Positions 1-64,000 of a stretch of DNA of 64,000 nucleotides are shown in pieces (within the stretch, counting starts at the first letter, position 1; each line of letters begins with the position of its first letter). The notes beneath the pieces were generated by a model. The model saw only the letters and a list, made by a program, of their open reading frames with translations, had not been told where the DNA came from and did not search any database. This DNA comes from Leptospirales bacterium (lineage in GTDB: Bacteria; Spirochaetota; Leptospiria; Turneriellales; JAOUFE01): the NCBI GenBank assembly GCA_040326155.1, contig JBEQLE010000016.1, forward strand, positions 1 through 64,000, given 5' to 3'. A program made the translations under genes and the position numbers.

Positions 1-343
1 ATTTCTTTTTGTACTTGGATGGATCTATATCAAACCCGGCGACAATCTGTATCATGATCTTGCTGAAACCACGATACTGAAGCACAGCATTACCAATATT
101 TCCCATGCCAATCAGAATTACCCGCTGTAGTTCATCTTTGCGAAAAATGCCATTTATTGTGAATACTAGTTCATTAATGTTGTAACCGCCCTTGCGCTTG
201 CCCTTGATCCCAAATTGGGAAAAATCCTTACGAACCTGCTCTGGAGTTACACCAATTTCCCTGCCCAACGACGTTGCCCCTTTGCCACTTGGCAAAAGAA
301 GCTTACGTACCATTTCTTTTTTAAATTCGTCTTTGAATTTCAT
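1..343 (-). CDS. rex: Redox-sensing transcriptional repressor Rex-like protein, 3' end outside the window, with an atypical IS3-like N-terminus
   Basis: Not in the ORF track. Manual translation from ATG 343 (GGAGG upstream): MKFKDEFKKEMVRKLLLPSGKGATSLGREIGVTPEQVRKDFSQFGIKGKRKGGY...VILIGMGNIGNAVLQYRGF...IVAGFDIDPSK. QVRKDxSxFG, the GxGxxG Rossmann motif and AGFDID are Rex hallmarks. Confidence 0.88.
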   Translation of the reverse strand, partial: MKFKDEFKKEMVRKLLLPSGKGATSLGREIGVTPEQVRKDFSQFGIKGKRKGGYNINELVFTINGIFRKDELQRVILIGMGNIGNAVLQYRGFSKIMIQIVAGFDIDPSKYKKK

Positions 344-362
344 TTATTCCTCCATTTATTTG

Positions 363-383
363 GAGGCGACAACTACCCTGAGA
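363..383 (-). mobile_element. Degenerate IS3-family left terminal inverted repeat
   Basis: Minus strand reads TCTCAGGGTAGTTGTCGCCTC, resembling the TGTCA..TAGTTGTCGC ends of IS3-family elements. It sits about 20 bp upstream of an IS3 OrfA-like N-terminus. Confidence 0.55.
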
Positions 384-435
384 AGCTCCGTTTATTGGTA
401 GACAAAGTGTTATTATTTAGTAATCTAATTCATCC

Positions 436-1083
436 ATGCAAAAAATAATGATACTTAAAAATAACTGCAGGATTATTTTCATTGCTACTACCTTGTTGTT
501 TATTTTTTTTGCATTTGGTAAAGTGGGTTATAAAATACAAAGAACCCTTAACGATTGTCAGCACCAAAGATCGATAAAATACTGTGGTCCAATTGACTGT
601 ACAGATTGTTATGCCAATTTCGGCCTAATGAAAAAAGTGCAAATAATTATTTGGTATGCTTTCAAAAAATTTGGTTGGTCTTTTATATTAATATTAATCT
701 CTTTCACGTTTATTATTTTTGTCATTATGATTAGGCAAATTTTTTCCAATTGGTTTTTAGGTTTATCTAAAGTTAAAAAATATTTTTTCCTTCAAATTAT
801 AATTATTTTAGGAATTGAACTATTCCATACAGCTTTAGAAATTCAGTCGTTAGAACACCCTGGTATTAATCCAGGCCCAATGCCCTTATCAAGCCCTGAT
901 GTTACTTATTTTTTACTGCATTGGATACCAAATTTCATAATATTTTTATTTTCGTTATTGACTTTAAATATAGAAGTCTTAAAAACTTACAAACTTTATA
1001 TTTTTATTCACTTATTACCCAGTGTTGTGCTAATTTTTCCCCACAAGAAAAATTTAAAACAAATTGAACAAATAAAAAAATAA
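436..1083 (+). CDS. Hypothetical multi-pass membrane protein
   Basis: 215-aa, very AT-rich ORF with about five hydrophobic segments and a small Cys-rich loop (CGPIDCTDC). Confidence 0.6.
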   Translation: MQKIMILKNNCRIIFIATTLLFIFFAFGKVGYKIQRTLNDCQHQRSIKYCGPIDCTDCYANFGLMKKVQIIIWYAFKKFGWSFILILISFTFIIFVIMIRQIFSNWFLGLSKVKKYFFLQIIIILGIELFHTALEIQSLEHPGINPGPMPLSSPDVTYFLLHWIPNFIIFLFSLLTLNIEVLKTYKLYIFIHLLPSVVLIFPHKKNLKQIEQIKK

Positions 1084-1197
1084 GTAATCAGATCTTTTTA
1101 ACACCATTCCAAACCTCATCTTTTTGTAAGCGTCAAATTCAACCATCCTTGTGTTTTTTTTCCAATCGTGATACTCTTCCTAATAACGGAGGATACA

Positions 1198-1500
1198 ATG
1201 AAAAAACAAAATATAGACTGGGCAAGTTTGGTCAAAGAGTGGCAACAATCTAACGAAAGCCAAGCAGCATTTTGTCAGAATCGTAATCTGGCTTATTGGA
1301 CATTCAGGGCGCATTTGAAAAAAAATGGAGCAAGCCCGGCTACACCGCGACGAAGAAAAAAAGAAACACCTTTTATTAAATTACCCACAGAGAAATTTCC
1401 GGAAAGCCAAAACTCTCAACAGCCTGATAAACCATGGCTTGCGATCCATCTCGGGTCGGGTGGATTTAGATTTGAAGTTAATTTCAACTGGGGGCGATAA
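1198..1500 (+). CDS. tnpA: IS66 accessory protein TnpA (OrfA)
   Basis: W..LVKEWQQSNESQAAFCQNRNLAYWTFRAHLKK is the typical IS66 TnpA HTH. GGAGG precedes ATG 1198. Confidence 0.8.
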   Translation: MKKQNIDWASLVKEWQQSNESQAAFCQNRNLAYWTFRAHLKKNGASPATPRRRKKETPFIKLPTEKFPESQNSQQPDKPWLAIHLGSGGFRFEVNFNWGR

Positions 1501-1570
1501 TGTTTTTCCCGGAAGATTATAATATTTATCTGCGTCCCGGTATAACCAATAAATATCCATGGCCTTTTGT
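1500..1570 (+). pseudogene. IS66 TnpB N-terminal fragment
   Basis: MFFPEDYNIYLRPGIT matches the TnpB start (IYL.PG.TDMRK). The DMRK motif is missing, and an IHGL-like continuation lies in another frame. Confidence 0.65.
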
Positions 1571-1628
1571 TTTTGATGCTATTGAGTATACTTGGTACTG
1601 TTTTTTTACTTTTTGCATTTCGTCTTCT

Positions 1629-1791
1629 GTGGGGAAAAAACCACCCCCTCGGTAATCCATTCAAACGGAGCGCCGCAAAAATATCGTATTGGGTGATGGA
1701 ATAATTTTAATTATGGAATCAGGGAAAAGCCGAATATACGCGCAGAGAACAAAACTCACTTTTACCTTTAAGTAGAAATTAAACCTATTGG
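1629..1791 (+). repeat. ~160-bp imperfect direct repeat, copy 1 (copy 2 at 29581-29930)
   Basis: Shared sequence gtggggaaaaa.ccacccc..tcggtaat...atatcgtattgggtgatggaataattttaattatggaatcagggaaaagccgaa.atacgcgcagagaacaaaactcacttttacctttaa...aattaaacctattgg. Confidence 0.95.
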
Positions 1792-1883
1792 GAAAAACCA
1801 ATCCGGAATTTTTTCCTTGCCTCTATAAAGAACTATACTAAAATGAAATATAACTAACGGAAAACAATACAATAATTCCCAGT

Positions 1884-2783
1884 ATGAAACAAACAAGTAA
1901 AGCAAACTCCGAGGCAAGCAACTCCGGTTTCACCGCACGCCCCGACGCGATGGACTTTCGCGATCGAATGTACAATCCGCCCTTGATCGCAGTGCCGCCA
2001 GAACAACCGCTCGAAGATTACCTGAAGTTGAAAGTTCCCATTCTCGATCAACTCACCGAAGGCGCGTGTATCGGTTATGCAATCGCGACAATGATCCATT
2101 ACCAGCTTTGCTCGCGTGCTTTTTCTGAGACCAAACCCGCCAAAGCAAAACTGCCCTCCGACAAAACGGCTAGCAAAAAATCTGCGCATAAAATCGAAAA
2201 AATCAGCGTGGGCATGCTCTACGAAATGGCGAGGCGCTACGACGAGTGGCCGGGCAGAAACTACCTCGGTTCGAGTGCGCGCGGTGCCATGAAGGGTTGG
2301 TACAAACACGGAGTCTGCGCTGAATCACTGTGGCCCTACGACCCGGAAAACCCTGATCGTTTGTTAACCGACGAACGAGCAGCCGACGCGGCAAAGCGAC
2401 CGTTGGGCGTCTACTACCGAGTTCCACACCGAGACCTGAGCGCGATGCACGCAGCTTTAACCGAATGCGGGGTTTTGTTTGCCGCATCAGTTGTTCATGC
2501 TGGCTGGAAAAAGGTTGGTGATAACCTCAAAAAAGAGAAGGCGATTATCCAACGAGAATCCCGTTCGGTCGGTGGTCACGCTTTTGCCCTGGTTGGGTAT
2601 GACGCCGAAGGCTTCTGGGTGCAAAACTCCTGGGGCAAAAACTGGGGCTATAAAGGTTATGCGAAATTATTATACGACGATTGGCTCGCTAATGGGCAAG
2701 ACGTTTGGGTCGGGAGACTTGGTGTACCGGTGAAAATGTCAGGTGGTGTTAGTGCGGTGAAGAAAGCTGCGGGGGGTCGGTAG
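1884..2783 (+). CDS. Papain-like (C1 family) cysteine peptidase
   Basis: DQLTEGAC (oxyanion Gln and catalytic Cys), GGHAFALVGYD (His), QNSWG (Asn). Confidence 0.92.
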   Translation: MKQTSKANSEASNSGFTARPDAMDFRDRMYNPPLIAVPPEQPLEDYLKLKVPILDQLTEGACIGYAIATMIHYQLCSRAFSETKPAKAKLPSDKTASKKSAHKIEKISVGMLYEMARRYDEWPGRNYLGSSARGAMKGWYKHGVCAESLWPYDPENPDRLLTDERAADAAKRPLGVYYRVPHRDLSAMHAALTECGVLFAASVVHAGWKKVGDNLKKEKAIIQRESRSVGGHAFALVGYDAEGFWVQNSWGKNWGYKGYAKLLYDDWLANGQDVWVGRLGVPVKMSGGVSAVKKAAGGR

Positions 2784-2883
2784 ACTGAACGAGTGTCTAT
2801 TTCATATTAAGAAGTGCCATAAACTCTTCAGCAGAGAATACGGAAATTTCTGAATGCTTACTATATTTTTATAAAAACAATTG

Positions 2884-2921
2884 TTGCTAAATACGATAGC
2901 ATTTCGTATATTGTATCGTAT
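2884..2921 (+). promoter_or_regulatory. Sigma70-type promoter overlapped by a palindromic operator of the vapBC pair
   Basis: TTGCTA(2884)-17 nt-TATATT(2907). Inverted repeat ATACGATA (2891-2898) / TATCGTAT (2914-2921). Confidence 0.55.
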
Positions 2922-3138
2922 GAAGGTAACAGCATTAATCCCGGATGACATTGTTAACGAAGTAAAAAGTTATTCCGGCGGTAAAAACATTACGGATTCA
3001 ATCACTATTGCATTAAAAGACTGGTTAAAAATTCAGAAAATAAAAAATTTAAATACAAAAATTGAGCAAAAGCCATTAGAGTTTGCAAATGACTATTCTG
3101 CTGACAATGTTAGAAGTATAAGTAGAAAAAAAAATTAA
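2920..3138 (+). CDS. vapB: VapB-type antitoxin (RHH/DUF2191-like)
   Basis: MKVTALIPDDIVNEVK...KNITDSITIALKDWLK, abutting a PIN toxin gene. Confidence 0.8.
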   Translation: MKVTALIPDDIVNEVKSYSGGKNITDSITIALKDWLKIQKIKNLNTKIEQKPLEFANDYSADNVRSISRKKN

Positions 3139-3516
3139 ATGGTTTTAATCGACACTTCCGTTTGGATAGAGTTTTTAAGAGGCAATGGAAAGTTTTTTAA
3201 TCATGTTTCAGAACTATTAGAATCAGGCAATGTTCACTGCGTTGAAGCAATATTTGCAGAATTACTCCAAGGTGCAAATAATAAACGAGAAATTGAAATT
3301 ATTACTGCCTATTGGAACAACATTCATAATTCAAATGAAAAGGGGTTATGGATTGAGTCAGGTAAATTATCTTATGAGAAAAAATTGTTTAATAAAGATG
3401 TTGGCATTATTGATTCAATGATAATTGCATATGCCATAAAATACAATATAAAAGTATGGAGCCTTGATAAAAAGCTTCTGTCGATTCTTGATAGGAATTT
3501 AATTTATAAACCCTAA
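3139..3516 (+). CDS. vapC: PIN-domain ribonuclease toxin VapC
   Basis: VLIDTSVWIEFL, AELLQGA, DSMIIA and SLDK acidic PIN motifs. Confidence 0.92.
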   Translation: MVLIDTSVWIEFLRGNGKFFNHVSELLESGNVHCVEAIFAELLQGANNKREIEIITAYWNNIHNSNEKGLWIESGKLSYEKKLFNKDVGIIDSMIIAYAIKYNIKVWSLDKKLLSILDRNLIYKP

Positions 3517-3587
3517 GCTGTTATATACAATATTATATTGACGGTGTAGACCATATTTAGTGTCATATATGGTACTGAGGATAAATA

Positions 3588-3869
3588 ATGAACTCTAAAG
3601 AAGATATTCGACCGATTTCGTATATTAAATCACATGCTGCAGAAATACTAAAGCAAGTCAACAATACTCATCGACCAATTTATATAACACAAAATGGGGA
3701 AGCAACAGCGGTATTGATTGATACGGAAAGTTTTGAGAAAATGCAAAAAACACTGGGAATACTGAAGATTCTAGCGATGGGAGAAAAAGATGTTGAAAGG
3801 GGAAATGTTATAGATCAATCAAAACTATTTTCCGATATTGAAAAAAAATATTTCAAAAATGCCAAATAA
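3588..3869 (+). CDS. Phd/YefM family antitoxin
   Basis: IRPISYIKSHAAEILKQV...PIYITQNGEATAVL; overlaps a RelE/ParE gene. Confidence 0.92.
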   Translation: MNSKEDIRPISYIKSHAAEILKQVNNTHRPIYITQNGEATAVLIDTESFEKMQKTLGILKILAMGEKDVERGNVIDQSKLFSDIEKKYFKNAK

Positions 3870-4191
3870 AGTTTTTAACGTCCTTTGGTCTAAAGTCGCT
3901 GCAAAAGATTTAGATGGAATCATATCTTTTATTGCTGAAGATAATTTGGATGGAGCTTTCGCGATATATTCAGAAATAAAAATAGCAGCTTCAGAATTAA
4001 CCCATTTTCCAACTCGTGGTCGAGTTGTACCGGAACTGGAAAAATTTGCAATTATAATCTATCGAGAAATAATTATTAACGTCTGGCGTATACTTTATCG
4101 GATAGAAGGAAATCGGGTATACGTTTTAGCCGTATTTGATAGTAGACGAAATATTGAAGATCTGTTACTGGAGAGGTTTATAAAAGATTAA
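3859..4191 (+). CDS. RelE/ParE family toxin
   Basis: VLWSKVAAKDLDGI...FPTRGRVVPEL...WRILYRIEGNRVYVLAVFDSRR. Confidence 0.92.
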   Translation: MPNKVFNVLWSKVAAKDLDGIISFIAEDNLDGAFAIYSEIKIAASELTHFPTRGRVVPELEKFAIIIYREIIINVWRILYRIEGNRVYVLAVFDSRRNIEDLLLERFIKD

Positions 4192-4231
4192 GTATTATCA
4201 CAACCCACACCACCACCTCTAAACTTTCGCC

Positions 4232-4575
4232 CTAAGAATATTCAAAAAGATCCCAATAAAACTTACCCTCTTCTCCTCTAGCAAAGCATTGATAAGGCTC
4301 TAGTAAACCTCGTTGATCTGAATCTAGTTGATTTAAGAAATGATCTTCTTCCAGCAGGTACATTGTACCACGACCCAGCAAAAGCCAATCCACGGAAACA
4401 TTAAAAGTCAAGGTCACTTTCATCAAAAACTCACTAGATGGAAAAGTGCCTTTCTCAACACGACCGATATATGATCGACGATGCCAGTTTTTTCTGCGAT
4501 TTCCCTCTGTGAATATCCAATAGATTTCCGAAATAAGGCAAGGCGTAGGCCAATATTTTCATCTGAACTCGACAT
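4232..4575 (-). pseudogene. Frameshifted XRE-family HTH regulator, paralog of 8468-8836
   Basis: MSSSDENIGLRLALFRKSIGYSQREIAEK, then a frame break near 4480-4495, then RSYIGRVEKGTFPSSEFLMKVTLTFNVSVDWLLLG. Confidence 0.85.
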
Positions 4576-4603
4576 TTGTCCTAATGTTGACGTTGAACTG
4601 CTT

Positions 4604-4864
4604 TGAAAGCAAGTTCAACTTTGAGAAGAATCGCATGGGCGGTTGGTAAACAGATGATGAAAACGGCAGAAGATATTATGGATTTTCTGCCGCAAGTTAT
4701 TGATAAGAAGCTTGTTTGCAAACGTTGTCGAGATAAGAGTAAATGGAAGATTGCGTTTTCTTTGGCAGAGTTGATAGAAATAACGCTGTTTTGATAAAAT
4801 CTATTATTAGAGATTGATTGGGGGGAAGGTTGGTTGGGGAGTGCGGGTGGGGTTTATTTGTGGT
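4604..4864 (+). pseudogene. Degenerate near-identical copy of the small Cys-rich protein gene 8964-9203 and its 3' flank
   Basis: DNA nearly identical to 8989-9234. Lacks the MAYTPEFS start and has a 1-nt indel at KSKC (aaatggaagattg vs aaatgtaaagattg). Confidence 0.92.
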
Positions 4865-5060
4865 GAAAGGGGTTAAAACCCCGGAATCTCTTTTTGATCA
4901 TTCTGGTGTGTATGCCATAAACACTTCAGAAGATAATACGGGAATTCCTGAAAACCTAAAATATTTTTCTTCCGGGTAATCTTATCATCAATATTTGTTT
5001 CTAGCGCTTCATGCTTGTCTGAAGTATGGTTATTTTTCGACCCGCCATACGAGCACTCTC

Positions 5061-6314
5061 TCAATCTTCCTTTGGGAAATTAAAGATCTTCTGGTTACTA
5101 CGTTTTATAATATCATTTGCCTGTATATTTTTTGCTTTGGTGGTTTTACCATCACGTAAGATTTCTATGTCTCTAGTGTAGTCGCGCATTTTTGCCAGGA
5201 ATTCTTGATAATGTTTTGTACTAGCAGGATTTTCTTGCATGGTCAAAGTGTGTAATTCTCTAAACGATATTCCCCGTTCGTAGCCTGCAACAAAATCCAT
5301 TATTTTCGGTTGTAACCTGTCTTGCACTACTGCATCGTCATCTTCATTGATATTAAACAAATTACCCATTAGTTCCTCGTCTTCAAGAGGAACTTTAAAA
5401 GATAAACCAAATATTTCATATTGATACTGGTAGATATTATTATGAAACCAAAGTGCGTCTTTGATTACCTTTTGTGCCGTAGGATTATTTGCTAAATGAA
5501 TTAGATAATACTTTACGGCCTGGCCATCCGTAATCATTCCAAATGAATAGGCATATTTGACCAATGCTTTTTCTCTAAATAATCTTATTGTTTCATTGCG
5601 TAAATATGATTGCCTGGAACGCACTAAATGGTTATGTTTGCCAAGGTCACGATAATAATTGCCAGCTTCGAGCAGATCGCCCAGCGAATGCTGCATTTGT
5701 TGATCACGCTTTTTGAGAAATCGCTGGATGAAATCAAGCATATAATTAACCAAAACTTCACTATTCCGTATAGACATGATTCGTCGTATGTTAGCCATAC
5801 TATAATCAGTATAGCCATATGGATCGATGAAAAAAAATGAATGCCCTTTTCTTGTTTCCACTACATTAATTAATCTATCAAAAATCGTAAGAAATTCGCC
5901 TTCAATTAAAGTGCAGGTTTTGTTGATTAAATGATGTTCGAGGTTATTATCTTTGATCTGCTTTCTTAAACAATCCAAGTGGTTTTTATTACTATCAGCG
6001 AATATAAAGTGTACATCTAAAATAAAGCCAGGTTTCCCTTTTTGTGTTTGTACAAAATGCAATGCCTTTGCAACACTATTCATAAAACGAATGGGAGAGC
6101 CAAGCCAGTTGCTCTCATTTTTGGGGTCTTCATAAATACCACCACCGCAAAATGCGTCAATAATAGTTAAAGTTGAGCTCTGACCTACATGGTTAGAGCA
6201 TAGTGTAACCACCCAGTCGTGAATGTATTGTTCAACCACTTCATGTTTTTTTCTGGTGTGTTCTTCTAGAGTTGGCAACATCGTGCCATCTGGTGACCAA
6301 TCATCTTTTGCCAT
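5061..6314 (-). CDS. tcmP: Three-Cys-motif partner protein TcmP (SAM-methyltransferase-like fold)
   Basis: HTRKKHEVVEQY, IDAFCGGG.Y, GSP and FFFIDPYGY motifs; directly downstream of DUF5131. Confidence 0.85.
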   Translation of the reverse strand: MAKDDWSPDGTMLPTLEEHTRKKHEVVEQYIHDWVVTLCSNHVGQSSTLTIIDAFCGGGIYEDPKNESNWLGSPIRFMNSVAKALHFVQTQKGKPGFILDVHFIFADSNKNHLDCLRKQIKDNNLEHHLINKTCTLIEGEFLTIFDRLINVVETRKGHSFFFIDPYGYTDYSMANIRRIMSIRNSEVLVNYMLDFIQRFLKKRDQQMQHSLGDLLEAGNYYRDLGKHNHLVRSRQSYLRNETIRLFREKALVKYAYSFGMITDGQAVKYYLIHLANNPTAQKVIKDALWFHNNIYQYQYEIFGLSFKVPLEDEELMGNLFNINEDDDAVVQDRLQPKIMDFVAGYERGISFRELHTLTMQENPASTKHYQEFLAKMRDYTRDIEILRDGKTTKAKNIQANDIIKRSNQKIFNFPKED

Positions 6315-6331
6315 AATTTGCCTAGTAAGGT

Positions 6332-7102
6332 TTAGACCTGCTGGTATTGTTGTTGCCTTTGACCAATTGATGCGAGTAAATGTTCTGGCATGCTGTCAAA
6401 ATATTCACCTTTTAAAAGACGACCATTTGCTTTCTTATTAGTACCGCCCCATTGCTTAAAAAAGAAAGGGACATTATTCGTTTCACACTGCTCTTTTATA
6501 GAAAGCACCCAGTCTTCATGCATTGGCCTGGCTCTAGGACCACTTTCCCCACCAACAATGATCCAGTCGATTTTAGATATATTAATTTGACCGAGATCTT
6601 CAAGCAATGGCTCTATGGAAATAAATTTATTAGCATTATTCATTGACTGCAAATAATCTAACCTTGGTAAACCATCTTTGATATTTTCAATGGTTACACC
6701 TAACCAGATGTGTTCTAAATGAGAGTACTTTTTTAACTCGTTTGCAAATAAGTGTGTCATTCTTTCTGCACGTTTGGTTACGATTTGAAATTGATGCCAA
6801 TTTGCCTGCTCCATCGTATCAAAACATTGAACAATATATTCCGTAGGAATATTTTCATGAAACAGATCACTCATTGAATTGACAAATATCCGTTTACTTT
6901 TTTTCCATTTCAACGGTTCTTGTAATTTATGAGGTATTAGCTGAAGGTCAAAACCATTTTCAAAAGGATGATCTTTAACTCCTCGGAATCTTTCTGCAAA
7001 GGTTCTAGCATAACAATTTTGACAACCGGCGCTCACGCTTGAACAACCACGAACCGGGTTCCATGTGGCATCAGTCCACTCTATTTTGCTTATAATACTC
7101 AT
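6332..7102 (-). CDS. DUF5131 / phage Gp37Gp68 family protein (three-Cys motif)
   Basis: SKIEWTDATWNPVRGCSSVSAGCQNCYA, IFVNSMSDLFH, WIIVGGESG, FFFKQWGG. Confidence 0.95.
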   Translation of the reverse strand: MSIISKIEWTDATWNPVRGCSSVSAGCQNCYARTFAERFRGVKDHPFENGFDLQLIPHKLQEPLKWKKSKRIFVNSMSDLFHENIPTEYIVQCFDTMEQANWHQFQIVTKRAERMTHLFANELKKYSHLEHIWLGVTIENIKDGLPRLDYLQSMNNANKFISIEPLLEDLGQINISKIDWIIVGGESGPRARPMHEDWVLSIKEQCETNNVPFFFKQWGGTNKKANGRLLKGEYFDSMPEHLLASIGQRQQQYQQV

Positions 7103-7229
7103 GATTTAGTATCGGTGTGTTTTACCGAGCTTGAAACAATAATACTATATTACTATACGGAAGTCAAGTATAATACAATTGTCTTTTCTGTAATTAACAT
7201 TAAGTTGTATGTTGAAAGGGATTTATGCT

Positions 7230-8081
7230 TCATTCTTGTATAAGGTAGTGTGTTTGTGACCGACCTTCACCTTTGGTGACAAGTTGGCAGCCAAGGCGTT
7301 CAACCATTGGACTGATATTCCCATTCTCTTCAAGCCACTCTTCGTAGCCCCGAATGGACGGGCCTCCAACGTTGATTACGAACTCAATGCCATAGAAGCA
7401 AAAGACGAAAAGTGTTTCTCGGTGCTTATTCATAAACCAACAGCAACCAAAGCCAACTTGAACCCACTCGTTTGTTTCTGGGTGGCGCATCATAGTCTTT
7501 TCTGGGTAAATCCGTCGCTGAGAGTACGGCCATTCTGTGTAGTTGGTTCCGTAACGAGTGTAGGTACGAATATTGTCATAAAATTCTGCATCCACAACTT
7601 CTTCCGTACCACCATCAACTGATGCAAACGTCTCAGCGACTGTCTCTAGTGCCATTTTGCAAAGGAAGCGAGACATCTCTCGTATTGGCGGTTTCATCTC
7701 AATCGAAAAAAGAAAACCGTTCGGGAGGCCTGCTTCGAATTCTACCTTCAAGTGTTTGCTATCTAATGATCGCTCTGTTTCAACTTTTGGTTTTCCCTCT
7801 TGATCAAGACGAAGACCGATTCCGATATCTGTGCCACCAATATGCCCACGAAGTGATGGAAACTTTCCGCGCTTATTGGGAACCTGATACCAAGCCCTGA
7901 GGTTTCTCATCGACGGATGGCTGAGAACTGGTCCTTCAATTTTTCGAGCGAAATAGTTATTGCATTTATCGCACACGACACCACGCGGAAGTACTCGCTT
8001 CTTGCTACCGATGGATTCCGGCATGATGTGTTCGACGCTTTTTGACGAAGCGGAGTCTTTTTTACAGAAGATGCATCTCAC
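7230..8081 (-). CDS. HNH endonuclease with N-terminal CxxC...EH...CxxCN
   Basis: RCIFCK...SVEHIMPESIG...VCDKCNNYF. Confidence 0.85.
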   Translation of the reverse strand: MRCIFCKKDSASSKSVEHIMPESIGSKKRVLPRGVVCDKCNNYFARKIEGPVLSHPSMRNLRAWYQVPNKRGKFPSLRGHIGGTDIGIGLRLDQEGKPKVETERSLDSKHLKVEFEAGLPNGFLFSIEMKPPIREMSRFLCKMALETVAETFASVDGGTEEVVDAEFYDNIRTYTRYGTNYTEWPYSQRRIYPEKTMMRHPETNEWVQVGFGCCWFMNKHRETLFVFCFYGIEFVINVGGPSIRGYEEWLEENGNISPMVERLGCQLVTKGEGRSQTHYLIQE

Positions 8082-8467
8082 GGTCAGATCCTTGTGACAT
8101 TGATAATGTCAAACGAACGCATTAACCCTCGCGTACAATTGATTGAATTGTTGGGAATTTACTTTGTGTTGGTTAAAAGGCGTTCGTCCCTTACTTTTTC
8201 CTTTCCTTACGTAATTTTTCAGCAACCTCATCAATTTTATTGAGGTTGTCATGTCGAACTTCAGTCGGTGTGCCTTGTGCATCTCTAATCCGTTGTTTGG
8301 AGTATTCAAGCGATGTAAGAATTGTTTCAATTTGAATTTTATTTAAATCAATAAGCATAGTTTTCCATATATTAAGTAAATTCAGTTAATATACGATAAT
8401 CCATTTAGTTAAATCAAAATGTCAAATACTATATTTCCTTATCTTGACCCCAATACCAAATACGAAT

Positions 8468-8836
8468 CTAATCATCAAGCAAATTCAAAAATATCGGAAT
8501 AAACTTCTTTTTCTTATCTTCAGACAATTTAGAAATCGTCTCTATTAATTGTAAATAATCATGATCAACAATGCTCAGCAGGTTTGCCTTGTCTTTGAAA
8601 TTCATTTGACCTTCTCCGGATAAAAGCCAGTCAACGGATATATCGAAAGATTTAGTTAGTTTAAGCATGAAATCAAACGAAGGGGGCATACCATTTTCTA
8701 CCCTGCTAATATACGTTCGCTCAATCCCTGTATTTTCAGCTAATGACTTCTGCGAAAGTCCCTTTGTTTTTCGGTAATTATGTAACCTTAGCCCGATTCC
8801 TTCAAGATCAATGTTCATTATGTTCCATATATGCAC
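8468..8836 (-). CDS. XRE-family HTH transcriptional regulator
   Basis: IGLRLHNYRKTKGLSQKSLAENTGIERTYISRVENG...SVDWLLSGEG. Confidence 0.93.
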   Translation of the reverse strand: MHIWNIMNIDLEGIGLRLHNYRKTKGLSQKSLAENTGIERTYISRVENGMPPSFDFMLKLTKSFDISVDWLLSGEGQMNFKDKANLLSIVDHDYLQLIETISKLSEDKKKKFIPIFLNLLDD

Positions 8837-8963
8837 AAATATTGGGTGTGAGAAGCATTAATTTGCTAATTATTTGCATTTAAATGCTGTATCTGCACAA
8901 ATAGATTTGACAAATCGTCTCAACTTGCATATATTACACATAATAAAAGCTAAGGAGTAACAA

Positions 8964-9203
8964 ATGGCATACACACCGGAATTCAGCATGAAAGCAAGTT
9001 CAACTTTGAGAAGAATCGCATGGGCGGTTGGTAAACCGATGACGAAAACGGCGGAAGATATTATGGATTTTTTGCCGCAGGTCATTGATAAGAAGCTTGT
9101 CTGCAAGCGTTGTCGAGATAAGAGTAAATGTAAAGATTGCGTTTTCTTTGGTAGAGTAGATAGAAAGAACGCTGTTTTGATAAAATCTATTATTAAAGAT
9201 TGA
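8964..9203 (+). CDS. Small putative DNA-binding protein (RHH-like N-terminus, CxxC-x5-CxxC C-terminus), divergent from XRE
   Basis: AAGGAG RBS; MAYTPEFSMKASSTLRRIAWAVGKPMTK...VCKRCRDKSKCKDCVF. Confidence 0.8.
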   Translation: MAYTPEFSMKASSTLRRIAWAVGKPMTKTAEDIMDFLPQVIDKKLVCKRCRDKSKCKDCVFFGRVDRKNAVLIKSIIKD

Positions 9204-9263
9204 TTGGGGAGTGCGGACGGGGTTTATTTGTGGTTAGGGGGAATAGTTTAAATACTTATTAAA

Positions 9264-12200
9264 CTATTCCCATTTCAATTTCATATATATAGCACCAAGT
9301 GGATTGGCAACCAAGCCAGAACCGCCCAATACTGTATCCCCATATTCCCATCCTTCATTATTCAGTGAGAGCCTTATCTTTCTACATCGATATTCATGAG
9401 TATATTCCCAAACTTCCATACTGAGTGGTGCAACCAACTCAAATTCTTTTTCCACTATCTTACCCCCTTCTTTAATGTTTAGAGTATGTTTTGGAATTAA
9501 TATCTCAAAGTGTTGCACCTTTTCTTTTGTGTTGATATCAAATTGATGTTGAAGACGATCTGGAGTTAAAAAATTATAGAGACGAATATCATTTACAGTC
9601 TTTAAATTATTACTGCCTTCTTTTTTTAAACGTTCTACCTTTTCTCTAAGACCAGCATTTAATTTTTGATATAGATCCATCCAGCCCCACAAACCAGATT
9701 TAATTTCTAGCTTAAATTGTTTGATACCCTGTTGATCTTCTGGACATGCATAATAAAGTAAATACAGAATACCGTTGATAGTCTTAAAATCAATAGATAA
9801 ATACACATCCCACTCCCCAACTTCGTACCGGTATGGAAAACTAGTACTTTTAAAAAATTCTTCTGGTGTTGATGCATTTTTAACTAGTTCATATGCTCGT
9901 TTAAAATCACTTATATTGATTTTTTCCAATTTGTTATATTCTTCCCCGGGAGTAAGTTCAAGATTTGATCTTACTACATAGGACCACCAGAAATTGAGAT
10001 TACTATGGTTCATTTTTTTAACTTCTTTGGAATTCTCATCCATTAGTGTACTTATCTTGTAATTGTTAATAAATTGACCTATCTGCCCGGCAGCTTCACC
10101 AGCACCAACTAAACCACTAAAAATACGAAACAATCTACCAATTTTTAATGGATTATTATGTCTAGCACCAAATATATCACCAATTTGAACTGGTGTACCA
10201 ATTGGCTTGCGTGAGTCGTATGTTGGGAATATATCAAGTTTATTAAGACCGCCAGGTTTACGAATTAATTGACTACGACGTTCGAGACCAAGAAAATTTA
10301 CTTGGTCTCGAATTAAAAATATTGGATCAATATTATCATTTAAATAGTCGGCATAGCCCGGTCCATGATGCAAATTTACAAGGGCATAATTAAGTCGAAT
10401 ATTTCCTGAATTATTTGCCATTTTTCTTACAAGCTTTTTGGCACCAAGGACAATATCGTCAGGGTGATATGAGAGAGGCTTAGCTTTTAACATATTTAAA
10501 ACTTCATACTGACCAATTAGAGTATTTTGAAAGTGGAGAATCCAATTAACAATGCGATTATTCTTATGAAAAGACAAACCATGAGATCTATGGAACATTT
10601 TTTCAGCGTTTTCATTCCAGAATGCCCCATTCTTCTTAAATATGGGATTTCCTTGGTAATAATCATTAATATGTTCTTTTGCAATTGCTTGCTTCACAGA
10701 TGGAGGTAAATCCGCTCTGTACCCTGTTAGATCAAAAATTACTGGATTATTGTTAACAAATCCAGGCAATTTTTGATTTGGTTTTCTAACGAAAACTTTG
10801 TTGGGTTTTTTGGGCTTTATATTATTTCCCGGACCTGTCACTAATGTCGGACTTGCTATCACTCTAGCAGCTACCGAGTTATCTGTTTGATAACCCGAGT
10901 TAATTGCATCTGTCAGTTGGTGCGCTAGAACCATCATTTGGTCATTCGTTTGTGGATCAACTACATAGTGAATTTGGTGCAATTGTCCATCGCTTTTCTT
11001 ACTAACAAAACCTACTTGCCCACTGTAACATTTACCATCAAGATTATGTTGCTCTACACTTTTTTCCCCATAGTAATAATGCGTATTTACTTGTGGATTA
11101 TACCAGCCGAGCAAAGGTTCAGAATAAATGTCAAACATACTGGTAACTTCAAAAATTGCATCTTGGTATTGATAATTAATATCAAGTTCTTTTAGCATAG
11201 AATCGTCTAAGCTGCTATAAAGTGATGTTTTCGTAACCGGATTCCAAAATCTATGAATTTTTGTATAAATTTCCTCTGCCAAACTAATATCCAACCACGG
11301 GTTATTTAACAAAACCGGTCGCAGACTTACGCACCTAACCTCGTCTAATTCATCACTGAATTTAGTAACAATGCCAACCGGCCTTTTAGTATTGCCTTTT
11401 TGTCCAAAGATAATGGCACCAGTATCACCTTCGCAGGCAAATGGCTGTTCTGATTGGCTACCCACACGTATATCATAACCGCTAATTTGCGTAATAATAC
11501 CTTCTGTTACCCCGGTTCTCGCACCTGATTTCCAGACCTTCATGCCTAATCTAGGCTCTAAGAATATTCGTTCAAATTCAATTCCTTCGACATCAGGCGA
11601 GACCTCTCGACCGCCAGTGGGTGCCGCTACCAAAAAGTTCGATTTCAGGGTGAAGTCATCTTTGGTTTTGATAGTTTGAAAATCGGAACGAAATCTTTCG
11701 CCGACGGGCTCGCTTGCATCACCCTGAAACAATTTTTCCTCATGCTCTTCTTGCCCTGTTTGTTTCAACGATAAACCACCGAGAATATCACGACTGGTTA
11801 GAATAACCGGCTGACAACTTCTGCGATCATAAACGACCATACCCAGCGTTCCATACGGCTGTCTGACACCGTTTTGCTCGGTGTAGATAGGGATTCCACC
11901 TTTGAGTTCATCATACGTCCCTGTTCTGGCCTCCGATGTGGGCACATCGCAAACTCGCGTCTCGCCTGGACCGACTGTATCTTTGATTTCGATCACATCA
12001 ACCGGATATCCCGAAAGGCGTACCTCGCTTTTTATCTTCTGCAATGCCTGCTCTTTTTTCCTGGCTAGTATTTCGGCTCTATTGGTTTGACTAGCGCCAG
12101 ATGCTGTGCCGGGCGCATCATTGCTGGCTGCCCCGTCTGGCTGTTCAGTCTGATCATTTGCATTTTGAGCAGGCATTTCTTCCTTTACTATGATTTCTTT

Positions 12201-12356
12201 TATTGTCACCCGCACACAAAGCGTATTGGTCGGCAAGCCATCGCGCATTTTCAACGCTACGGAAACGTTCTTCACCCCCGGCAGCCGCAGCAACCTCGGC
12301 GTCTCACGCCTGACCACATCCTTAAGTTCTCTTATATTCTCTTCCGTATTTTGCAT
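9264..12356 (-). CDS. Nal1-like trypsin-fold protein with degenerate catalytic motifs and an unknown AT-rich C-terminal region
   Basis: LPGVKNVSVALK..G..T...GYPVDVIE prodomain-like segment; YGTLGMVV, LTSRDI (His position), KSGARTGVTEG, GDTGA (for GDSG); short RFWNP/GWYNP..THYY repeats. Confidence 0.7.
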   Translation of the reverse strand: MQNTEENIRELKDVVRRETPRLLRLPGVKNVSVALKMRDGLPTNTLCVRVTIKEIIVKEEMPAQNANDQTEQPDGAASNDAPGTASGASQTNRAEILARKKEQALQKIKSEVRLSGYPVDVIEIKDTVGPGETRVCDVPTSEARTGTYDELKGGIPIYTEQNGVRQPYGTLGMVVYDRRSCQPVILTSRDILGGLSLKQTGQEEHEEKLFQGDASEPVGERFRSDFQTIKTKDDFTLKSNFLVAAPTGGREVSPDVEGIEFERIFLEPRLGMKVWKSGARTGVTEGIITQISGYDIRVGSQSEQPFACEGDTGAIIFGQKGNTKRPVGIVTKFSDELDEVRCVSLRPVLLNNPWLDISLAEEIYTKIHRFWNPVTKTSLYSSLDDSMLKELDINYQYQDAIFEVTSMFDIYSEPLLGWYNPQVNTHYYYGEKSVEQHNLDGKCYSGQVGFVSKKSDGQLHQIHYVVDPQTNDQMMVLAHQLTDAINSGYQTDNSVAARVIASPTLVTGPGNNIKPKKPNKVFVRKPNQKLPGFVNNNPVIFDLTGYRADLPPSVKQAIAKEHINDYYQGNPIFKKNGAFWNENAEKMFHRSHGLSFHKNNRIVNWILHFQNTLIGQYEVLNMLKAKPLSYHPDDIVLGAKKLVRKMANNSGNIRLNYALVNLHHGPGYADYLNDNIDPIFLIRDQVNFLGLERRSQLIRKPGGLNKLDIFPTYDSRKPIGTPVQIGDIFGARHNNPLKIGRLFRIFSGLVGAGEAAGQIGQFINNYKISTLMDENSKEVKKMNHSNLNFWWSYVVRSNLELTPGEEYNKLEKINISDFKRAYELVKNASTPEEFFKSTSFPYRYEVGEWDVYLSIDFKTINGILYLLYYACPEDQQGIKQFKLEIKSGLWGWMDLYQKLNAGLREKVERLKKEGSNNLKTVNDIRLYNFLTPDRLQHQFDINTKEKVQHFEILIPKHTLNIKEGGKIVEKEFELVAPLSMEVWEYTHEYRCRKIRLSLNNEGWEYGDTVLGGSGLVANPLGAIYMKLKWE

Positions 12357-12365
12357 AATATTCTC

Positions 12366-15300
12366 CTAACCAGGAAACTCCGCTTCCAATCTCATAATCT
12401 TCAACAAGCGCGCATCGTCTCTCGCCCCTTGACCATCGGAATGTTTCTCGACCAACGCGGGGTTCAAGGTCTCGTCGGTGTAGACGTCTATGCCGATGAC
12501 AAAGCCAGCGTTTTCGCGGCGGGCTCCTGCGTTCTCGAGCCACTCTTGCATCTCTCTCCCGAGTCTGCTGACGGCGTCGTCGGCGTTGACATCAACTCCG
12601 TTGGGTACGTGGTCTAAAATAAACCGTGGTTCAAAAAAGAGCGGGGTTTCGCTGGCGAACGATGCCTCTTTCCCATTAACTTCGCTCCAGTCTCCGGCTA
12701 AAGAAAATCCGTAGCGCACGCTCAGGGCAAGGCGTCGTGTGATGCCTGCGTTTTCTTGGCCAAAGCCCAGCCCTAATAGATGATGTAAAATATCTGCTAG
12801 AAGTTCAGTCGGGTGATTGTATTTTTTGGTTGAGCCTGTTGGCGTTAAACTCGATACCGCCACTCGTTTTTCCATTTCGACCGAAGGAAAAAATCGGTCG
12901 GGCAGGGTTACGATTGGGGTGCGGTAGACAAACGCTTCGGCGGTTGTTTTGCCTTCGAGCAGTTTTGCGTTTCGCGTGGTTTTGATGCGAACTCGCACGT
13001 TTTGTTTTTCTAGAATATGCAGGTGTTGAAACCCGATTCGCCGTGGCATCTCTTCGAGTTCGTCGCTTGTTTTATCTCGAAACCAGTCTTTCATTGTGAC
13101 CGTGAACACGGCTTGTTGTTTGCTTATGCCTTCTGCATCCACCACGGTCTTGAATTTCGGTTTCGAGGTGACTCCGGTAACGCCGTTTACGCGCACCAGC
13201 GGAGCCGGGTCGTCGGGGGCGCATGTAAAGACATACCGCAGATCGTCTTTGATAATTTCATTAGCTGCGTTCGTCTCGGTGTAACGCTCTTCGGTAAATT
13301 CATAACGGTGCTTCGAAGTTTGCAGGGTCTCTCCATAAGTCGCAGGCGCGATCACACCGCCGCGCTCGTAGAGTTCTCGCCAATGATCGGCCAGTTCGTC
13401 GACCAGAACAATCATGTCGTCTAAAATCCAATGCAAGTCGGCATTGTTATTGCCACCGGCTTTCTCGTCCGTCGCAAATCTCGCCTCTACCCGGGCTTCT
13501 AACATGTCGGAATATTTTTCAAGCGTCTCGTTGCATTGAGCCAGCGCGTGAAAGAGGTCTTGAAAAAGACGTCCGTTGTAGCCACCGAGCATCGGGGGCA
13601 GCGGCACTAAGGCTTTCAGATTAAAAAAGATCTCCATCGTGTGGTTGTCTTGTTCGGCAAACTCGGCTAAAAAATCGACCTCGTATCGCCAGGCCAACAG
13701 ATCGTCGAATGAGTTAATTTCCGGGTAGCCCTTTTCGTTCATCTCAAAATCGGCCACACCCTGTTGTCGTGACAAACGCGGAGCCTCGGGCATGTCGCGA
13801 AGCGCCACCGGAATCTCCAGCTCGCCAAGTTCGTTCGGGCACGGGGGTATCACAAAAGAGAGAACGATTTCTTCGTGTTTGTTATCACCCGCTTTACGAA
13901 CAGGGTTTTCAAATTCCAGACCGTCGAGTTGAAACGCCACCTTGGTATCGACCGTACGGTGCTCTTCCGGTTTGAGAACATCGACCGCCATTGTCAGGTA
14001 GTCTTCGTTTCGACTAAAGTTCGACGATTGCAAGGTGTAACCCGTATCTGTGGCAACGCTTCGATCTTCGAGAAAACTTCCCTTCGCCTCAAACGGCTCG
14101 CCCGCGGCATTTGTAAACGTTAAAGGAAACATCACCGCCGTGTCGATATCGTAGGCCGAAGCCAGCCGGTTACCGATCCGCTCTTTCATGATGCGCCGCG
14201 TCACTTCGCTTTCGGCCGGTTCCTTTATACCGGCAGGTGGGGGATAATCGATGATCTCGGTCAAACCCGTAGTCAGAGCGCTCGCGAGTTTTGCCCGCGC
14301 CGCCAGCAGTTCGTCGTAGGTATGCCCGTTCTCCGTTACTTCGATTTCAGAAAACGCAAGGGCGCAAGCCGGGCGCAGCATCCGGTCGAAAAGTTCGAGC
14401 GAACGTTTGGCCCACTCGTCAAAATCGATATCAGAGTAATTCTTCAGTTCGTATGCCTCATTGGGGATGTCTGTACCAGGGTTGACCGGATCATCGAACC
14501 CTAAAGCCAGGTTTGCCTTATCTTCGATAAATTTAAAAATCGCGACATCCTTTCGGTTCATCGGCGTCGTTGCTAACGGCCGAAGCGACAAGAACGCCGG
14601 GTTTTTCGAATCTATTTGATAATGAAATCCGCCCTTTCCAAGACGCACGGCCCACAAAGAAGGTTTATCTCCGCCTCCACGCCGCTTCGCCCCCATCCCT
14701 AAATGCAGATTCTCTTTCGCCAGGGCATTTTGAAAAGCGAGGGCATATGGCCGCAGGGTGGCGGTTTTATTCTTCGTCTTGTTAGTTTTATTAGAATCAG
14801 TGCCGACAGACCCATGATCGCCAGAACCCGACGGGGCAATTTCAGAAGCCACATACCAGACCGATTTTTTATCGCGCATTTGCGGATGAATGAATTCTAT
14901 ATCTTCGGCTGCCGGCTGTTCTGAAAAACGTTGTAAAACCAGGCTGGCCTTGAGTTCATAAGCCGCAGGAGTTTTTCGCGCTTGCACGTTTCGTGAAAGA
15001 ATCACCGGCACAGGCGGGGCAAGATAAAAAGAACCGGGCTTGAGTATATTCGCTTCGGCTATTGCCGAGGCAAATTCCGCGCTTGAAATTGTTTTACCTG
15101 CCAGAGCCGAAAAAGCTTTTCGCAACGTATCAAAGCTATCGTCTACGATCGTTCTGATCGTAAACGTTGTATTTTCATTCGATGAATCCGCATTCGTATT
15201 CGTAGTATTACTAGCACTATTGATATTATTTATATTGGATGGAGAAGTTTTGGGAACAACTATTACAGAAAGTTCGATATTGGGTTGAAGAATGTCAGCC

Positions 15301-18300
15301 CTGCGGGCGTTGATCGCCACAAAGTCTTCGGGGCTCACGCTAAGCTCTTTGCCCACCGCGACAATACTTGTCGCTTGAGATGATTTCCAGGCTTCACCCG
15401 CTTCGCCGTTTTCTATGTTGACCAGGGTCGGAGCAACCAGGCGGTTCTCCAATAAAATGGCGCAGGTCTCGCTAAGGTTCACCAGGCGGTTGGCCGCGAT
15501 GATTTCTATTTGGTCGGGGGCAATGGCAAATCCGTTTGTAATCGACCCGCCTATAATTTCGACCTCGATGGTATACAGCATCCGTCGAGCGAGTTCACCC
15601 AGGGACTCGTCTGCCTGCATGGCCTCGTTTCGTTCGCTCGTGATGATGACTTTTTTCGGAGCAAGCAACCCTTCTCGGTCGGCAAATTCCAGCAATAACT
15701 CACCGGGGGTTGTGTTCAGCCCCGCGGCCGCCTCGGCTATCGTAAGACTCGGCGTGATGATCACCGATGGATTTTCTGCGAGTTCTGTAAAATCCGTGGT
15801 ATCCGTTGAACTCGTTACATTCGTCGGAGTAAGGGAACCAGGGGCAGCTAATGTAAGTCTTCCTATGATTGCAGATTTTGCTACCAATTCTGATGTAGAT
15901 TCCGTTGCAGGTTCTAACACAAAATCCAGGTTGAAAATTCCCGGCTCGTTTAGATACCGTTCCAAAAGCGATTCGATCAAAACATCGGTAGATGCCATTT
16001 TCAGAGCCAGCGCAATAGAGTTGAGCGAGTCGGTACCAATTTGCCACTTGATCGGAATTTTTAGAAGTGGTATACCATCCGATATATTCAGAAACTCACC
16101 GAGCGGCAGGGTTTGAATCGCCCGCGACAATTCCTCTTCTGTGATTCTATGGGCTATTAAAAAGGCCTCTATGTTTACAGTGTTTATACCATTTGCACTA
16201 TTTACACCGGAGGCAGGAGATATTTCGAGAGGCTCCAGCGTATCGGCACTGATCATCAAAGCATCTACCCCTCGTAGGAAATTTAACAAATCACTTTTCC
16301 ATTGTTGTTTAGTTGTTAATGAAGGTTCCGCTTCAAGGGAGGTTTGTATGAAAGTCTGCAAACGAGTATCTTGAAGTTGAGCAATCACTTTCGCTAACTC
16401 TTCTTTGGTACTCTCTGTACTATTTTGCGTAATGTTTTGTGTGCCCTTTTGTATATTATTTTGTCCAGCATTGACACTATCTTCTTTTTCACCCAGCATC
16501 GAAGGGTCAAACTTGATCTGCATCGAAAGTTGTGGTTTAGTTGCGCCACTTTGAAACACATGGGTCGCCTGAACTCCGGGCCATCGGTTGACCCCGATAA
16601 TATCATCGTAGTAATAACAGGTCAAAGGAAGCCGTTTGATCTTCTCTTCTTTAGGAGCAACCGGTGTGGCAAGGCCGGCAAAAGAAAAGTCTTGCGAAGA
16701 AGCTTCGTTTCCAAAAAGATCGCGCCACGAGATATTCAGCCAGCGGGTTTTGCCGACGGCGCTATAAGCGGCCAGTTCACTGCGATTCTTAAAAGCCGCT
16801 GCCACAGGAATCACCTGCTCATAAAGCCAGGTTCCTTCTTGCACTTCGCGCGGACCAATCGGCAAACTCGCCGGTGAGGGGTTATCCCCATTTTCATCGG
16901 AAAAATAAAAGGAGACGAGACTATACAGCGATTCCAGGGCGTCGGCGGTATTTTCTTCGGGTTCCGGTCGCTCCAGTCTAAAGTGCAACATGTCGCGTTC
17001 AAAGCGAGCCTTCTTTTGGGTGAGCCCATCAGCCGTCAGGCGAATCGGAGCCGATCCTTTATCTTGTGCTTCGTCTAAATAAATCGAGTCGGCATGCCTC
17101 AGTGGGTCAACCTGCCCCTCGGGAAAAATCATCAAGGTGACTTTGCCCTTTTTGCCCCCGGCAAAAATACGCTCTTCGACGTCATCTACACCTGGTAAAA
17201 CATCGGCAAAGAAAAAAGACCCCGCTTCTTCATCAAGCGATTCCGCTAAAAGCCGCAGAAAATCTATAGCCGAGCGGTTATCGGCTCCGGCAGGAGTATC
17301 GAGTCGATCGTCGGCATCGTTTCGAAAAAGTATAATCTCTTTGGCGTCGCGCTGCCCGACCAAAAGGCCACCCGAACTTGTTGCCGCTCCGGCAACTCCG
17401 GTTGAGGGGGCGAGGCTTACAGTAATGAGCCCTTGTTCGGCATCGGCAAGGGTACGCTCAAGTTGTAGTTGCGCATTGGGGGAGAGCCCGGCAATTCGGT
17501 AAATCGTACGGCCTTCGACAGCGGCCTCTTTGTCGAGTTTATAGACTTCGATATCAAGCCGCACCGCCCACTGAAAATTGAGTCTGGGTTCTTCGATGTT
17601 TTCCGCGGCAGAGGAACGCCGGGCGCGCAGGGCTACCCAGTCATAATCGACCTGACCCTCTTTTTGAGAGCTCTCGAGAAATTGAAAAAAGGACGGCGGT
17701 AAAACACGCAATCTGCCATACGTTTTTATGTCATCACTTTCGGAAAGCCTGCGAAGGGGAATCGCCCGAGCCAGACTAAAATCGAGTTGTTCTTCCCTGG
17801 TCATCTCCATAGCCGTGACCGTTGCTTCGGGAACAAACGAGGTATCATTGAGTATTTTGCCCAGAGCCGCGTCTTCGTTTTCGGTAAACTCCAAATCCAG
17901 TTGGGCAGCGGTTTGCATCTTCTTCAGCAAAGCTTTGTCTACCTCTGTTTTGGTAGTTTTAAATTCGACAAGGGCAGTTGTAATTTCAACGTTCTCGCTC
18001 ATAGATTGCGCAGCGAGTATCAAGGCTTCGGCACTTGTAAGCGTGGTATCATTATTGGCATCAATGGCAACTTGCAAGGCTGCTGCCGCTTTCACTATTT
18101 TATCAATGTTCTCAATTTGTAATTTCGTTTCTTCCGTTTGTTCTGCAGGTGGAATACTCTTCGCGATTTTATCGAGATCTTGGGCGATCTGAGTCATATT
18201 TTGTGCGGATTGCCCCATGTTTGAAAGGGCATCCGTAAGAGCTTGTGCCGCGAGAACTTCGTTTTCAAAAATCAACCACTCGGGTTTATGACCGTTTGCA

Positions 18301-21300
18301 GAGGGGGTCAATGTCAGTTTTACCGAACCCCTGTTTAATTTTTCGGTGATGGAGGTGCCTTTGCCATCGGTTGTCTTTTCTGTGATCGGCAACTCAAATT
18401 GTAAAGCCGCTGCTTCATAAAGATTTTTCCAGTCCAATTTTACAGGTATGCTTGTCTCGTCTTTAACAGGAATGCGCACCCCGTGCAATAAAAACCGCGA
18501 GGTCATCGCCGCGATATCGCTTAACGCATTGGCATCGATTAATTGTTGCCAGGCTTCTTCGGGCGATAGCTCTTTAATATAGGGAACAGTCCAGGTGCTT
18601 TCGAGCCTGACCAGATCAACATCAAGATTGGCTGTAGCTAATTCAATGGCTGTGATACCATGTGCATCTGCAATTGTTTCCAGCGAATCACCATCTTCAA
18701 TATTATAACTTAAATCGCCGCTTTCTTGCGGAATGATAATCTCAAAGTCGATTTTGAGGATGTCGATTTTAGCCATATTGGCTTCGACAAAATCTTCAAA
18801 GTAGGGTTCGCGATCGGCATCGTTCGGGTCGGGGTCATAAACCAGGGGCTCATAAATATCACCCATACTTGTATAGGCATGTTCACCAGTGATTTGTATC
18901 GGGCAGGCTTCCATTAGACTTAGAAGTCGTGAGGCCAGCTCTTTGATTTGCAGCGATATCGCATCTTTCCATAACCACTCCGACATCGGGGCGTCTATGC
19001 CGGCTTCACTTCCATTCGAAGTCGCAGCGCCAGATGGTGTCGAAATCGTACCGGGGGTATACCGAGAAGAACGCTCTTTGATATTCGAAAGCGAACTTTG
19101 GTCGACTAAAGGTTCTACACTTAAATCGAGTTCTCGAAGGGTGCCATCGATATCGAATTGAATAAACAAAGCGGGAGGCAGGGGAACCAGTGCCATCTTA
19201 TATTCACCGCCCTCTTGTGCGAGAGGCTGGCTTCTCAGTGTGACAGAAAAATTTTCAAAAATAAAATCGTTTAACTCTGACCAGCCGATCGAAGCGGCCG
19301 CTCTGTCTTCTTGTAAGGCTCTGTCCATTTTGGACGCCGATGAAAACGATATTTGCCCCGCAGTGTTGGAAGGCCATGCAGTGAGCAACCAGTGAAACAC
19401 GCGCTCGATCCAAAGAGCAAAATCCTCGGGAGGTTTATTATTTTTCTCAGTATCAGGTTCGTCCAGCATCTCGGCAAAACCGATCAATGGGGTCGCGACA
19501 GGTATATGACTGAGTTTATTTTGCCCATCTGCATTCTTGGTTTCCAGGTCAATACTCACCCCAAACCAGGAGTACCAGGTAATAGGAATCTTTGCGTTAA
19601 CCGCAGGCACCCTCGCCCAATCAAAAGTATTATTTTCCAAAACACTAGTAGTCCCATCTGGGCTCATGGTCATGCGCATTTGCCGGTTTTGCGAATGGTT
19701 TTGTAAGCCATGCCCACGACCCATTCCGGCTGCTACGGCTCGGGTTCCCACAATCCAGGGGGTAGCCTTGCGGCTTCCAAACGTGTAAGAGACGCTGACT
19801 TCCTGACTAAAGCGTAAAGTGATTGTAAACCAGCCAATTTTTACACGGGCGCTGACTCTAACACCGGCGCGGGCGTTTATAAAAAAAGGAGCGTAGCTTT
19901 CGACCACGACTTGGGCAATTAAATAAAGTTCGGCGGTAAAATTAACGCAGAGAACTCCGAAATCCACTCGGCCTGTTAAAATTGCATAAATTCCAAAAGT
20001 ACCACTAATGCGATAAAACAAGGCTTCACCGGCATTTTTGTCGTATGGTAAAAAAGTAGCAAAACACCCTTCTAAAATAGCCAGAACACTGACATTAATT
20101 TCGGCATAGAAACAACCTGAGCCAAAACTTTTTCCAATACCAACTTGTAACCCAATGCCAAACTCAATGACCGGGTCGAACTCTCCGTTGACAATGCGCG
20201 GCACGACTGTTGAGGTTGCCCCATTTAAAGAAGCAAAATAGAAACCACCGGCGCCGGTAAAAGGCAAGACAGAAATATAAAATGACCGTTCGAAATTTGC
20301 ACCATAGGGAAACCCCATATCCAGTTTAAAATTTCCGTTTGTAAAAATATCTATTCCAACAACGGGTAGTCGTAGGGTGATCGCTCCGAGCTCTAAAGTT
20401 CGTATGGCTGATGGCAACTCCAGTTCAATACTGTATACACCCAGCCCCGGTGCAATGCGTTTGTACATGATTTCAAGCTCGAAACCGGACATGGATTTAG
20501 CCCCCGGTCCGTCTAAGCGAATGACCAGACCATAAAAAACGGGGTCGTTAAAAATAGCTCCAATGCTCAAGAACCCGGCGGCGCTAAAATCAAAACCGAT
20601 GAGCCATTCGCTTCCCGAATTGTACGTGAGTGGACCGAGTGCTGCGGCTCCCTCTCTGGGGTCAATATCAAAGGCATGGCGCAGATCGTCGATGGCATCC
20701 GCCACATGATCGTATCCGGCGGCATTTCGTAGCGACACATGGCGACCAACTCCAAGGTAACGAAGCTCAAAACCAACGTCGGGAACTTTTGGCGTCGGCA
20801 GGTCTTCCGTGACCGGGTCAAAACTCAATGGGTCGTCTTTTGTATATGCCGTGCCAAATAACCCACCAACCAATTGAAATTCAATTTTTGATTTTTTTGT
20901 ATCATACAACAGACCCACGGATTGAATATCAATTCCGGGTACCTGATTAATATCATCAAACCCGCCGGTAATGCTCAGCGATACAGTGTTCTTTTTGGGG
21001 TTAATTTCAATCGTCGTTGGTGGCAGTGTTAAATCTTTCAATTGATCCCATGGCGGCGGAAATTTCATGGCAAAACCAGGGATCATTAAATTGATAAATC
21101 CTTCGATAGCCGCAAAAATATTGAGTTCATTTGATAACGAAATGGTCAGCTTTTCTATCGAACCAGACGCATCTTTATCTACAGTACATTCAAGCCATGC
21201 TCCCGCATCTGGGTCTCCGGCCTGGGGCAGCCATAGCCCGATGGTTAAATCAATATCAGCATTGTTGATGGGAAAAGCAGCTTTTAAACGAATGGTTTTG

Positions 21301-23132
21301 TATTTCATTTCGCCGCCCGCTTCGCCAACCCAATCATCACCTGTGCTCTCCCGCGCAAGAGAGATGCTGCCCTTTAGTTCAAGGTCACCCCCGCCGAAAG
21401 GCAGAGCCAAAGAAAAACCGGAAGCGGCGTGAAAACTTGCCTTGCCGTTGCCTGTGTTAATACTGGCATTTAGCTCGTTAATCGTCAGCGTTTGTAAATC
21501 GCCTGGAATACTACCGGAATCAATACCTACAACCGAAACCAGTTGCGGCAAAGAAAGATCGGAACCAGGCGCAAGGCCACCTTCTAAAATCCAGTCGCCT
21601 GCGCTGGTTAATTCAGCGCTCAGTTGTAGCAAACCATTATCGTCGCTCTCGCCTTCGCCTGGCTTGCCTAGTTGGAGCATACCTCGTATAACCCCAAAAT
21701 ATTTTGTTGTTGCCCCGCTGGCATCTACATTGCCCGAAATGCTGATTGCCTTTAAACTTATTTCAAGTCCTATAATCTTATTAAAATCCCATATGCCAGA
21801 TAGGCCAAAATAAAATTGATATTGTTTTTCAGTGACATTGCCAGATATGCGTAAACCGTCAATCTGCATGTCCAGCAAGGAATCGGGTATCGTTACACCT
21901 GCAAGAAGACCCTCAATAATTTCTTGAATATCGGGCGCGGTTTCTGGAACCAGTTCAATGGAAAATTCTTGCTCCGGAACTTCCAGAGTAAGGTTAAGTT
22001 CAGTATTGCCTAACTTAATCTGCCCATATATTTCTGCGTGTCCCGAAACCGGGTCAGTCGTAGGCCAGATGGTGAAGGCTCCACCGAGTTTCGAAACGGT
22101 GAGTCCCGGCAGAAGTTCTAACTCGTCCTCTTCATCCATTACCGCAACAATAGTGATATCTTCTGGAATGCCCGACACGGCACCTAAAAGCACTCGGATA
22201 CTTTGTATCTGTATTTCTGGCATGTTTGCAGGCATGGGAATTCCAAGCCCGGTAGCGTCTGCCGTTTGGTTATCTGATTCACCAAGTTCTGCGTATAAGA
22301 CATGAAAAGGACGGTCGGGTGGCGCGGGTATCAATTGGAATTTAACGGTTATTGTGTTTACATTGTCAATATCACCAAGAGAAATCGCAATCTCGCCCTC
22401 CAATAAAAGCGCAGCCTGTAACAGACCTGTTTCGTTTTCTTCGGCGATGAGTGCAATTTTAATATCCGATAGCGTTACGGCACCAATGGTAATTGGCTTA
22501 AATGATGGCGTTTCAATCCGTAACTTTTGTACGGTTCCCGCTTCGCCAATTTCGGCAGTCCCTGTTACTCGAGGTAAATCTACAAATTCTCCAAGCAGGG
22601 GTAGCAAAGGCGCTAATAGATCATCCAGTCCCGGGTTAACAATGCCATCGGAAATTTCTATGACCCCCCTATTGTCAGCGTTGCTTTTTAGTTCAAGCTT
22701 AAGGTCGATCAGGGGAACCCAAAGTCCTGACCCGGTGAGTTCGGGAAACAGCCCTGCCGGGGTAACGCCCATCTCGGGGATGACCAGTATGGTAAGGGCA
22801 ACTTCTTCGCTTCCGATTTCACCTTCTGGTTCGCTGGTACTATCTGCTGCACCAGCTATAGCACTTTGAATAATAAATACGGCACTTATTTTAACGGGGG
22901 GTAGCCCAAACACAGAAGCGTAACCGGTGATCTCAACTTTGCCTGTGGCTGTCGTTTCGCTCACCTGAGCTTCCAGAATTTCAAACCCCATCGACTGATC
23001 AGGCAGGTAGGCTTCTAGTAGATCGTAGATACAGGGCAACTCTTCGAGAGGTTGTAACAATAAAGTACCCTCATCGGGGTCGATGACTTGTAGTTTGAGC
23101 AGCTTTTCTATTTCACCTGTTGTCATTGCCAA
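12366..23132 (-). CDS. Giant 3588-aa protein: beta-rich (DUF6603-like) N-terminal third and multiple degenerate LysM-like repeats
   Basis: Uninterrupted ORF. Alternating hydrophobic/Gly beta-strands through ~aa 1120. YNIEDGDSLETIADAHGITAIELATAN plus several weaker LysM-like units at about 15030-16060. The DUF6603 label is from recollection of similar proteins. Confidence 0.65.
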   Translation of the reverse strand: MAMTTGEIEKLLKLQVIDPDEGTLLLQPLEELPCIYDLLEAYLPDQSMGFEILEAQVSETTATGKVEITGYASVFGLPPVKISAVFIIQSAIAGAADSTSEPEGEIGSEEVALTILVIPEMGVTPAGLFPELTGSGLWVPLIDLKLELKSNADNRGVIEISDGIVNPGLDDLLAPLLPLLGEFVDLPRVTGTAEIGEAGTVQKLRIETPSFKPITIGAVTLSDIKIALIAEENETGLLQAALLLEGEIAISLGDIDNVNTITVKFQLIPAPPDRPFHVLYAELGESDNQTADATGLGIPMPANMPEIQIQSIRVLLGAVSGIPEDITIVAVMDEEDELELLPGLTVSKLGGAFTIWPTTDPVSGHAEIYGQIKLGNTELNLTLEVPEQEFSIELVPETAPDIQEIIEGLLAGVTIPDSLLDMQIDGLRISGNVTEKQYQFYFGLSGIWDFNKIIGLEISLKAISISGNVDASGATTKYFGVIRGMLQLGKPGEGESDDNGLLQLSAELTSAGDWILEGGLAPGSDLSLPQLVSVVGIDSGSIPGDLQTLTINELNASINTGNGKASFHAASGFSLALPFGGGDLELKGSISLARESTGDDWVGEAGGEMKYKTIRLKAAFPINNADIDLTIGLWLPQAGDPDAGAWLECTVDKDASGSIEKLTISLSNELNIFAAIEGFINLMIPGFAMKFPPPWDQLKDLTLPPTTIEINPKKNTVSLSITGGFDDINQVPGIDIQSVGLLYDTKKSKIEFQLVGGLFGTAYTKDDPLSFDPVTEDLPTPKVPDVGFELRYLGVGRHVSLRNAAGYDHVADAIDDLRHAFDIDPREGAAALGPLTYNSGSEWLIGFDFSAAGFLSIGAIFNDPVFYGLVIRLDGPGAKSMSGFELEIMYKRIAPGLGVYSIELELPSAIRTLELGAITLRLPVVGIDIFTNGNFKLDMGFPYGANFERSFYISVLPFTGAGGFYFASLNGATSTVVPRIVNGEFDPVIEFGIGLQVGIGKSFGSGCFYAEINVSVLAILEGCFATFLPYDKNAGEALFYRISGTFGIYAILTGRVDFGVLCVNFTAELYLIAQVVVESYAPFFINARAGVRVSARVKIGWFTITLRFSQEVSVSYTFGSRKATPWIVGTRAVAAGMGRGHGLQNHSQNRQMRMTMSPDGTTSVLENNTFDWARVPAVNAKIPITWYSWFGVSIDLETKNADGQNKLSHIPVATPLIGFAEMLDEPDTEKNNKPPEDFALWIERVFHWLLTAWPSNTAGQISFSSASKMDRALQEDRAAASIGWSELNDFIFENFSVTLRSQPLAQEGGEYKMALVPLPPALFIQFDIDGTLRELDLSVEPLVDQSSLSNIKERSSRYTPGTISTPSGAATSNGSEAGIDAPMSEWLWKDAISLQIKELASRLLSLMEACPIQITGEHAYTSMGDIYEPLVYDPDPNDADREPYFEDFVEANMAKIDILKIDFEIIIPQESGDLSYNIEDGDSLETIADAHGITAIELATANLDVDLVRLESTWTVPYIKELSPEEAWQQLIDANALSDIAAMTSRFLLHGVRIPVKDETSIPVKLDWKNLYEAAALQFELPITEKTTDGKGTSITEKLNRGSVKLTLTPSANGHKPEWLIFENEVLAAQALTDALSNMGQSAQNMTQIAQDLDKIAKSIPPAEQTEETKLQIENIDKIVKAAAALQVAIDANNDTTLTSAEALILAAQSMSENVEITTALVEFKTTKTEVDKALLKKMQTAAQLDLEFTENEDAALGKILNDTSFVPEATVTAMEMTREEQLDFSLARAIPLRRLSESDDIKTYGRLRVLPPSFFQFLESSQKEGQVDYDWVALRARRSSAAENIEEPRLNFQWAVRLDIEVYKLDKEAAVEGRTIYRIAGLSPNAQLQLERTLADAEQGLITVSLAPSTGVAGAATSSGGLLVGQRDAKEIILFRNDADDRLDTPAGADNRSAIDFLRLLAESLDEEAGSFFFADVLPGVDDVEERIFAGGKKGKVTLMIFPEGQVDPLRHADSIYLDEAQDKGSAPIRLTADGLTQKKARFERDMLHFRLERPEPEENTADALESLYSLVSFYFSDENGDNPSPASLPIGPREVQEGTWLYEQVIPVAAAFKNRSELAAYSAVGKTRWLNISWRDLFGNEASSQDFSFAGLATPVAPKEEKIKRLPLTCYYYDDIIGVNRWPGVQATHVFQSGATKPQLSMQIKFDPSMLGEKEDSVNAGQNNIQKGTQNITQNSTESTKEELAKVIAQLQDTRLQTFIQTSLEAEPSLTTKQQWKSDLLNFLRGVDALMISADTLEPLEISPASGVNSANGINTVNIEAFLIAHRITEEELSRAIQTLPLGEFLNISDGIPLLKIPIKWQIGTDSLNSIALALKMASTDVLIESLLERYLNEPGIFNLDFVLEPATESTSELVAKSAIIGRLTLAAPGSLTPTNVTSSTDTTDFTELAENPSVIITPSLTIAEAAAGLNTTPGELLLEFADREGLLAPKKVIITSERNEAMQADESLGELARRMLYTIEVEIIGGSITNGFAIAPDQIEIIAANRLVNLSETCAILLENRLVAPTLVNIENGEAGEAWKSSQATSIVAVGKELSVSPEDFVAINARRADILQPNIELSVIVVPKTSPSNINNINSASNTTNTNADSSNENTTFTIRTIVDDSFDTLRKAFSALAGKTISSAEFASAIAEANILKPGSFYLAPPVPVILSRNVQARKTPAAYELKASLVLQRFSEQPAAEDIEFIHPQMRDKKSVWYVASEIAPSGSGDHGSVGTDSNKTNKTKNKTATLRPYALAFQNALAKENLHLGMGAKRRGGGDKPSLWAVRLGKGGFHYQIDSKNPAFLSLRPLATTPMNRKDVAIFKFIEDKANLALGFDDPVNPGTDIPNEAYELKNYSDIDFDEWAKRSLELFDRMLRPACALAFSEIEVTENGHTYDELLAARAKLASALTTGLTEIIDYPPPAGIKEPAESEVTRRIMKERIGNRLASAYDIDTAVMFPLTFTNAAGEPFEAKGSFLEDRSVATDTGYTLQSSNFSRNEDYLTMAVDVLKPEEHRTVDTKVAFQLDGLEFENPVRKAGDNKHEEIVLSFVIPPCPNELGELEIPVALRDMPEAPRLSRQQGVADFEMNEKGYPEINSFDDLLAWRYEVDFLAEFAEQDNHTMEIFFNLKALVPLPPMLGGYNGRLFQDLFHALAQCNETLEKYSDMLEARVEARFATDEKAGGNNNADLHWILDDMIVLVDELADHWRELYERGGVIAPATYGETLQTSKHRYEFTEERYTETNAANEIIKDDLRYVFTCAPDDPAPLVRVNGVTGVTSKPKFKTVVDAEGISKQQAVFTVTMKDWFRDKTSDELEEMPRRIGFQHLHILEKQNVRVRIKTTRNAKLLEGKTTAEAFVYRTPIVTLPDRFFPSVEMEKRVAVSSLTPTGSTKKYNHPTELLADILHHLLGLGFGQENAGITRRLALSVRYGFSLAGDWSEVNGKEASFASETPLFFEPRFILDHVPNGVDVNADDAVSRLGREMQEWLENAGARRENAGFVIGIDVYTDETLNPALVEKHSDGQGARDDARLLKIMRLEAEFPG

Positions 23133-23188
23133 AATATTTTCCTTCTTTAATATTCCCTTTATATCTACGTTATCATATCATTATCAAA

Positions 23189-26100
23189 TTATTCGGGTTT
23201 ATTCCAGGCAGCGTACCATGCGACTTTTCCGGAGCCTCCGGCATTGGGGTCGCCAAAAAGTGCCGCATCTATGTTTCCATCCATCGGGAGCGTAAGGCCG
23301 AGAGGCATATGTATACCCAGCCTGCGAAAAAGCAAAATCGTTTCGCCGGTTTCAGGGTTTGTCATAAACTGAATCTGCTCGGGGCCAATTTTTATGAGAT
23401 CATCAACGATACTAAAAGAGCCGTCAAACCCTGGAATTCGCAGCCCCATATTAACGGCTGAGTTTTTTCCATTTGGCCACCAGGCAATGGTTAAATATAC
23501 TTTTATCGAGCCAAGACCAAGATCCAGACGATATTCCAACTGGTAACCCGCCTCGGGGCGCGTTGTCTGGGGTATCGGAGAAACAACGGGGGCTAATTTT
23601 AAAGCGGAGATACCGTTCTCGGGTAACAAACGAAGGGAGTCCAATGCCAGTGGAAAACGATTTGCCAGTGCATTCGTGCGAGCCTCGGCCGTTGCCGCTT
23701 GTATACGCATGGGTTCTATAGAAAAAGTAATCTCAGAAACCGGAGTCTCTTTTGCTTTTGCGGGCACACTGAAAGAGAGATTCAGAGCCATATTATTCAT
23801 CGGAATTTTATCGTAGGAGAAAATATCAAACCCTTCCTGGGCGCGAAACTTCAGATGCCCTGCAAGTAAAAATCGACCTTTTACATCCAGGCCTGTGCCA
23901 TCTTCACCCGGCCCCACAGAGGTTGTTTCAAAACCGGCGCGATGGAGCATGACCTCTTCCAAAACTCCGCTGGTCGTATAAAAAGGTAATTTTTCTTTGC
24001 TGCGAAACGTGTAACGGCCTTTACCGTCGTGCTCTTCGTAATGTCCGTTTAAGATGATTGTATCGGTTGGGCGTCCTTCCGGGTCTTCTACAGCTGACGG
24101 CGTGATTTCGGCCGATCCTTTTTTCCCTTCTACCTTAAGTATGGTAGTTGCTTTATCGCCAAAAAGTTCGCGAATGGATACATCGATGCGAGCCTGAAAA
24201 GTTTGCAACCGGGAATTTCGAAAACGCGCGCGCAATTTGCGAACTGTCCAATCCCACGAGGCCTCTACACTTAAAGCTGAGTCGTCGTTGTAGTCGACCA
24301 GACCAAACAAAGCGCCGCGGCCTCCGGTAATTGAACCCGATTCTTGACGTTCTAAAGCCGAGCTGCTCACCCCCACATGATGTGCCTTTAATTTCGTAGG
24401 GTCGACTCCTCCTGCAATGATCGCTAGATCATCCGGAAATCCAACCGGCGAAACCGATACATTAAAAGCTATAAAACCATTCCAGTTTGGGTTTTGCCAG
24501 ATTTGATAAAGAAACGGAGCAAAATCAAGATCGCCGCCATCTACTGCTTTTCGAGCCACTTCTGCTGATTCTTGCAGGCGGTCAGAAATATCCCAGGGGT
24601 CGAGATTTAGAAATTGACCTTCCGTCCATTCGTCCGGCCTTTTGACCAACTCTTCCATCGACTCGGGATGATCTTTAAATACTAAAATTGTATTAAAATT
24701 AAACCATAACGCAGGGTCGATGTCAAACCCCCAACCGGCAATGCTGAGCAGTGGGTTTTCAAGCGACGCGTCGTTTTCGAGAAAGAGTATCGGGTCGCTC
24801 ATTACAGAGATCCGCCGACTAGACAAAAGCGCATTCTTTAAAGGACCTTTGATATTGTTGATGGCAAATGGCTGATCGTCGCTTCCGGTGGTAATTAACA
24901 TCCGCCTCCACTGCGATAGGTCGTGGGAAAAATTTCCGATGTATCCGCCGGGGGTTACGCTGGTAATTCCGTCCATCGCCGGAGCGCCGTAATTTACACC
25001 GGTGCCACTTCGAGATGGCACGCCGCCGGCAGTATTGACTGGAATAGGCGAATAAGCATCCAAAACCGAACCGTCATCTGCGCGTTGAAAATATTTCATT
25101 TTTTGACTACGCACAGGAGCCGCCATGCACAGTTCAAGCCGCAAAGCCGCTTCGCTACAATTCGCATCGATTCCGCCAAAAGGCAGAACTGGCACACACT
25201 CTTTTCGATGGGCAATGGTTCCCACAGAGCGATCAGCAAGGTTGGCAATCGGTGTCGCTAAAAAAGAGGCGGAGTCATCGGGGCCGCCAGGCACATAAAA
25301 AGGTTGCTCCGAGGGTTGGGCAAAATAAGTGGCGAGCCCGCCGTGAAAGCGAACATAAGAGGTGCAAGCCCGGTCTTCTAATACGAGAGAATCTTCCTGT
25401 GCATTTGTCGTTTGTTGTGTGTCATTTGGCTTTCTATTTTTTTTAAAATTAGGTAAATATGCGTTACACCCGTTTCGAAATGTCATATAAAAAGGGTGGC
25501 TATCAAACCCTCCCTGGTAAAATTCCGTTCCCGAAGTTCCCGGCATAAGTGAGGGGAACTGCTCCGTTTGAATTTCTGGCGATTCGTGTGTGCTCAGGGA
25601 AAACGAACCCCAGGGTGTTAAATACCAAGCGTCGGAATTTCGTCCTCCCATTGTCTCCATTTTTCGTTCGTAGATTAAACCTGCACCTTCTGTGGGAGTA
25701 ACCCAAATCGTTTGTCCGAGAGGAGTTCTAAAATAGGATGGTATCGTTGCTGATGATGAAAATTTAAATATAGTTTCTGGCTGTTCGTTATCGCGCCTCA
25801 ATGAATGAAGCGGGTGCAAAAATGCCGTGCATTTCAGAGATTGCTCTCCGGGCGAAAAAACCGGAAAACGAAGCGAGTCAATATAGTCAGACCCATTTTC
25901 TTGACCCTCTTCTTGATCAGGAAAAAAGTATCTGATTCCGGCATCGAGAAGATTCAGATCGGCTTCATGAATATCGATGTTGAATTTTAAACGACCGGGA
26001 CGAGATCGGGCAACTTCAATGTCTACCTCGCCTTGAATAGCCCCCGTACTTTTTACCCCAAAACCTGTCATGAAATAGCCAGCCGATGTTTTTCCATTTG

Positions 26101-26491
26101 GCGCTTGAAAAGTTAAGAGGTCGCCGTTTGTTTCTAAAGTCGAGCCGGGGTATAGATATAATATATGATTGCGAAATCGAAACAAGCCTCGATCGATCAA
26201 TTTTCCATTTTGAATTTTTAAGCCGCGTAGCTTGCCAGGGTCATCGAGCAAATCAGGGTATTGCACCCAGACCATTTTAAGAGCCGGATCTCTGCGAAGA
26301 ACTTTTACTCGCAATGTAAAATCATCTAAATCGGCGGGCGGAGTATCGCAAAAAATAAGGCAGCTATCGTCGTGTATAAAATCTGTTAGCGTTTTTTCAA
26401 TGCTTTCTGTACCCGAATTATAAAGAAATAACGCAGGGTACGGCTCGCATGAATAGAGCCCTTCAGAAAGATGCGAAAAAACAATCGGCAT
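23189..26491 (-). CDS. Large hypothetical protein (1100 aa), beta-rich, no signal peptide
   Basis: Long ORF 2 bp downstream of the Ig-repeat gene; no catalytic motif recognised. Confidence 0.8.
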   Translation of the reverse strand: MPIVFSHLSEGLYSCEPYPALFLYNSGTESIEKTLTDFIHDDSCLIFCDTPPADLDDFTLRVKVLRRDPALKMVWVQYPDLLDDPGKLRGLKIQNGKLIDRGLFRFRNHILYLYPGSTLETNGDLLTFQAPNGKTSAGYFMTGFGVKSTGAIQGEVDIEVARSRPGRLKFNIDIHEADLNLLDAGIRYFFPDQEEGQENGSDYIDSLRFPVFSPGEQSLKCTAFLHPLHSLRRDNEQPETIFKFSSSATIPSYFRTPLGQTIWVTPTEGAGLIYERKMETMGGRNSDAWYLTPWGSFSLSTHESPEIQTEQFPSLMPGTSGTEFYQGGFDSHPFYMTFRNGCNAYLPNFKKNRKPNDTQQTTNAQEDSLVLEDRACTSYVRFHGGLATYFAQPSEQPFYVPGGPDDSASFLATPIANLADRSVGTIAHRKECVPVLPFGGIDANCSEAALRLELCMAAPVRSQKMKYFQRADDGSVLDAYSPIPVNTAGGVPSRSGTGVNYGAPAMDGITSVTPGGYIGNFSHDLSQWRRMLITTGSDDQPFAINNIKGPLKNALLSSRRISVMSDPILFLENDASLENPLLSIAGWGFDIDPALWFNFNTILVFKDHPESMEELVKRPDEWTEGQFLNLDPWDISDRLQESAEVARKAVDGGDLDFAPFLYQIWQNPNWNGFIAFNVSVSPVGFPDDLAIIAGGVDPTKLKAHHVGVSSSALERQESGSITGGRGALFGLVDYNDDSALSVEASWDWTVRKLRARFRNSRLQTFQARIDVSIRELFGDKATTILKVEGKKGSAEITPSAVEDPEGRPTDTIILNGHYEEHDGKGRYTFRSKEKLPFYTTSGVLEEVMLHRAGFETTSVGPGEDGTGLDVKGRFLLAGHLKFRAQEGFDIFSYDKIPMNNMALNLSFSVPAKAKETPVSEITFSIEPMRIQAATAEARTNALANRFPLALDSLRLLPENGISALKLAPVVSPIPQTTRPEAGYQLEYRLDLGLGSIKVYLTIAWWPNGKNSAVNMGLRIPGFDGSFSIVDDLIKIGPEQIQFMTNPETGETILLFRRLGIHMPLGLTLPMDGNIDAALFGDPNAGGSGKVAWYAAWNKPE

Positions 26492-26493
26492 GA

Positions 26494-29307
26494 TTAGTCC
26501 AACCTGAATTCTATGTGATCTCCTGCCAATAGCGGAGCATCTGCAAAATCAATGGTTGAGTTTTGAGGTTGTAAACCTATGTCAGACCACTGTTTTTTTC
26601 GTAATTTGATAGAACTTTTTTCTGCGTTTGTATCTACGCTTACATCGGACCATTGACGTTGCCAGGTTACCTGCCCGCTGTGAACCAAATCCGGAGTAAA
26701 CCAATGAAGGTGTTGTTCGCAAATTTGCCTGAGGGTAGCACCGACGGGAACATAGCTTTTTTTGCCATTGAGAACCAAAGGTAATTCAACCACGACCCCC
26801 GTTCTTCCTCGAAATCTTCGCAGAATAAAATCGGCACTGGCTTCGCCGAAATCTCCGGCTGCCGCTTGAATGCCCTGGCTAAGCGCAGAATAGGTATCTG
26901 CCGCAACAAGAGTTACGTGTTCTTCCTTTACAGATGACGCCGTTGCTGATGAGGGCAGGCTGGCCGGTAGTACGATCGCCAGGTACTTTCGCCTGAGATC
27001 CCCGGCATGAAGATCAGTCAGTCCGCCGATCATTCCGTCAGTGGATTCATCTGCCGTTGTGTATCCGAATTCTGAGAGCCCGGTAGCCATCGGATTTAAC
27101 GTCGTGATAAAAGAGCCATCATGAATTCGTTGGCGACTTACCGGAAGAAGCATCTCTCCGGAAGGAACCATTCCATTTGTCTGATCGCGACCTGGGCCGC
27201 AAAATTGAAATGAGGCTGCACTAACACGTACACGAAAACCCGGCATAAGAGGAATGGCTCTTAAAGAGCGATCGAGCCCACAACTCCAGGGCAGAATTTC
27301 AGAAACAGCCAGGGGAATAGACCGAACCACTCGATTGCGCACGAGATCGCCAGAACCCGATTGTAACAATGTACTTTCTTTTAATTCAATACCTGTGAGC
27401 AGTTTTTCAAAGGCACTTTTTAACAAAGCACGGTTGTCTGAATCGGTAGACCAGATCAACTCTCCCGGAATACTTATTCTGAGTTTGTTGACTCCCTTTT
27501 TTACGGAAGCGACCATGTTCTCCGCTTCACTTTTCCAGGTGGCATCACCGGCTACAATGTCAGGAATCTCCAGTAGAAAATCTTCTCCATAAGTAAAATC
27601 CGGTGGCAGCAAATAAGGCTCTTCGGTCGTTTCATTTTTAAAATCGGTAAAGCTACGAAAAACCTGAAAGCTGTCGTTTTCAAAGGGAATAGCGTGTTTT
27701 ATTTCAAAATCGTAAATATTTTCAACATGGTTACCTGCGATATCTTCCAACTTTAAACTCAACTTATGGTTTCCAATTCCAAGCAAACCAATATGAGGCA
27801 ATGGGCCGAATTGCAATTTAACCTTACCGCCCGGTGCGATAGATTCATTTTCTTGTACGACTAAATTGTAAGTACTTTTGTTTGCGGCTATAAGCGTCGC
27901 TGAACAAGAAGACGTATCTATCCCTGAATGCAGATCGCTCACTTCGACCGTCACTGGTTCTGCCAGTCTTTGCTTATCTAAAACACCCTTAGGAAAAACG
28001 GATGAGATTACCGGTGGGGTTGTATCTACTAGAAATTCGGTTTTTTCAGTTGCGGTTTCATTCCCTGCAAGGTCGCGCGCTGTAACGGATAAAGTATGCA
28101 GACCATCTGGTAAATTAGCAGTTTGCAGCTCAACGTTAAAAACATCAGAGACTTCTCCTGCCTGGTTCACTTGCTTCAAAGTGGGATCCATAGGCTTACC
28201 ATCTAAAAGTACTTTTACAGAACTTTGTTCTAAATGCGATCCACCCCCATCTGTAATAACTGCCGATATTTTAGGTGATGCAATATTATGAATAGAGTCC
28301 ATTCCCGGAAAAATCGAATGAATTTGCGGCGGTGATACATCTACAGTAAATAGAACTTCGGTACTTTTTGCTACATTGCCAGCTTTGTCTTTTAATTTGA
28401 AGATTATGGAATGCGAACCTTCGGGCAGCTTAACCGGCTGAAACGTAATTGTTAAAACCCCTGCCGAAGGGGAGGGCGTTTTTATCAATGATGGGTTATT
28501 TTCTTTGCTAAATGATTTCCCATCTTGTATAATACGAATAGATTCCAAATCAAGAGGAGACCCGCCGTTTTTTAAAACCGTGGCTGTAAATAACGGACTT
28601 TGTGTATTTAATTGCGCACCGTTAGGCGGTTCTACCGACTGAAACTCGGGAGGTGTTGCATCGACTAAGAATTTAGTTTTGGGAGAATTGACGAGATTCC
28701 CAGCCATGTCTTTTGCCTGGATTTTATAAGAATGTTCCGCTTCTGTCAGATTAACTTCCGGTTCAAATAAAATTTTAATGCTGTCGTTCGATAAAATCGT
28801 TTTTTTTATTTTAGTGGCATCGATGGGTAGGTCGTCTACAACCAACTGAATGGAATTTCGATCTATGTGAGATCCTCCATCGTCTGCAACCAATGCGGAA
28901 ATTGGTTCTTTAAGATTGTTTATGTACGATCCTTCAGAAGGTTTCAGGTCAGTTATTCTGGGTGAGATTGTGTCAATAATTATATTTGAGGGATTTGAAA
29001 CAATATTATTACTACTAAGTGAGTTCCCGGTATATGCCTTTGCTTCAATTTTAACGGGAAATCCGCTATTCGCAAAAGTAGATAAATCTATTTGGGAAAA
29101 TTTATGGGTTTTAAAGGGAGTTTTTGCTTCATGCAAATATTCAGAAACGATTTTGTTATCAAGAAAAAGTTTTATGTATTTGAAACCATCCGTTTTACCG
29201 CCACCGACAGTGGTGTCGACTAGAGAAACAGTTACATCGACAACGATTTTATTTATTTTTTCCAGATCTACCGGAGAAGTTATTAGTAATTCAGGACCGT
29301 TATTCAT
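26494..29307 (-). CDS. Bacterial Ig-like repeat protein with an unknown C-terminal domain
   Basis: Four ~107-aa repeats D.TPP...D.GGS.LD..S...L.EG.H.....D.AGN...F.VD plus a degenerate N-terminal copy. ATG 29307 is preceded by AGGTGG; the ORF track starts at GTG 29316. Confidence 0.8.
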   Translation of the reverse strand: MNNGPELLITSPVDLEKINKIVVDVTVSLVDTTVGGGKTDGFKYIKLFLDNKIVSEYLHEAKTPFKTHKFSQIDLSTFANSGFPVKIEAKAYTGNSLSSNNIVSNPSNIIIDTISPRITDLKPSEGSYINNLKEPISALVADDGGSHIDRNSIQLVVDDLPIDATKIKKTILSNDSIKILFEPEVNLTEAEHSYKIQAKDMAGNLVNSPKTKFLVDATPPEFQSVEPPNGAQLNTQSPLFTATVLKNGGSPLDLESIRIIQDGKSFSKENNPSLIKTPSPSAGVLTITFQPVKLPEGSHSIIFKLKDKAGNVAKSTEVLFTVDVSPPQIHSIFPGMDSIHNIASPKISAVITDGGGSHLEQSSVKVLLDGKPMDPTLKQVNQAGEVSDVFNVELQTANLPDGLHTLSVTARDLAGNETATEKTEFLVDTTPPVISSVFPKGVLDKQRLAEPVTVEVSDLHSGIDTSSCSATLIAANKSTYNLVVQENESIAPGGKVKLQFGPLPHIGLLGIGNHKLSLKLEDIAGNHVENIYDFEIKHAIPFENDSFQVFRSFTDFKNETTEEPYLLPPDFTYGEDFLLEIPDIVAGDATWKSEAENMVASVKKGVNKLRISIPGELIWSTDSDNRALLKSAFEKLLTGIELKESTLLQSGSGDLVRNRVVRSIPLAVSEILPWSCGLDRSLRAIPLMPGFRVRVSAASFQFCGPGRDQTNGMVPSGEMLLPVSRQRIHDGSFITTLNPMATGLSEFGYTTADESTDGMIGGLTDLHAGDLRRKYLAIVLPASLPSSATASSVKEEHVTLVAADTYSALSQGIQAAAGDFGEASADFILRRFRGRTGVVVELPLVLNGKKSYVPVGATLRQICEQHLHWFTPDLVHSGQVTWQRQWSDVSVDTNAEKSSIKLRKKQWSDIGLQPQNSTIDFADAPLLAGDHIEFRLD

Positions 29308-29379
29308 TATACCCACCTACCAGGAAAACAAAATTAATGCGCACGAGAAGGTGGGTATACAAGTGGTACGCTGTTGACT

Positions 29380-29407
29380 ATTTTATATAGTAAAAGGATA
29401 TTGTCAA
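29380..29407 (-). promoter_or_regulatory. Putative sigma70 promoter of the four-gene giant operon
   Basis: Minus strand TTGACA-16 nt-TAAAAT, embedded in a TTGAC...GTCAA inverted repeat (29374-29407). Confidence 0.45.
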
Positions 29408-29580
29408 TAAAAAATACAAAAATTAGATTTATTGTCACTTTTATTAGGTATCTTTCTTTTTTTACAATGAATATTATCGAAAGACCACTCCATCCTGTCG
29501 ACGATCAAACTTCCGTGCGGAAAATTAGAAGTACCCTCATCCGCTTACAGCCACAGCAAAAACAAGTTGTGGATTTCCCG

Positions 29581-29930
29581 GTGGGGAAAAACCACCCCCC
29601 TCGGTAATTCATCCAAATGGAGCGCCTCAAACAATATCGTATTGGGTGATGGAATAATTTTAATTATGGAATCAGGGAAAAGCCGAAGATACGCGCAGAG
29701 AACAAAACTCACTTTTACCTTTAAACGAAGGTCGAATGAAGCTACGACAATACCACGAAGCTGGTTTTTAAAAACCACGCTTTTTAAAAACAAATAACTT
29801 CAATCGATTATCGAACGAAGCGGTACAAAATAACCGGAGGATTATTTTGTACATTAACGTAACCGAAGGATTTTTTTGTGACCTAGGAAAAAACTCACTT
29901 TTACCTTTAAATAGCAATTAAACCTATTGG
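29581..29930 (+). repeat. Direct repeat copy 2, interrupted by a ~165-bp insert bounded by a 22-bp duplication
   Basis: 29581-29725 matches 1629-1771 and 29890-29930 matches 1751-1791. aaaactcacttttacctttaaa occurs at both 29704 and 29890. Confidence 0.92.
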
Positions 29931-30078
29931 CCAAAACCGAAGGATTATTTTGTGAAATAACACAAAAACTAACTAAAGTCTTAGCAAATTATGTCGATAT
30001 GAGACATAATAGAAGGTATAAAAGACTTGACAGTCACCTGATTATTTATTTTTTTAGGAATAAGGTTTATTTTTCGTC

Positions 30079-31089
30079 ATGGCAAAAGCAAATGATTACA
30101 GCGGCAAACAAAAAGCCGCAATTTTTTTATTGGCTGTAGGGCCCGAAGTTTCGTCTGAAATTATGAAGCGCCTTTCAGAGGCTGAAGTCGATACGATTAC
30201 GTATGAGATTGCCAGGCTTGAAAAGGTAAGCTCCGAAGATAAAGAGCAGATTTTACAAGAGTTCCAGGAACTCATGATGGCCCAGGAGTTTATTACCAGG
30301 GGTGGTCTCGATTCAGCTCGTAGTATTCTTGAAAAAGCTCTCGGAACTCAAAAAGCCATCGATATTTTAAACCGGCTGACGAGTTCTTTACAGGTTCGTC
30401 CGTTTGACTTTGTTCGTCGCCAGGACCCCGCTCACCTTTTAAACTTTATCCAAAATGAGCACCCCCAGACAATGGCTCTAATATTATCGTATCTCGACCC
30501 GAATAAATCGGCTCTAATTTTAGCCTCTTTGCCTCATCAGATTCAAGCCGATGTGGCCAGGCGTATTGCAAAAATGGATAGAACCTCTCCCGAGGTTTTG
30601 CGTGAAGTCGAGAGGGTTCTCGAACGAAAACTCTCCACACTCTCAAACGAAGATTATACTTCTGCTGGTGGTGTCGACGCTATCGTTGAAGTTCTTAACA
30701 ACGTTGACCGTGGTACTGAAAAAAGTATTATTGAAGCTCTCGAAGAAGAAGACCCCGAATTGGCTGAAGAGATCAAAAAGAAGATGTTTGTTTTTGAGGA
30801 CATCGTACTTCTCGATGACAAAGCAATTCAAAAAACCCTGCGTGAACTCGACAATCAAGATCTCGCCAAATCGCTTAAAGCGGTGGACACCGAAGTACAA
30901 GAGAAGATCTTCCGCAACATGTCCAAACGGGCTGCAGCACTGCTTCGCGAAGACATGGAATTTATGGGGCCCATCCGTTTAAGAGACGTGGAAGAGGCCC
31001 AGCAGAAAATTGTAAACATCATTCGTAAACTCGAAGAAGAGGGCGAAATTATCGTTGCCCGTGCCGGCGAAGACGAACTCGTTACTTGA
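30079..31089 (+). CDS. fliG: Flagellar motor switch protein FliG
   Basis: GKQKAAIFLL, EHPQT, GGVDAIVEVLN, MFVFEDI, NMSKRAA, MGPIRLRDVEEAQ. Confidence 0.98.
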   Translation: MAKANDYSGKQKAAIFLLAVGPEVSSEIMKRLSEAEVDTITYEIARLEKVSSEDKEQILQEFQELMMAQEFITRGGLDSARSILEKALGTQKAIDILNRLTSSLQVRPFDFVRRQDPAHLLNFIQNEHPQTMALILSYLDPNKSALILASLPHQIQADVARRIAKMDRTSPEVLREVERVLERKLSTLSNEDYTSAGGVDAIVEVLNNVDRGTEKSIIEALEEEDPELAEEIKKKMFVFEDIVLLDDKAIQKTLRELDNQDLAKSLKAVDTEVQEKIFRNMSKRAAALLREDMEFMGPIRLRDVEEAQQKIVNIIRKLEEEGEIIVARAGEDELVT

Positions 31090-31277
31090 TTTTTTGGGTC
31101 GTATGCCAGAAAACTCATGGAAGCCAGAAGTGAAAGGGAAAACGAAGGCATCGATCTGGAAACTCTCGAAGAAGAATTTGACTACGCTTTGGTAATTAAT
31201 CATTATGGGCAGACTCGCTGGCTTTAAATGATCTATTTTTTCTTGACATACCACCTTAATTAACATAGTTTAATTTT

Positions 31278-31856
31278 ATGGCCACAGCAACGCAAATTAA
31301 ACCCCGCTATGAGGGGGTGAAAGTAACCCGCGAAGAATACCTGGATCTCGAAGAAGATGGCTTTATATACGATATGATAGATGGAGTTTTAATTATGAGC
31401 CCAAGTCCATTTTTTGAACACAATGACACTTTAGCTGAAATTTTGTTTCTTTTTAAAGTATATCTAAAAAAAACCGGATCTGCCAAAGCGGTTCCTGAGA
31501 CCGATATTTATCTACCCGACGGGGCAGATGTCTTACGGCCCGATATTTCTGTCATCTTAAAAGAAAATTATGGAATCATAAAAGGGCACATTCATGGCGT
31601 TCCCGATATCGTTGTTGAAGTTTTATCCAAATCTACAAAAGAACGCGACCTGGGCGTTAAAGCTAACCGGTATTTGGAAAACGGCGTGAAAGAATACTGG
31701 ATTGCCGATACAGATAAAAAGTCCATTTCATTATGGCTAAACGAAAATAATGAGAATAAAAAGAACTGGAAAAAAATCGAAAGCAATCAAATTGAAAGTG
31801 TAATATTACCCGGATTCATACTCTATAAAGAAGAAGTATTCCCTAAAGAAAGTTGA
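31278..31856 (+). CDS. Uma2 family (PD-(D/E)XK) endonuclease
   Basis: DMIDGVLIMSPSP..EH, LRPDI, PDIVVEVLS.ST...D...K...Y...GVKEYW. Confidence 0.93.
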   Translation: MATATQIKPRYEGVKVTREEYLDLEEDGFIYDMIDGVLIMSPSPFFEHNDTLAEILFLFKVYLKKTGSAKAVPETDIYLPDGADVLRPDISVILKENYGIIKGHIHGVPDIVVEVLSKSTKERDLGVKANRYLENGVKEYWIADTDKKSISLWLNENNENKKNWKKIESNQIESVILPGFILYKEEVFPKES

Positions 31857-31890
31857 TTTTTGATCTGGGACCTTCGAAGGCGATACTGCA

Positions 31891-31940
31891 AAGGGGGAAA
31901 GTGAGGTTTTTCCACCTCGCGATTTTCATCTTTACCCTCG
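31891..31940 (+). repeat. ~50-bp dispersed intergenic repeat, copy 1 (copy 2 at 37896-37945)
   Basis: aagggggaaagtgRggttWttccacctcgcgaWtttcatctttMccctcg; imperfectly palindromic. Confidence 0.85.
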
Positions 31941-32209
31941 CTACATAATTTTTGAGGCGTCGAACGGTATTATCATCGAGCCAATAACCATAGTTGGGGC
32001 GCTGAAAATCTTCCCAAAAGCAGTTGCAGCATCCAATTTTACAAAAAAAACAATTGACCTCTAAGCTAATTTAATTTATTTAATTTTAAAAATTCTATTT
32101 TGCTTAATTTAATAAAAATATCAGCCGGTTAAGCAATTAGACATCAGTTTGAACGATCTTCTATTAACGGGTAACATTGCTGATATTAAATCTGAATTGG
32201 AGGTTCAAA

Positions 32210-33232
32210 ATGAAAAAAATATTATTGCTTGTAGTCTGCGTGATGACCTTATACGGTTGTTCTAAAGGTTACCCCACAGCAAATTATCTGGACAATACCG
32301 GCCGTGACGACATTCTCACGGGTGGCGTAAAAATGATCGAAATAGACACACCCAAAGGAAAATTCAAAGTGTGGACAAAACGGACCGGGAACAATCCGCG
32401 AATAAAAGTTCTTCTCTTACATGGTGGACCGGGCACAACCCATGAATACCTCGAAGCTTTCGACAGCTATTTTCCAGGTGAAAGTATTGAGTATTACTAC
32501 TATGACCAACTAGGCTCTTACTACAGTGACCAACCCGACGATGGAGACCTATGGGAATTACCCCGCTTTGTCGAAGAAGTAGAGCAAGTACGCCAGGCTC
32601 TTGGACTCAACAAGGAAAACTTTTACCTGTATGGTCATTCCTGGGGTGGTATTTTAGCTATAGAGTACGCGTTAAAATATCAAAAAAACCTGAAGGGCAT
32701 AATCATTTCCAACATGATGGCCAGCATGCCCGCTTATAACGAATACGCAAAAAACGTTTTGATGCCGACTATGGACCAAAAAGCCCTGTCCCAAATTAAA
32801 GCTCTTGAAGCAGCGGGAGATTTCGAAAATCCGGCCTACATGGGACTACTTATTGAACACCACTATGTTCATCATTTTCTACGTATGCCGCCCAATGAAT
32901 GGCCGGAAGCTTTTACACGTGTTTTTAAGCATATTAATCCTGCCGTTTACGTTCCCATGCAAGGGCCAAGTGAACTTGGTGCCAGCGGCAAACTTTTAAA
33001 TTGGGACCGTACAACCGACTTAGCCAAAATTACCGTGCCGACCCTCACCATTGGCGCCAGGCATGGCACTATGGACCCTGAACATATGAAGTGGATGGCT
33101 GGTGCCTTTCCAAAAGGTCGCTACCTGTATTGTCCGAATGGCAGCCACATGGCACTGTATGATGACCAAAAAATATACTTTGAAGGTCTTGTCAGTTTCA
33201 TCCAAGACGTTGATAACGACGACTTCGAATAA
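32210..33232 (+). CDS. Proline iminopeptidase-family alpha/beta hydrolase, probable lipoprotein
   Basis: LHGGPG, YDQLGS, GHSWGG nucleophile elbow, GSHM; signal ends LYGC; GGAGG before ATG 32210. Confidence 0.92.
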   Translation: MKKILLLVVCVMTLYGCSKGYPTANYLDNTGRDDILTGGVKMIEIDTPKGKFKVWTKRTGNNPRIKVLLLHGGPGTTHEYLEAFDSYFPGESIEYYYYDQLGSYYSDQPDDGDLWELPRFVEEVEQVRQALGLNKENFYLYGHSWGGILAIEYALKYQKNLKGIIISNMMASMPAYNEYAKNVLMPTMDQKALSQIKALEAAGDFENPAYMGLLIEHHYVHHFLRMPPNEWPEAFTRVFKHINPAVYVPMQGPSELGASGKLLNWDRTTDLAKITVPTLTIGARHGTMDPEHMKWMAGAFPKGRYLYCPNGSHMALYDDQKIYFEGLVSFIQDVDNDDFE

Positions 33233-33242
33233 GTAATCAAAA

Positions 33243-33287
33243 ACAGTAAAAACAGGATCTAATTTTCCCATTTCCTGTTTTTACTGT
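33243..33287 (+). terminator. Stem-loop after the peptidase gene
   Basis: 15-bp perfect inverted repeat acagtaaaaacagga / tcctgtttttactgt. Confidence 0.6.
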
Positions 33288-33429
33288 AACTCGGAAAATA
33301 CTTTATACATATAGTCACTTGGTATTTTTTGGAGGGGGAAATTTGGTTCTACACAATTACCTCACCAGGAAAATAGAGCACAGTGACAGGTTACTTCACA
33401 TATAAATACTTGAATATAAAAAAAATGTA

Positions 33430-33458
33430 TTGACGAAGTATGAGACACCATATATATT
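33430..33458 (+). promoter_or_regulatory. Sigma70-type promoter of the DUF4157 gene
   Basis: TTGACG-17 nt-TATATT, conserved in the duplicate at 36987-37015. Confidence 0.6.
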
Positions 33459-33465
33459 CACTATT

Positions 33466-34782
33466 ATGCAGAAAATGAATATAAAATTAAAGCCAAATTC
33501 TAGAGGTTCACAGACAAAAAATCCATCAATAGCAAGACTAAATACAAGCAAAATACCACCGAGTGCACAAAGAGAATATATAATGCACCTTCAAAGAACT
33601 ATCGGTAATCAAGCCGTTGGGCGACTATGGAAATCCGGTTGGCTGCAAGCCAAGCTTAATATCGGACCTGCAAACGATAAATACGAACAAGAGGCCGACC
33701 GTATCGCCGATCAGGTTGTATCTAAACCAGATACCGCCAGAGGCAATGTGACAAATTCCTCAAACAAAGAAATCTCCAGAACCCCACTGGCAGACTCCAT
33801 AACGCCACTGCAACGAGAAGCCACCCCAGAAGAAGAGCCAGAAGGCCAGGCGAAACTACAAAGAAAAGAAAACAGAGAAGACGCACCAAAAAATGTAGAA
33901 TCTTCGATCAACGCATCTAGAGGGGGTGGAAAACCGCTATCTGCTTCGGAACGCGATTTTTACGAACCGCGCTTTGGTGCCAGCTTCGCAGGGGTAAAAG
34001 TACACAACGACTCGAACGCTGCGCAATTATCACGATCTATCAACGCCCGCGCTTTTACCGTAGGCAACGACGTATATTTCGGAGCCAATGAATACTCACC
34101 CGATACCGCAAAAGGTAAAAGATTAATGGCGCATGAGCTGACGCATACGGTACAACAAGGTGGGAAGCAGGGTAAAAGTTCTTCGCAGGCGAAACTGCAA
34201 ATGCAAGAGTCCGAATTAGGAGTACAACGTATCGGCTTCACTGCTGGTGCTGGTCTCGTAATGGGGGCCATAAGCATTGGGCAAACAATAATGGGTCCAA
34301 CAACTGGGTCGCTTACATATCAATCTGATCAGATATCATACCCCAGTGGTTTAAAGGGTGTTAAAATAAAAAAAGCGATATCCACTGAAGTTGCTGTGTT
34401 TAGAAGCTTTGGAATGGTGACAGATAATGAAACTATATTTAAAGTTCATGGTAATTTTAGTAATAGCTACGAAAAAGCAAATGAGAAAAACCGGTATATG
34501 GCAAATGTTTATATGGATCTGGATAAGACAACAACGTACAGCCAGTCTGCACTGAGTTTTTCCGCTAAAGCTTTAACAACCCCCTATGGAACCCCGCAAG
34601 ACCCGAAAGTTCGGTTTGTATGCAGAGGGCGATTTGATCCGGCGGGTTCGGGAGATTGTATGTACCGAGCCGTGATTGAAATAGATCAATATGGAAATGC
34701 AAATTGCGTGGAATTCAAATTTACCAATGGTACAGGCAAAGTTTATAAATATGATAATACTGGTTTTGTTATTTATGTGTGA
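33466..34782 (+). CDS. DUF4157 (eCIS-core / metallopeptidase-like) protein with an unknown C-terminal putative toxin domain
   Basis: LQRTIGNQAV, LQAKLNIGPANDKYEQEADRIADQV, GKPL....RDFYEPRFGASF..VKVH, ARAFTVGNDVYFG, LMAHELTHTVQQ. Confidence 0.92.
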   Translation: MQKMNIKLKPNSRGSQTKNPSIARLNTSKIPPSAQREYIMHLQRTIGNQAVGRLWKSGWLQAKLNIGPANDKYEQEADRIADQVVSKPDTARGNVTNSSNKEISRTPLADSITPLQREATPEEEPEGQAKLQRKENREDAPKNVESSINASRGGGKPLSASERDFYEPRFGASFAGVKVHNDSNAAQLSRSINARAFTVGNDVYFGANEYSPDTAKGKRLMAHELTHTVQQGGKQGKSSSQAKLQMQESELGVQRIGFTAGAGLVMGAISIGQTIMGPTTGSLTYQSDQISYPSGLKGVKIKKAISTEVAVFRSFGMVTDNETIFKVHGNFSNSYEKANEKNRYMANVYMDLDKTTTYSQSALSFSAKALTTPYGTPQDPKVRFVCRGRFDPAGSGDCMYRAVIEIDQYGNANCVEFKFTNGTGKVYKYDNTGFVIYV

Positions 34783-34878
34783 TCACTTTTATTCAATTTT
34801 CCTGTTCGGGGAAAATATTTTACGAGGAAATAACTTAGAAGTTGACTAAAAGTTGCTTCTAGAAAGAGAAGGTGTTTT

Positions 34879-35961
34879 ATGAAAAGATATATCGTATTCG
34901 TTTTTATTCTATCTCTCAGCTTTGGTTTGTTTACCTCTTGTCGTACAAACCCAAAACTACTGGAGCTGCAAACATGGTTGAGTGAACATAGCGACGACGA
35001 ATACAATGCAAACAATTTCACGATAAAAGAGTTGAAAAACCTGTATGGTCTGTCGATATCGGGTCAAAAAAACATACAGTTACCCGAATCTATAGGAGAG
35101 TTGACAAAACTGGAAAAACTTTCATTGACCGATAATGACCTTGTAAGTCTGCCTGAGTCCATAAAAAAACTGCAAAATCTGGAAGACCTTATTCTGACTG
35201 GTAGCCAATTGAAGAGTCTACCCGAATATATTGGTGACTTGAAAAAGTTAGAAGAATTAAGCGTAAAAGAGAATCTCCTTATCACTCTACCCGAATCGAT
35301 TGGCAACTTAAAAAGTTTAACAAACCTTGATCTGACCATGAACCGAATTACGAATCTTCCAAATTCATTTGGGCAACTAGACAACTTGAAGCGCCTTCAC
35401 TTGAATTATAACCAACTCACCGACTTTCCAGAAGTCATTACTCAATTGCCAAATCTCGAGCACCTTTATCTGGACGATAACCAGATAGAGATTCTACCCG
35501 AGTCCATCGGGCAGCTATTAGGAATAAAGGGCCTTGGCTTCTGGAACAATAAAATCAAAAGTCTGCCTGAATCGATAGGTCAATTGACAAGCCTTGAATA
35601 CTTGTCAGTATCTGACAACGAACTCACCAGCTTGCCTGAATCAATAGGTCAATTGACAAACCTTGAATACTTGTCAGTATCAGGCAACCAACTCACCAGT
35701 TTGCCTGAATCTATAGGACAACTGTTAGAAATAAAGACCCTTGGCTTCTCGGACAATCAAATCACGAGTCTGCCTGAAACCATAGGTCAATTGACAAATT
35801 TGACAAAGTTAGGAGCAGCGAATAACCGGCTGACAAGTCTGCCAGATTCCATAGGTCAGCTGAATAATTTAGAGTACATTGACCTTCGGGGCAACAAGAT
35901 ACCCCAAAAAGAGAGAGATAAAATAAAAAAACTCTTGCCCAATTGTACCATACAGTATTAG
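34879..35961 (+). CDS. Leucine-rich repeat lipoprotein
   Basis: Signal ends LFTSC; about twelve 23-aa repeats LPESIGQL..LE.L....N.L. Confidence 0.95.
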   Translation: MKRYIVFVFILSLSFGLFTSCRTNPKLLELQTWLSEHSDDEYNANNFTIKELKNLYGLSISGQKNIQLPESIGELTKLEKLSLTDNDLVSLPESIKKLQNLEDLILTGSQLKSLPEYIGDLKKLEELSVKENLLITLPESIGNLKSLTNLDLTMNRITNLPNSFGQLDNLKRLHLNYNQLTDFPEVITQLPNLEHLYLDDNQIEILPESIGQLLGIKGLGFWNNKIKSLPESIGQLTSLEYLSVSDNELTSLPESIGQLTNLEYLSVSGNQLTSLPESIGQLLEIKTLGFSDNQITSLPETIGQLTNLTKLGAANNRLTSLPDSIGQLNNLEYIDLRGNKIPQKERDKIKKLLPNCTIQY

Positions 35962-36056
35962 CTTCTTTTTTATGTATAAAAAATATTTTTACTACCCGAC
36001 AGTAATTGCATTATCTATCCATAGCATAGAGAAACATTAGATTCAGAAGGTGTTTT

Positions 36057-36311
36057 ATGAAAAGATATATAGTATTCATTTTTACTCTATCTCTCAGCTT
36101 TGGTTTATTTACCTCTTGTCGTACAAACCCAAAGCTACTGGAGTTGCAAACATGGTTGAGTGAACATAGCGACGATGAATACAATAGAAACAATTTCACG
36201 ATAAAAGAGTTGAAAAACCTGGAAGTACTTGTATTGCGCGGGAACCCGATACCTGAAGAAGAGATTAAACGAATCAAAGGTTTACTACCAAAGTGTACGA
36301 TTGTTTGTTAA
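36057..36311 (+). CDS. Internally deleted paralog of the LRR lipoprotein (N-cap joined to C-cap)
   Basis: 36045-36221 is nearly identical to 34867-35043, then jumps to LRGNPIPEEEIKRIKGLLPKC. Confidence 0.85.
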   Translation: MKRYIVFIFTLSLSFGLFTSCRTNPKLLELQTWLSEHSDDEYNRNNFTIKELKNLEVLVLRGNPIPEEEIKRIKGLLPKCTIVC

Positions 36312-36468
36312 AATTTTATGCTTCATTGCAATTTATTTTCACCGTCACGCATGGTAATCCTTTCCCTCAAAAATGCCTGGTTCAACCTCTATGTTAAAAT
36401 GAGTTCAGGAAAAGGCGGAACAACAAGATACGGAGATATTAAACAGGGATGAAAACGAGACTGAAATT

Positions 36469-36831
36469 ATGAAGCAAAAAATGATTGAATCTGTGAGATT
36501 ATTAGCCGCAAACTATACTGATCAAATAAAAGTATTTCCACAAGAAGTCAACATACCCGATGAAATAGCGAACATATTTGATGAGTGTTACTCTTCTATC
36601 TCATTAAGCGATATTAGAGAGTGGTTAGATACTTCACAATTATCAATTTTAAAAGAGATGAATAGCCTCCTGGATCAGATGAGTGATCACTGTAAAGAGT
36701 GTTGGTCATTGGAGTCATTGGAAAGTGGCGATAAATGGAAGCAAGCCAGACGAATTGCTAAACGATGGTTGGAAAGTTTAAGCAGTGAACTAAAGCAACC
36801 CGATTTATTCTGGATTAATTACACCGTTTAA
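36469..36831 (+). CDS. Hypothetical acidic helical protein, possibly an orphan immunity protein
   Basis: 120-aa ORF; the immunity role is inferred only from size and context. Confidence 0.55.
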   Translation: MKQKMIESVRLLAANYTDQIKVFPQEVNIPDEIANIFDECYSSISLSDIREWLDTSQLSILKEMNSLLDQMSDHCKECWSLESLESGDKWKQARRIAKRWLESLSSELKQPDLFWINYTV

Positions 36832-36855
36832 TTCTAAAACTAGATCTATTGAAGA

Positions 36856-36935
36856 ACCGATGAGTACACTCACCAAATACCACAAAGGCCAAAAAAGTAA
36901 TGGCTTATGAACTGACTCATGCCGTACAGCAGGGT
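36856..36935 (+). pseudogene. DUF4157 core-motif remnant
   Basis: Encodes KGQKVMAYELTHAVQQG versus KGKRLMAHELTHTVQQG near 34110-34160; the DNA aligns with 34084-34162. Confidence 0.8.
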
Positions 36936-36974
36936 GTACCAAATAAAAGCCCTCGGTAAATAGATGCTTTACTA

Positions 36975-37115
36975 TAAAAAAATGTATTGACGAAGTACGA
37001 TATACCATATAGATTCACTGTTATGCAGAGAACTAATAGAAAATTAAAGACAAAAAACACATCAACAGCAAGACCAAATACAGGCAAAATACCACCAATT
37101 GTACAAAGACAATAA
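36975..37115 (+). pseudogene. Degenerate copy of the promoter and 5' end of the DUF4157 gene
   Basis: Aligns with ~33415-33580 (aaaaatgtattgacgaagta...atgcaga...aaattaaag...gcaagac.aaataca.gcaaaataccacc) and ends in a stop. Confidence 0.85.
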
Positions 37116-37123
37116 CCATTGGC

Positions 37124-37714
37124 ATGTTGATGTATAATAGATCAGGAGGTCGCCATTTTATACACATGTTGATTCTTACTTTTGTTATAATCAACACGTA
37201 TCATTGCCGCTTGAAAAATAGTTTTGCCAAAGGTCTCGATCAAATTATATATTTACCTCCTTCCTCTTTTCCGGAATTACCCTCTTCGATTCAACATCAT
37301 CTTGTGACCATGGGTTGTCAAATTCCCCAACCATATTATTATAATAAAACCGAAACCTTTAATGTAGTTCATGGAAACTTCACAGGTTCGCAGTAAAAAG
37401 AGTGGGCTTTACTGTGCTCTCGAAAACATAAAAGTTCTATGTATATTTTTTAAGATGGTTCTATTGCCAATAAAATTCACCTGGAACTTTTGGATGATAA
37501 AAGTGGTCTTCAGGTTATTGGAAAAAACCGGTCAGGTTACTCGATTCTACTTCAAACTATAGATAAAACTCAGCTAAATAAAAAATACTTGAAAAAGAAA
37601 GATAGCCCTGAACAATTTTCTCACGATGGTATTGTCCAGATGTTTCTCGGAAAAAGCTCGATGTTACATTATTACGACGAAGGTAAGTGGTTTGCAATAC
37701 AAATTTCAGACTGA
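37124..37714 (+). pseudogene. Hypothetical exported protein interrupted by two in-frame TAA codons
   Basis: ORFs 37124-37396 and 37490-37714 share a frame: NVVHGNFTGSQ*KEWALLCSRKHKSSMYIF*DGSIANKIHLELLDDKSGLQVIG. Confidence 0.75.
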
Positions 37715-37895
37715 TGTTTTCAACCGCTTCACGTTTTCCGCCACCCCCCGGAGTTAGTTACAGTAGTAGATGTTTTTTTAGAATCAGCGCCCGCTGATGC
37801 ACCGATTCCGAAAAAGCCGGCACTGGTCCCGACCTTAATCGTTTTTAGGGCCAATTGATTTTGATGAAAATTTCCCATTCTAAAGATACGAATTT

Positions 37896-37945
37896 AAGGG
37901 GGAAAGTGGGGTTATTCCACCTCGCGAATTTCATCTTTCCCCTCG
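37896..37945 (+). repeat. ~50-bp dispersed intergenic repeat, copy 2
   Basis: Matches 31891-31940 with about four mismatches. Confidence 0.85.
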
Positions 37946-38185
37946 TTCCGAATTTTTTGTAGTGGCGCAAGATTTTGCGCCACTGCAAAAAATTCTGCAC
38001 TACCCCATACGATATTTTTAGAGCGATCCAGGTTCGGTATAATGCTGTGGAAACCACGACTAACTGATTTGTTAATACTAGATTGTGGTTTTCCCTACCA
38101 GGAAGAATACCTTGTATTTTACAATATGGGAAATACTTGACGTTGCTATTGCCATAATGATAATGTAGGAAAAGAGAATTAAACA

Positions 38186-39253
38186 ATGCAAGCAAAAATT
38201 TCACTGATCATGATGAAAATCTCCCTGTCGATATTAGGATTGACTTTCATCACCAAAATCATGGCAAATACATATAAGGTTCCGCTGGCAATTGAGTTAG
38301 CAGAACTGTTTTCGGTTAGCAGTATGCTCTTGTTTGTAATCTGTATATTTTTCCTTTTACCGTTCTATATAATAAAAAAACAAGAGCAACAAATTATAAA
38401 TGCAGAAGCAGGCGAATACGTGGCACCGACAATAAAGCTCGAAAAACCGACTAAAAAAAATGTGTATAGCCAGATCAAAACTGTGATTTTTTACCTCATT
38501 ATTACCGGAGTCGGTATTATGTTTATATTAGACACATTTATGTCTACTAAGAATATGGAAAAATTCTACATAAACCTGATCATCGGCGTATTGGTACTTC
38601 TCGTGCCAATATACTTTTTTATGAACATTCTGGAAATGTGGCAAAAAAACAGAGCCATTAAAAAGGAACGTTCACAAAGTAACGGCGCGAATATTTCCAA
38701 ATATGGAGCTTCTAGTAAAACAGGTATTTATATCTTGATAGGGGTTGTGTACATTATATCAATACTCGCAGCTAATAAAATTTTTGCCGAAAGTAAAAGG
38801 CAGACTTTAATCGCCCAGGCCGAAAATATCATTAATACCCAACAAAAAAGTATCGATACAATTGCAAAAAACCTGCCCTGCGAGAAATTAGAGGAAGGAA
38901 ATTTTAAAAACGTCAAGACACAATTGACCTATTTGTCGCTGGTAAGCGAGTCGTTCAACAACATCGCTATCGTGTATGCTACCTGTAACAACGGAAGACA
39001 AGAGTATTATGAATACAACCCACCCTCTGCTCCGGAGGCTTCGTCCAACATCAGTGCTGGCGTATCAAGCGAACCGCTTAGAGGGGACCAAAGCAAGTGC
39101 GATTTTATAAAAGATGTATTCGACAAAGAAGCAAATGAAAAAGTAAAATTGCCTATGCTGTATTATCAGTACAATCCACAAATGAATAAGAAAGAAGCGA
39201 GACTATTTTATCCCATCATTCGGGATGATACGTCGTTTGTATTATTGTTTTGA
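38186..39253 (+). CDS. Hypothetical membrane protein (about five TM helices plus a C-terminal extracytoplasmic domain)
   Basis: 355-aa ORF with a clear hydrophobic-segment pattern. Confidence 0.7.
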   Translation: MQAKISLIMMKISLSILGLTFITKIMANTYKVPLAIELAELFSVSSMLLFVICIFFLLPFYIIKKQEQQIINAEAGEYVAPTIKLEKPTKKNVYSQIKTVIFYLIITGVGIMFILDTFMSTKNMEKFYINLIIGVLVLLVPIYFFMNILEMWQKNRAIKKERSQSNGANISKYGASSKTGIYILIGVVYIISILAANKIFAESKRQTLIAQAENIINTQQKSIDTIAKNLPCEKLEEGNFKNVKTQLTYLSLVSESFNNIAIVYATCNNGRQEYYEYNPPSAPEASSNISAGVSSEPLRGDQSKCDFIKDVFDKEANEKVKLPMLYYQYNPQMNKKEARLFYPIIRDDTSFVLLF

Positions 39254-39352
39254 AATCGACAAAATCATAGTAATGCACCTTATTTCAAACTCTTTTCAAA
39301 CGATCCGTGAGTTTATAATAATTCAAAATTATTTTCAGGGCTACGCAATCGA

Positions 39353-39586
39353 CCGGAAGGTGTTGATCTGACCACATCAAAAGAATTACCGAGACTCGTT
39401 GCCCAGGGTAGAACTGAAACAGAAATCCTGGAAATTGCGCGAGACGTCGCAAGAAAACTTATTGAAGCAGGCAGCTCGAAACAACATTCCGCACAATCTT
39501 GCGGCAAGCCCTGGCGATATCTTTTTGTACCGCATGACACCGTACAAGAAAACATGACACTAAAAAACTTCGAGACGAATGTATAA
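39353..39586 (+). pseudogene. HicB-like antitoxin remnant
   Basis: PEGVDLTTSKELPRLVAQGRTETEILEIARDVARKLIEA; no in-frame start after the stop at 39308 and no hicA seen. Confidence 0.75.
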
Positions 39587-39676
39587 CAATAAAACGTCAG
39601 GGGTAGCGGCGGCTCTTTCAGTTGAAAAGCCAAAGCGAGGGGCAGGCTTGCCCCTTTTAAATGATCTGTTTTTCGT

Positions 39677-40045
39677 TTATTGCTGAATTAACCAGCTGAC
39701 TCGATCATACGACACGAGGTAGTGAACAACCACGACCACGCCGAAAATAAAGCCAGGCGTCGGGTATCCTGACTGGTAAAGCATCCAGGTTCCTATCGTA
39801 AAAAATGCCAACTCCAGAGTCAGCCGCACCATACCCGGCACAGGCACGGGCGCTTTTCCCGAACGGCTCGGGTCATCGGGTACGGCAAATGTCCCCCACA
39901 TAACGGCAAAGATCAGCGGAACGCCTAACGCGAGAACGAATCGAAACCAGCCATCCGTCTGACGCCAGCCCCAGGCGCCCATTGCCACTAGAGCCGATAA
40001 TTCAAGCAGAAATCGAACGGCGAGATTAATTGGATGTGAACCCAT
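39677..40045 (-). CDS. YrdB (DUF2568) family membrane protein
   Basis: NLAVRFLLEL...WG...P......WGTF..P...RLTLELAFF. Confidence 0.85.
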   Translation of the reverse strand: MGSHPINLAVRFLLELSALVAMGAWGWRQTDGWFRFVLALGVPLIFAVMWGTFAVPDDPSRSGKAPVPVPGMVRLTLELAFFTIGTWMLYQSGYPTPGFIFGVVVVVHYLVSYDRVSWLIQQ

Positions 40046-40099
40046 AGCATCTCCTTAAAATTTGAATCAGTCTCACTATGCGAAATCTGTATAATCAGT

Positions 40100-41230
40100 T
40101 CAAAATGTCAAATCTTTACCTGGTTTTTTTCTATTTCGCCAGCTCTTGGGGGTATAGCCTGTCATATTTTTGAAAGTACTGTAAAAAGAAGAGTTAGAAT
40201 TAAAGCCCGCCTGGAAACAAATTTCGATAATGGGTTTATCCGGTTCTTCGTCAAGCAAACGTTTGGTCTCTTCAATACGTTGTATATTAATAAAGTCTAA
40301 AAAATGGATTTGCATATGTAGGTTAAAATACTCGGAGAGTTGATGAACGGACAGGTTTAACTCGTCCGCAAACTTCGGTAAACTCAAATCCTCTTCCATA
40401 TAAATTTTGCGTTCTTCGATTAAGTGTTTTATTTTATTTTCCAACTCTTTTAAATTAATCCCTTTGAGGTATTTTCGATAAAAACCGTCCAACTTAAATG
40501 TTTTGGCTTCGAACAGTACTGACCCGGCTTTAATATAATAGGGCCAGACTTGCCAGAAGTGAAAAAATATTATAGCGCTTCCATAGAGCAACAATGGATT
40601 CCATGCAGATTGCCTTATACCATAAGTGCCGTTCCAGGCATATTCGGCGCTCAGAACCATGCAAAAAAGCGCCCAAGCCACGACTACCGTAAAACCTGAT
40701 TTTATAGTGTTCTTTTTCGGTCCGGTCACCTTTCTCCAATCAAATGTTCTGCGAAAAAGAAAAATTCCGACAGGGAATAGAGACGCGATATACCCTGTGT
40801 GCAGTATTTGACTTAATAAGCCGGGAAAATAAAACGGGTGTCCTCCGGCAACGGCAGTTTCAACCAACTCTTGGTGCCAGACATCACTCAAAAAACAGTA
40901 ATCTAAGTACAAAACAATTTGCAAGATTGGAATAATTAAAACAAGGTTCTTCCAACTTTTCCAATTCACAGAGACGTTGCCCAGGTAAGGCAAATAGTAA
41001 AAATATGCAGTTATGCTGAAACTGTGCATCATCGGTTCGATTCCGAGCATCCGAGGATACATACTGATATCTTCCGTATAAAACAGCCCAAACTTTAAAG
41101 AAAGAAAACCATTAGATACCATAAGAAGTGCCAGTCCTAAGAACTTGCGTTCTTTTATACGCCAAAAGTTAGTTAAACTATTCAAGAAAAATAAAAAACT
41201 TATAAAATATAATGTTGTTCCGAAATTCAC
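40100..41230 (-). CDS. AraC-family regulator with an N-terminal multi-pass membrane sensor
   Basis: About seven hydrophobic helices; EDLSLPKFADELNLSVHQLSEYFN, RIEE.K, GFNSNSSFYSTFKNMTGYTP. Confidence 0.93.
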   Translation of the reverse strand: MNFGTTLYFISFLFFLNSLTNFWRIKERKFLGLALLMVSNGFLSLKFGLFYTEDISMYPRMLGIEPMMHSFSITAYFYYLPYLGNVSVNWKSWKNLVLIIPILQIVLYLDYCFLSDVWHQELVETAVAGGHPFYFPGLLSQILHTGYIASLFPVGIFLFRRTFDWRKVTGPKKNTIKSGFTVVVAWALFCMVLSAEYAWNGTYGIRQSAWNPLLLYGSAIIFFHFWQVWPYYIKAGSVLFEAKTFKLDGFYRKYLKGINLKELENKIKHLIEERKIYMEEDLSLPKFADELNLSVHQLSEYFNLHMQIHFLDFINIQRIEETKRLLDEEPDKPIIEICFQAGFNSNSSFYSTFKNMTGYTPKSWRNRKKPGKDLTF

Positions 41231-41450
41231 GATTGACGACTCCAGGAAAATTTAATTTTCCATATCAAATTTTCAGCTCATGTTTAGAATAGGTAGAACC
41301 CACCACGATGGGATTAGGATACATCAGGTGAAGATTTTTTAACAAAAAATATGTAAGAACGCACGGATCCTTGGACAATTCAGCTTTACATAGGCTGTGA
41401 CTTGCACGACTTATGCAGCATCAAAGATGTTTGCTGCTGAGTTATCCTCG

Positions 41451-41657
41451 GCGGTGCATTGAAAAAATAGAGGTCGCTTTCTTGCTGGAATGTCTCGCCA
41501 TACGGTAAATGCTCGGTACGGCTACGGAGGCTCCGGTATCGTCAGTTACAATTTTAACCGAATCGACATGGTTGGCCAGATAGTAGGCCGCCGTCCCATT
41601 GGAATCCATCGATGCGATTCGCACACCGTTCAGGTGTACATTATTTATGGCAATATC
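41451..41657 (-). pseudogene. Orphan RHS-core fragment
   Basis: NGVRIASMDSNGTAAYYLANHVDSVKIVTDDTGASV / EHLPYGETF / SDLYFFNA duplicates ~42435-42690 with a frameshift and an internal deletion. Confidence 0.9.
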
Positions 41658-41678
41658 AGAAAATGTGAAGGGGGTAGG

Positions 41679-44600
41679 CTACTCACTAACGGTGTTAGCC
41701 CCGAAATCATTCGCTTTAAAGATATTGATGATCCGATTTTTGAGTAAACTCTTATTTAATGAATACCAAGAATCGGGTATCCCAACGTCCGTTGTAGGTA
41801 CCTTGCCAGCCATATTAATGATCTCTTGCACATAGTCTTTACAGTTAAATTTTACAAGATCATAGTTTTTCATTTTGTTTTTTGCAAGATGTCGCATGTA
41901 ATCATCCTGGCCTGATGTTGTTTCAAATTCCATTCCTTCATTATATCTGGCAGTTGCACCGTCGTCTTCATTATGATATGTAAATGTTTTTAGTCGTTCA
42001 TAAATCTCCTGTTGTTGTTTAGTTAATGTACCTTTTTCTTTTAACGTTTGTTCAAGATTATTTCTGCGTTCTACAGACTTGGCTTGGTATTCAAAAAAGT
42101 GTTCCGGGCTTTCAAAGGCAATTCCGGAATAATTTTTATCTGTCCCCTCGCTACTTCCGGAAGGTACTCCGCTACCAGTTTTTGGACCATCTACAATTTC
42201 ATGAGAATAATATATCCATTGTCCATTGGTACGATCCTGTACTAACATAGCAATATGTCCCATATAGCCAGCCCCATCGTCAGCATGTAAAACAACTACA
42301 TTATGCCCAGTCGGATCCTTGTACGAAATCGGATTTCCACCCACGTACATATACCGGTTCCACCCTTTAGTCGTTTCCGGCCCGTCGGTTACCGTATCGG
42401 CCGTAACAAACCGTGCGATCTCGGGATCGTAATGCCGTGCGTTGAAAAAATAGAGGTCGCTCTCTTCGTCCAGCGCTTGCCCGTTATATTTTGCCGCAAA
42501 ACGTATCGGACCGGTCTGGGCGAACGTCTCACCATACGGTAAATACTCGGTACGGCTCACGGAGGCTCCGGTATCGTCAGTTACGATTTTAACCGAGTCG
42601 ACATGGTTGGCTAGATAATAAGCCGCCTCTCCATTTGATTTCATCGAAGCGATTCGAACTCCGTTTAAGTAAATGTTATTAATGGCTATATCGGTTCCGG
42701 GAACATCGTATCCGTCCAATGTCTGTAGTTTTTCGGTTACAAAATACTGGCTGTGCGTCGACATCACAACTTTACGATCTTCCCCGCCGATATACTTATC
42801 GACCATTTTACGTACCCGTACTCCCTGATCGTCAAACTTGTATTTACCCATCACTTTGCCGGTCTGATCTTTTACTTTAGTAATGCGATTGGAGTGGTCA
42901 TAGACCATGGTTTTTGTAAGACTTTTTTGCGAGTCAGTTTTTGTTGTCGTATTGCCATTAGCGTCATACGTAAAATTGAAACGCTGCCCGCCCGTGTTAG
43001 TTGTGTTTATAGATTGAACTCTATGGTTTGAATAAGTGTAACTCCACCCGTCGGTGACCGCCTGAGTTTCGGGATCTAATATATTTTTTTGGGTTAAATT
43101 TCCATTTTTGGCATATGCATAAGTTCTATTATACTTTTGGTTGCCAATGTCTAGTGGATCTGAATTTACAAAACCAGTTTCGCCATAGCTCCCTTTGGCT
43201 TCAACCAGACGGTTGAGCCCATCGTAGGTATATTCATAGCGCGATTCAAACGCTGGCACAATGGCCCCGCCGGCATCTTCGGCGGTCGGATTATTCACCA
43301 CATTTGCAATGGAACTATTGACATTGTATGTATATTGTATATCCTGATGTTTTACACTTTTCCCGTTTACTGTCGCAGAGGTAATCAAGCGGGTCGCCCG
43401 TCCGCGTATATCGTAGGTGTACGCAGTAGAAATCCCGTTACCCATATCGACTTTCGTCACTGCCCCGAACTCGTCGTATTCCATCGTTGAAATAATTGTT
43501 TTATCGATAGAGTTACAATCATTCGAAAAACTTACATCAACGCTTGAGGCAAGACCAAAACTATTGTAACCGTAGCAAACTGTCGTTTGCTGCCCCGTAG
43601 CCGTATCAGTCGGATAAACAATTTTTTCAGTTCTTCCGGCAAGGTCGTATACAAATTTCGTCGTGACTGCCGGGTCATAACCTGTTTCATTGGTAGTCAC
43701 GGTTACAAGTTGGCGACTCTCACTTTTTCGTTGACCCCGTTTATTATAGCTGAATATTTTTCGTTGAGCCGCATCAACCATTGCAACAAGCTGCCCTTTG
43801 GCGTTTGATGAACCTGTCAAAGTGTCGTACGCATATGTAACAGTTGAGCCGCCCGGTAATGTTTTGGTGGTTATCCGCCCAAGCAGATCATAAGCAAATT
43901 GAAATGTCTGCCCTTTGGCATCTTGTGTTAAGGTCATCTGCCCGAAGGCATTGTATTCAGTCGTACTCTTTCCAAAGTCCGGATCGTTTGCTTCACGTAC
44001 TTGTCCATATGCATCAAATAATGTATAACTCGCATTATTTCCAGAGCTGTCCTTTGCCGATGGAACGGTTTGGATACTAAATTCAGACGGGCAATTTATA
44101 CTGCTCCCGTTTAAATCTTGCCGATAGGTCGGAGCTTTATTTACTCCGTCATAACAAAAACCCATTTGCGTGGTCACAGTTGCATCGTTTATATTAAACT
44201 CTTTTACATAAAGAAGCTGTTGTCGTCTGTTTTTAGTCAAGGTTTTCGACTGCCCATTGGAATGCGTCGACGTACTTTCATAAGGATCGTTGTAGGAAAT
44301 GGTAACCGAAGTTTCCGGCTCGCCCACATAGGCCGGAGGTGATATTACTTTTTTAACGCGCCCTGATGCATCATACTCGGTTTTCGTAGGATTTTTTTCT
44401 GTCGCATATTCCACAAAAATGTCGATCTCCCTATCCGGAGCCCAGGAGGGCTGACTTTTTCGAATGACCCGCCCGAGGGCGTCATACACGGTGTAACCGG
44501 TCCTGATAAACTGCTTACCTGCCACTCCGTCAAGAGCGCTTTGCACAGTCTGCACATGTCGCCCGACCCCGTCTTTCCACATTCTGCTCTGAATGCTGGT

Positions 44601-47600
44601 CGAATTTCCGGTATAATGCGTAGTTTTAGCGCTTAACGGAAACTCCCCCGCCTCGAAAAAGGCCGCTGGTAACGAGTACTCATTATCGGTAACGGTTTGC
44701 ACTCCGCTGTCTGTATCACTTTTTATACGGATAACTCGCCCATACGAATCAACCTCAAAATATTTAGAATTTCCATTGGGATCGGTCGATTGAAGCGGTT
44801 TACCAAAACCGGAACCGTCAAAAATATAGGTCACCGTAGAATCAAGATTCATGGAACCTGTATTCTGTCGTGACAATATGGGAAACTGATGATACGAAGT
44901 ATCAAATTGTGTCTCGGTACGTATAGCGGGATTCTGGCTTGCATCTTCCCAGGCCGTCACGTTCCCGTATACATCGTATTCCATTTTTACAAGTTTATCC
45001 GAAACCGTTGGCAATCCTGTTCCTGTGTTACTTGTACTTTGTTCAATCGGGTTTCCTGCTGCATCATATGTAATCGATGTGGTCAACTCAAACGGAGTCG
45101 CTACATTTATAACTTGAGAAGTCGGCCGTTGTTGATTTGTTGCGAGCACATATTCAAAGTTAGAAAGGGAAGTTATGGTAGAAGTCGCGTGAGCCGAATC
45201 GGTGTAGTGGTCCGTGGAACTTTCTGTGCTCTGTATTAATCTATATTCCGACAAAGAGAACTGGATATTTTTTGTTCCGGTATTGGTAAGTGTCCCGCGA
45301 ATATATTTTCTCGTCTCAGATGGGTAAACCAGGTAGCTGGTAATACCAGGGGACGGTTGAATTTCGTGTACAAGGTAATCGGTCTGAGTTTTGGAATACT
45401 CTTTCGAGTCATATCCAACAAAGCGGGTCTCTTTCAAGGCTCCGCCGAGTGCCCGGTTTAACAAGAAGTTTGCATATGGGGTTGTGTTATAGGTATTGAT
45501 CGTTTTAGAACCTGTCGGGTCGGTGGTTATAAAAGTGGAAAATCCGAATGCGTCCGACTCTTTTCGACCGTTAATATAAGCGACCCAGGAAAAGCCGTCT
45601 TTATATTCATACTTATTGTATAAAATCTTACCGAGTCCGTCATTTATGGTTTGTTTTATGCAAACTTTATAGTTCATAGGCAGGTCAGGAATATTATCGA
45701 TACCGGTATTATCGAAACTTGTCGAGTTGGCGTAATCAAACTTGTAAAATCCTCCAATCCCATTTTCTACTTTTTGGATCATATCAGGTACAGTACCCTG
45801 GGTCATGGCAAAATACCACTGGCTCTCTTTTAAATGAAAAATACCAATATCAGTTTTAGAGTCGCCGTTGTAATCACCTTGAATCCATTGAAAAGGGTAA
45901 ACTTTTGTATATAGATCAGAACGAGGCATTTCATATACGGGATAATTTGCTGCGGTTAAATCGTGAACCTCTAAACTATAACTTAATCCACTTGCCCCGA
46001 AGGCCATAAACTTTGGCCCGGTTTCGGTAGATATAATCGGCTTATTTTCATGGTTGAACTCCCAGCGAAAATTAGAACCTTTTGGTAACGCAGAATAATC
46101 TACAAGCGCAATTGTATTTTGAACGGAATCGACTTCAAGACGATGAAAAGTAATTACACCGCTTCCTGTAGTGTAATACAGAAGTTCGCTTGCGCCCATG
46201 GAAACTCCGGCCCCGGTTAAATTTATGGTCCGTTTTAGTTCTTCATACGACACCTCAGATCCGACATCGGGTATAGACACGGTTCCGGTTAAAGCCTGTA
46301 TGGAGGCCGTGTTTAAAAGTAGATTGGAATTCAACAAATACCAGTTTTGAGGACTCAGACGCATATCTACAAACAAAAGTTCCGTTGTGGCTGCGTCGGT
46401 GTCGAAATCGCCGCTGAAAAATTGAAAATAATTTCGGGTATCACGATCATCACCGGTGTCTTGCGCGCGAAATAGATTCTTTAAATCAGGAAATTCCGGA
46501 ATACCAGTCGCGGCCACAGTAAGAGCCGTTTCTGTTTCATTGGAATATAAAAACAAATTGCCGCTGTTTTGATCATCTAAAACCATCACATCGGCGGCGC
46601 CGTCCAAATTAAAATCATTAATTAAGTATAAACTTTTTTGGATATCAAAATTCGTAACTGACCCGTTGGTTATTGCAATCGAAGCAAACAAGGTTTTTAC
46701 AACCGCAGAACCATTGTGGTAAATTCTGTAAAAATTATGTGAGGCAGCACCGAGCTCATAAATGATAATTTCATGCAACGATGTAACTGCATTTAAATAT
46801 GGTTTTTGCTGTGTAATAAACTTATTCGGTTCTTTGTTATAATCAAAAAGCACGCCGGTATCGACAACATTTGCGTTACCTTGTTTTATGGAAAACTTTT
46901 TAGAAAACTTATCGTAAATCAACAACTCAGGGTCGGTGGTACATGGTCCGATAAAACAACCGGTAAATACGATTTCGCCATGGTCTTTGTCTGAGTTACC
47001 GTCATACTCATACGTTAATTGACGGGTAACCCCGGCTTGCGCCAGTAGAATTTCAGCTTTTCTTAATTCGATATCTTCTTCGGGGGTCGGAGTAGCCAGC
47101 ACACGTGCAGGGTCCGGTCCACCGTCACTTAAATTTCCATAGATACGGTAGCGAAAACCGTCAGGTGTCGCCTCGCCTATCCAAAAGTTGTTATCGGTTT
47201 GCGAATAAAACCCGATGTCAGTTCTGCCGTCACCGTTAAAATCGCCTTGCAACCAGCGTGTAATATCGCGTTGTTCAGGTATGGCCGACCAGATTACAAA
47301 GTTAATCGTGGCGTTTCCAAAAATATCGTTTTTGACTTCGCCTAAAATCCATTCGAGTTTGTCCCTGTCGAAAAGTAAAAAGTCTGAATAACCGTCTGCG
47401 TTAAAATCTCCGGAAAAACGCTGGTGAGAAAACAGGGTGCGCCCCGGGGCGTTAAAGGTCTGGTAAAGTCTCCATTGTAAACGAAATCCAAGCGCATCAT
47501 CACGTAAATTTTCTGCCACCCACCACTTGCCGTCTCTGGCGTCGTACATAGCTATATCAGATCTACCGTCTCCGTTGTAATCTCCGCCTAACCAGTGAAT

Positions 47601-49358
47601 TTGATCTCGAAATTTACCATCTTTAGAAAGGTCATTTGTACCATTTGAATTCATGGCTTGCGCGGGGGAATAATCGCTTCTATAAAGATTTTCAAAATTG
47701 TGTCCGAATTTAATAAAGCTAAAAGCGCCGCCGGTATTGGTCATGAATATCCAGTAACCGGTCTCTTCATCGTATAAAACAACGTCAGATATTCCGTTGC
47801 CATCAAAATCTCCGGTAAACCACTCAGCCCGAAAAATATCTACGTCACTGATGGTTAGTTTACCATACATTTTGAATGTGAAATGATCTCCCTGACTCTC
47901 TGCTACCCAGAACTCTTTTTCCTTTGGCAGGTAAAATGCAATATCAGATTTTCCGTTGCCGTCATAGTCGCCCGTGACATTGCCTTTAAACCACTGAATT
48001 TCGTCTTCCGAATCATAGCCCGCAAAACCATTTGCGTAAGTTCTAAAAAGACGGGCACCGGTGTGTTCTGACTCTACGACTTTCCAATCGCCGGTTTCGG
48101 GATTAAAAAAAATCATATCTGAAATTCCGTCGCCGTCGACATCGCCTTCAAAATATTTCGTTACATCCGGATTTGTCTCTGGATCTGAAGCAAACACATT
48201 GGTTACTTTTTGCCAACCCAGATTATGCACGGCAGGTTGGTAATGGAATACCGGTTTAGTGGTATTTTTCGAAGAATGAATAGTCTTTAATAAAGGACGG
48301 TTTGAGTCGGCAGAGATTGTATACTCCATCTGGTAATCCCATAAAATAGTTTCACTAAAAATTCCCCCATCGTCTTTACCCATTTCGATTTTATCGAGAA
48401 GCTTATCCATTTTCATGATAAACCCGGGTCCTTTTGATATGTAAAAGTCTGTTCTATCTTTTAGATGAAATCTGACAAAAAGTTTGGCCACATCACCTGT
48501 GTTATCATTACCTGTGTAACGAATCTCTTTTAGATATGAAATATGATGCGTCGAATATAATGAGGTATCGTATACGGCATACATCGAGTTACCGTTTTTA
48601 TCGATGGTTTTAGAGAATTGCCATGTGTATGTTTTGTTTACATTGTCGGGTCGGTAAATTCTCTCCTCCCGGGTGGCTCCGAAAATAGATTTTCTTCCAC
48701 TTGAATCCTCGACTGTCCAAATTCCACCGGTGTTTGCGTCTGTTAAAGTAAGTCTTGTAAAAGAGCCGTCTTCGATTTCGGGTCGATACTCTCCATTTTC
48801 GGAATTCAATTCTCCCGAAACTTTAACCAGGCGTTTTCCGCCCCAGGAAAACGTATCGCGGTGGTCATAATACAATTCCCCATTTCGGGTGGTTCTTGAT
48901 ACCGCTCCCATACCCAAAGCCCAGCCAATACCTACCCAGCCATCGCCACCCGAAGAAGTATACCCAAGGGAGATCTGTGGCATAACACCCGCTCGCCCCG
49001 GAGGTAGTTCCAGTTTGTAGTTAAAGGAAATCGCTCCATAGTTGGAAATCTGTGGAGGGGCGATAAAATCCGCGCCGGACAAAGGGTCGGCTTTTTCACC
49101 GGGATCAAAAAGTTTTTGACTGAAGTTCGTTGAGCCCGAAAGCGCGTCATTTCCACTCGGCGCTTCGGCAGCAAGGGTGGGGTCGGCTAAATCAACTTCA
49201 ATATTGCTGCTACCGATAAAACATGCATTGGAAAAAATAGATACCCCGGATATGATTATGATATATAAAATATTTCTAAAAAACGAGTTAGCTTCATTTT
49301 GACTGTATTGTTTATTATTTCGATTATTGTCGTTCATATGATTACCGTGACCTTTCAA
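41679..49358 (-). CDS. SpvB/FG-GAP/YD-RHS repeat toxin (TcB-TcC fusion-like) with a possible lipoprotein signal and a C-terminal permuted papain-like domain
   Basis: GAISFNYKLELPPGRAGVMPQISLGYTS..G.GWVGIGW (SpvB); about eight GD(F/Y)(D/N)G(D/N)G.SD repeats; YD repeats; LYFFNARHYDPEIARF and NRYMYVGGNPISYKDPTG core; hydrophobic stretch ending SNAC. Confidence 0.93.
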   Translation of the reverse strand: MKGHGNHMNDNNRNNKQYSQNEANSFFRNILYIIIISGVSIFSNACFIGSSNIEVDLADPTLAAEAPSGNDALSGSTNFSQKLFDPGEKADPLSGADFIAPPQISNYGAISFNYKLELPPGRAGVMPQISLGYTSSGGDGWVGIGWALGMGAVSRTTRNGELYYDHRDTFSWGGKRLVKVSGELNSENGEYRPEIEDGSFTRLTLTDANTGGIWTVEDSSGRKSIFGATREERIYRPDNVNKTYTWQFSKTIDKNGNSMYAVYDTSLYSTHHISYLKEIRYTGNDNTGDVAKLFVRFHLKDRTDFYISKGPGFIMKMDKLLDKIEMGKDDGGIFSETILWDYQMEYTISADSNRPLLKTIHSSKNTTKPVFHYQPAVHNLGWQKVTNVFASDPETNPDVTKYFEGDVDGDGISDMIFFNPETGDWKVVESEHTGARLFRTYANGFAGYDSEDEIQWFKGNVTGDYDGNGKSDIAFYLPKEKEFWVAESQGDHFTFKMYGKLTISDVDIFRAEWFTGDFDGNGISDVVLYDEETGYWIFMTNTGGAFSFIKFGHNFENLYRSDYSPAQAMNSNGTNDLSKDGKFRDQIHWLGGDYNGDGRSDIAMYDARDGKWWVAENLRDDALGFRLQWRLYQTFNAPGRTLFSHQRFSGDFNADGYSDFLLFDRDKLEWILGEVKNDIFGNATINFVIWSAIPEQRDITRWLQGDFNGDGRTDIGFYSQTDNNFWIGEATPDGFRYRIYGNLSDGGPDPARVLATPTPEEDIELRKAEILLAQAGVTRQLTYEYDGNSDKDHGEIVFTGCFIGPCTTDPELLIYDKFSKKFSIKQGNANVVDTGVLFDYNKEPNKFITQQKPYLNAVTSLHEIIIYELGAASHNFYRIYHNGSAVVKTLFASIAITNGSVTNFDIQKSLYLINDFNLDGAADVMVLDDQNSGNLFLYSNETETALTVAATGIPEFPDLKNLFRAQDTGDDRDTRNYFQFFSGDFDTDAATTELLFVDMRLSPQNWYLLNSNLLLNTASIQALTGTVSIPDVGSEVSYEELKRTINLTGAGVSMGASELLYYTTGSGVITFHRLEVDSVQNTIALVDYSALPKGSNFRWEFNHENKPIISTETGPKFMAFGASGLSYSLEVHDLTAANYPVYEMPRSDLYTKVYPFQWIQGDYNGDSKTDIGIFHLKESQWYFAMTQGTVPDMIQKVENGIGGFYKFDYANSTSFDNTGIDNIPDLPMNYKVCIKQTINDGLGKILYNKYEYKDGFSWVAYINGRKESDAFGFSTFITTDPTGSKTINTYNTTPYANFLLNRALGGALKETRFVGYDSKEYSKTQTDYLVHEIQPSPGITSYLVYPSETRKYIRGTLTNTGTKNIQFSLSEYRLIQSTESSTDHYTDSAHATSTITSLSNFEYVLATNQQRPTSQVINVATPFELTTSITYDAAGNPIEQSTSNTGTGLPTVSDKLVKMEYDVYGNVTAWEDASQNPAIRTETQFDTSYHQFPILSRQNTGSMNLDSTVTYIFDGSGFGKPLQSTDPNGNSKYFEVDSYGRVIRIKSDTDSGVQTVTDNEYSLPAAFFEAGEFPLSAKTTHYTGNSTSIQSRMWKDGVGRHVQTVQSALDGVAGKQFIRTGYTVYDALGRVIRKSQPSWAPDREIDIFVEYATEKNPTKTEYDASGRVKKVISPPAYVGEPETSVTISYNDPYESTSTHSNGQSKTLTKNRRQQLLYVKEFNINDATVTTQMGFCYDGVNKAPTYRQDLNGSSINCPSEFSIQTVPSAKDSSGNNASYTLFDAYGQVREANDPDFGKSTTEYNAFGQMTLTQDAKGQTFQFAYDLLGRITTKTLPGGSTVTYAYDTLTGSSNAKGQLVAMVDAAQRKIFSYNKRGQRKSESRQLVTVTTNETGYDPAVTTKFVYDLAGRTEKIVYPTDTATGQQTTVCYGYNSFGLASSVDVSFSNDCNSIDKTIISTMEYDEFGAVTKVDMGNGISTAYTYDIRGRATRLITSATVNGKSVKHQDIQYTYNVNSSIANVVNNPTAEDAGGAIVPAFESRYEYTYDGLNRLVEAKGSYGETGFVNSDPLDIGNQKYNRTYAYAKNGNLTQKNILDPETQAVTDGWSYTYSNHRVQSINTTNTGGQRFNFTYDANGNTTTKTDSQKSLTKTMVYDHSNRITKVKDQTGKVMGKYKFDDQGVRVRKMVDKYIGGEDRKVVMSTHSQYFVTEKLQTLDGYDVPGTDIAINNIYLNGVRIASMKSNGEAAYYLANHVDSVKIVTDDTGASVSRTEYLPYGETFAQTGPIRFAAKYNGQALDEESDLYFFNARHYDPEIARFVTADTVTDGPETTKGWNRYMYVGGNPISYKDPTGHNVVVLHADDGAGYMGHIAMLVQDRTNGQWIYYSHEIVDGPKTGSGVPSGSSEGTDKNYSGIAFESPEHFFEYQAKSVERRNNLEQTLKEKGTLTKQQQEIYERLKTFTYHNEDDGATARYNEGMEFETTSGQDDYMRHLAKNKMKNYDLVKFNCKDYVQEIINMAGKVPTTDVGIPDSWYSLNKSLLKNRIINIFKANDFGANTVSE

Positions 49359-49391
49359 GTATTTATTTCTCTTATTTATCGTCTCTTTATC

Positions 49392-49420
49392 TCCCGCAAC
49401 GGTTTATAGCCTTTGCGGGA
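49392..49420. terminator. Intergenic stem-loop between the lipoprotein and RHS genes
   Basis: tcccgcaa ... ttgcggga inverted repeat. No clear U-tract on the minus strand, so it may be a stability or attenuation element. Confidence 0.4.
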
Positions 49421-49438
49421 AAATCTTTTTGGATACCA

Positions 49439-52400
49439 TTAGTAAAGTAACCTGCTTTTGATTACATAGGTTCTTTCTATCAAAGGAGATACGAAAAAAT
49501 TATTCATACCGTATGTCAGAGGCAGTATTGTGTTTGTATTTATATTAAACCTCTGACCCATCAAGTTGTATGTTGATCCTCCGTTAAAATCTTGCCAGAA
49601 GATCATTCCGAAAGTTCCGTTATAAGTTATTCCCGGAAAATAAGCATCGGAACTTGTCAATTTCCCAAGCGAAAAGTCTGACTTATCTACGGTAGCTTCA
49701 GTTGCAAGATCAATGATTTGGCCGCGCATCTCGCCTGTACCAATTGATTTCCATGCAATCAACGCCTGGGTCGAGTTAAGCGCAATTCTCGGATAAGACT
49801 GCTCGCCGGTAAGAACCGTATTCACGGGAATAATCGCGGACATCGTACCGTCCATATTGACAATTCTGGCCTTGATATTAAAATCGCCAGTCTCATCCGT
49901 TCTCCAGGAAACGATGGCCTTATCGCCGACAATTTGAACATCTTTATGGTTTTGAATAATTGCATTGTCTTTATCAATATCGAAAGAAGCGCCGCATGTG
50001 GGTGTTGCGCTCAAACTGATAATATTTCCCATTAAATTCCAGTTTGGTGAAATGCCGCCCCGTATTAACAAAAGCGCTTTCGTGCCATCGTCACTTATTT
50101 CCACTTTCGGCGAATCCTGAGTGCCGCTGGCAGTGATACAAGAAGTTGCGGTAATAGTATAAACGAACGGATTTACATCACCCACTCGAAACCAGATATC
50201 CCAATTCCCGGCAGAAATTTCACGAGCATATGTAAACACTATTTTACCATTTTTAATAGCTACATTCGGCATTTTCATATCATCATTTGAATTCGAATTG
50301 ATATTTACACTGGCATCATAACCGGCTCCGGTGATTGTTTCAGAAAATGAAAACAGACGCAATTTCATATCCCTGTTCGTACCATTGTCTTGTGTATAAC
50401 CCACCCCGACAATATCTCCCTCCGAGTCAATAGCCGGACTTAACTGGTTGTTTGTAAGATTCGTGTTGACGGTGATCTCTGAGTGAGCCGCTACTGTCGG
50501 AGGATTCTGGGTTAAATCCAGAATACGACCTTTAATATCGTAATCTCCCGTAGCATTGGATTCCCATGCGACAAATGCATTATCTCCCGAAACAGTAACT
50601 ACCGCATTCAATTGACTGGCGGTAGTGGTTTCGTTAATTAGAAATTCATCCGTTAAAGGAAGACCGGTATTTGTATCATAAACTCTACCTCGAATATCCG
50701 TATCGCTACCTGAAACCAGAGATTGCCAGACAATCAATGATCTACCGTTATCGGAATCGGTTTGTATATTTTCTTGCTCGTTGTTCGTAACTCCGGATAC
50801 CTGAAAATTCTCCAGATTAATCTCAATATTCATAGAACTTCCGCTTGAGGGAACTTGAACCATCGGGTTTAAGCTCGATGTTAAAAAAGTGTCGGCTTTT
50901 GATGAATCACTCCAGATGTTATCAGACCCTCCGGCGCCTATCCAGTTGGCAATCACTGGACTGACCGAGTACCCCTGGCAGCCCGGTGAGAGAAGACTTA
51001 AAGAGTCCAACCCATAAGAACACCCCGTAATAGCAGAAACATAAAGCTGCGTGGAAAAATTGGGAGTTAGTCCCGTAGGTTGATTTGACGCTTCAGCATT
51101 CCAATCTGTGGTAAAATTTGTGTCTTCAGTTATGGCTATAGCTGAGGCGGTTAACCCTGCATTGATAGAGGCCACCGCCCCTTTGGGGTAATCTGCCGTT
51201 AAAGTGCTTAGCAACGTAATCGTGTGCAAACTAACCTCCGGTTGTATTACGGAAACATAGTAAACATCTGCACTAATATTCGCGAGAATATTCGTAAATC
51301 CCGTGCCCGAGATCAAAACATCTATGGCAGAATCGGGAAGTACATAAATTACGGTATCGCCCTCTGCTACCGCTTTATACAACGTGCCGTTAAAAGAGCC
51401 AACAGTAATTGACACATCAGCATTATAGGCTCCAGTTGTCTGGGTCAGTAAATTCAATTCATAAACACGCGGGGTATGCGAAACCGCAGAAATGGTATAA
51501 GAAGTCGAGTCAATCTGAATCGTTGTACCGGCTTCGGATGTTCCCGTTAAAATATCCCCGCTTGCGTTTGCAATCTCAACGGAACTATCGCCGATAAGCA
51601 TTTTTTGAAATAGAGATCCCTCGAAACGATTCACGTCGGCATACCCTTTAGGCCATATACTCTCTCTGTAGGCATTGTGAGGCGTTGGCCGAAGGTGAAT
51701 GCTGACAATTTCATCGGCGCCTACCCCTGTAAGAGAGGTTGGAATTTCAACGCAAACCGTAAAAACCTGGTTTAAAAAATCCCAGGATTGCCCACAGTTA
51801 ATTACCCCATCACTCAGGTTATTTGAATCGGTCTTTGTGGCTGAAACAGTACGTAAAATATTGTACCAGTCTTCTCGTGTTCCACCGGTATCAAAGTTCA
51901 CCTGAAAATCAAATGTCTCATCAATTCCCAGTAGTGTGGTATTATCTTGTTGCAAATTATAGGTAAACGTATCGAAAAGAGTATAAGTAGCTTTATTTAC
52001 TGCTTGACCAAAATCAGGATTAAGAGCCCATGTATCGCTGATCTTAATTTGTATTTCAAGTTGTTCACCAAGGGCCGCCTGACCCATATAAACTGAATTT
52101 ACGTTCGGGTAATACGGATCTGCGCCATAGGTGTCTTGATTCCAACGCGTGTTAAATACAACTGATGCATTAGTCTCAAGCGGATTTGTGCCATACTCTC
52201 CAGTTCGTCCTATTACATCTGCTACAGACAAATAGACAATATCATAATTATCTCCAGCCCATACCAATGAGTCCACTCCTTCGAGCATAGGAATGCTACC
52301 GTCAAAATATACCGGGTCACCCGCTGAGTCGAGTACCGGTCGAAGGTTTTGAAAATATTTCCCCTTGCCGAATATTGTCCAGATACCAAATTCTCCTTGC

Positions 52401-53944
52401 TCGGCAGGAGTTAGATCACTGAATCGTACGAGACAAGCTTTTACAAGACTCCCGTTAATATCGTCTCCTTCAACATAGGTGTGACATGGAAAATTATTTT
52501 GAATACCGTCAATTGACTTCAGTGTATGAGTATAACCAATTTTGAAATCATCTTCCAGCAGGGTGCCGGTAAAATCAAAAATATAATGTTCAAATTCTAT
52601 ATTAAAGCCGGAACAACCTATCCTTTTTATGGCCTTTTCAAGAGAGATTCCCGGTGTTGCCGTTGACGGAGCTGTAGGTAAAGAACAGGGAGCAGCGGAA
52701 TTTTCTGTATCTACTCCGAAAGCGGAGACACGAAATAGCTCACGTATACCGGGCCCAATTAATTTAATAAGTGAAGTACGTCCTTTGGCGTTTTCTTCAA
52801 ATATTTTTAAATTATTGCCTGAATAAGAAGAACTAAGCGCCGCCTTATAATTGGAGTCGCTCACATGGGTCATGGTGTAGTCTACAATAAATATCTTTGG
52901 CGTATAACCCATATTGATTGCTTTTTGAATATCAACCGTATTCAGATTATCAAGTTCAATCACGTAGGGACCAAATTCCGACCCCCCATACACTTCCACA
53001 CTGAACACGGAATAATCCGCATTTTTCAATGTAAAAGACTGAACCGGAATCAGTTCACCGGTAGAAGTTTCAAATAACAAGGAGCAAAGAATATTACTCA
53101 TTTTTACCGGTAAATTTATCGAGTGGTTTTTTATAGAAAGCGCAACCCTGATTTTACCCGCGTTTGATTCTACCGTCGAAGTCGAGTCCACTTTCGATTT
53201 CTTTTCCTTTCGGTAAATGCGAGCGATATCTCGAGACGCATCGCTTTTAACCGACGTAGCCTTTCTATCAATGTTATTTTTAAAAGGTTTGTTTACAAAC
53301 TTGTCGGTCGTCGTAGCATTGTAGCTGCTTATTCCGACACTGAAACCCGCAGCGGGTGCGCCCTCGACCTTGGTCTCTTTATCCATATTGACACCAGCAT
53401 TCATGTTGAAATCAAAACTATTCTCGCTTGATTCGGTATACTGAACGGTTTTTTCATTTACTTCATTTTGATGAAACTTCTCCGATCCTTTGTCCCTTCG
53501 ACTTTCAAAGTCCTCCGATGCAATATTCGAAACAATATTATTTTTCTGACCATTTTTGTCTTTTAATATCTCAATTTGCATTGTAACCGGCGGAGCTACC
53601 GAAGCTTCAATCATGGGATAATCGGCTACCCAGAAATTACTGACCAGTTCTTTGGAATTAATAATTCCATCTCCATCGTAATCGTCAGTTAACGTCGTTC
53701 CGGTCGGATCAATAATACCCAACTTGCTCATTGGCGCATATTCACCAGGCAATAAACTGAACAAGTCGTGTAAGGGAACATCTTCGGGAACATCAGAACA
53801 TCCCACTTCTCCATTTATACAAGGATCGGTCTCATCTCCTGTTGTTCCGATTAAAGTAACAGTCAGTTGAGCATGCCCGCCGCATTGCAGCGAGTAGAGA
53901 CCAACAAACAAAATCAGAAAAAATCTAGTAAGTTTATTTTTCAT
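49439..53944 (-). CDS. Large lipoprotein (LIC12048-like) with a binary-toxin-B/protective-antigen-like N-terminal region and a C-terminal propeller-like repeat region
   Basis: Signal ends YSLQC; DDYDGDGIINSKE, VADYPMIE, NAGKIRVALSIKN, RTSLIKLIG, PGISLEKAIK; repeats of F.IN..T...Q..P.......V.W.S.....I.GR. Confidence 0.75.
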   Translation of the reverse strand: MKNKLTRFFLILFVGLYSLQCGGHAQLTVTLIGTTGDETDPCINGEVGCSDVPEDVPLHDLFSLLPGEYAPMSKLGIIDPTGTTLTDDYDGDGIINSKELVSNFWVADYPMIEASVAPPVTMQIEILKDKNGQKNNIVSNIASEDFESRRDKGSEKFHQNEVNEKTVQYTESSENSFDFNMNAGVNMDKETKVEGAPAAGFSVGISSYNATTTDKFVNKPFKNNIDRKATSVKSDASRDIARIYRKEKKSKVDSTSTVESNAGKIRVALSIKNHSINLPVKMSNILCSLLFETSTGELIPVQSFTLKNADYSVFSVEVYGGSEFGPYVIELDNLNTVDIQKAINMGYTPKIFIVDYTMTHVSDSNYKAALSSSYSGNNLKIFEENAKGRTSLIKLIGPGIRELFRVSAFGVDTENSAAPCSLPTAPSTATPGISLEKAIKRIGCSGFNIEFEHYIFDFTGTLLEDDFKIGYTHTLKSIDGIQNNFPCHTYVEGDDINGSLVKACLVRFSDLTPAEQGEFGIWTIFGKGKYFQNLRPVLDSAGDPVYFDGSIPMLEGVDSLVWAGDNYDIVYLSVADVIGRTGEYGTNPLETNASVVFNTRWNQDTYGADPYYPNVNSVYMGQAALGEQLEIQIKISDTWALNPDFGQAVNKATYTLFDTFTYNLQQDNTTLLGIDETFDFQVNFDTGGTREDWYNILRTVSATKTDSNNLSDGVINCGQSWDFLNQVFTVCVEIPTSLTGVGADEIVSIHLRPTPHNAYRESIWPKGYADVNRFEGSLFQKMLIGDSSVEIANASGDILTGTSEAGTTIQIDSTSYTISAVSHTPRVYELNLLTQTTGAYNADVSITVGSFNGTLYKAVAEGDTVIYVLPDSAIDVLISGTGFTNILANISADVYYVSVIQPEVSLHTITLLSTLTADYPKGAVASINAGLTASAIAITEDTNFTTDWNAEASNQPTGLTPNFSTQLYVSAITGCSYGLDSLSLLSPGCQGYSVSPVIANWIGAGGSDNIWSDSSKADTFLTSSLNPMVQVPSSGSSMNIEINLENFQVSGVTNNEQENIQTDSDNGRSLIVWQSLVSGSDTDIRGRVYDTNTGLPLTDEFLINETTTASQLNAVVTVSGDNAFVAWESNATGDYDIKGRILDLTQNPPTVAAHSEITVNTNLTNNQLSPAIDSEGDIVGVGYTQDNGTNRDMKLRLFSFSETITGAGYDASVNINSNSNDDMKMPNVAIKNGKIVFTYAREISAGNWDIWFRVGDVNPFVYTITATSCITASGTQDSPKVEISDDGTKALLLIRGGISPNWNLMGNIISLSATPTCGASFDIDKDNAIIQNHKDVQIVGDKAIVSWRTDETGDFNIKARIVNMDGTMSAIIPVNTVLTGEQSYPRIALNSTQALIAWKSIGTGEMRGQIIDLATEATVDKSDFSLGKLTSSDAYFPGITYNGTFGMIFWQDFNGGSTYNLMGQRFNINTNTILPLTYGMNNFFVSPLIERTYVIKSRLLY

Positions 53945-53961
53945 TTTGCTACCCTTCCTTT

Positions 53962-56900
53962 TTAGAACAATAAGCGAACTCGAACCGAGTAAGTGCGTTC
54001 AAGAAGCGGCGAAACAAAGAAATTATTCATACCGTATGGCAGAGGAAATAACGTCTGCTCGACAAGTCTCTGGGAAAATAATCCATCGTTATTTGCCCAA
54101 ACTGCAACAACTGTGCTGCCATTTGTAATCAGCTTTGCAGTGTTCGGATTAATATGATTTCCGTTGGTATCCGCCCAGTAAGCGGATGTATAGATGTGAT
54201 CTGAAATAAGCAGATCGGTTTTCGTAATTCGACTATTGTTTTTCAAGTCAATGACCTGGGTACGGTATGACCAACCGGTAGGTTCGACGCTGGTCCATAC
54301 AACATAAGCCGTATCGTTAACAATACCAATATTGGGAAGCGATTGATCACCTGCCGTATGCGTACTAAAAAACAGATCAGAACCGCCCTTGAGTACACGG
54401 TTTGCTATATCAATCGTCCGGCATTTTACATCTGCGTCTACGCTATTTTCGTGGCGCCAACAAGCCAGACCATAATTGGTCCCAAGCTTGATACGATGAC
54501 GTCGTTGCTCATTCGCCGTCGAATTGTGCAGTAAAAAATCGCTACCAACGCTAACTTCATTTGCTAAATCGATAAATATCCCACGAACATTTATGTCGTT
54601 TAAGACCAGATCATCCGAACTCCAAATCACTACGGCCGTATTGCCCGATGCCGACACCGTAGGCCTTATTTGATCATTCGTGGTTGATGAACTGACCATG
54701 ATCTCAGATGCCAACATTGTTTCAGTGTCGAGATTAAGAAATTGCCCTCTAATATCATAGTTTCCACCACTATCATCGTGCCAGACCAGAAAAACTTTAT
54801 TCGTATCGTATTGCACTCCCTCAATGCGGGCCTGATTAGAGGGTGTCAGGGTATTAATAACAAAATCAGAAACATTCGATCCGAAATTACCAGCGGTCGG
54901 TAACTGCGTAACCATATCATAAACACGCCCATGCAGGTCGTATGATAATCCGCCATTTAACAATCTATCCCAGGCAACCAACGCTTTGTTCGACGGAGTT
55001 ATAAAAACTCTGGCTCTCCTCTTATCGTTCGTTCCGCTGGAGCTGACGATAAAATCCGAATTTGATGCGGCCGGATTTGTAAGGTCAACAAAACGGCCAC
55101 GAATTTCGATGGCGGTTTCCGAGCTTTCCCAGACTATAAAGGCGACATCATTTTGAATCGCGACATAAGGTTTTAATTGATCGCCTGCCGTTGTGGTGCT
55201 GATCGCAAACTTTGAACCAACGCTCGCCCCGGTTTGGGGGTCAATTACCAGTCCTACGATATCACGGTCTGTGCCATTTGATTCGGCCCAGACCGTAACC
55301 ACGTTTCCATTCCAGTTTGCCATTTCGGGCGACAGGGAAACTTCTGTGGAATGGGTATCATTAACCGGTAGAGGCACTGTTTTTGTATTCGTACTCGAAT
55401 TCGCCATGGCTCTGGGTTGCCATATTGTTGATAAATAAGTATCGTAGTTGGAAACATCGTTCCAACTGTTTTCAAACCCTCCGGCGCCAATATAATTAGC
55501 GATAAGAGGTGAAACCGGGTACCCTTGACAAGCTGGAGAAATTATATCCAGATAATCGATACCATAGGAACATGTACCGATCGCCGCATCGTAAAGACGA
55601 GTTGTAAAATCAGGTCGTGTATACGTAAACGCGTTTACCGCATCTGCATTCCAGTCGCTAATAAAGTCGACGTCCTCCACGTATTGAACCTGCCCTGAGG
55701 TAAGGTTAGCCGATACGGAAACTTCCTCGCTTTTAGCATGGTATTCAACCAGGGCGCTTTCCAATGTAATCGTGTGAAAATTGGCAACCAGAGTAGCAGA
55801 GCTGACAAGGTATTGTTGGGCACCGATGGAAGCCGTTTTACCTGCGCCATTTGAAAGAATATCGGTTACCGTATCCGGAACAACCAACAATGTCGTTACT
55901 CCAACCGCTGCGTCTTTCTTCAGTTTCCCGTTAAAAGTCCCCACGGTAATGGGAGCGTCCGTACTATAAGCGACCGTTGTCTGGACTTGAAGGTTAACAG
56001 TGTAAACGCGTTCAAGGTATTCTACAGATGCAATAGTGTAGCCATCGCCACCAACATTTATAGCAGTAGTGGCTTCCGCTGTACCGGTTTGCAAATCTCC
56101 AATGCCACCGTATGTTTCGATCACCGTATCGCCTGCGAGCAAGGGAGTAAATACCTTACCCTGAAAACGATTGACATCAGTATAATCTTTTGGCCAGATA
56201 ATTTCTCGGTAGGCATTATTTGGGGTAGGTCGAAGAAAAACAGCGACGACTTCATCGGCCCCGACACCAACCAGTGACGTGGGGATCTCAATACAAACTT
56301 TAAAAGTCTGCGTTAAAAATGACCAGGATTGCCCGCAATTTAAAACACCATCCGTAAAATTGTTTGAGTCGGTTATCGTGGCGAAATCGGTTCTTGCAAT
56401 ATTGTACCAATGCTCCCTGGTTCCTCCCAGGCCAAATCCAATTTGAAAATCAAAGACCTCTTCGATACTGAAAAGTTTAGATGTTTCAGGTTGCCACACC
56501 GAAGAAAAACCTGTATAACTGGAATATGATGTAAAATCCTCAGGAAGACCAAAGTCCGGCAATAACTTGGATGTATTTGAAAGCTCAATAGTAAATTCGA
56601 TTTGTTCACCGAGACCGGCCTGGCCGAGGTAAGTCGAATTTACATCCGGATAATCCGGATTGTCTCCCATTATACCTCTATCCCATCGAGTATTGATGGG
56701 AAAAGTATCACTGGTTTCAAGTGGATTTGAACCGAACTCTTTTTCGCGACCGAGAACATCAGACATCGATAAAAACACGAGGTCATAATTATCACCGGCC
56801 CAGATAGTAGAGAATAATCCCTCCATCATCGGGATGACACCGTCAAATGTAACAGGATCACCGTTTACGTCTGTAACTTGCCGGCCCATATCAAAATATT

Positions 56901-64000: not shown

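Follow-up and report, generated by a model that had tools for sequence, protein, structure and literature searches.

Organization of the four-gene operon

The window, that is, the whole 64,000-nt stretch of DNA that was analysed, carries on its minus strand four closely spaced genes of 940, 1100, 3588 and 1030 aa, with gaps of 2, 56 and 9 nt. An earlier note on this DNA had described this layout, with all frames intact; the ORF coordinates agreed with it, and the translations of g1-g4 were free of stops. Since homologues of all four genes exist elsewhere, they are not chance ORFs, and g1-g4 form a genuine operon of a widespread, horizontally moving gene cassette. The genes and associated features were as follows.

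26494..29316, minus strand: gene 1 (g1), 940 aa, GTG start (ORF list); Ig-like repeat region and conserved C-terminal g1C
23189..26491, minus strand: gene 2 (g2), 1100 aa, ATG start (ORF list); all-beta/mixed protein
12366..23132, minus strand: gene 3 (g3, the giant), 3588 aa, TTG start, with an ATG two codons further in (ORF list)
9264..12356, minus strand: gene 4 (g4), 1030 aa, ATG start (ORF list); variable accessory subunit
29380..29407, minus strand: promoter-like TTGACA-16-TAAAAT, 11 of 12 consensus positions; consensus match only
9239..9271, no strand assigned: 13-bp perfect inverted repeat (hairpin) overlapping the gene 4 stop; possible terminator
41679-49358, strand not given: TcB/TcC-like gene (SpvB, FG-GAP, RHS) from the family search; separate from g1-g4

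The promoter-like site attributed to the block was located about 64 nt upstream of gene 1. The stretch upstream of gene 1 contained 8 promoter-like sites, compared with 4.4 ± 2.6 in shuffles, so this one is notable for its position and quality alone. The GC content was 0.46-0.49 in the cassette and 0.38-0.40 in the flanks. A crude hydropathy scan detected no Sec-like signal at the N-termini of g1-g4, in line with the original observation; g1, g2 and g4 had no signal-like or TM-like N-terminal segment, and g3 showed only weak beta-type hydrophobic stretches. Searches of Pfam, NCBIfam, PADLOC and PHROGs likewise found no transporter or phage-tail family in the block.

Domains and predicted structures of the four proteins

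The following parts of the proteins were delimited, all on the minus strand.

27907..29019: Ig-like (Big_13 / Big_3_3) repeats of gene 1, about aa 100-470 (domain search and GC)
26500..27687: g1C adaptor domain, aa 544-939 (blastp and HMM homology)
19770..20774: most conserved core of g3, aa 787-1121, a predicted porin-like sheet/barrel of long antiparallel strands (blastp, AlphaFold2 model and fold search)
18618..18707: single significant LysM of g3, aa 1476-1505 (Pfam, sub-threshold, and relatives' LysM HMM)
12462..15392: C-terminal part of the giant, aa 2581-3557, a conserved ~900-aa module shared by every full-length relative (blastp/HMM)
11286..12356: gene 4 N-terminus, aa 1-357, module with a Nal1-like trypsin fold (PHROGs, HMM and alignment)
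10881..11258: gene 4 domain resembling DUF5648, aa 367-492 (E 6.3e-5; 23.7 bits, just under the cut-off of 25)
9264..10859: gene 4 C-terminus, variable, aa ~500-1030 (GC 0.34, GC3 0.244)

The Ig-like repeats reported for g1 matched Big_13 in three stretches (E 3.1e-23), and this region is a clade-specific add-on with a lower GC content (0.395). In gene 1, the C-terminal 400 aa (g1C) constitute a recurrent adaptor. Distant loci encode homologues of g1C immediately upstream of the g2 homologue, either as ~400-aa proteins or as C-terminal domains; blastp identified them in L003, L007 (twice), L009 and L011, plus L015, and an HMM additionally in L021 and L026. No sequence match to g1C was found in the PDB. 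The g1-like protein of Nostoc carries a ConA-like lectin domain, as does the product of the gene downstream of the Nostoc giant.

The AlphaFold2 model of g2 was confident (pLDDT 88.8), and its C-terminal third consisted almost entirely of long strands, which agrees with the long beta-strand region that had been predicted there. No structural match to the model was found in the PDB (best Z 6.0), and the fold search against BFVD returned nothing useful (best TM 0.05-0.11). A search of 1.84 billion representatives with the g2 profile yielded 1,792 clusters (E ≤ 1e-3), and this large family has no Pfam model. A strongly hydrophobic N-terminus was present in 1 of 151 g2-family proteins and in none of 20 giants (crude signal check).

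The g3 protein was collinear with giants of 2,100-4,350 aa from many phyla: its blastp segments were collinear with 20 giants, and the full-length giant HMM spanned aa 108-3557 in three collinear stretches. We modelled aa 331-1330 (1,000 of 3,588 residues) with moderate confidence (pLDDT 71.9, pTM 0.40). The results showed that aa 331-1121 are almost all long strands, as had been proposed for the N-terminal part of the protein. In the fold search with this model the g3 core resembled porin barrels (16-18-stranded) with a Z of 12.4, so that the modelled core resembles a porin-like sheet or barrel of long beta-hairpins.

A weak DUF6603 (PF20248) signal was also found in the g3 core, at aa ~1054-1115. 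In the genome search its E was 0.0175, and 2 of 7 core fragments gave matches at E 0.019-0.04; the profile positions were consistent (347-407/408), and all matches were far below the 27-bit cut-off. The likeness to DUF6603, a family of unknown function, thus consists of weak, position-consistent matches, and the difference is that all of them are sub-cut-off. The nearest Pfam-bearing ESM Atlas cluster of g2 was a DUF6603 cluster as well, at a score of 0.77 (chance level). DUF6603 would not explain the function of the core anyway, because no mention of it was found in the literature.

Complex prediction of g2 aa 668-1100 with g3 aa 780-1140 gave a median score of 0.59 over three runs, compared with 0.00 for the best of three controls; at least 77% of the contacts agreed between runs, and the partner pLDDT was at least 71. 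Of 157 solved complexes, 116 attained the mark for this score, as did 2 of 215 mismatches; among these, only 18 of the 157 solved complexes and both passing mismatches scored no higher than 0.60. The prediction lends weak support to a contact between the C-terminal beta region of g2 and the g3 core.

The LysM at aa 1476-1505 of g3 scored below the Pfam cut-off (PF01476, E 0.015, 15.6 bits; cut-off 20.9) and matched an HMM built from the LysM modules of relatives at E 3.4e-9. Four more LysM-looking segments at aa 2367-2703 were not significant with the same HMM (E 0.9-4.9). Of the LysM-like repeats noted earlier, one LysM of g3 stands, and to speak of repeats is too strong for this copy. LysM is present in g3 and in most relatives of the giant family; distant giants carry 5-18 copies, and relatives clearly pass Pfam. 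The repeat modules of the giant family matched LysM wall-binding proteins (LytE, Ecp6 and endopeptidase 4uz2) at E 7.6e-11 to 2.6e-8. Unlike these proteins, g3 is less than 2% LysM, and its other ~3,500 residues match nothing. Other modules in related copies of the cassette include a weak fn3 match in Tistrella and Phage_BR0599 repeats in fused g2-giant forms, and the giant of Azospirillum B510 is annotated as 'Ig-like domain-containing'.

Gene 4 had been called a variable-looking last gene, and this description held: only its N-terminal half is conserved, and its C-terminus is low in GC, with a GC3 of 0.244 compared with 0.40-0.50 in the conserved modules. Only two homologues were found, both adjoining the giant of the nearest relative. 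The N-terminal module matched a PHROG protease (E 3.5e-11), and its HMM matched a Paenibacillus NAL1_N+Nal1_C protein (E 1.8e-10). In the alignment, the catalytic His and Ser positions of the domain were replaced (R-D for A-H; GDTG for GDSG), leaving incomplete the Ser-His-Asp triad of Nal1-like serine proteases (PF25608 + PF25819). Judged by sequence, the module belongs to the Nal1-like fold but is probably not an active protease. One g4 homologue (P0012) passed the DUF5648 cut-off with 27.2 bits. DUF5648 domains are described as three-bladed propellers that bind glycans and act as the receptor domain of BSAP toxins (bioRxiv 10.1101/2025.01.06.631476).

Distribution and neighbourhood of the cassette

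The g2-family gene adjoined a giant-family gene, in the same order, in 9 of 9 plasmid records with a g2 match. The same adjacency was seen in all 7 metagenome loci reaching at least 3 kb past g2 (L003-L007, L009 and L010), and five further metagenome loci end too near g2 for it to be judged. Fused g2-giant proteins occurred in L010, P0033, P0034, P0153 and P0166. The idea of a self-contained conserved unit is borne out by this recurrence across phyla of g2 and the giant as an invariant pair, and the locus very probably belongs to the conserved g2-giant cassette. The earlier note had also asked whether genes 1-3 form a core with a variable gene 4. In the neighbourhood comparison, the core recurred in many phyla and gene 4 did not; by homology, the core is more exactly the g1 C-terminal domain with gene 2 and gene 3.

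Carriers were found in Cyanobacteriota, Bacillota, Actinomycetota, Pseudomonadota, Acidobacteriota, Myxococcota-type MAGs and the window's own phylum, where the cassette family was detected in 0 of 400 other sampled genomes. They include plasmids and IS-flanked copies. The present locus is a single copy of this widespread cassette, which is horizontally mobile, and comes from a clade that is rare and divergent; the novelty lies with the cassette family rather than with this copy alone. Monoderms also carry it (Lysinibacillus, Paenibacillus, Embleya and Streptomyces). Cultured carriers exist, among them Lysinibacillus fusiformis, Azospirillum lipoferum 4B, Nostoc carneum NIES-2107 and Paenibacillus sp. 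37, which makes the cassette testable.

Accessory subunits vary by lineage and comprise the g1C adaptor, an EEP-family enzyme in many distant versions and the Nal1-like trypsin-fold module. In L006, L007, L011 and Azospirillum lipoferum, g2 and the giant are separated by an EEP gene. The neighbours differ as well: a SIR2 protein and type III-B CRISPR next to the Azospirillum copy; nucleotidyltransferase-E2/UBC-MPN, DUF2075, an HNH gene and an integrase next to the Lysinibacillus copy; PIN, ParE, HNH, DUF5131 and Uma2 genes in the window, with DUF5131 and HNH in the left flank; and housekeeping or metabolic genes around the L003, Tistrella and Burkholderia copies. Neither a lysis cassette nor an immunity or secretion gene was a consistent neighbour in the window and the related loci examined.

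The statement that no characterised function is known for this architecture also stood, as the cassette had no explanatory match in Pfam, NCBIfam, PADLOC, PHROGs, PDB sequence and fold searches or the literature searched. For the main proteins of the cassette, whose marker protein forms ~1,800 sequence clusters, there is no Pfam family; g2 has no solved or similar structure, and we found no paper on the system. The 15-20 kb of coding sequence has been kept intact, so cells must gain something substantial from it.

Possible functions and comparison with known systems

We tentatively favour the reading that the cassette encodes a signal-less, lectin-studded antagonistic particle, which we consider plausible rather than probable. 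The cassette proteins would form a complex in which the g3 core receives the C-terminal beta region of g2. The large particle would leave the cell without a Sec signal, via lysis or another route, and would use its LysM, Ig-like, DUF5648 and lectin modules to bind glycans in the cell wall of another microbe. Once bound, it would position an enzymatic or toxic subunit, resulting in inter-microbial antagonism. This reading draws on the g2-giant linkage, the variable, effector-like parts (the g4 C-terminus and the EEP gene) and the signs of mobility, while the defence genes beside several copies count against it. The proposed toxin or secretion role with release by lysis draws on the many glycan- and surface-binding modules that sit on proteins without export signals; LysM and Ig-like modules are also found in phage structural proteins and in proteins acting on the producer's own wall. 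A bolder version, which we hold with more doubt, is that g2 and the giant form a self-contained signal-less machine of tens of nm. Its porin-like beta core and multivalent lectin/LysM array would attach to the wall of rival bacteria or fungi and would insert or deliver exchangeable subunits (an EEP enzyme, a protease or the variable gene 4 C-terminus), making it a weapon class unrelated to Tc, eCIS, T6SS and Umb that plasmids and islands have carried into at least seven phyla. If true, a lectin-guided antagonistic particle would represent a new delivery principle in bacterial warfare and a glycan-targeting module set.

Intracellular anti-phage or anti-plasmid defence, with the giant and g2 as sensor or scaffold and the EEP nuclease or the g4 protein as effector, possibly through abortive infection, is an unlikely but serious alternative, and if true the system would be among the largest known. 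It fits the absence of export signals from g1-g4 in the crude hydropathy scan, the common EEP-family enzyme, the patchy, horizontal-looking distribution (0 of 400 in the window's phylum, plasmids and IS-flanked copies) and the defence or mobile genes beside some copies (Azospirillum, Lysinibacillus and the window). However, none of the four proteins matched PADLOC-DB 2.0.0 (2023) at E ≤ 0.1, and Pfam and NCBIfam revealed no domain in g1-g4 of the NTPase, helicase or nucleic-acid-sensing kind. The cassette is instead rich in LysM (5-18 copies), Ig-like, ConA-like lectin and DUF5648 modules, for which there is no obvious cytoplasmic ligand, and the L003, Tistrella and Burkholderia copies among housekeeping genes also argue against defence. 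We regard as somewhat less likely still a role in the producer's own envelope, where a giant anchored by LysM to the cell's own peptidoglycan would present Ig-like and lectin modules, much like an inverse autotransporter or an S-layer-type adhesin. The porin-like match (Z 12.4), the LysM modules that match wall-binding proteins of the PDB and, by analogy, the intimin/invasin-type set of beta-barrel-like core, LysM and Ig-like/lectin modules would suit this role. Against it, no signal peptide or membrane anchor was detected in the crude hydropathy scan, and the monoderm carriers Lysinibacillus, Paenibacillus, Embleya and Streptomyces have no outer membrane to hold a barrel. An accessory, plasmid-borne and patchy distribution is ill-suited to a core envelope structure, and a plain adhesin is not expected to have an enzyme and variable subunits.

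Signal-less Ig-like decorations are common on virions, some relatives combine LysM with a weak Phage_tail_X match or carry Phage_BR0599 repeats, and the left flank holds phage-type DUF5131 and HNH genes, all of which would be consistent with a phage structural module (a tail, baseplate or GTA-like part) that has degenerated or been domesticated. We consider this origin improbable, since tblastn with g2 gave 0 matches in 50,697 phage records, the IMG/VR pattern scan showed no relative, the best TM of the g2 model against BFVD was only 0.05-0.11, and capsid, portal, terminase, sheath, tube and baseplate were absent in and beside the block and 16 informative related loci. A divergent Tc (ABC) toxin complex is less probable again. 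The comparison with Tc toxins made in the earlier note proved to be an analogy only: apart from the TcB/TcC-like gene 12 kb away in the window, its sole support is that a single operon encodes several very large proteins lacking signals. VRP1/TcA, SpvB, RHS and other Tc families were absent from g1-g4 (E ≤ 0.1), the g2 and giant HMMs missed the Tc-like genes of the window, and fold searches with g2 and g3 aa 331-1330 listed Tc/Rhs chains at TM 0.05-0.10 only. A Tc homologue was rejected as far as the sequence and the modelled parts (g2 and 1,000 of 3,588 g3 residues) allow.

The antagonistic particle would resemble lectin-tipped umbrella or Tc toxins in logic, by analogy, with unrelated parts. 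Like Tc toxins, the cassette encodes several very large proteins without classical signals in one operon, and release by lysis with delivery of a variable toxic part is conceivable for both; unlike them, it has a porin-like beta core rather than an RHS cocoon, and LysM arrays are not a Tc feature. Sheath, tube and baseplate families of eCIS or phage tail-like particles were absent from the block and its flanks, and sheath genes were found on other contigs. Intimin and invasin (type Ve inverse autotransporters) combine LysM, a beta-barrel, Ig-like domains and a lectin-type tip, the same module set as the cassette. Type Ve proteins carry these modules on one polypeptide, whereas the cassette splits them over several proteins (g1 and g3) in another order, lacks a signal peptide (crude test), has a larger barrel-like core resembling 16-18-stranded porins, and also occurs in monoderm bacteria.

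Umbrella (Umb) particles of Streptomyces are described as multi-protein antibacterial particles that target cells via diversified lectin domains, and UmbA couples a lectin to a trypsin-like domain whose catalytic triad is incomplete (PMC11062931). No ALF-repeat UmbC (coiled-coil stalk and C-terminal toxin) or UmbB was annotated in g1-g4 with Pfam and NCBIfam, libraries that hold no Umb models, and g2 and the giant have no Umb counterpart. The cassette also differs from Umb in ranging beyond Actinomycetota and in the absence of a detectable export signal from its proteins. The two share variable, polymorphic parts, and g4, with its degenerate Nal1-like trypsin fold and DUF5648-like glycan-binding domain, has an UmbA-like architecture.

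Gene content and composition of the block

The block consists of four consecutive minus-strand genes, g1 to g4, and a strong promoter-like site:

29407-29380, minus strand, promoter-like hexamer pair TTGACA-16-TAAAAT, consensus match, upstream of g1
26494-29316, minus strand, g1, ORF of 940 aa
23189-26491, minus strand, g2, ORF of 1100 aa
12366-23132, minus strand, g3, ORF of 3588 aa
9264-12356, minus strand, g4, ORF of 1030 aa

The gaps computed from these coordinates were 2 nt (g1/g2), 56 nt (g2/g3) and 9 nt (g3/g4), and none of the four ORFs contained an internal stop on translation, in agreement with the earlier note, which had described closely spaced, intact frames behind one promoter-like site. 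A perfect 13-bp hairpin overlapped the g4 stop. A crude hydropathy scan found neither a signal-like N-terminus nor a TM-like helix in g1, g2 or g4, and only weak, beta-type hydrophobic stretches in g3, as expected from the reported lack of N-terminal signals.

We searched the four products against Pfam, NCBIfam, PADLOC and PHROGs. The results showed Ig-like repeats in g1 (Big_13, E 3.1e-23), which the note had also recognised, and zero family matches for g2. The LysM match of g3 was below threshold, and g4 gave a sub-threshold DUF5648 match, a weak Nal1_C match and a PHROG protease match (E 3.5e-11). No transporter or tail family was found in the block in these four libraries, again as noted earlier. 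The proposed LysM-like repeats were borne out in part: g3 carries one significant LysM (aa 1476-1505), but four further look-alikes were non-significant.

The GC content of the block was higher than that of its flanks (0.377 and 0.396), reaching 0.459 in g1C (the C-terminal ~400-aa adaptor domain of g1, aa 544-939), 0.472 in g2, 0.484 in g3 and 0.473 in the N-terminal module of g4. Because their GC lies above the flanks, the conserved modules look imported. The variable ends were low in GC, with 0.395 in the g1 Ig region and 0.340 (GC3 0.244) in the C-terminal region of g4; these two regions look like later replacements.

Relatives and architecture of the cassette

A word-indexed search recovered seven g2 relatives, including a Deltaproteobacteria MAG and a Kofleriaceae MAG, at 44-65% identity with one at 25%. 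A g2 profile of 14 sequences was then compared with 1.84 billion representatives and matched 1,792 proteins at E<=1e-3, of which 1,259 also passed E<=1e-30, indicating that g2 marks a large family without a Pfam model. The 20 relatives of g3 (1,973-4,349 aa), from sources including Streptomyces, Aestuariivita and Pyrinomonadaceae, were annotated only as LysM proteins and were collinear with g3 through core, LysM region and C-terminal module. The two g4 relatives were placed on the 67,950-nt contig of the closest g2 and g3 homologues, a linkage that rests on the matching contig size and consecutive locus tags.

The family was present in 12 metagenome loci and in 9 plasmid records, from Nostoc, two Azospirillum, Mycetohabitans, Tistrella, Paenibacillus, Embleya, Lysinibacillus and Burkholderia. 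It was absent from 400 other sampled genomes of the same phylum, and genome contig scans by short exact patterns gave no relative, which is weak evidence of absence.

Using HMMs built in this analysis, we found a g2-family gene followed by one or more genes of the giant family (g3 and its homologues) in all nine plasmid records and in seven metagenome loci (L003-L007, L009, L010); the other five loci were left out of this count, their sequence ending too early downstream. The earlier note had named a lack of co-occurrence of the four genes elsewhere as a ground against its proposal; for g2 and the giant, a recurrent order was found. The giant was in two pieces in Paenibacillus and Tistrella, lacked its N-terminal ~780 residues in Lysinibacillus, and was fused to g2 in L010 and in the proteins P0033, P0034, P0153 and P0166. 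Domain g1C was homologous to ~400-aa proteins or C-terminal domains just upstream of g2 in L003, L007 (two copies), L009, L011, Nostoc, Tistrella and Embleya. L006:8339-9517 entered the g1C alignment and was excluded from this count because it aligned poorly.

These results indicate that the four genes form a genuine operon, one copy of a cassette that is conserved, mobile and uncharacterised; the core of this cassette is g2 and the giant with an optional g1C, and its accessory parts vary. The idea of conserved genes 1-3 with a variable g4 therefore stood for g1C, g2 and the giant, and for g4 with its few relatives, but only the g1C part of g1 recurs distantly.

Among the accessory parts, an EEP-family gene lay between g2 and the giant in L006, L007, L011 and Azospirillum lipoferum, and weakly in Nostoc; the clade of the window was without it. 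Other parts are specific to particular lineages and are of lectin or adhesion type: the window and L003 carry Big_13, two Nostoc genes have ConA-like Laminin_G_3, and Tistrella has a weak fn3. The fused P0153 and P0166 contained 3-7 Phage_BR0599 repeats (E 4.5e-16 and 1.4e-34) and no LysM match, suggesting that one kind of small binding module can stand in for another in the giant. Directly upstream of the cassette on Tistrella mobilis pTM1, a gene annotated with a Hint domain was observed (L021 9014-10759; Pfam weak, E 0.004-0.005).

Predicted structures and the g4 protein

The folding of fragments proposed in the earlier note was answered in part, with models of g2 and of g3 residues 331-1330. 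The g2 model, built on 68 sequences picked from 157 available, was confident (pLDDT 88.8, pTM 0.79). The g2 profile had zero matches to PDB sequences, and the model gave TM <= 0.09 with Foldseek against the PDB, no useful match in BFVD and no chain with Z >= 8 by VIA-align against 48,161 chains, the best being OpcA (Z 6.0, 156 residues, 5.0 A). No Pfam family was found on any of the nearest ESM Atlas clusters. The predicted g2 fold is thus without a meaningful structural match.

For g3 itself, PDB sequences gave zero matches, and the whole-giant profile matched only LysM entries there; the g1C profile likewise had zero matches, and g4 and g1 had chance matches only. The C-terminal part of g3 had no usable match in the ESM Atlas. 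The model of residues 331-1330, based on 24 aligned sequences, was moderate (pLDDT 71.9, pTM 0.40), consisted almost throughout of long beta-hairpins, and gave TM <= 0.12 with Foldseek against the PDB. Its most conserved stretch (aa 787-1126, model residues 457-796) aligned to outer-membrane porins, with maltoporin 1mpr_A as best match (Z 12.4, rmsd 6.7 A, 247 residues) and 69 chains at Z >= 8, nearly all top rows being beta-barrels. The core is therefore predicted to be a porin-like sheet, a match that does not imply closure into a barrel. Since monoderm bacteria carry the cassette too, the core is unlikely to reside in an outer membrane as a barrel. Weak DUF6603 matches fell on the core at consistent profile positions; we found no paper mentioning this family. 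A low-complexity insertion, helical-looking by eye, was observed at g3 aa ~1625-1745 (window ~17898-18260); it could not be aligned even to the closest giants, and blastp alignments break there.

Natural g2-giant fusions made g2-g3 binding likely beforehand. We predicted a complex of g2 aa 668-1100 with g3 aa 780-1140. The median score was 0.59 (best of three controls 0.00), to be read against a calibration in which the complex mark was passed by 116/157 solved complexes and 2/215 mismatches, with scores <=0.60 at that mark in 18 of the 157 and in both passing mismatches. The runs had at least 77% of their contacts in common, and neither partner fell below pLDDT 71. The prediction amounts to weak support, which we read as mildly in favour of binding.

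Residues 1-357 of g4 were homologous to a 326-aa Paenibacillus protein (HMM E 1.8e-10) with NAL1_N and Nal1_C matches, whose gene directly precedes the Paenibacillus g2. In the alignment, this protein and the paralogue P0013 kept the His, Asp and Ser motifs; in g4 and its homologue P0012, R-D replaces A-H and GDTG replaces GDSG, so the N-terminal domain of g4 is probably inactive as a protease. With the g4 N-terminal HMM, none of the small proteins encoded upstream in L004, L012, L013, L016, L017, L022 and L023 was detected, and L026 and L027 had no match. A DUF5648-like domain follows (23.7 bits, below the cut-off of 25; P0012 passes with 27.2 bits). A preprint describes DUF5648 as a propeller with three blades that binds glycans and acts as receptor-binding domain in pore-forming toxins of Bacteroidales (10.1101/2025.01.06.631476). 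The last ~530 residues of g4 were poorly conserved and very low in GC. UmbA of the Streptomyces umbrella toxin particles combines a non-catalytic trypsin fold with a lectin (PMC11062931); g4 may resemble it in pairing such a fold with a glycan-binding domain, a likeness in design.

Possible function and surroundings

No explanation of the cassette was found in the family libraries, structures and literature searched, nor did it match a characterised system there, the other ground against its proposal that the note had named. We tentatively prefer to read the cassette as encoding a lectin-studded particle that is released and directed at other microbes, because this covers most of five traits that it appears to have: its proteins lack export signals, they carry many modules of kinds that usually bind glycans or surfaces outside the cell, they include large all-beta scaffolds, the enzyme-like or variable subunits are swappable, and the distribution over plasmids and islands is patchy. 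A cytoplasmic defence system would also account for the missing signals and for some neighbourhoods, but it leaves the lectin content unexplained, and we consider it unlikely.

A function in the envelope of the producing cell itself would fit the LysM, barrel and Ig set; the missing signals, monoderm hosts and mobility speak against it and make it quite improbable. Phage origin is very improbable, as neither phage records nor IMG/VR contigs contained a match, and homology to Tc toxins, for which no support was found, is hardly credible.

The left flank, 3139-8836, resembles a mobile or defence island:

3139-3516, PIN
3838-4191, ParE toxin
6332-7102, DUF5131
7230-8081, HNH endonuclease
8468-8836, XRE-type HTH

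Nearby, a 299-aa Peptidase_C1 (papain-family) protein was observed at 1884-2783 (plus strand, E 2.9e-9). A mechanical ORF call gave a 78-aa ORF at 8870-9106 (minus strand, as g4; TTG start), 158 nt downstream of g4. Two stretches of its product are moderately hydrophobic and the C-terminus is basic; the product could therefore be a small membrane protein of the holin or immunity type.

A second giant locus was observed at 41679-58452 (minus strand) and 58911-59486 (plus strand); neither blastp nor the g2 and giant HMMs showed a relation to g1-g4. It encodes two paralogues of 1,496 and 1,501 aa (45% identical, no Pfam match), followed by a fused TcB/TcC-like protein of 2,559 aa that carries SpvB, FG-GAP and RHS repeats; a SUKH-4 immunity-type gene adjoins them. 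The right flank of the operon contains fliG, Uma2, a hydrolase and, at 33430-35961 (plus strand), genes for a 450-aa eCIS_core-domain (PF13699) protein and then an LRR protein of 360 aa. Two other contigs carry sheath-family genes (C48:3030-3413 and C83:95014-95478), so a contractile injection system or prophage is present elsewhere in this genome.
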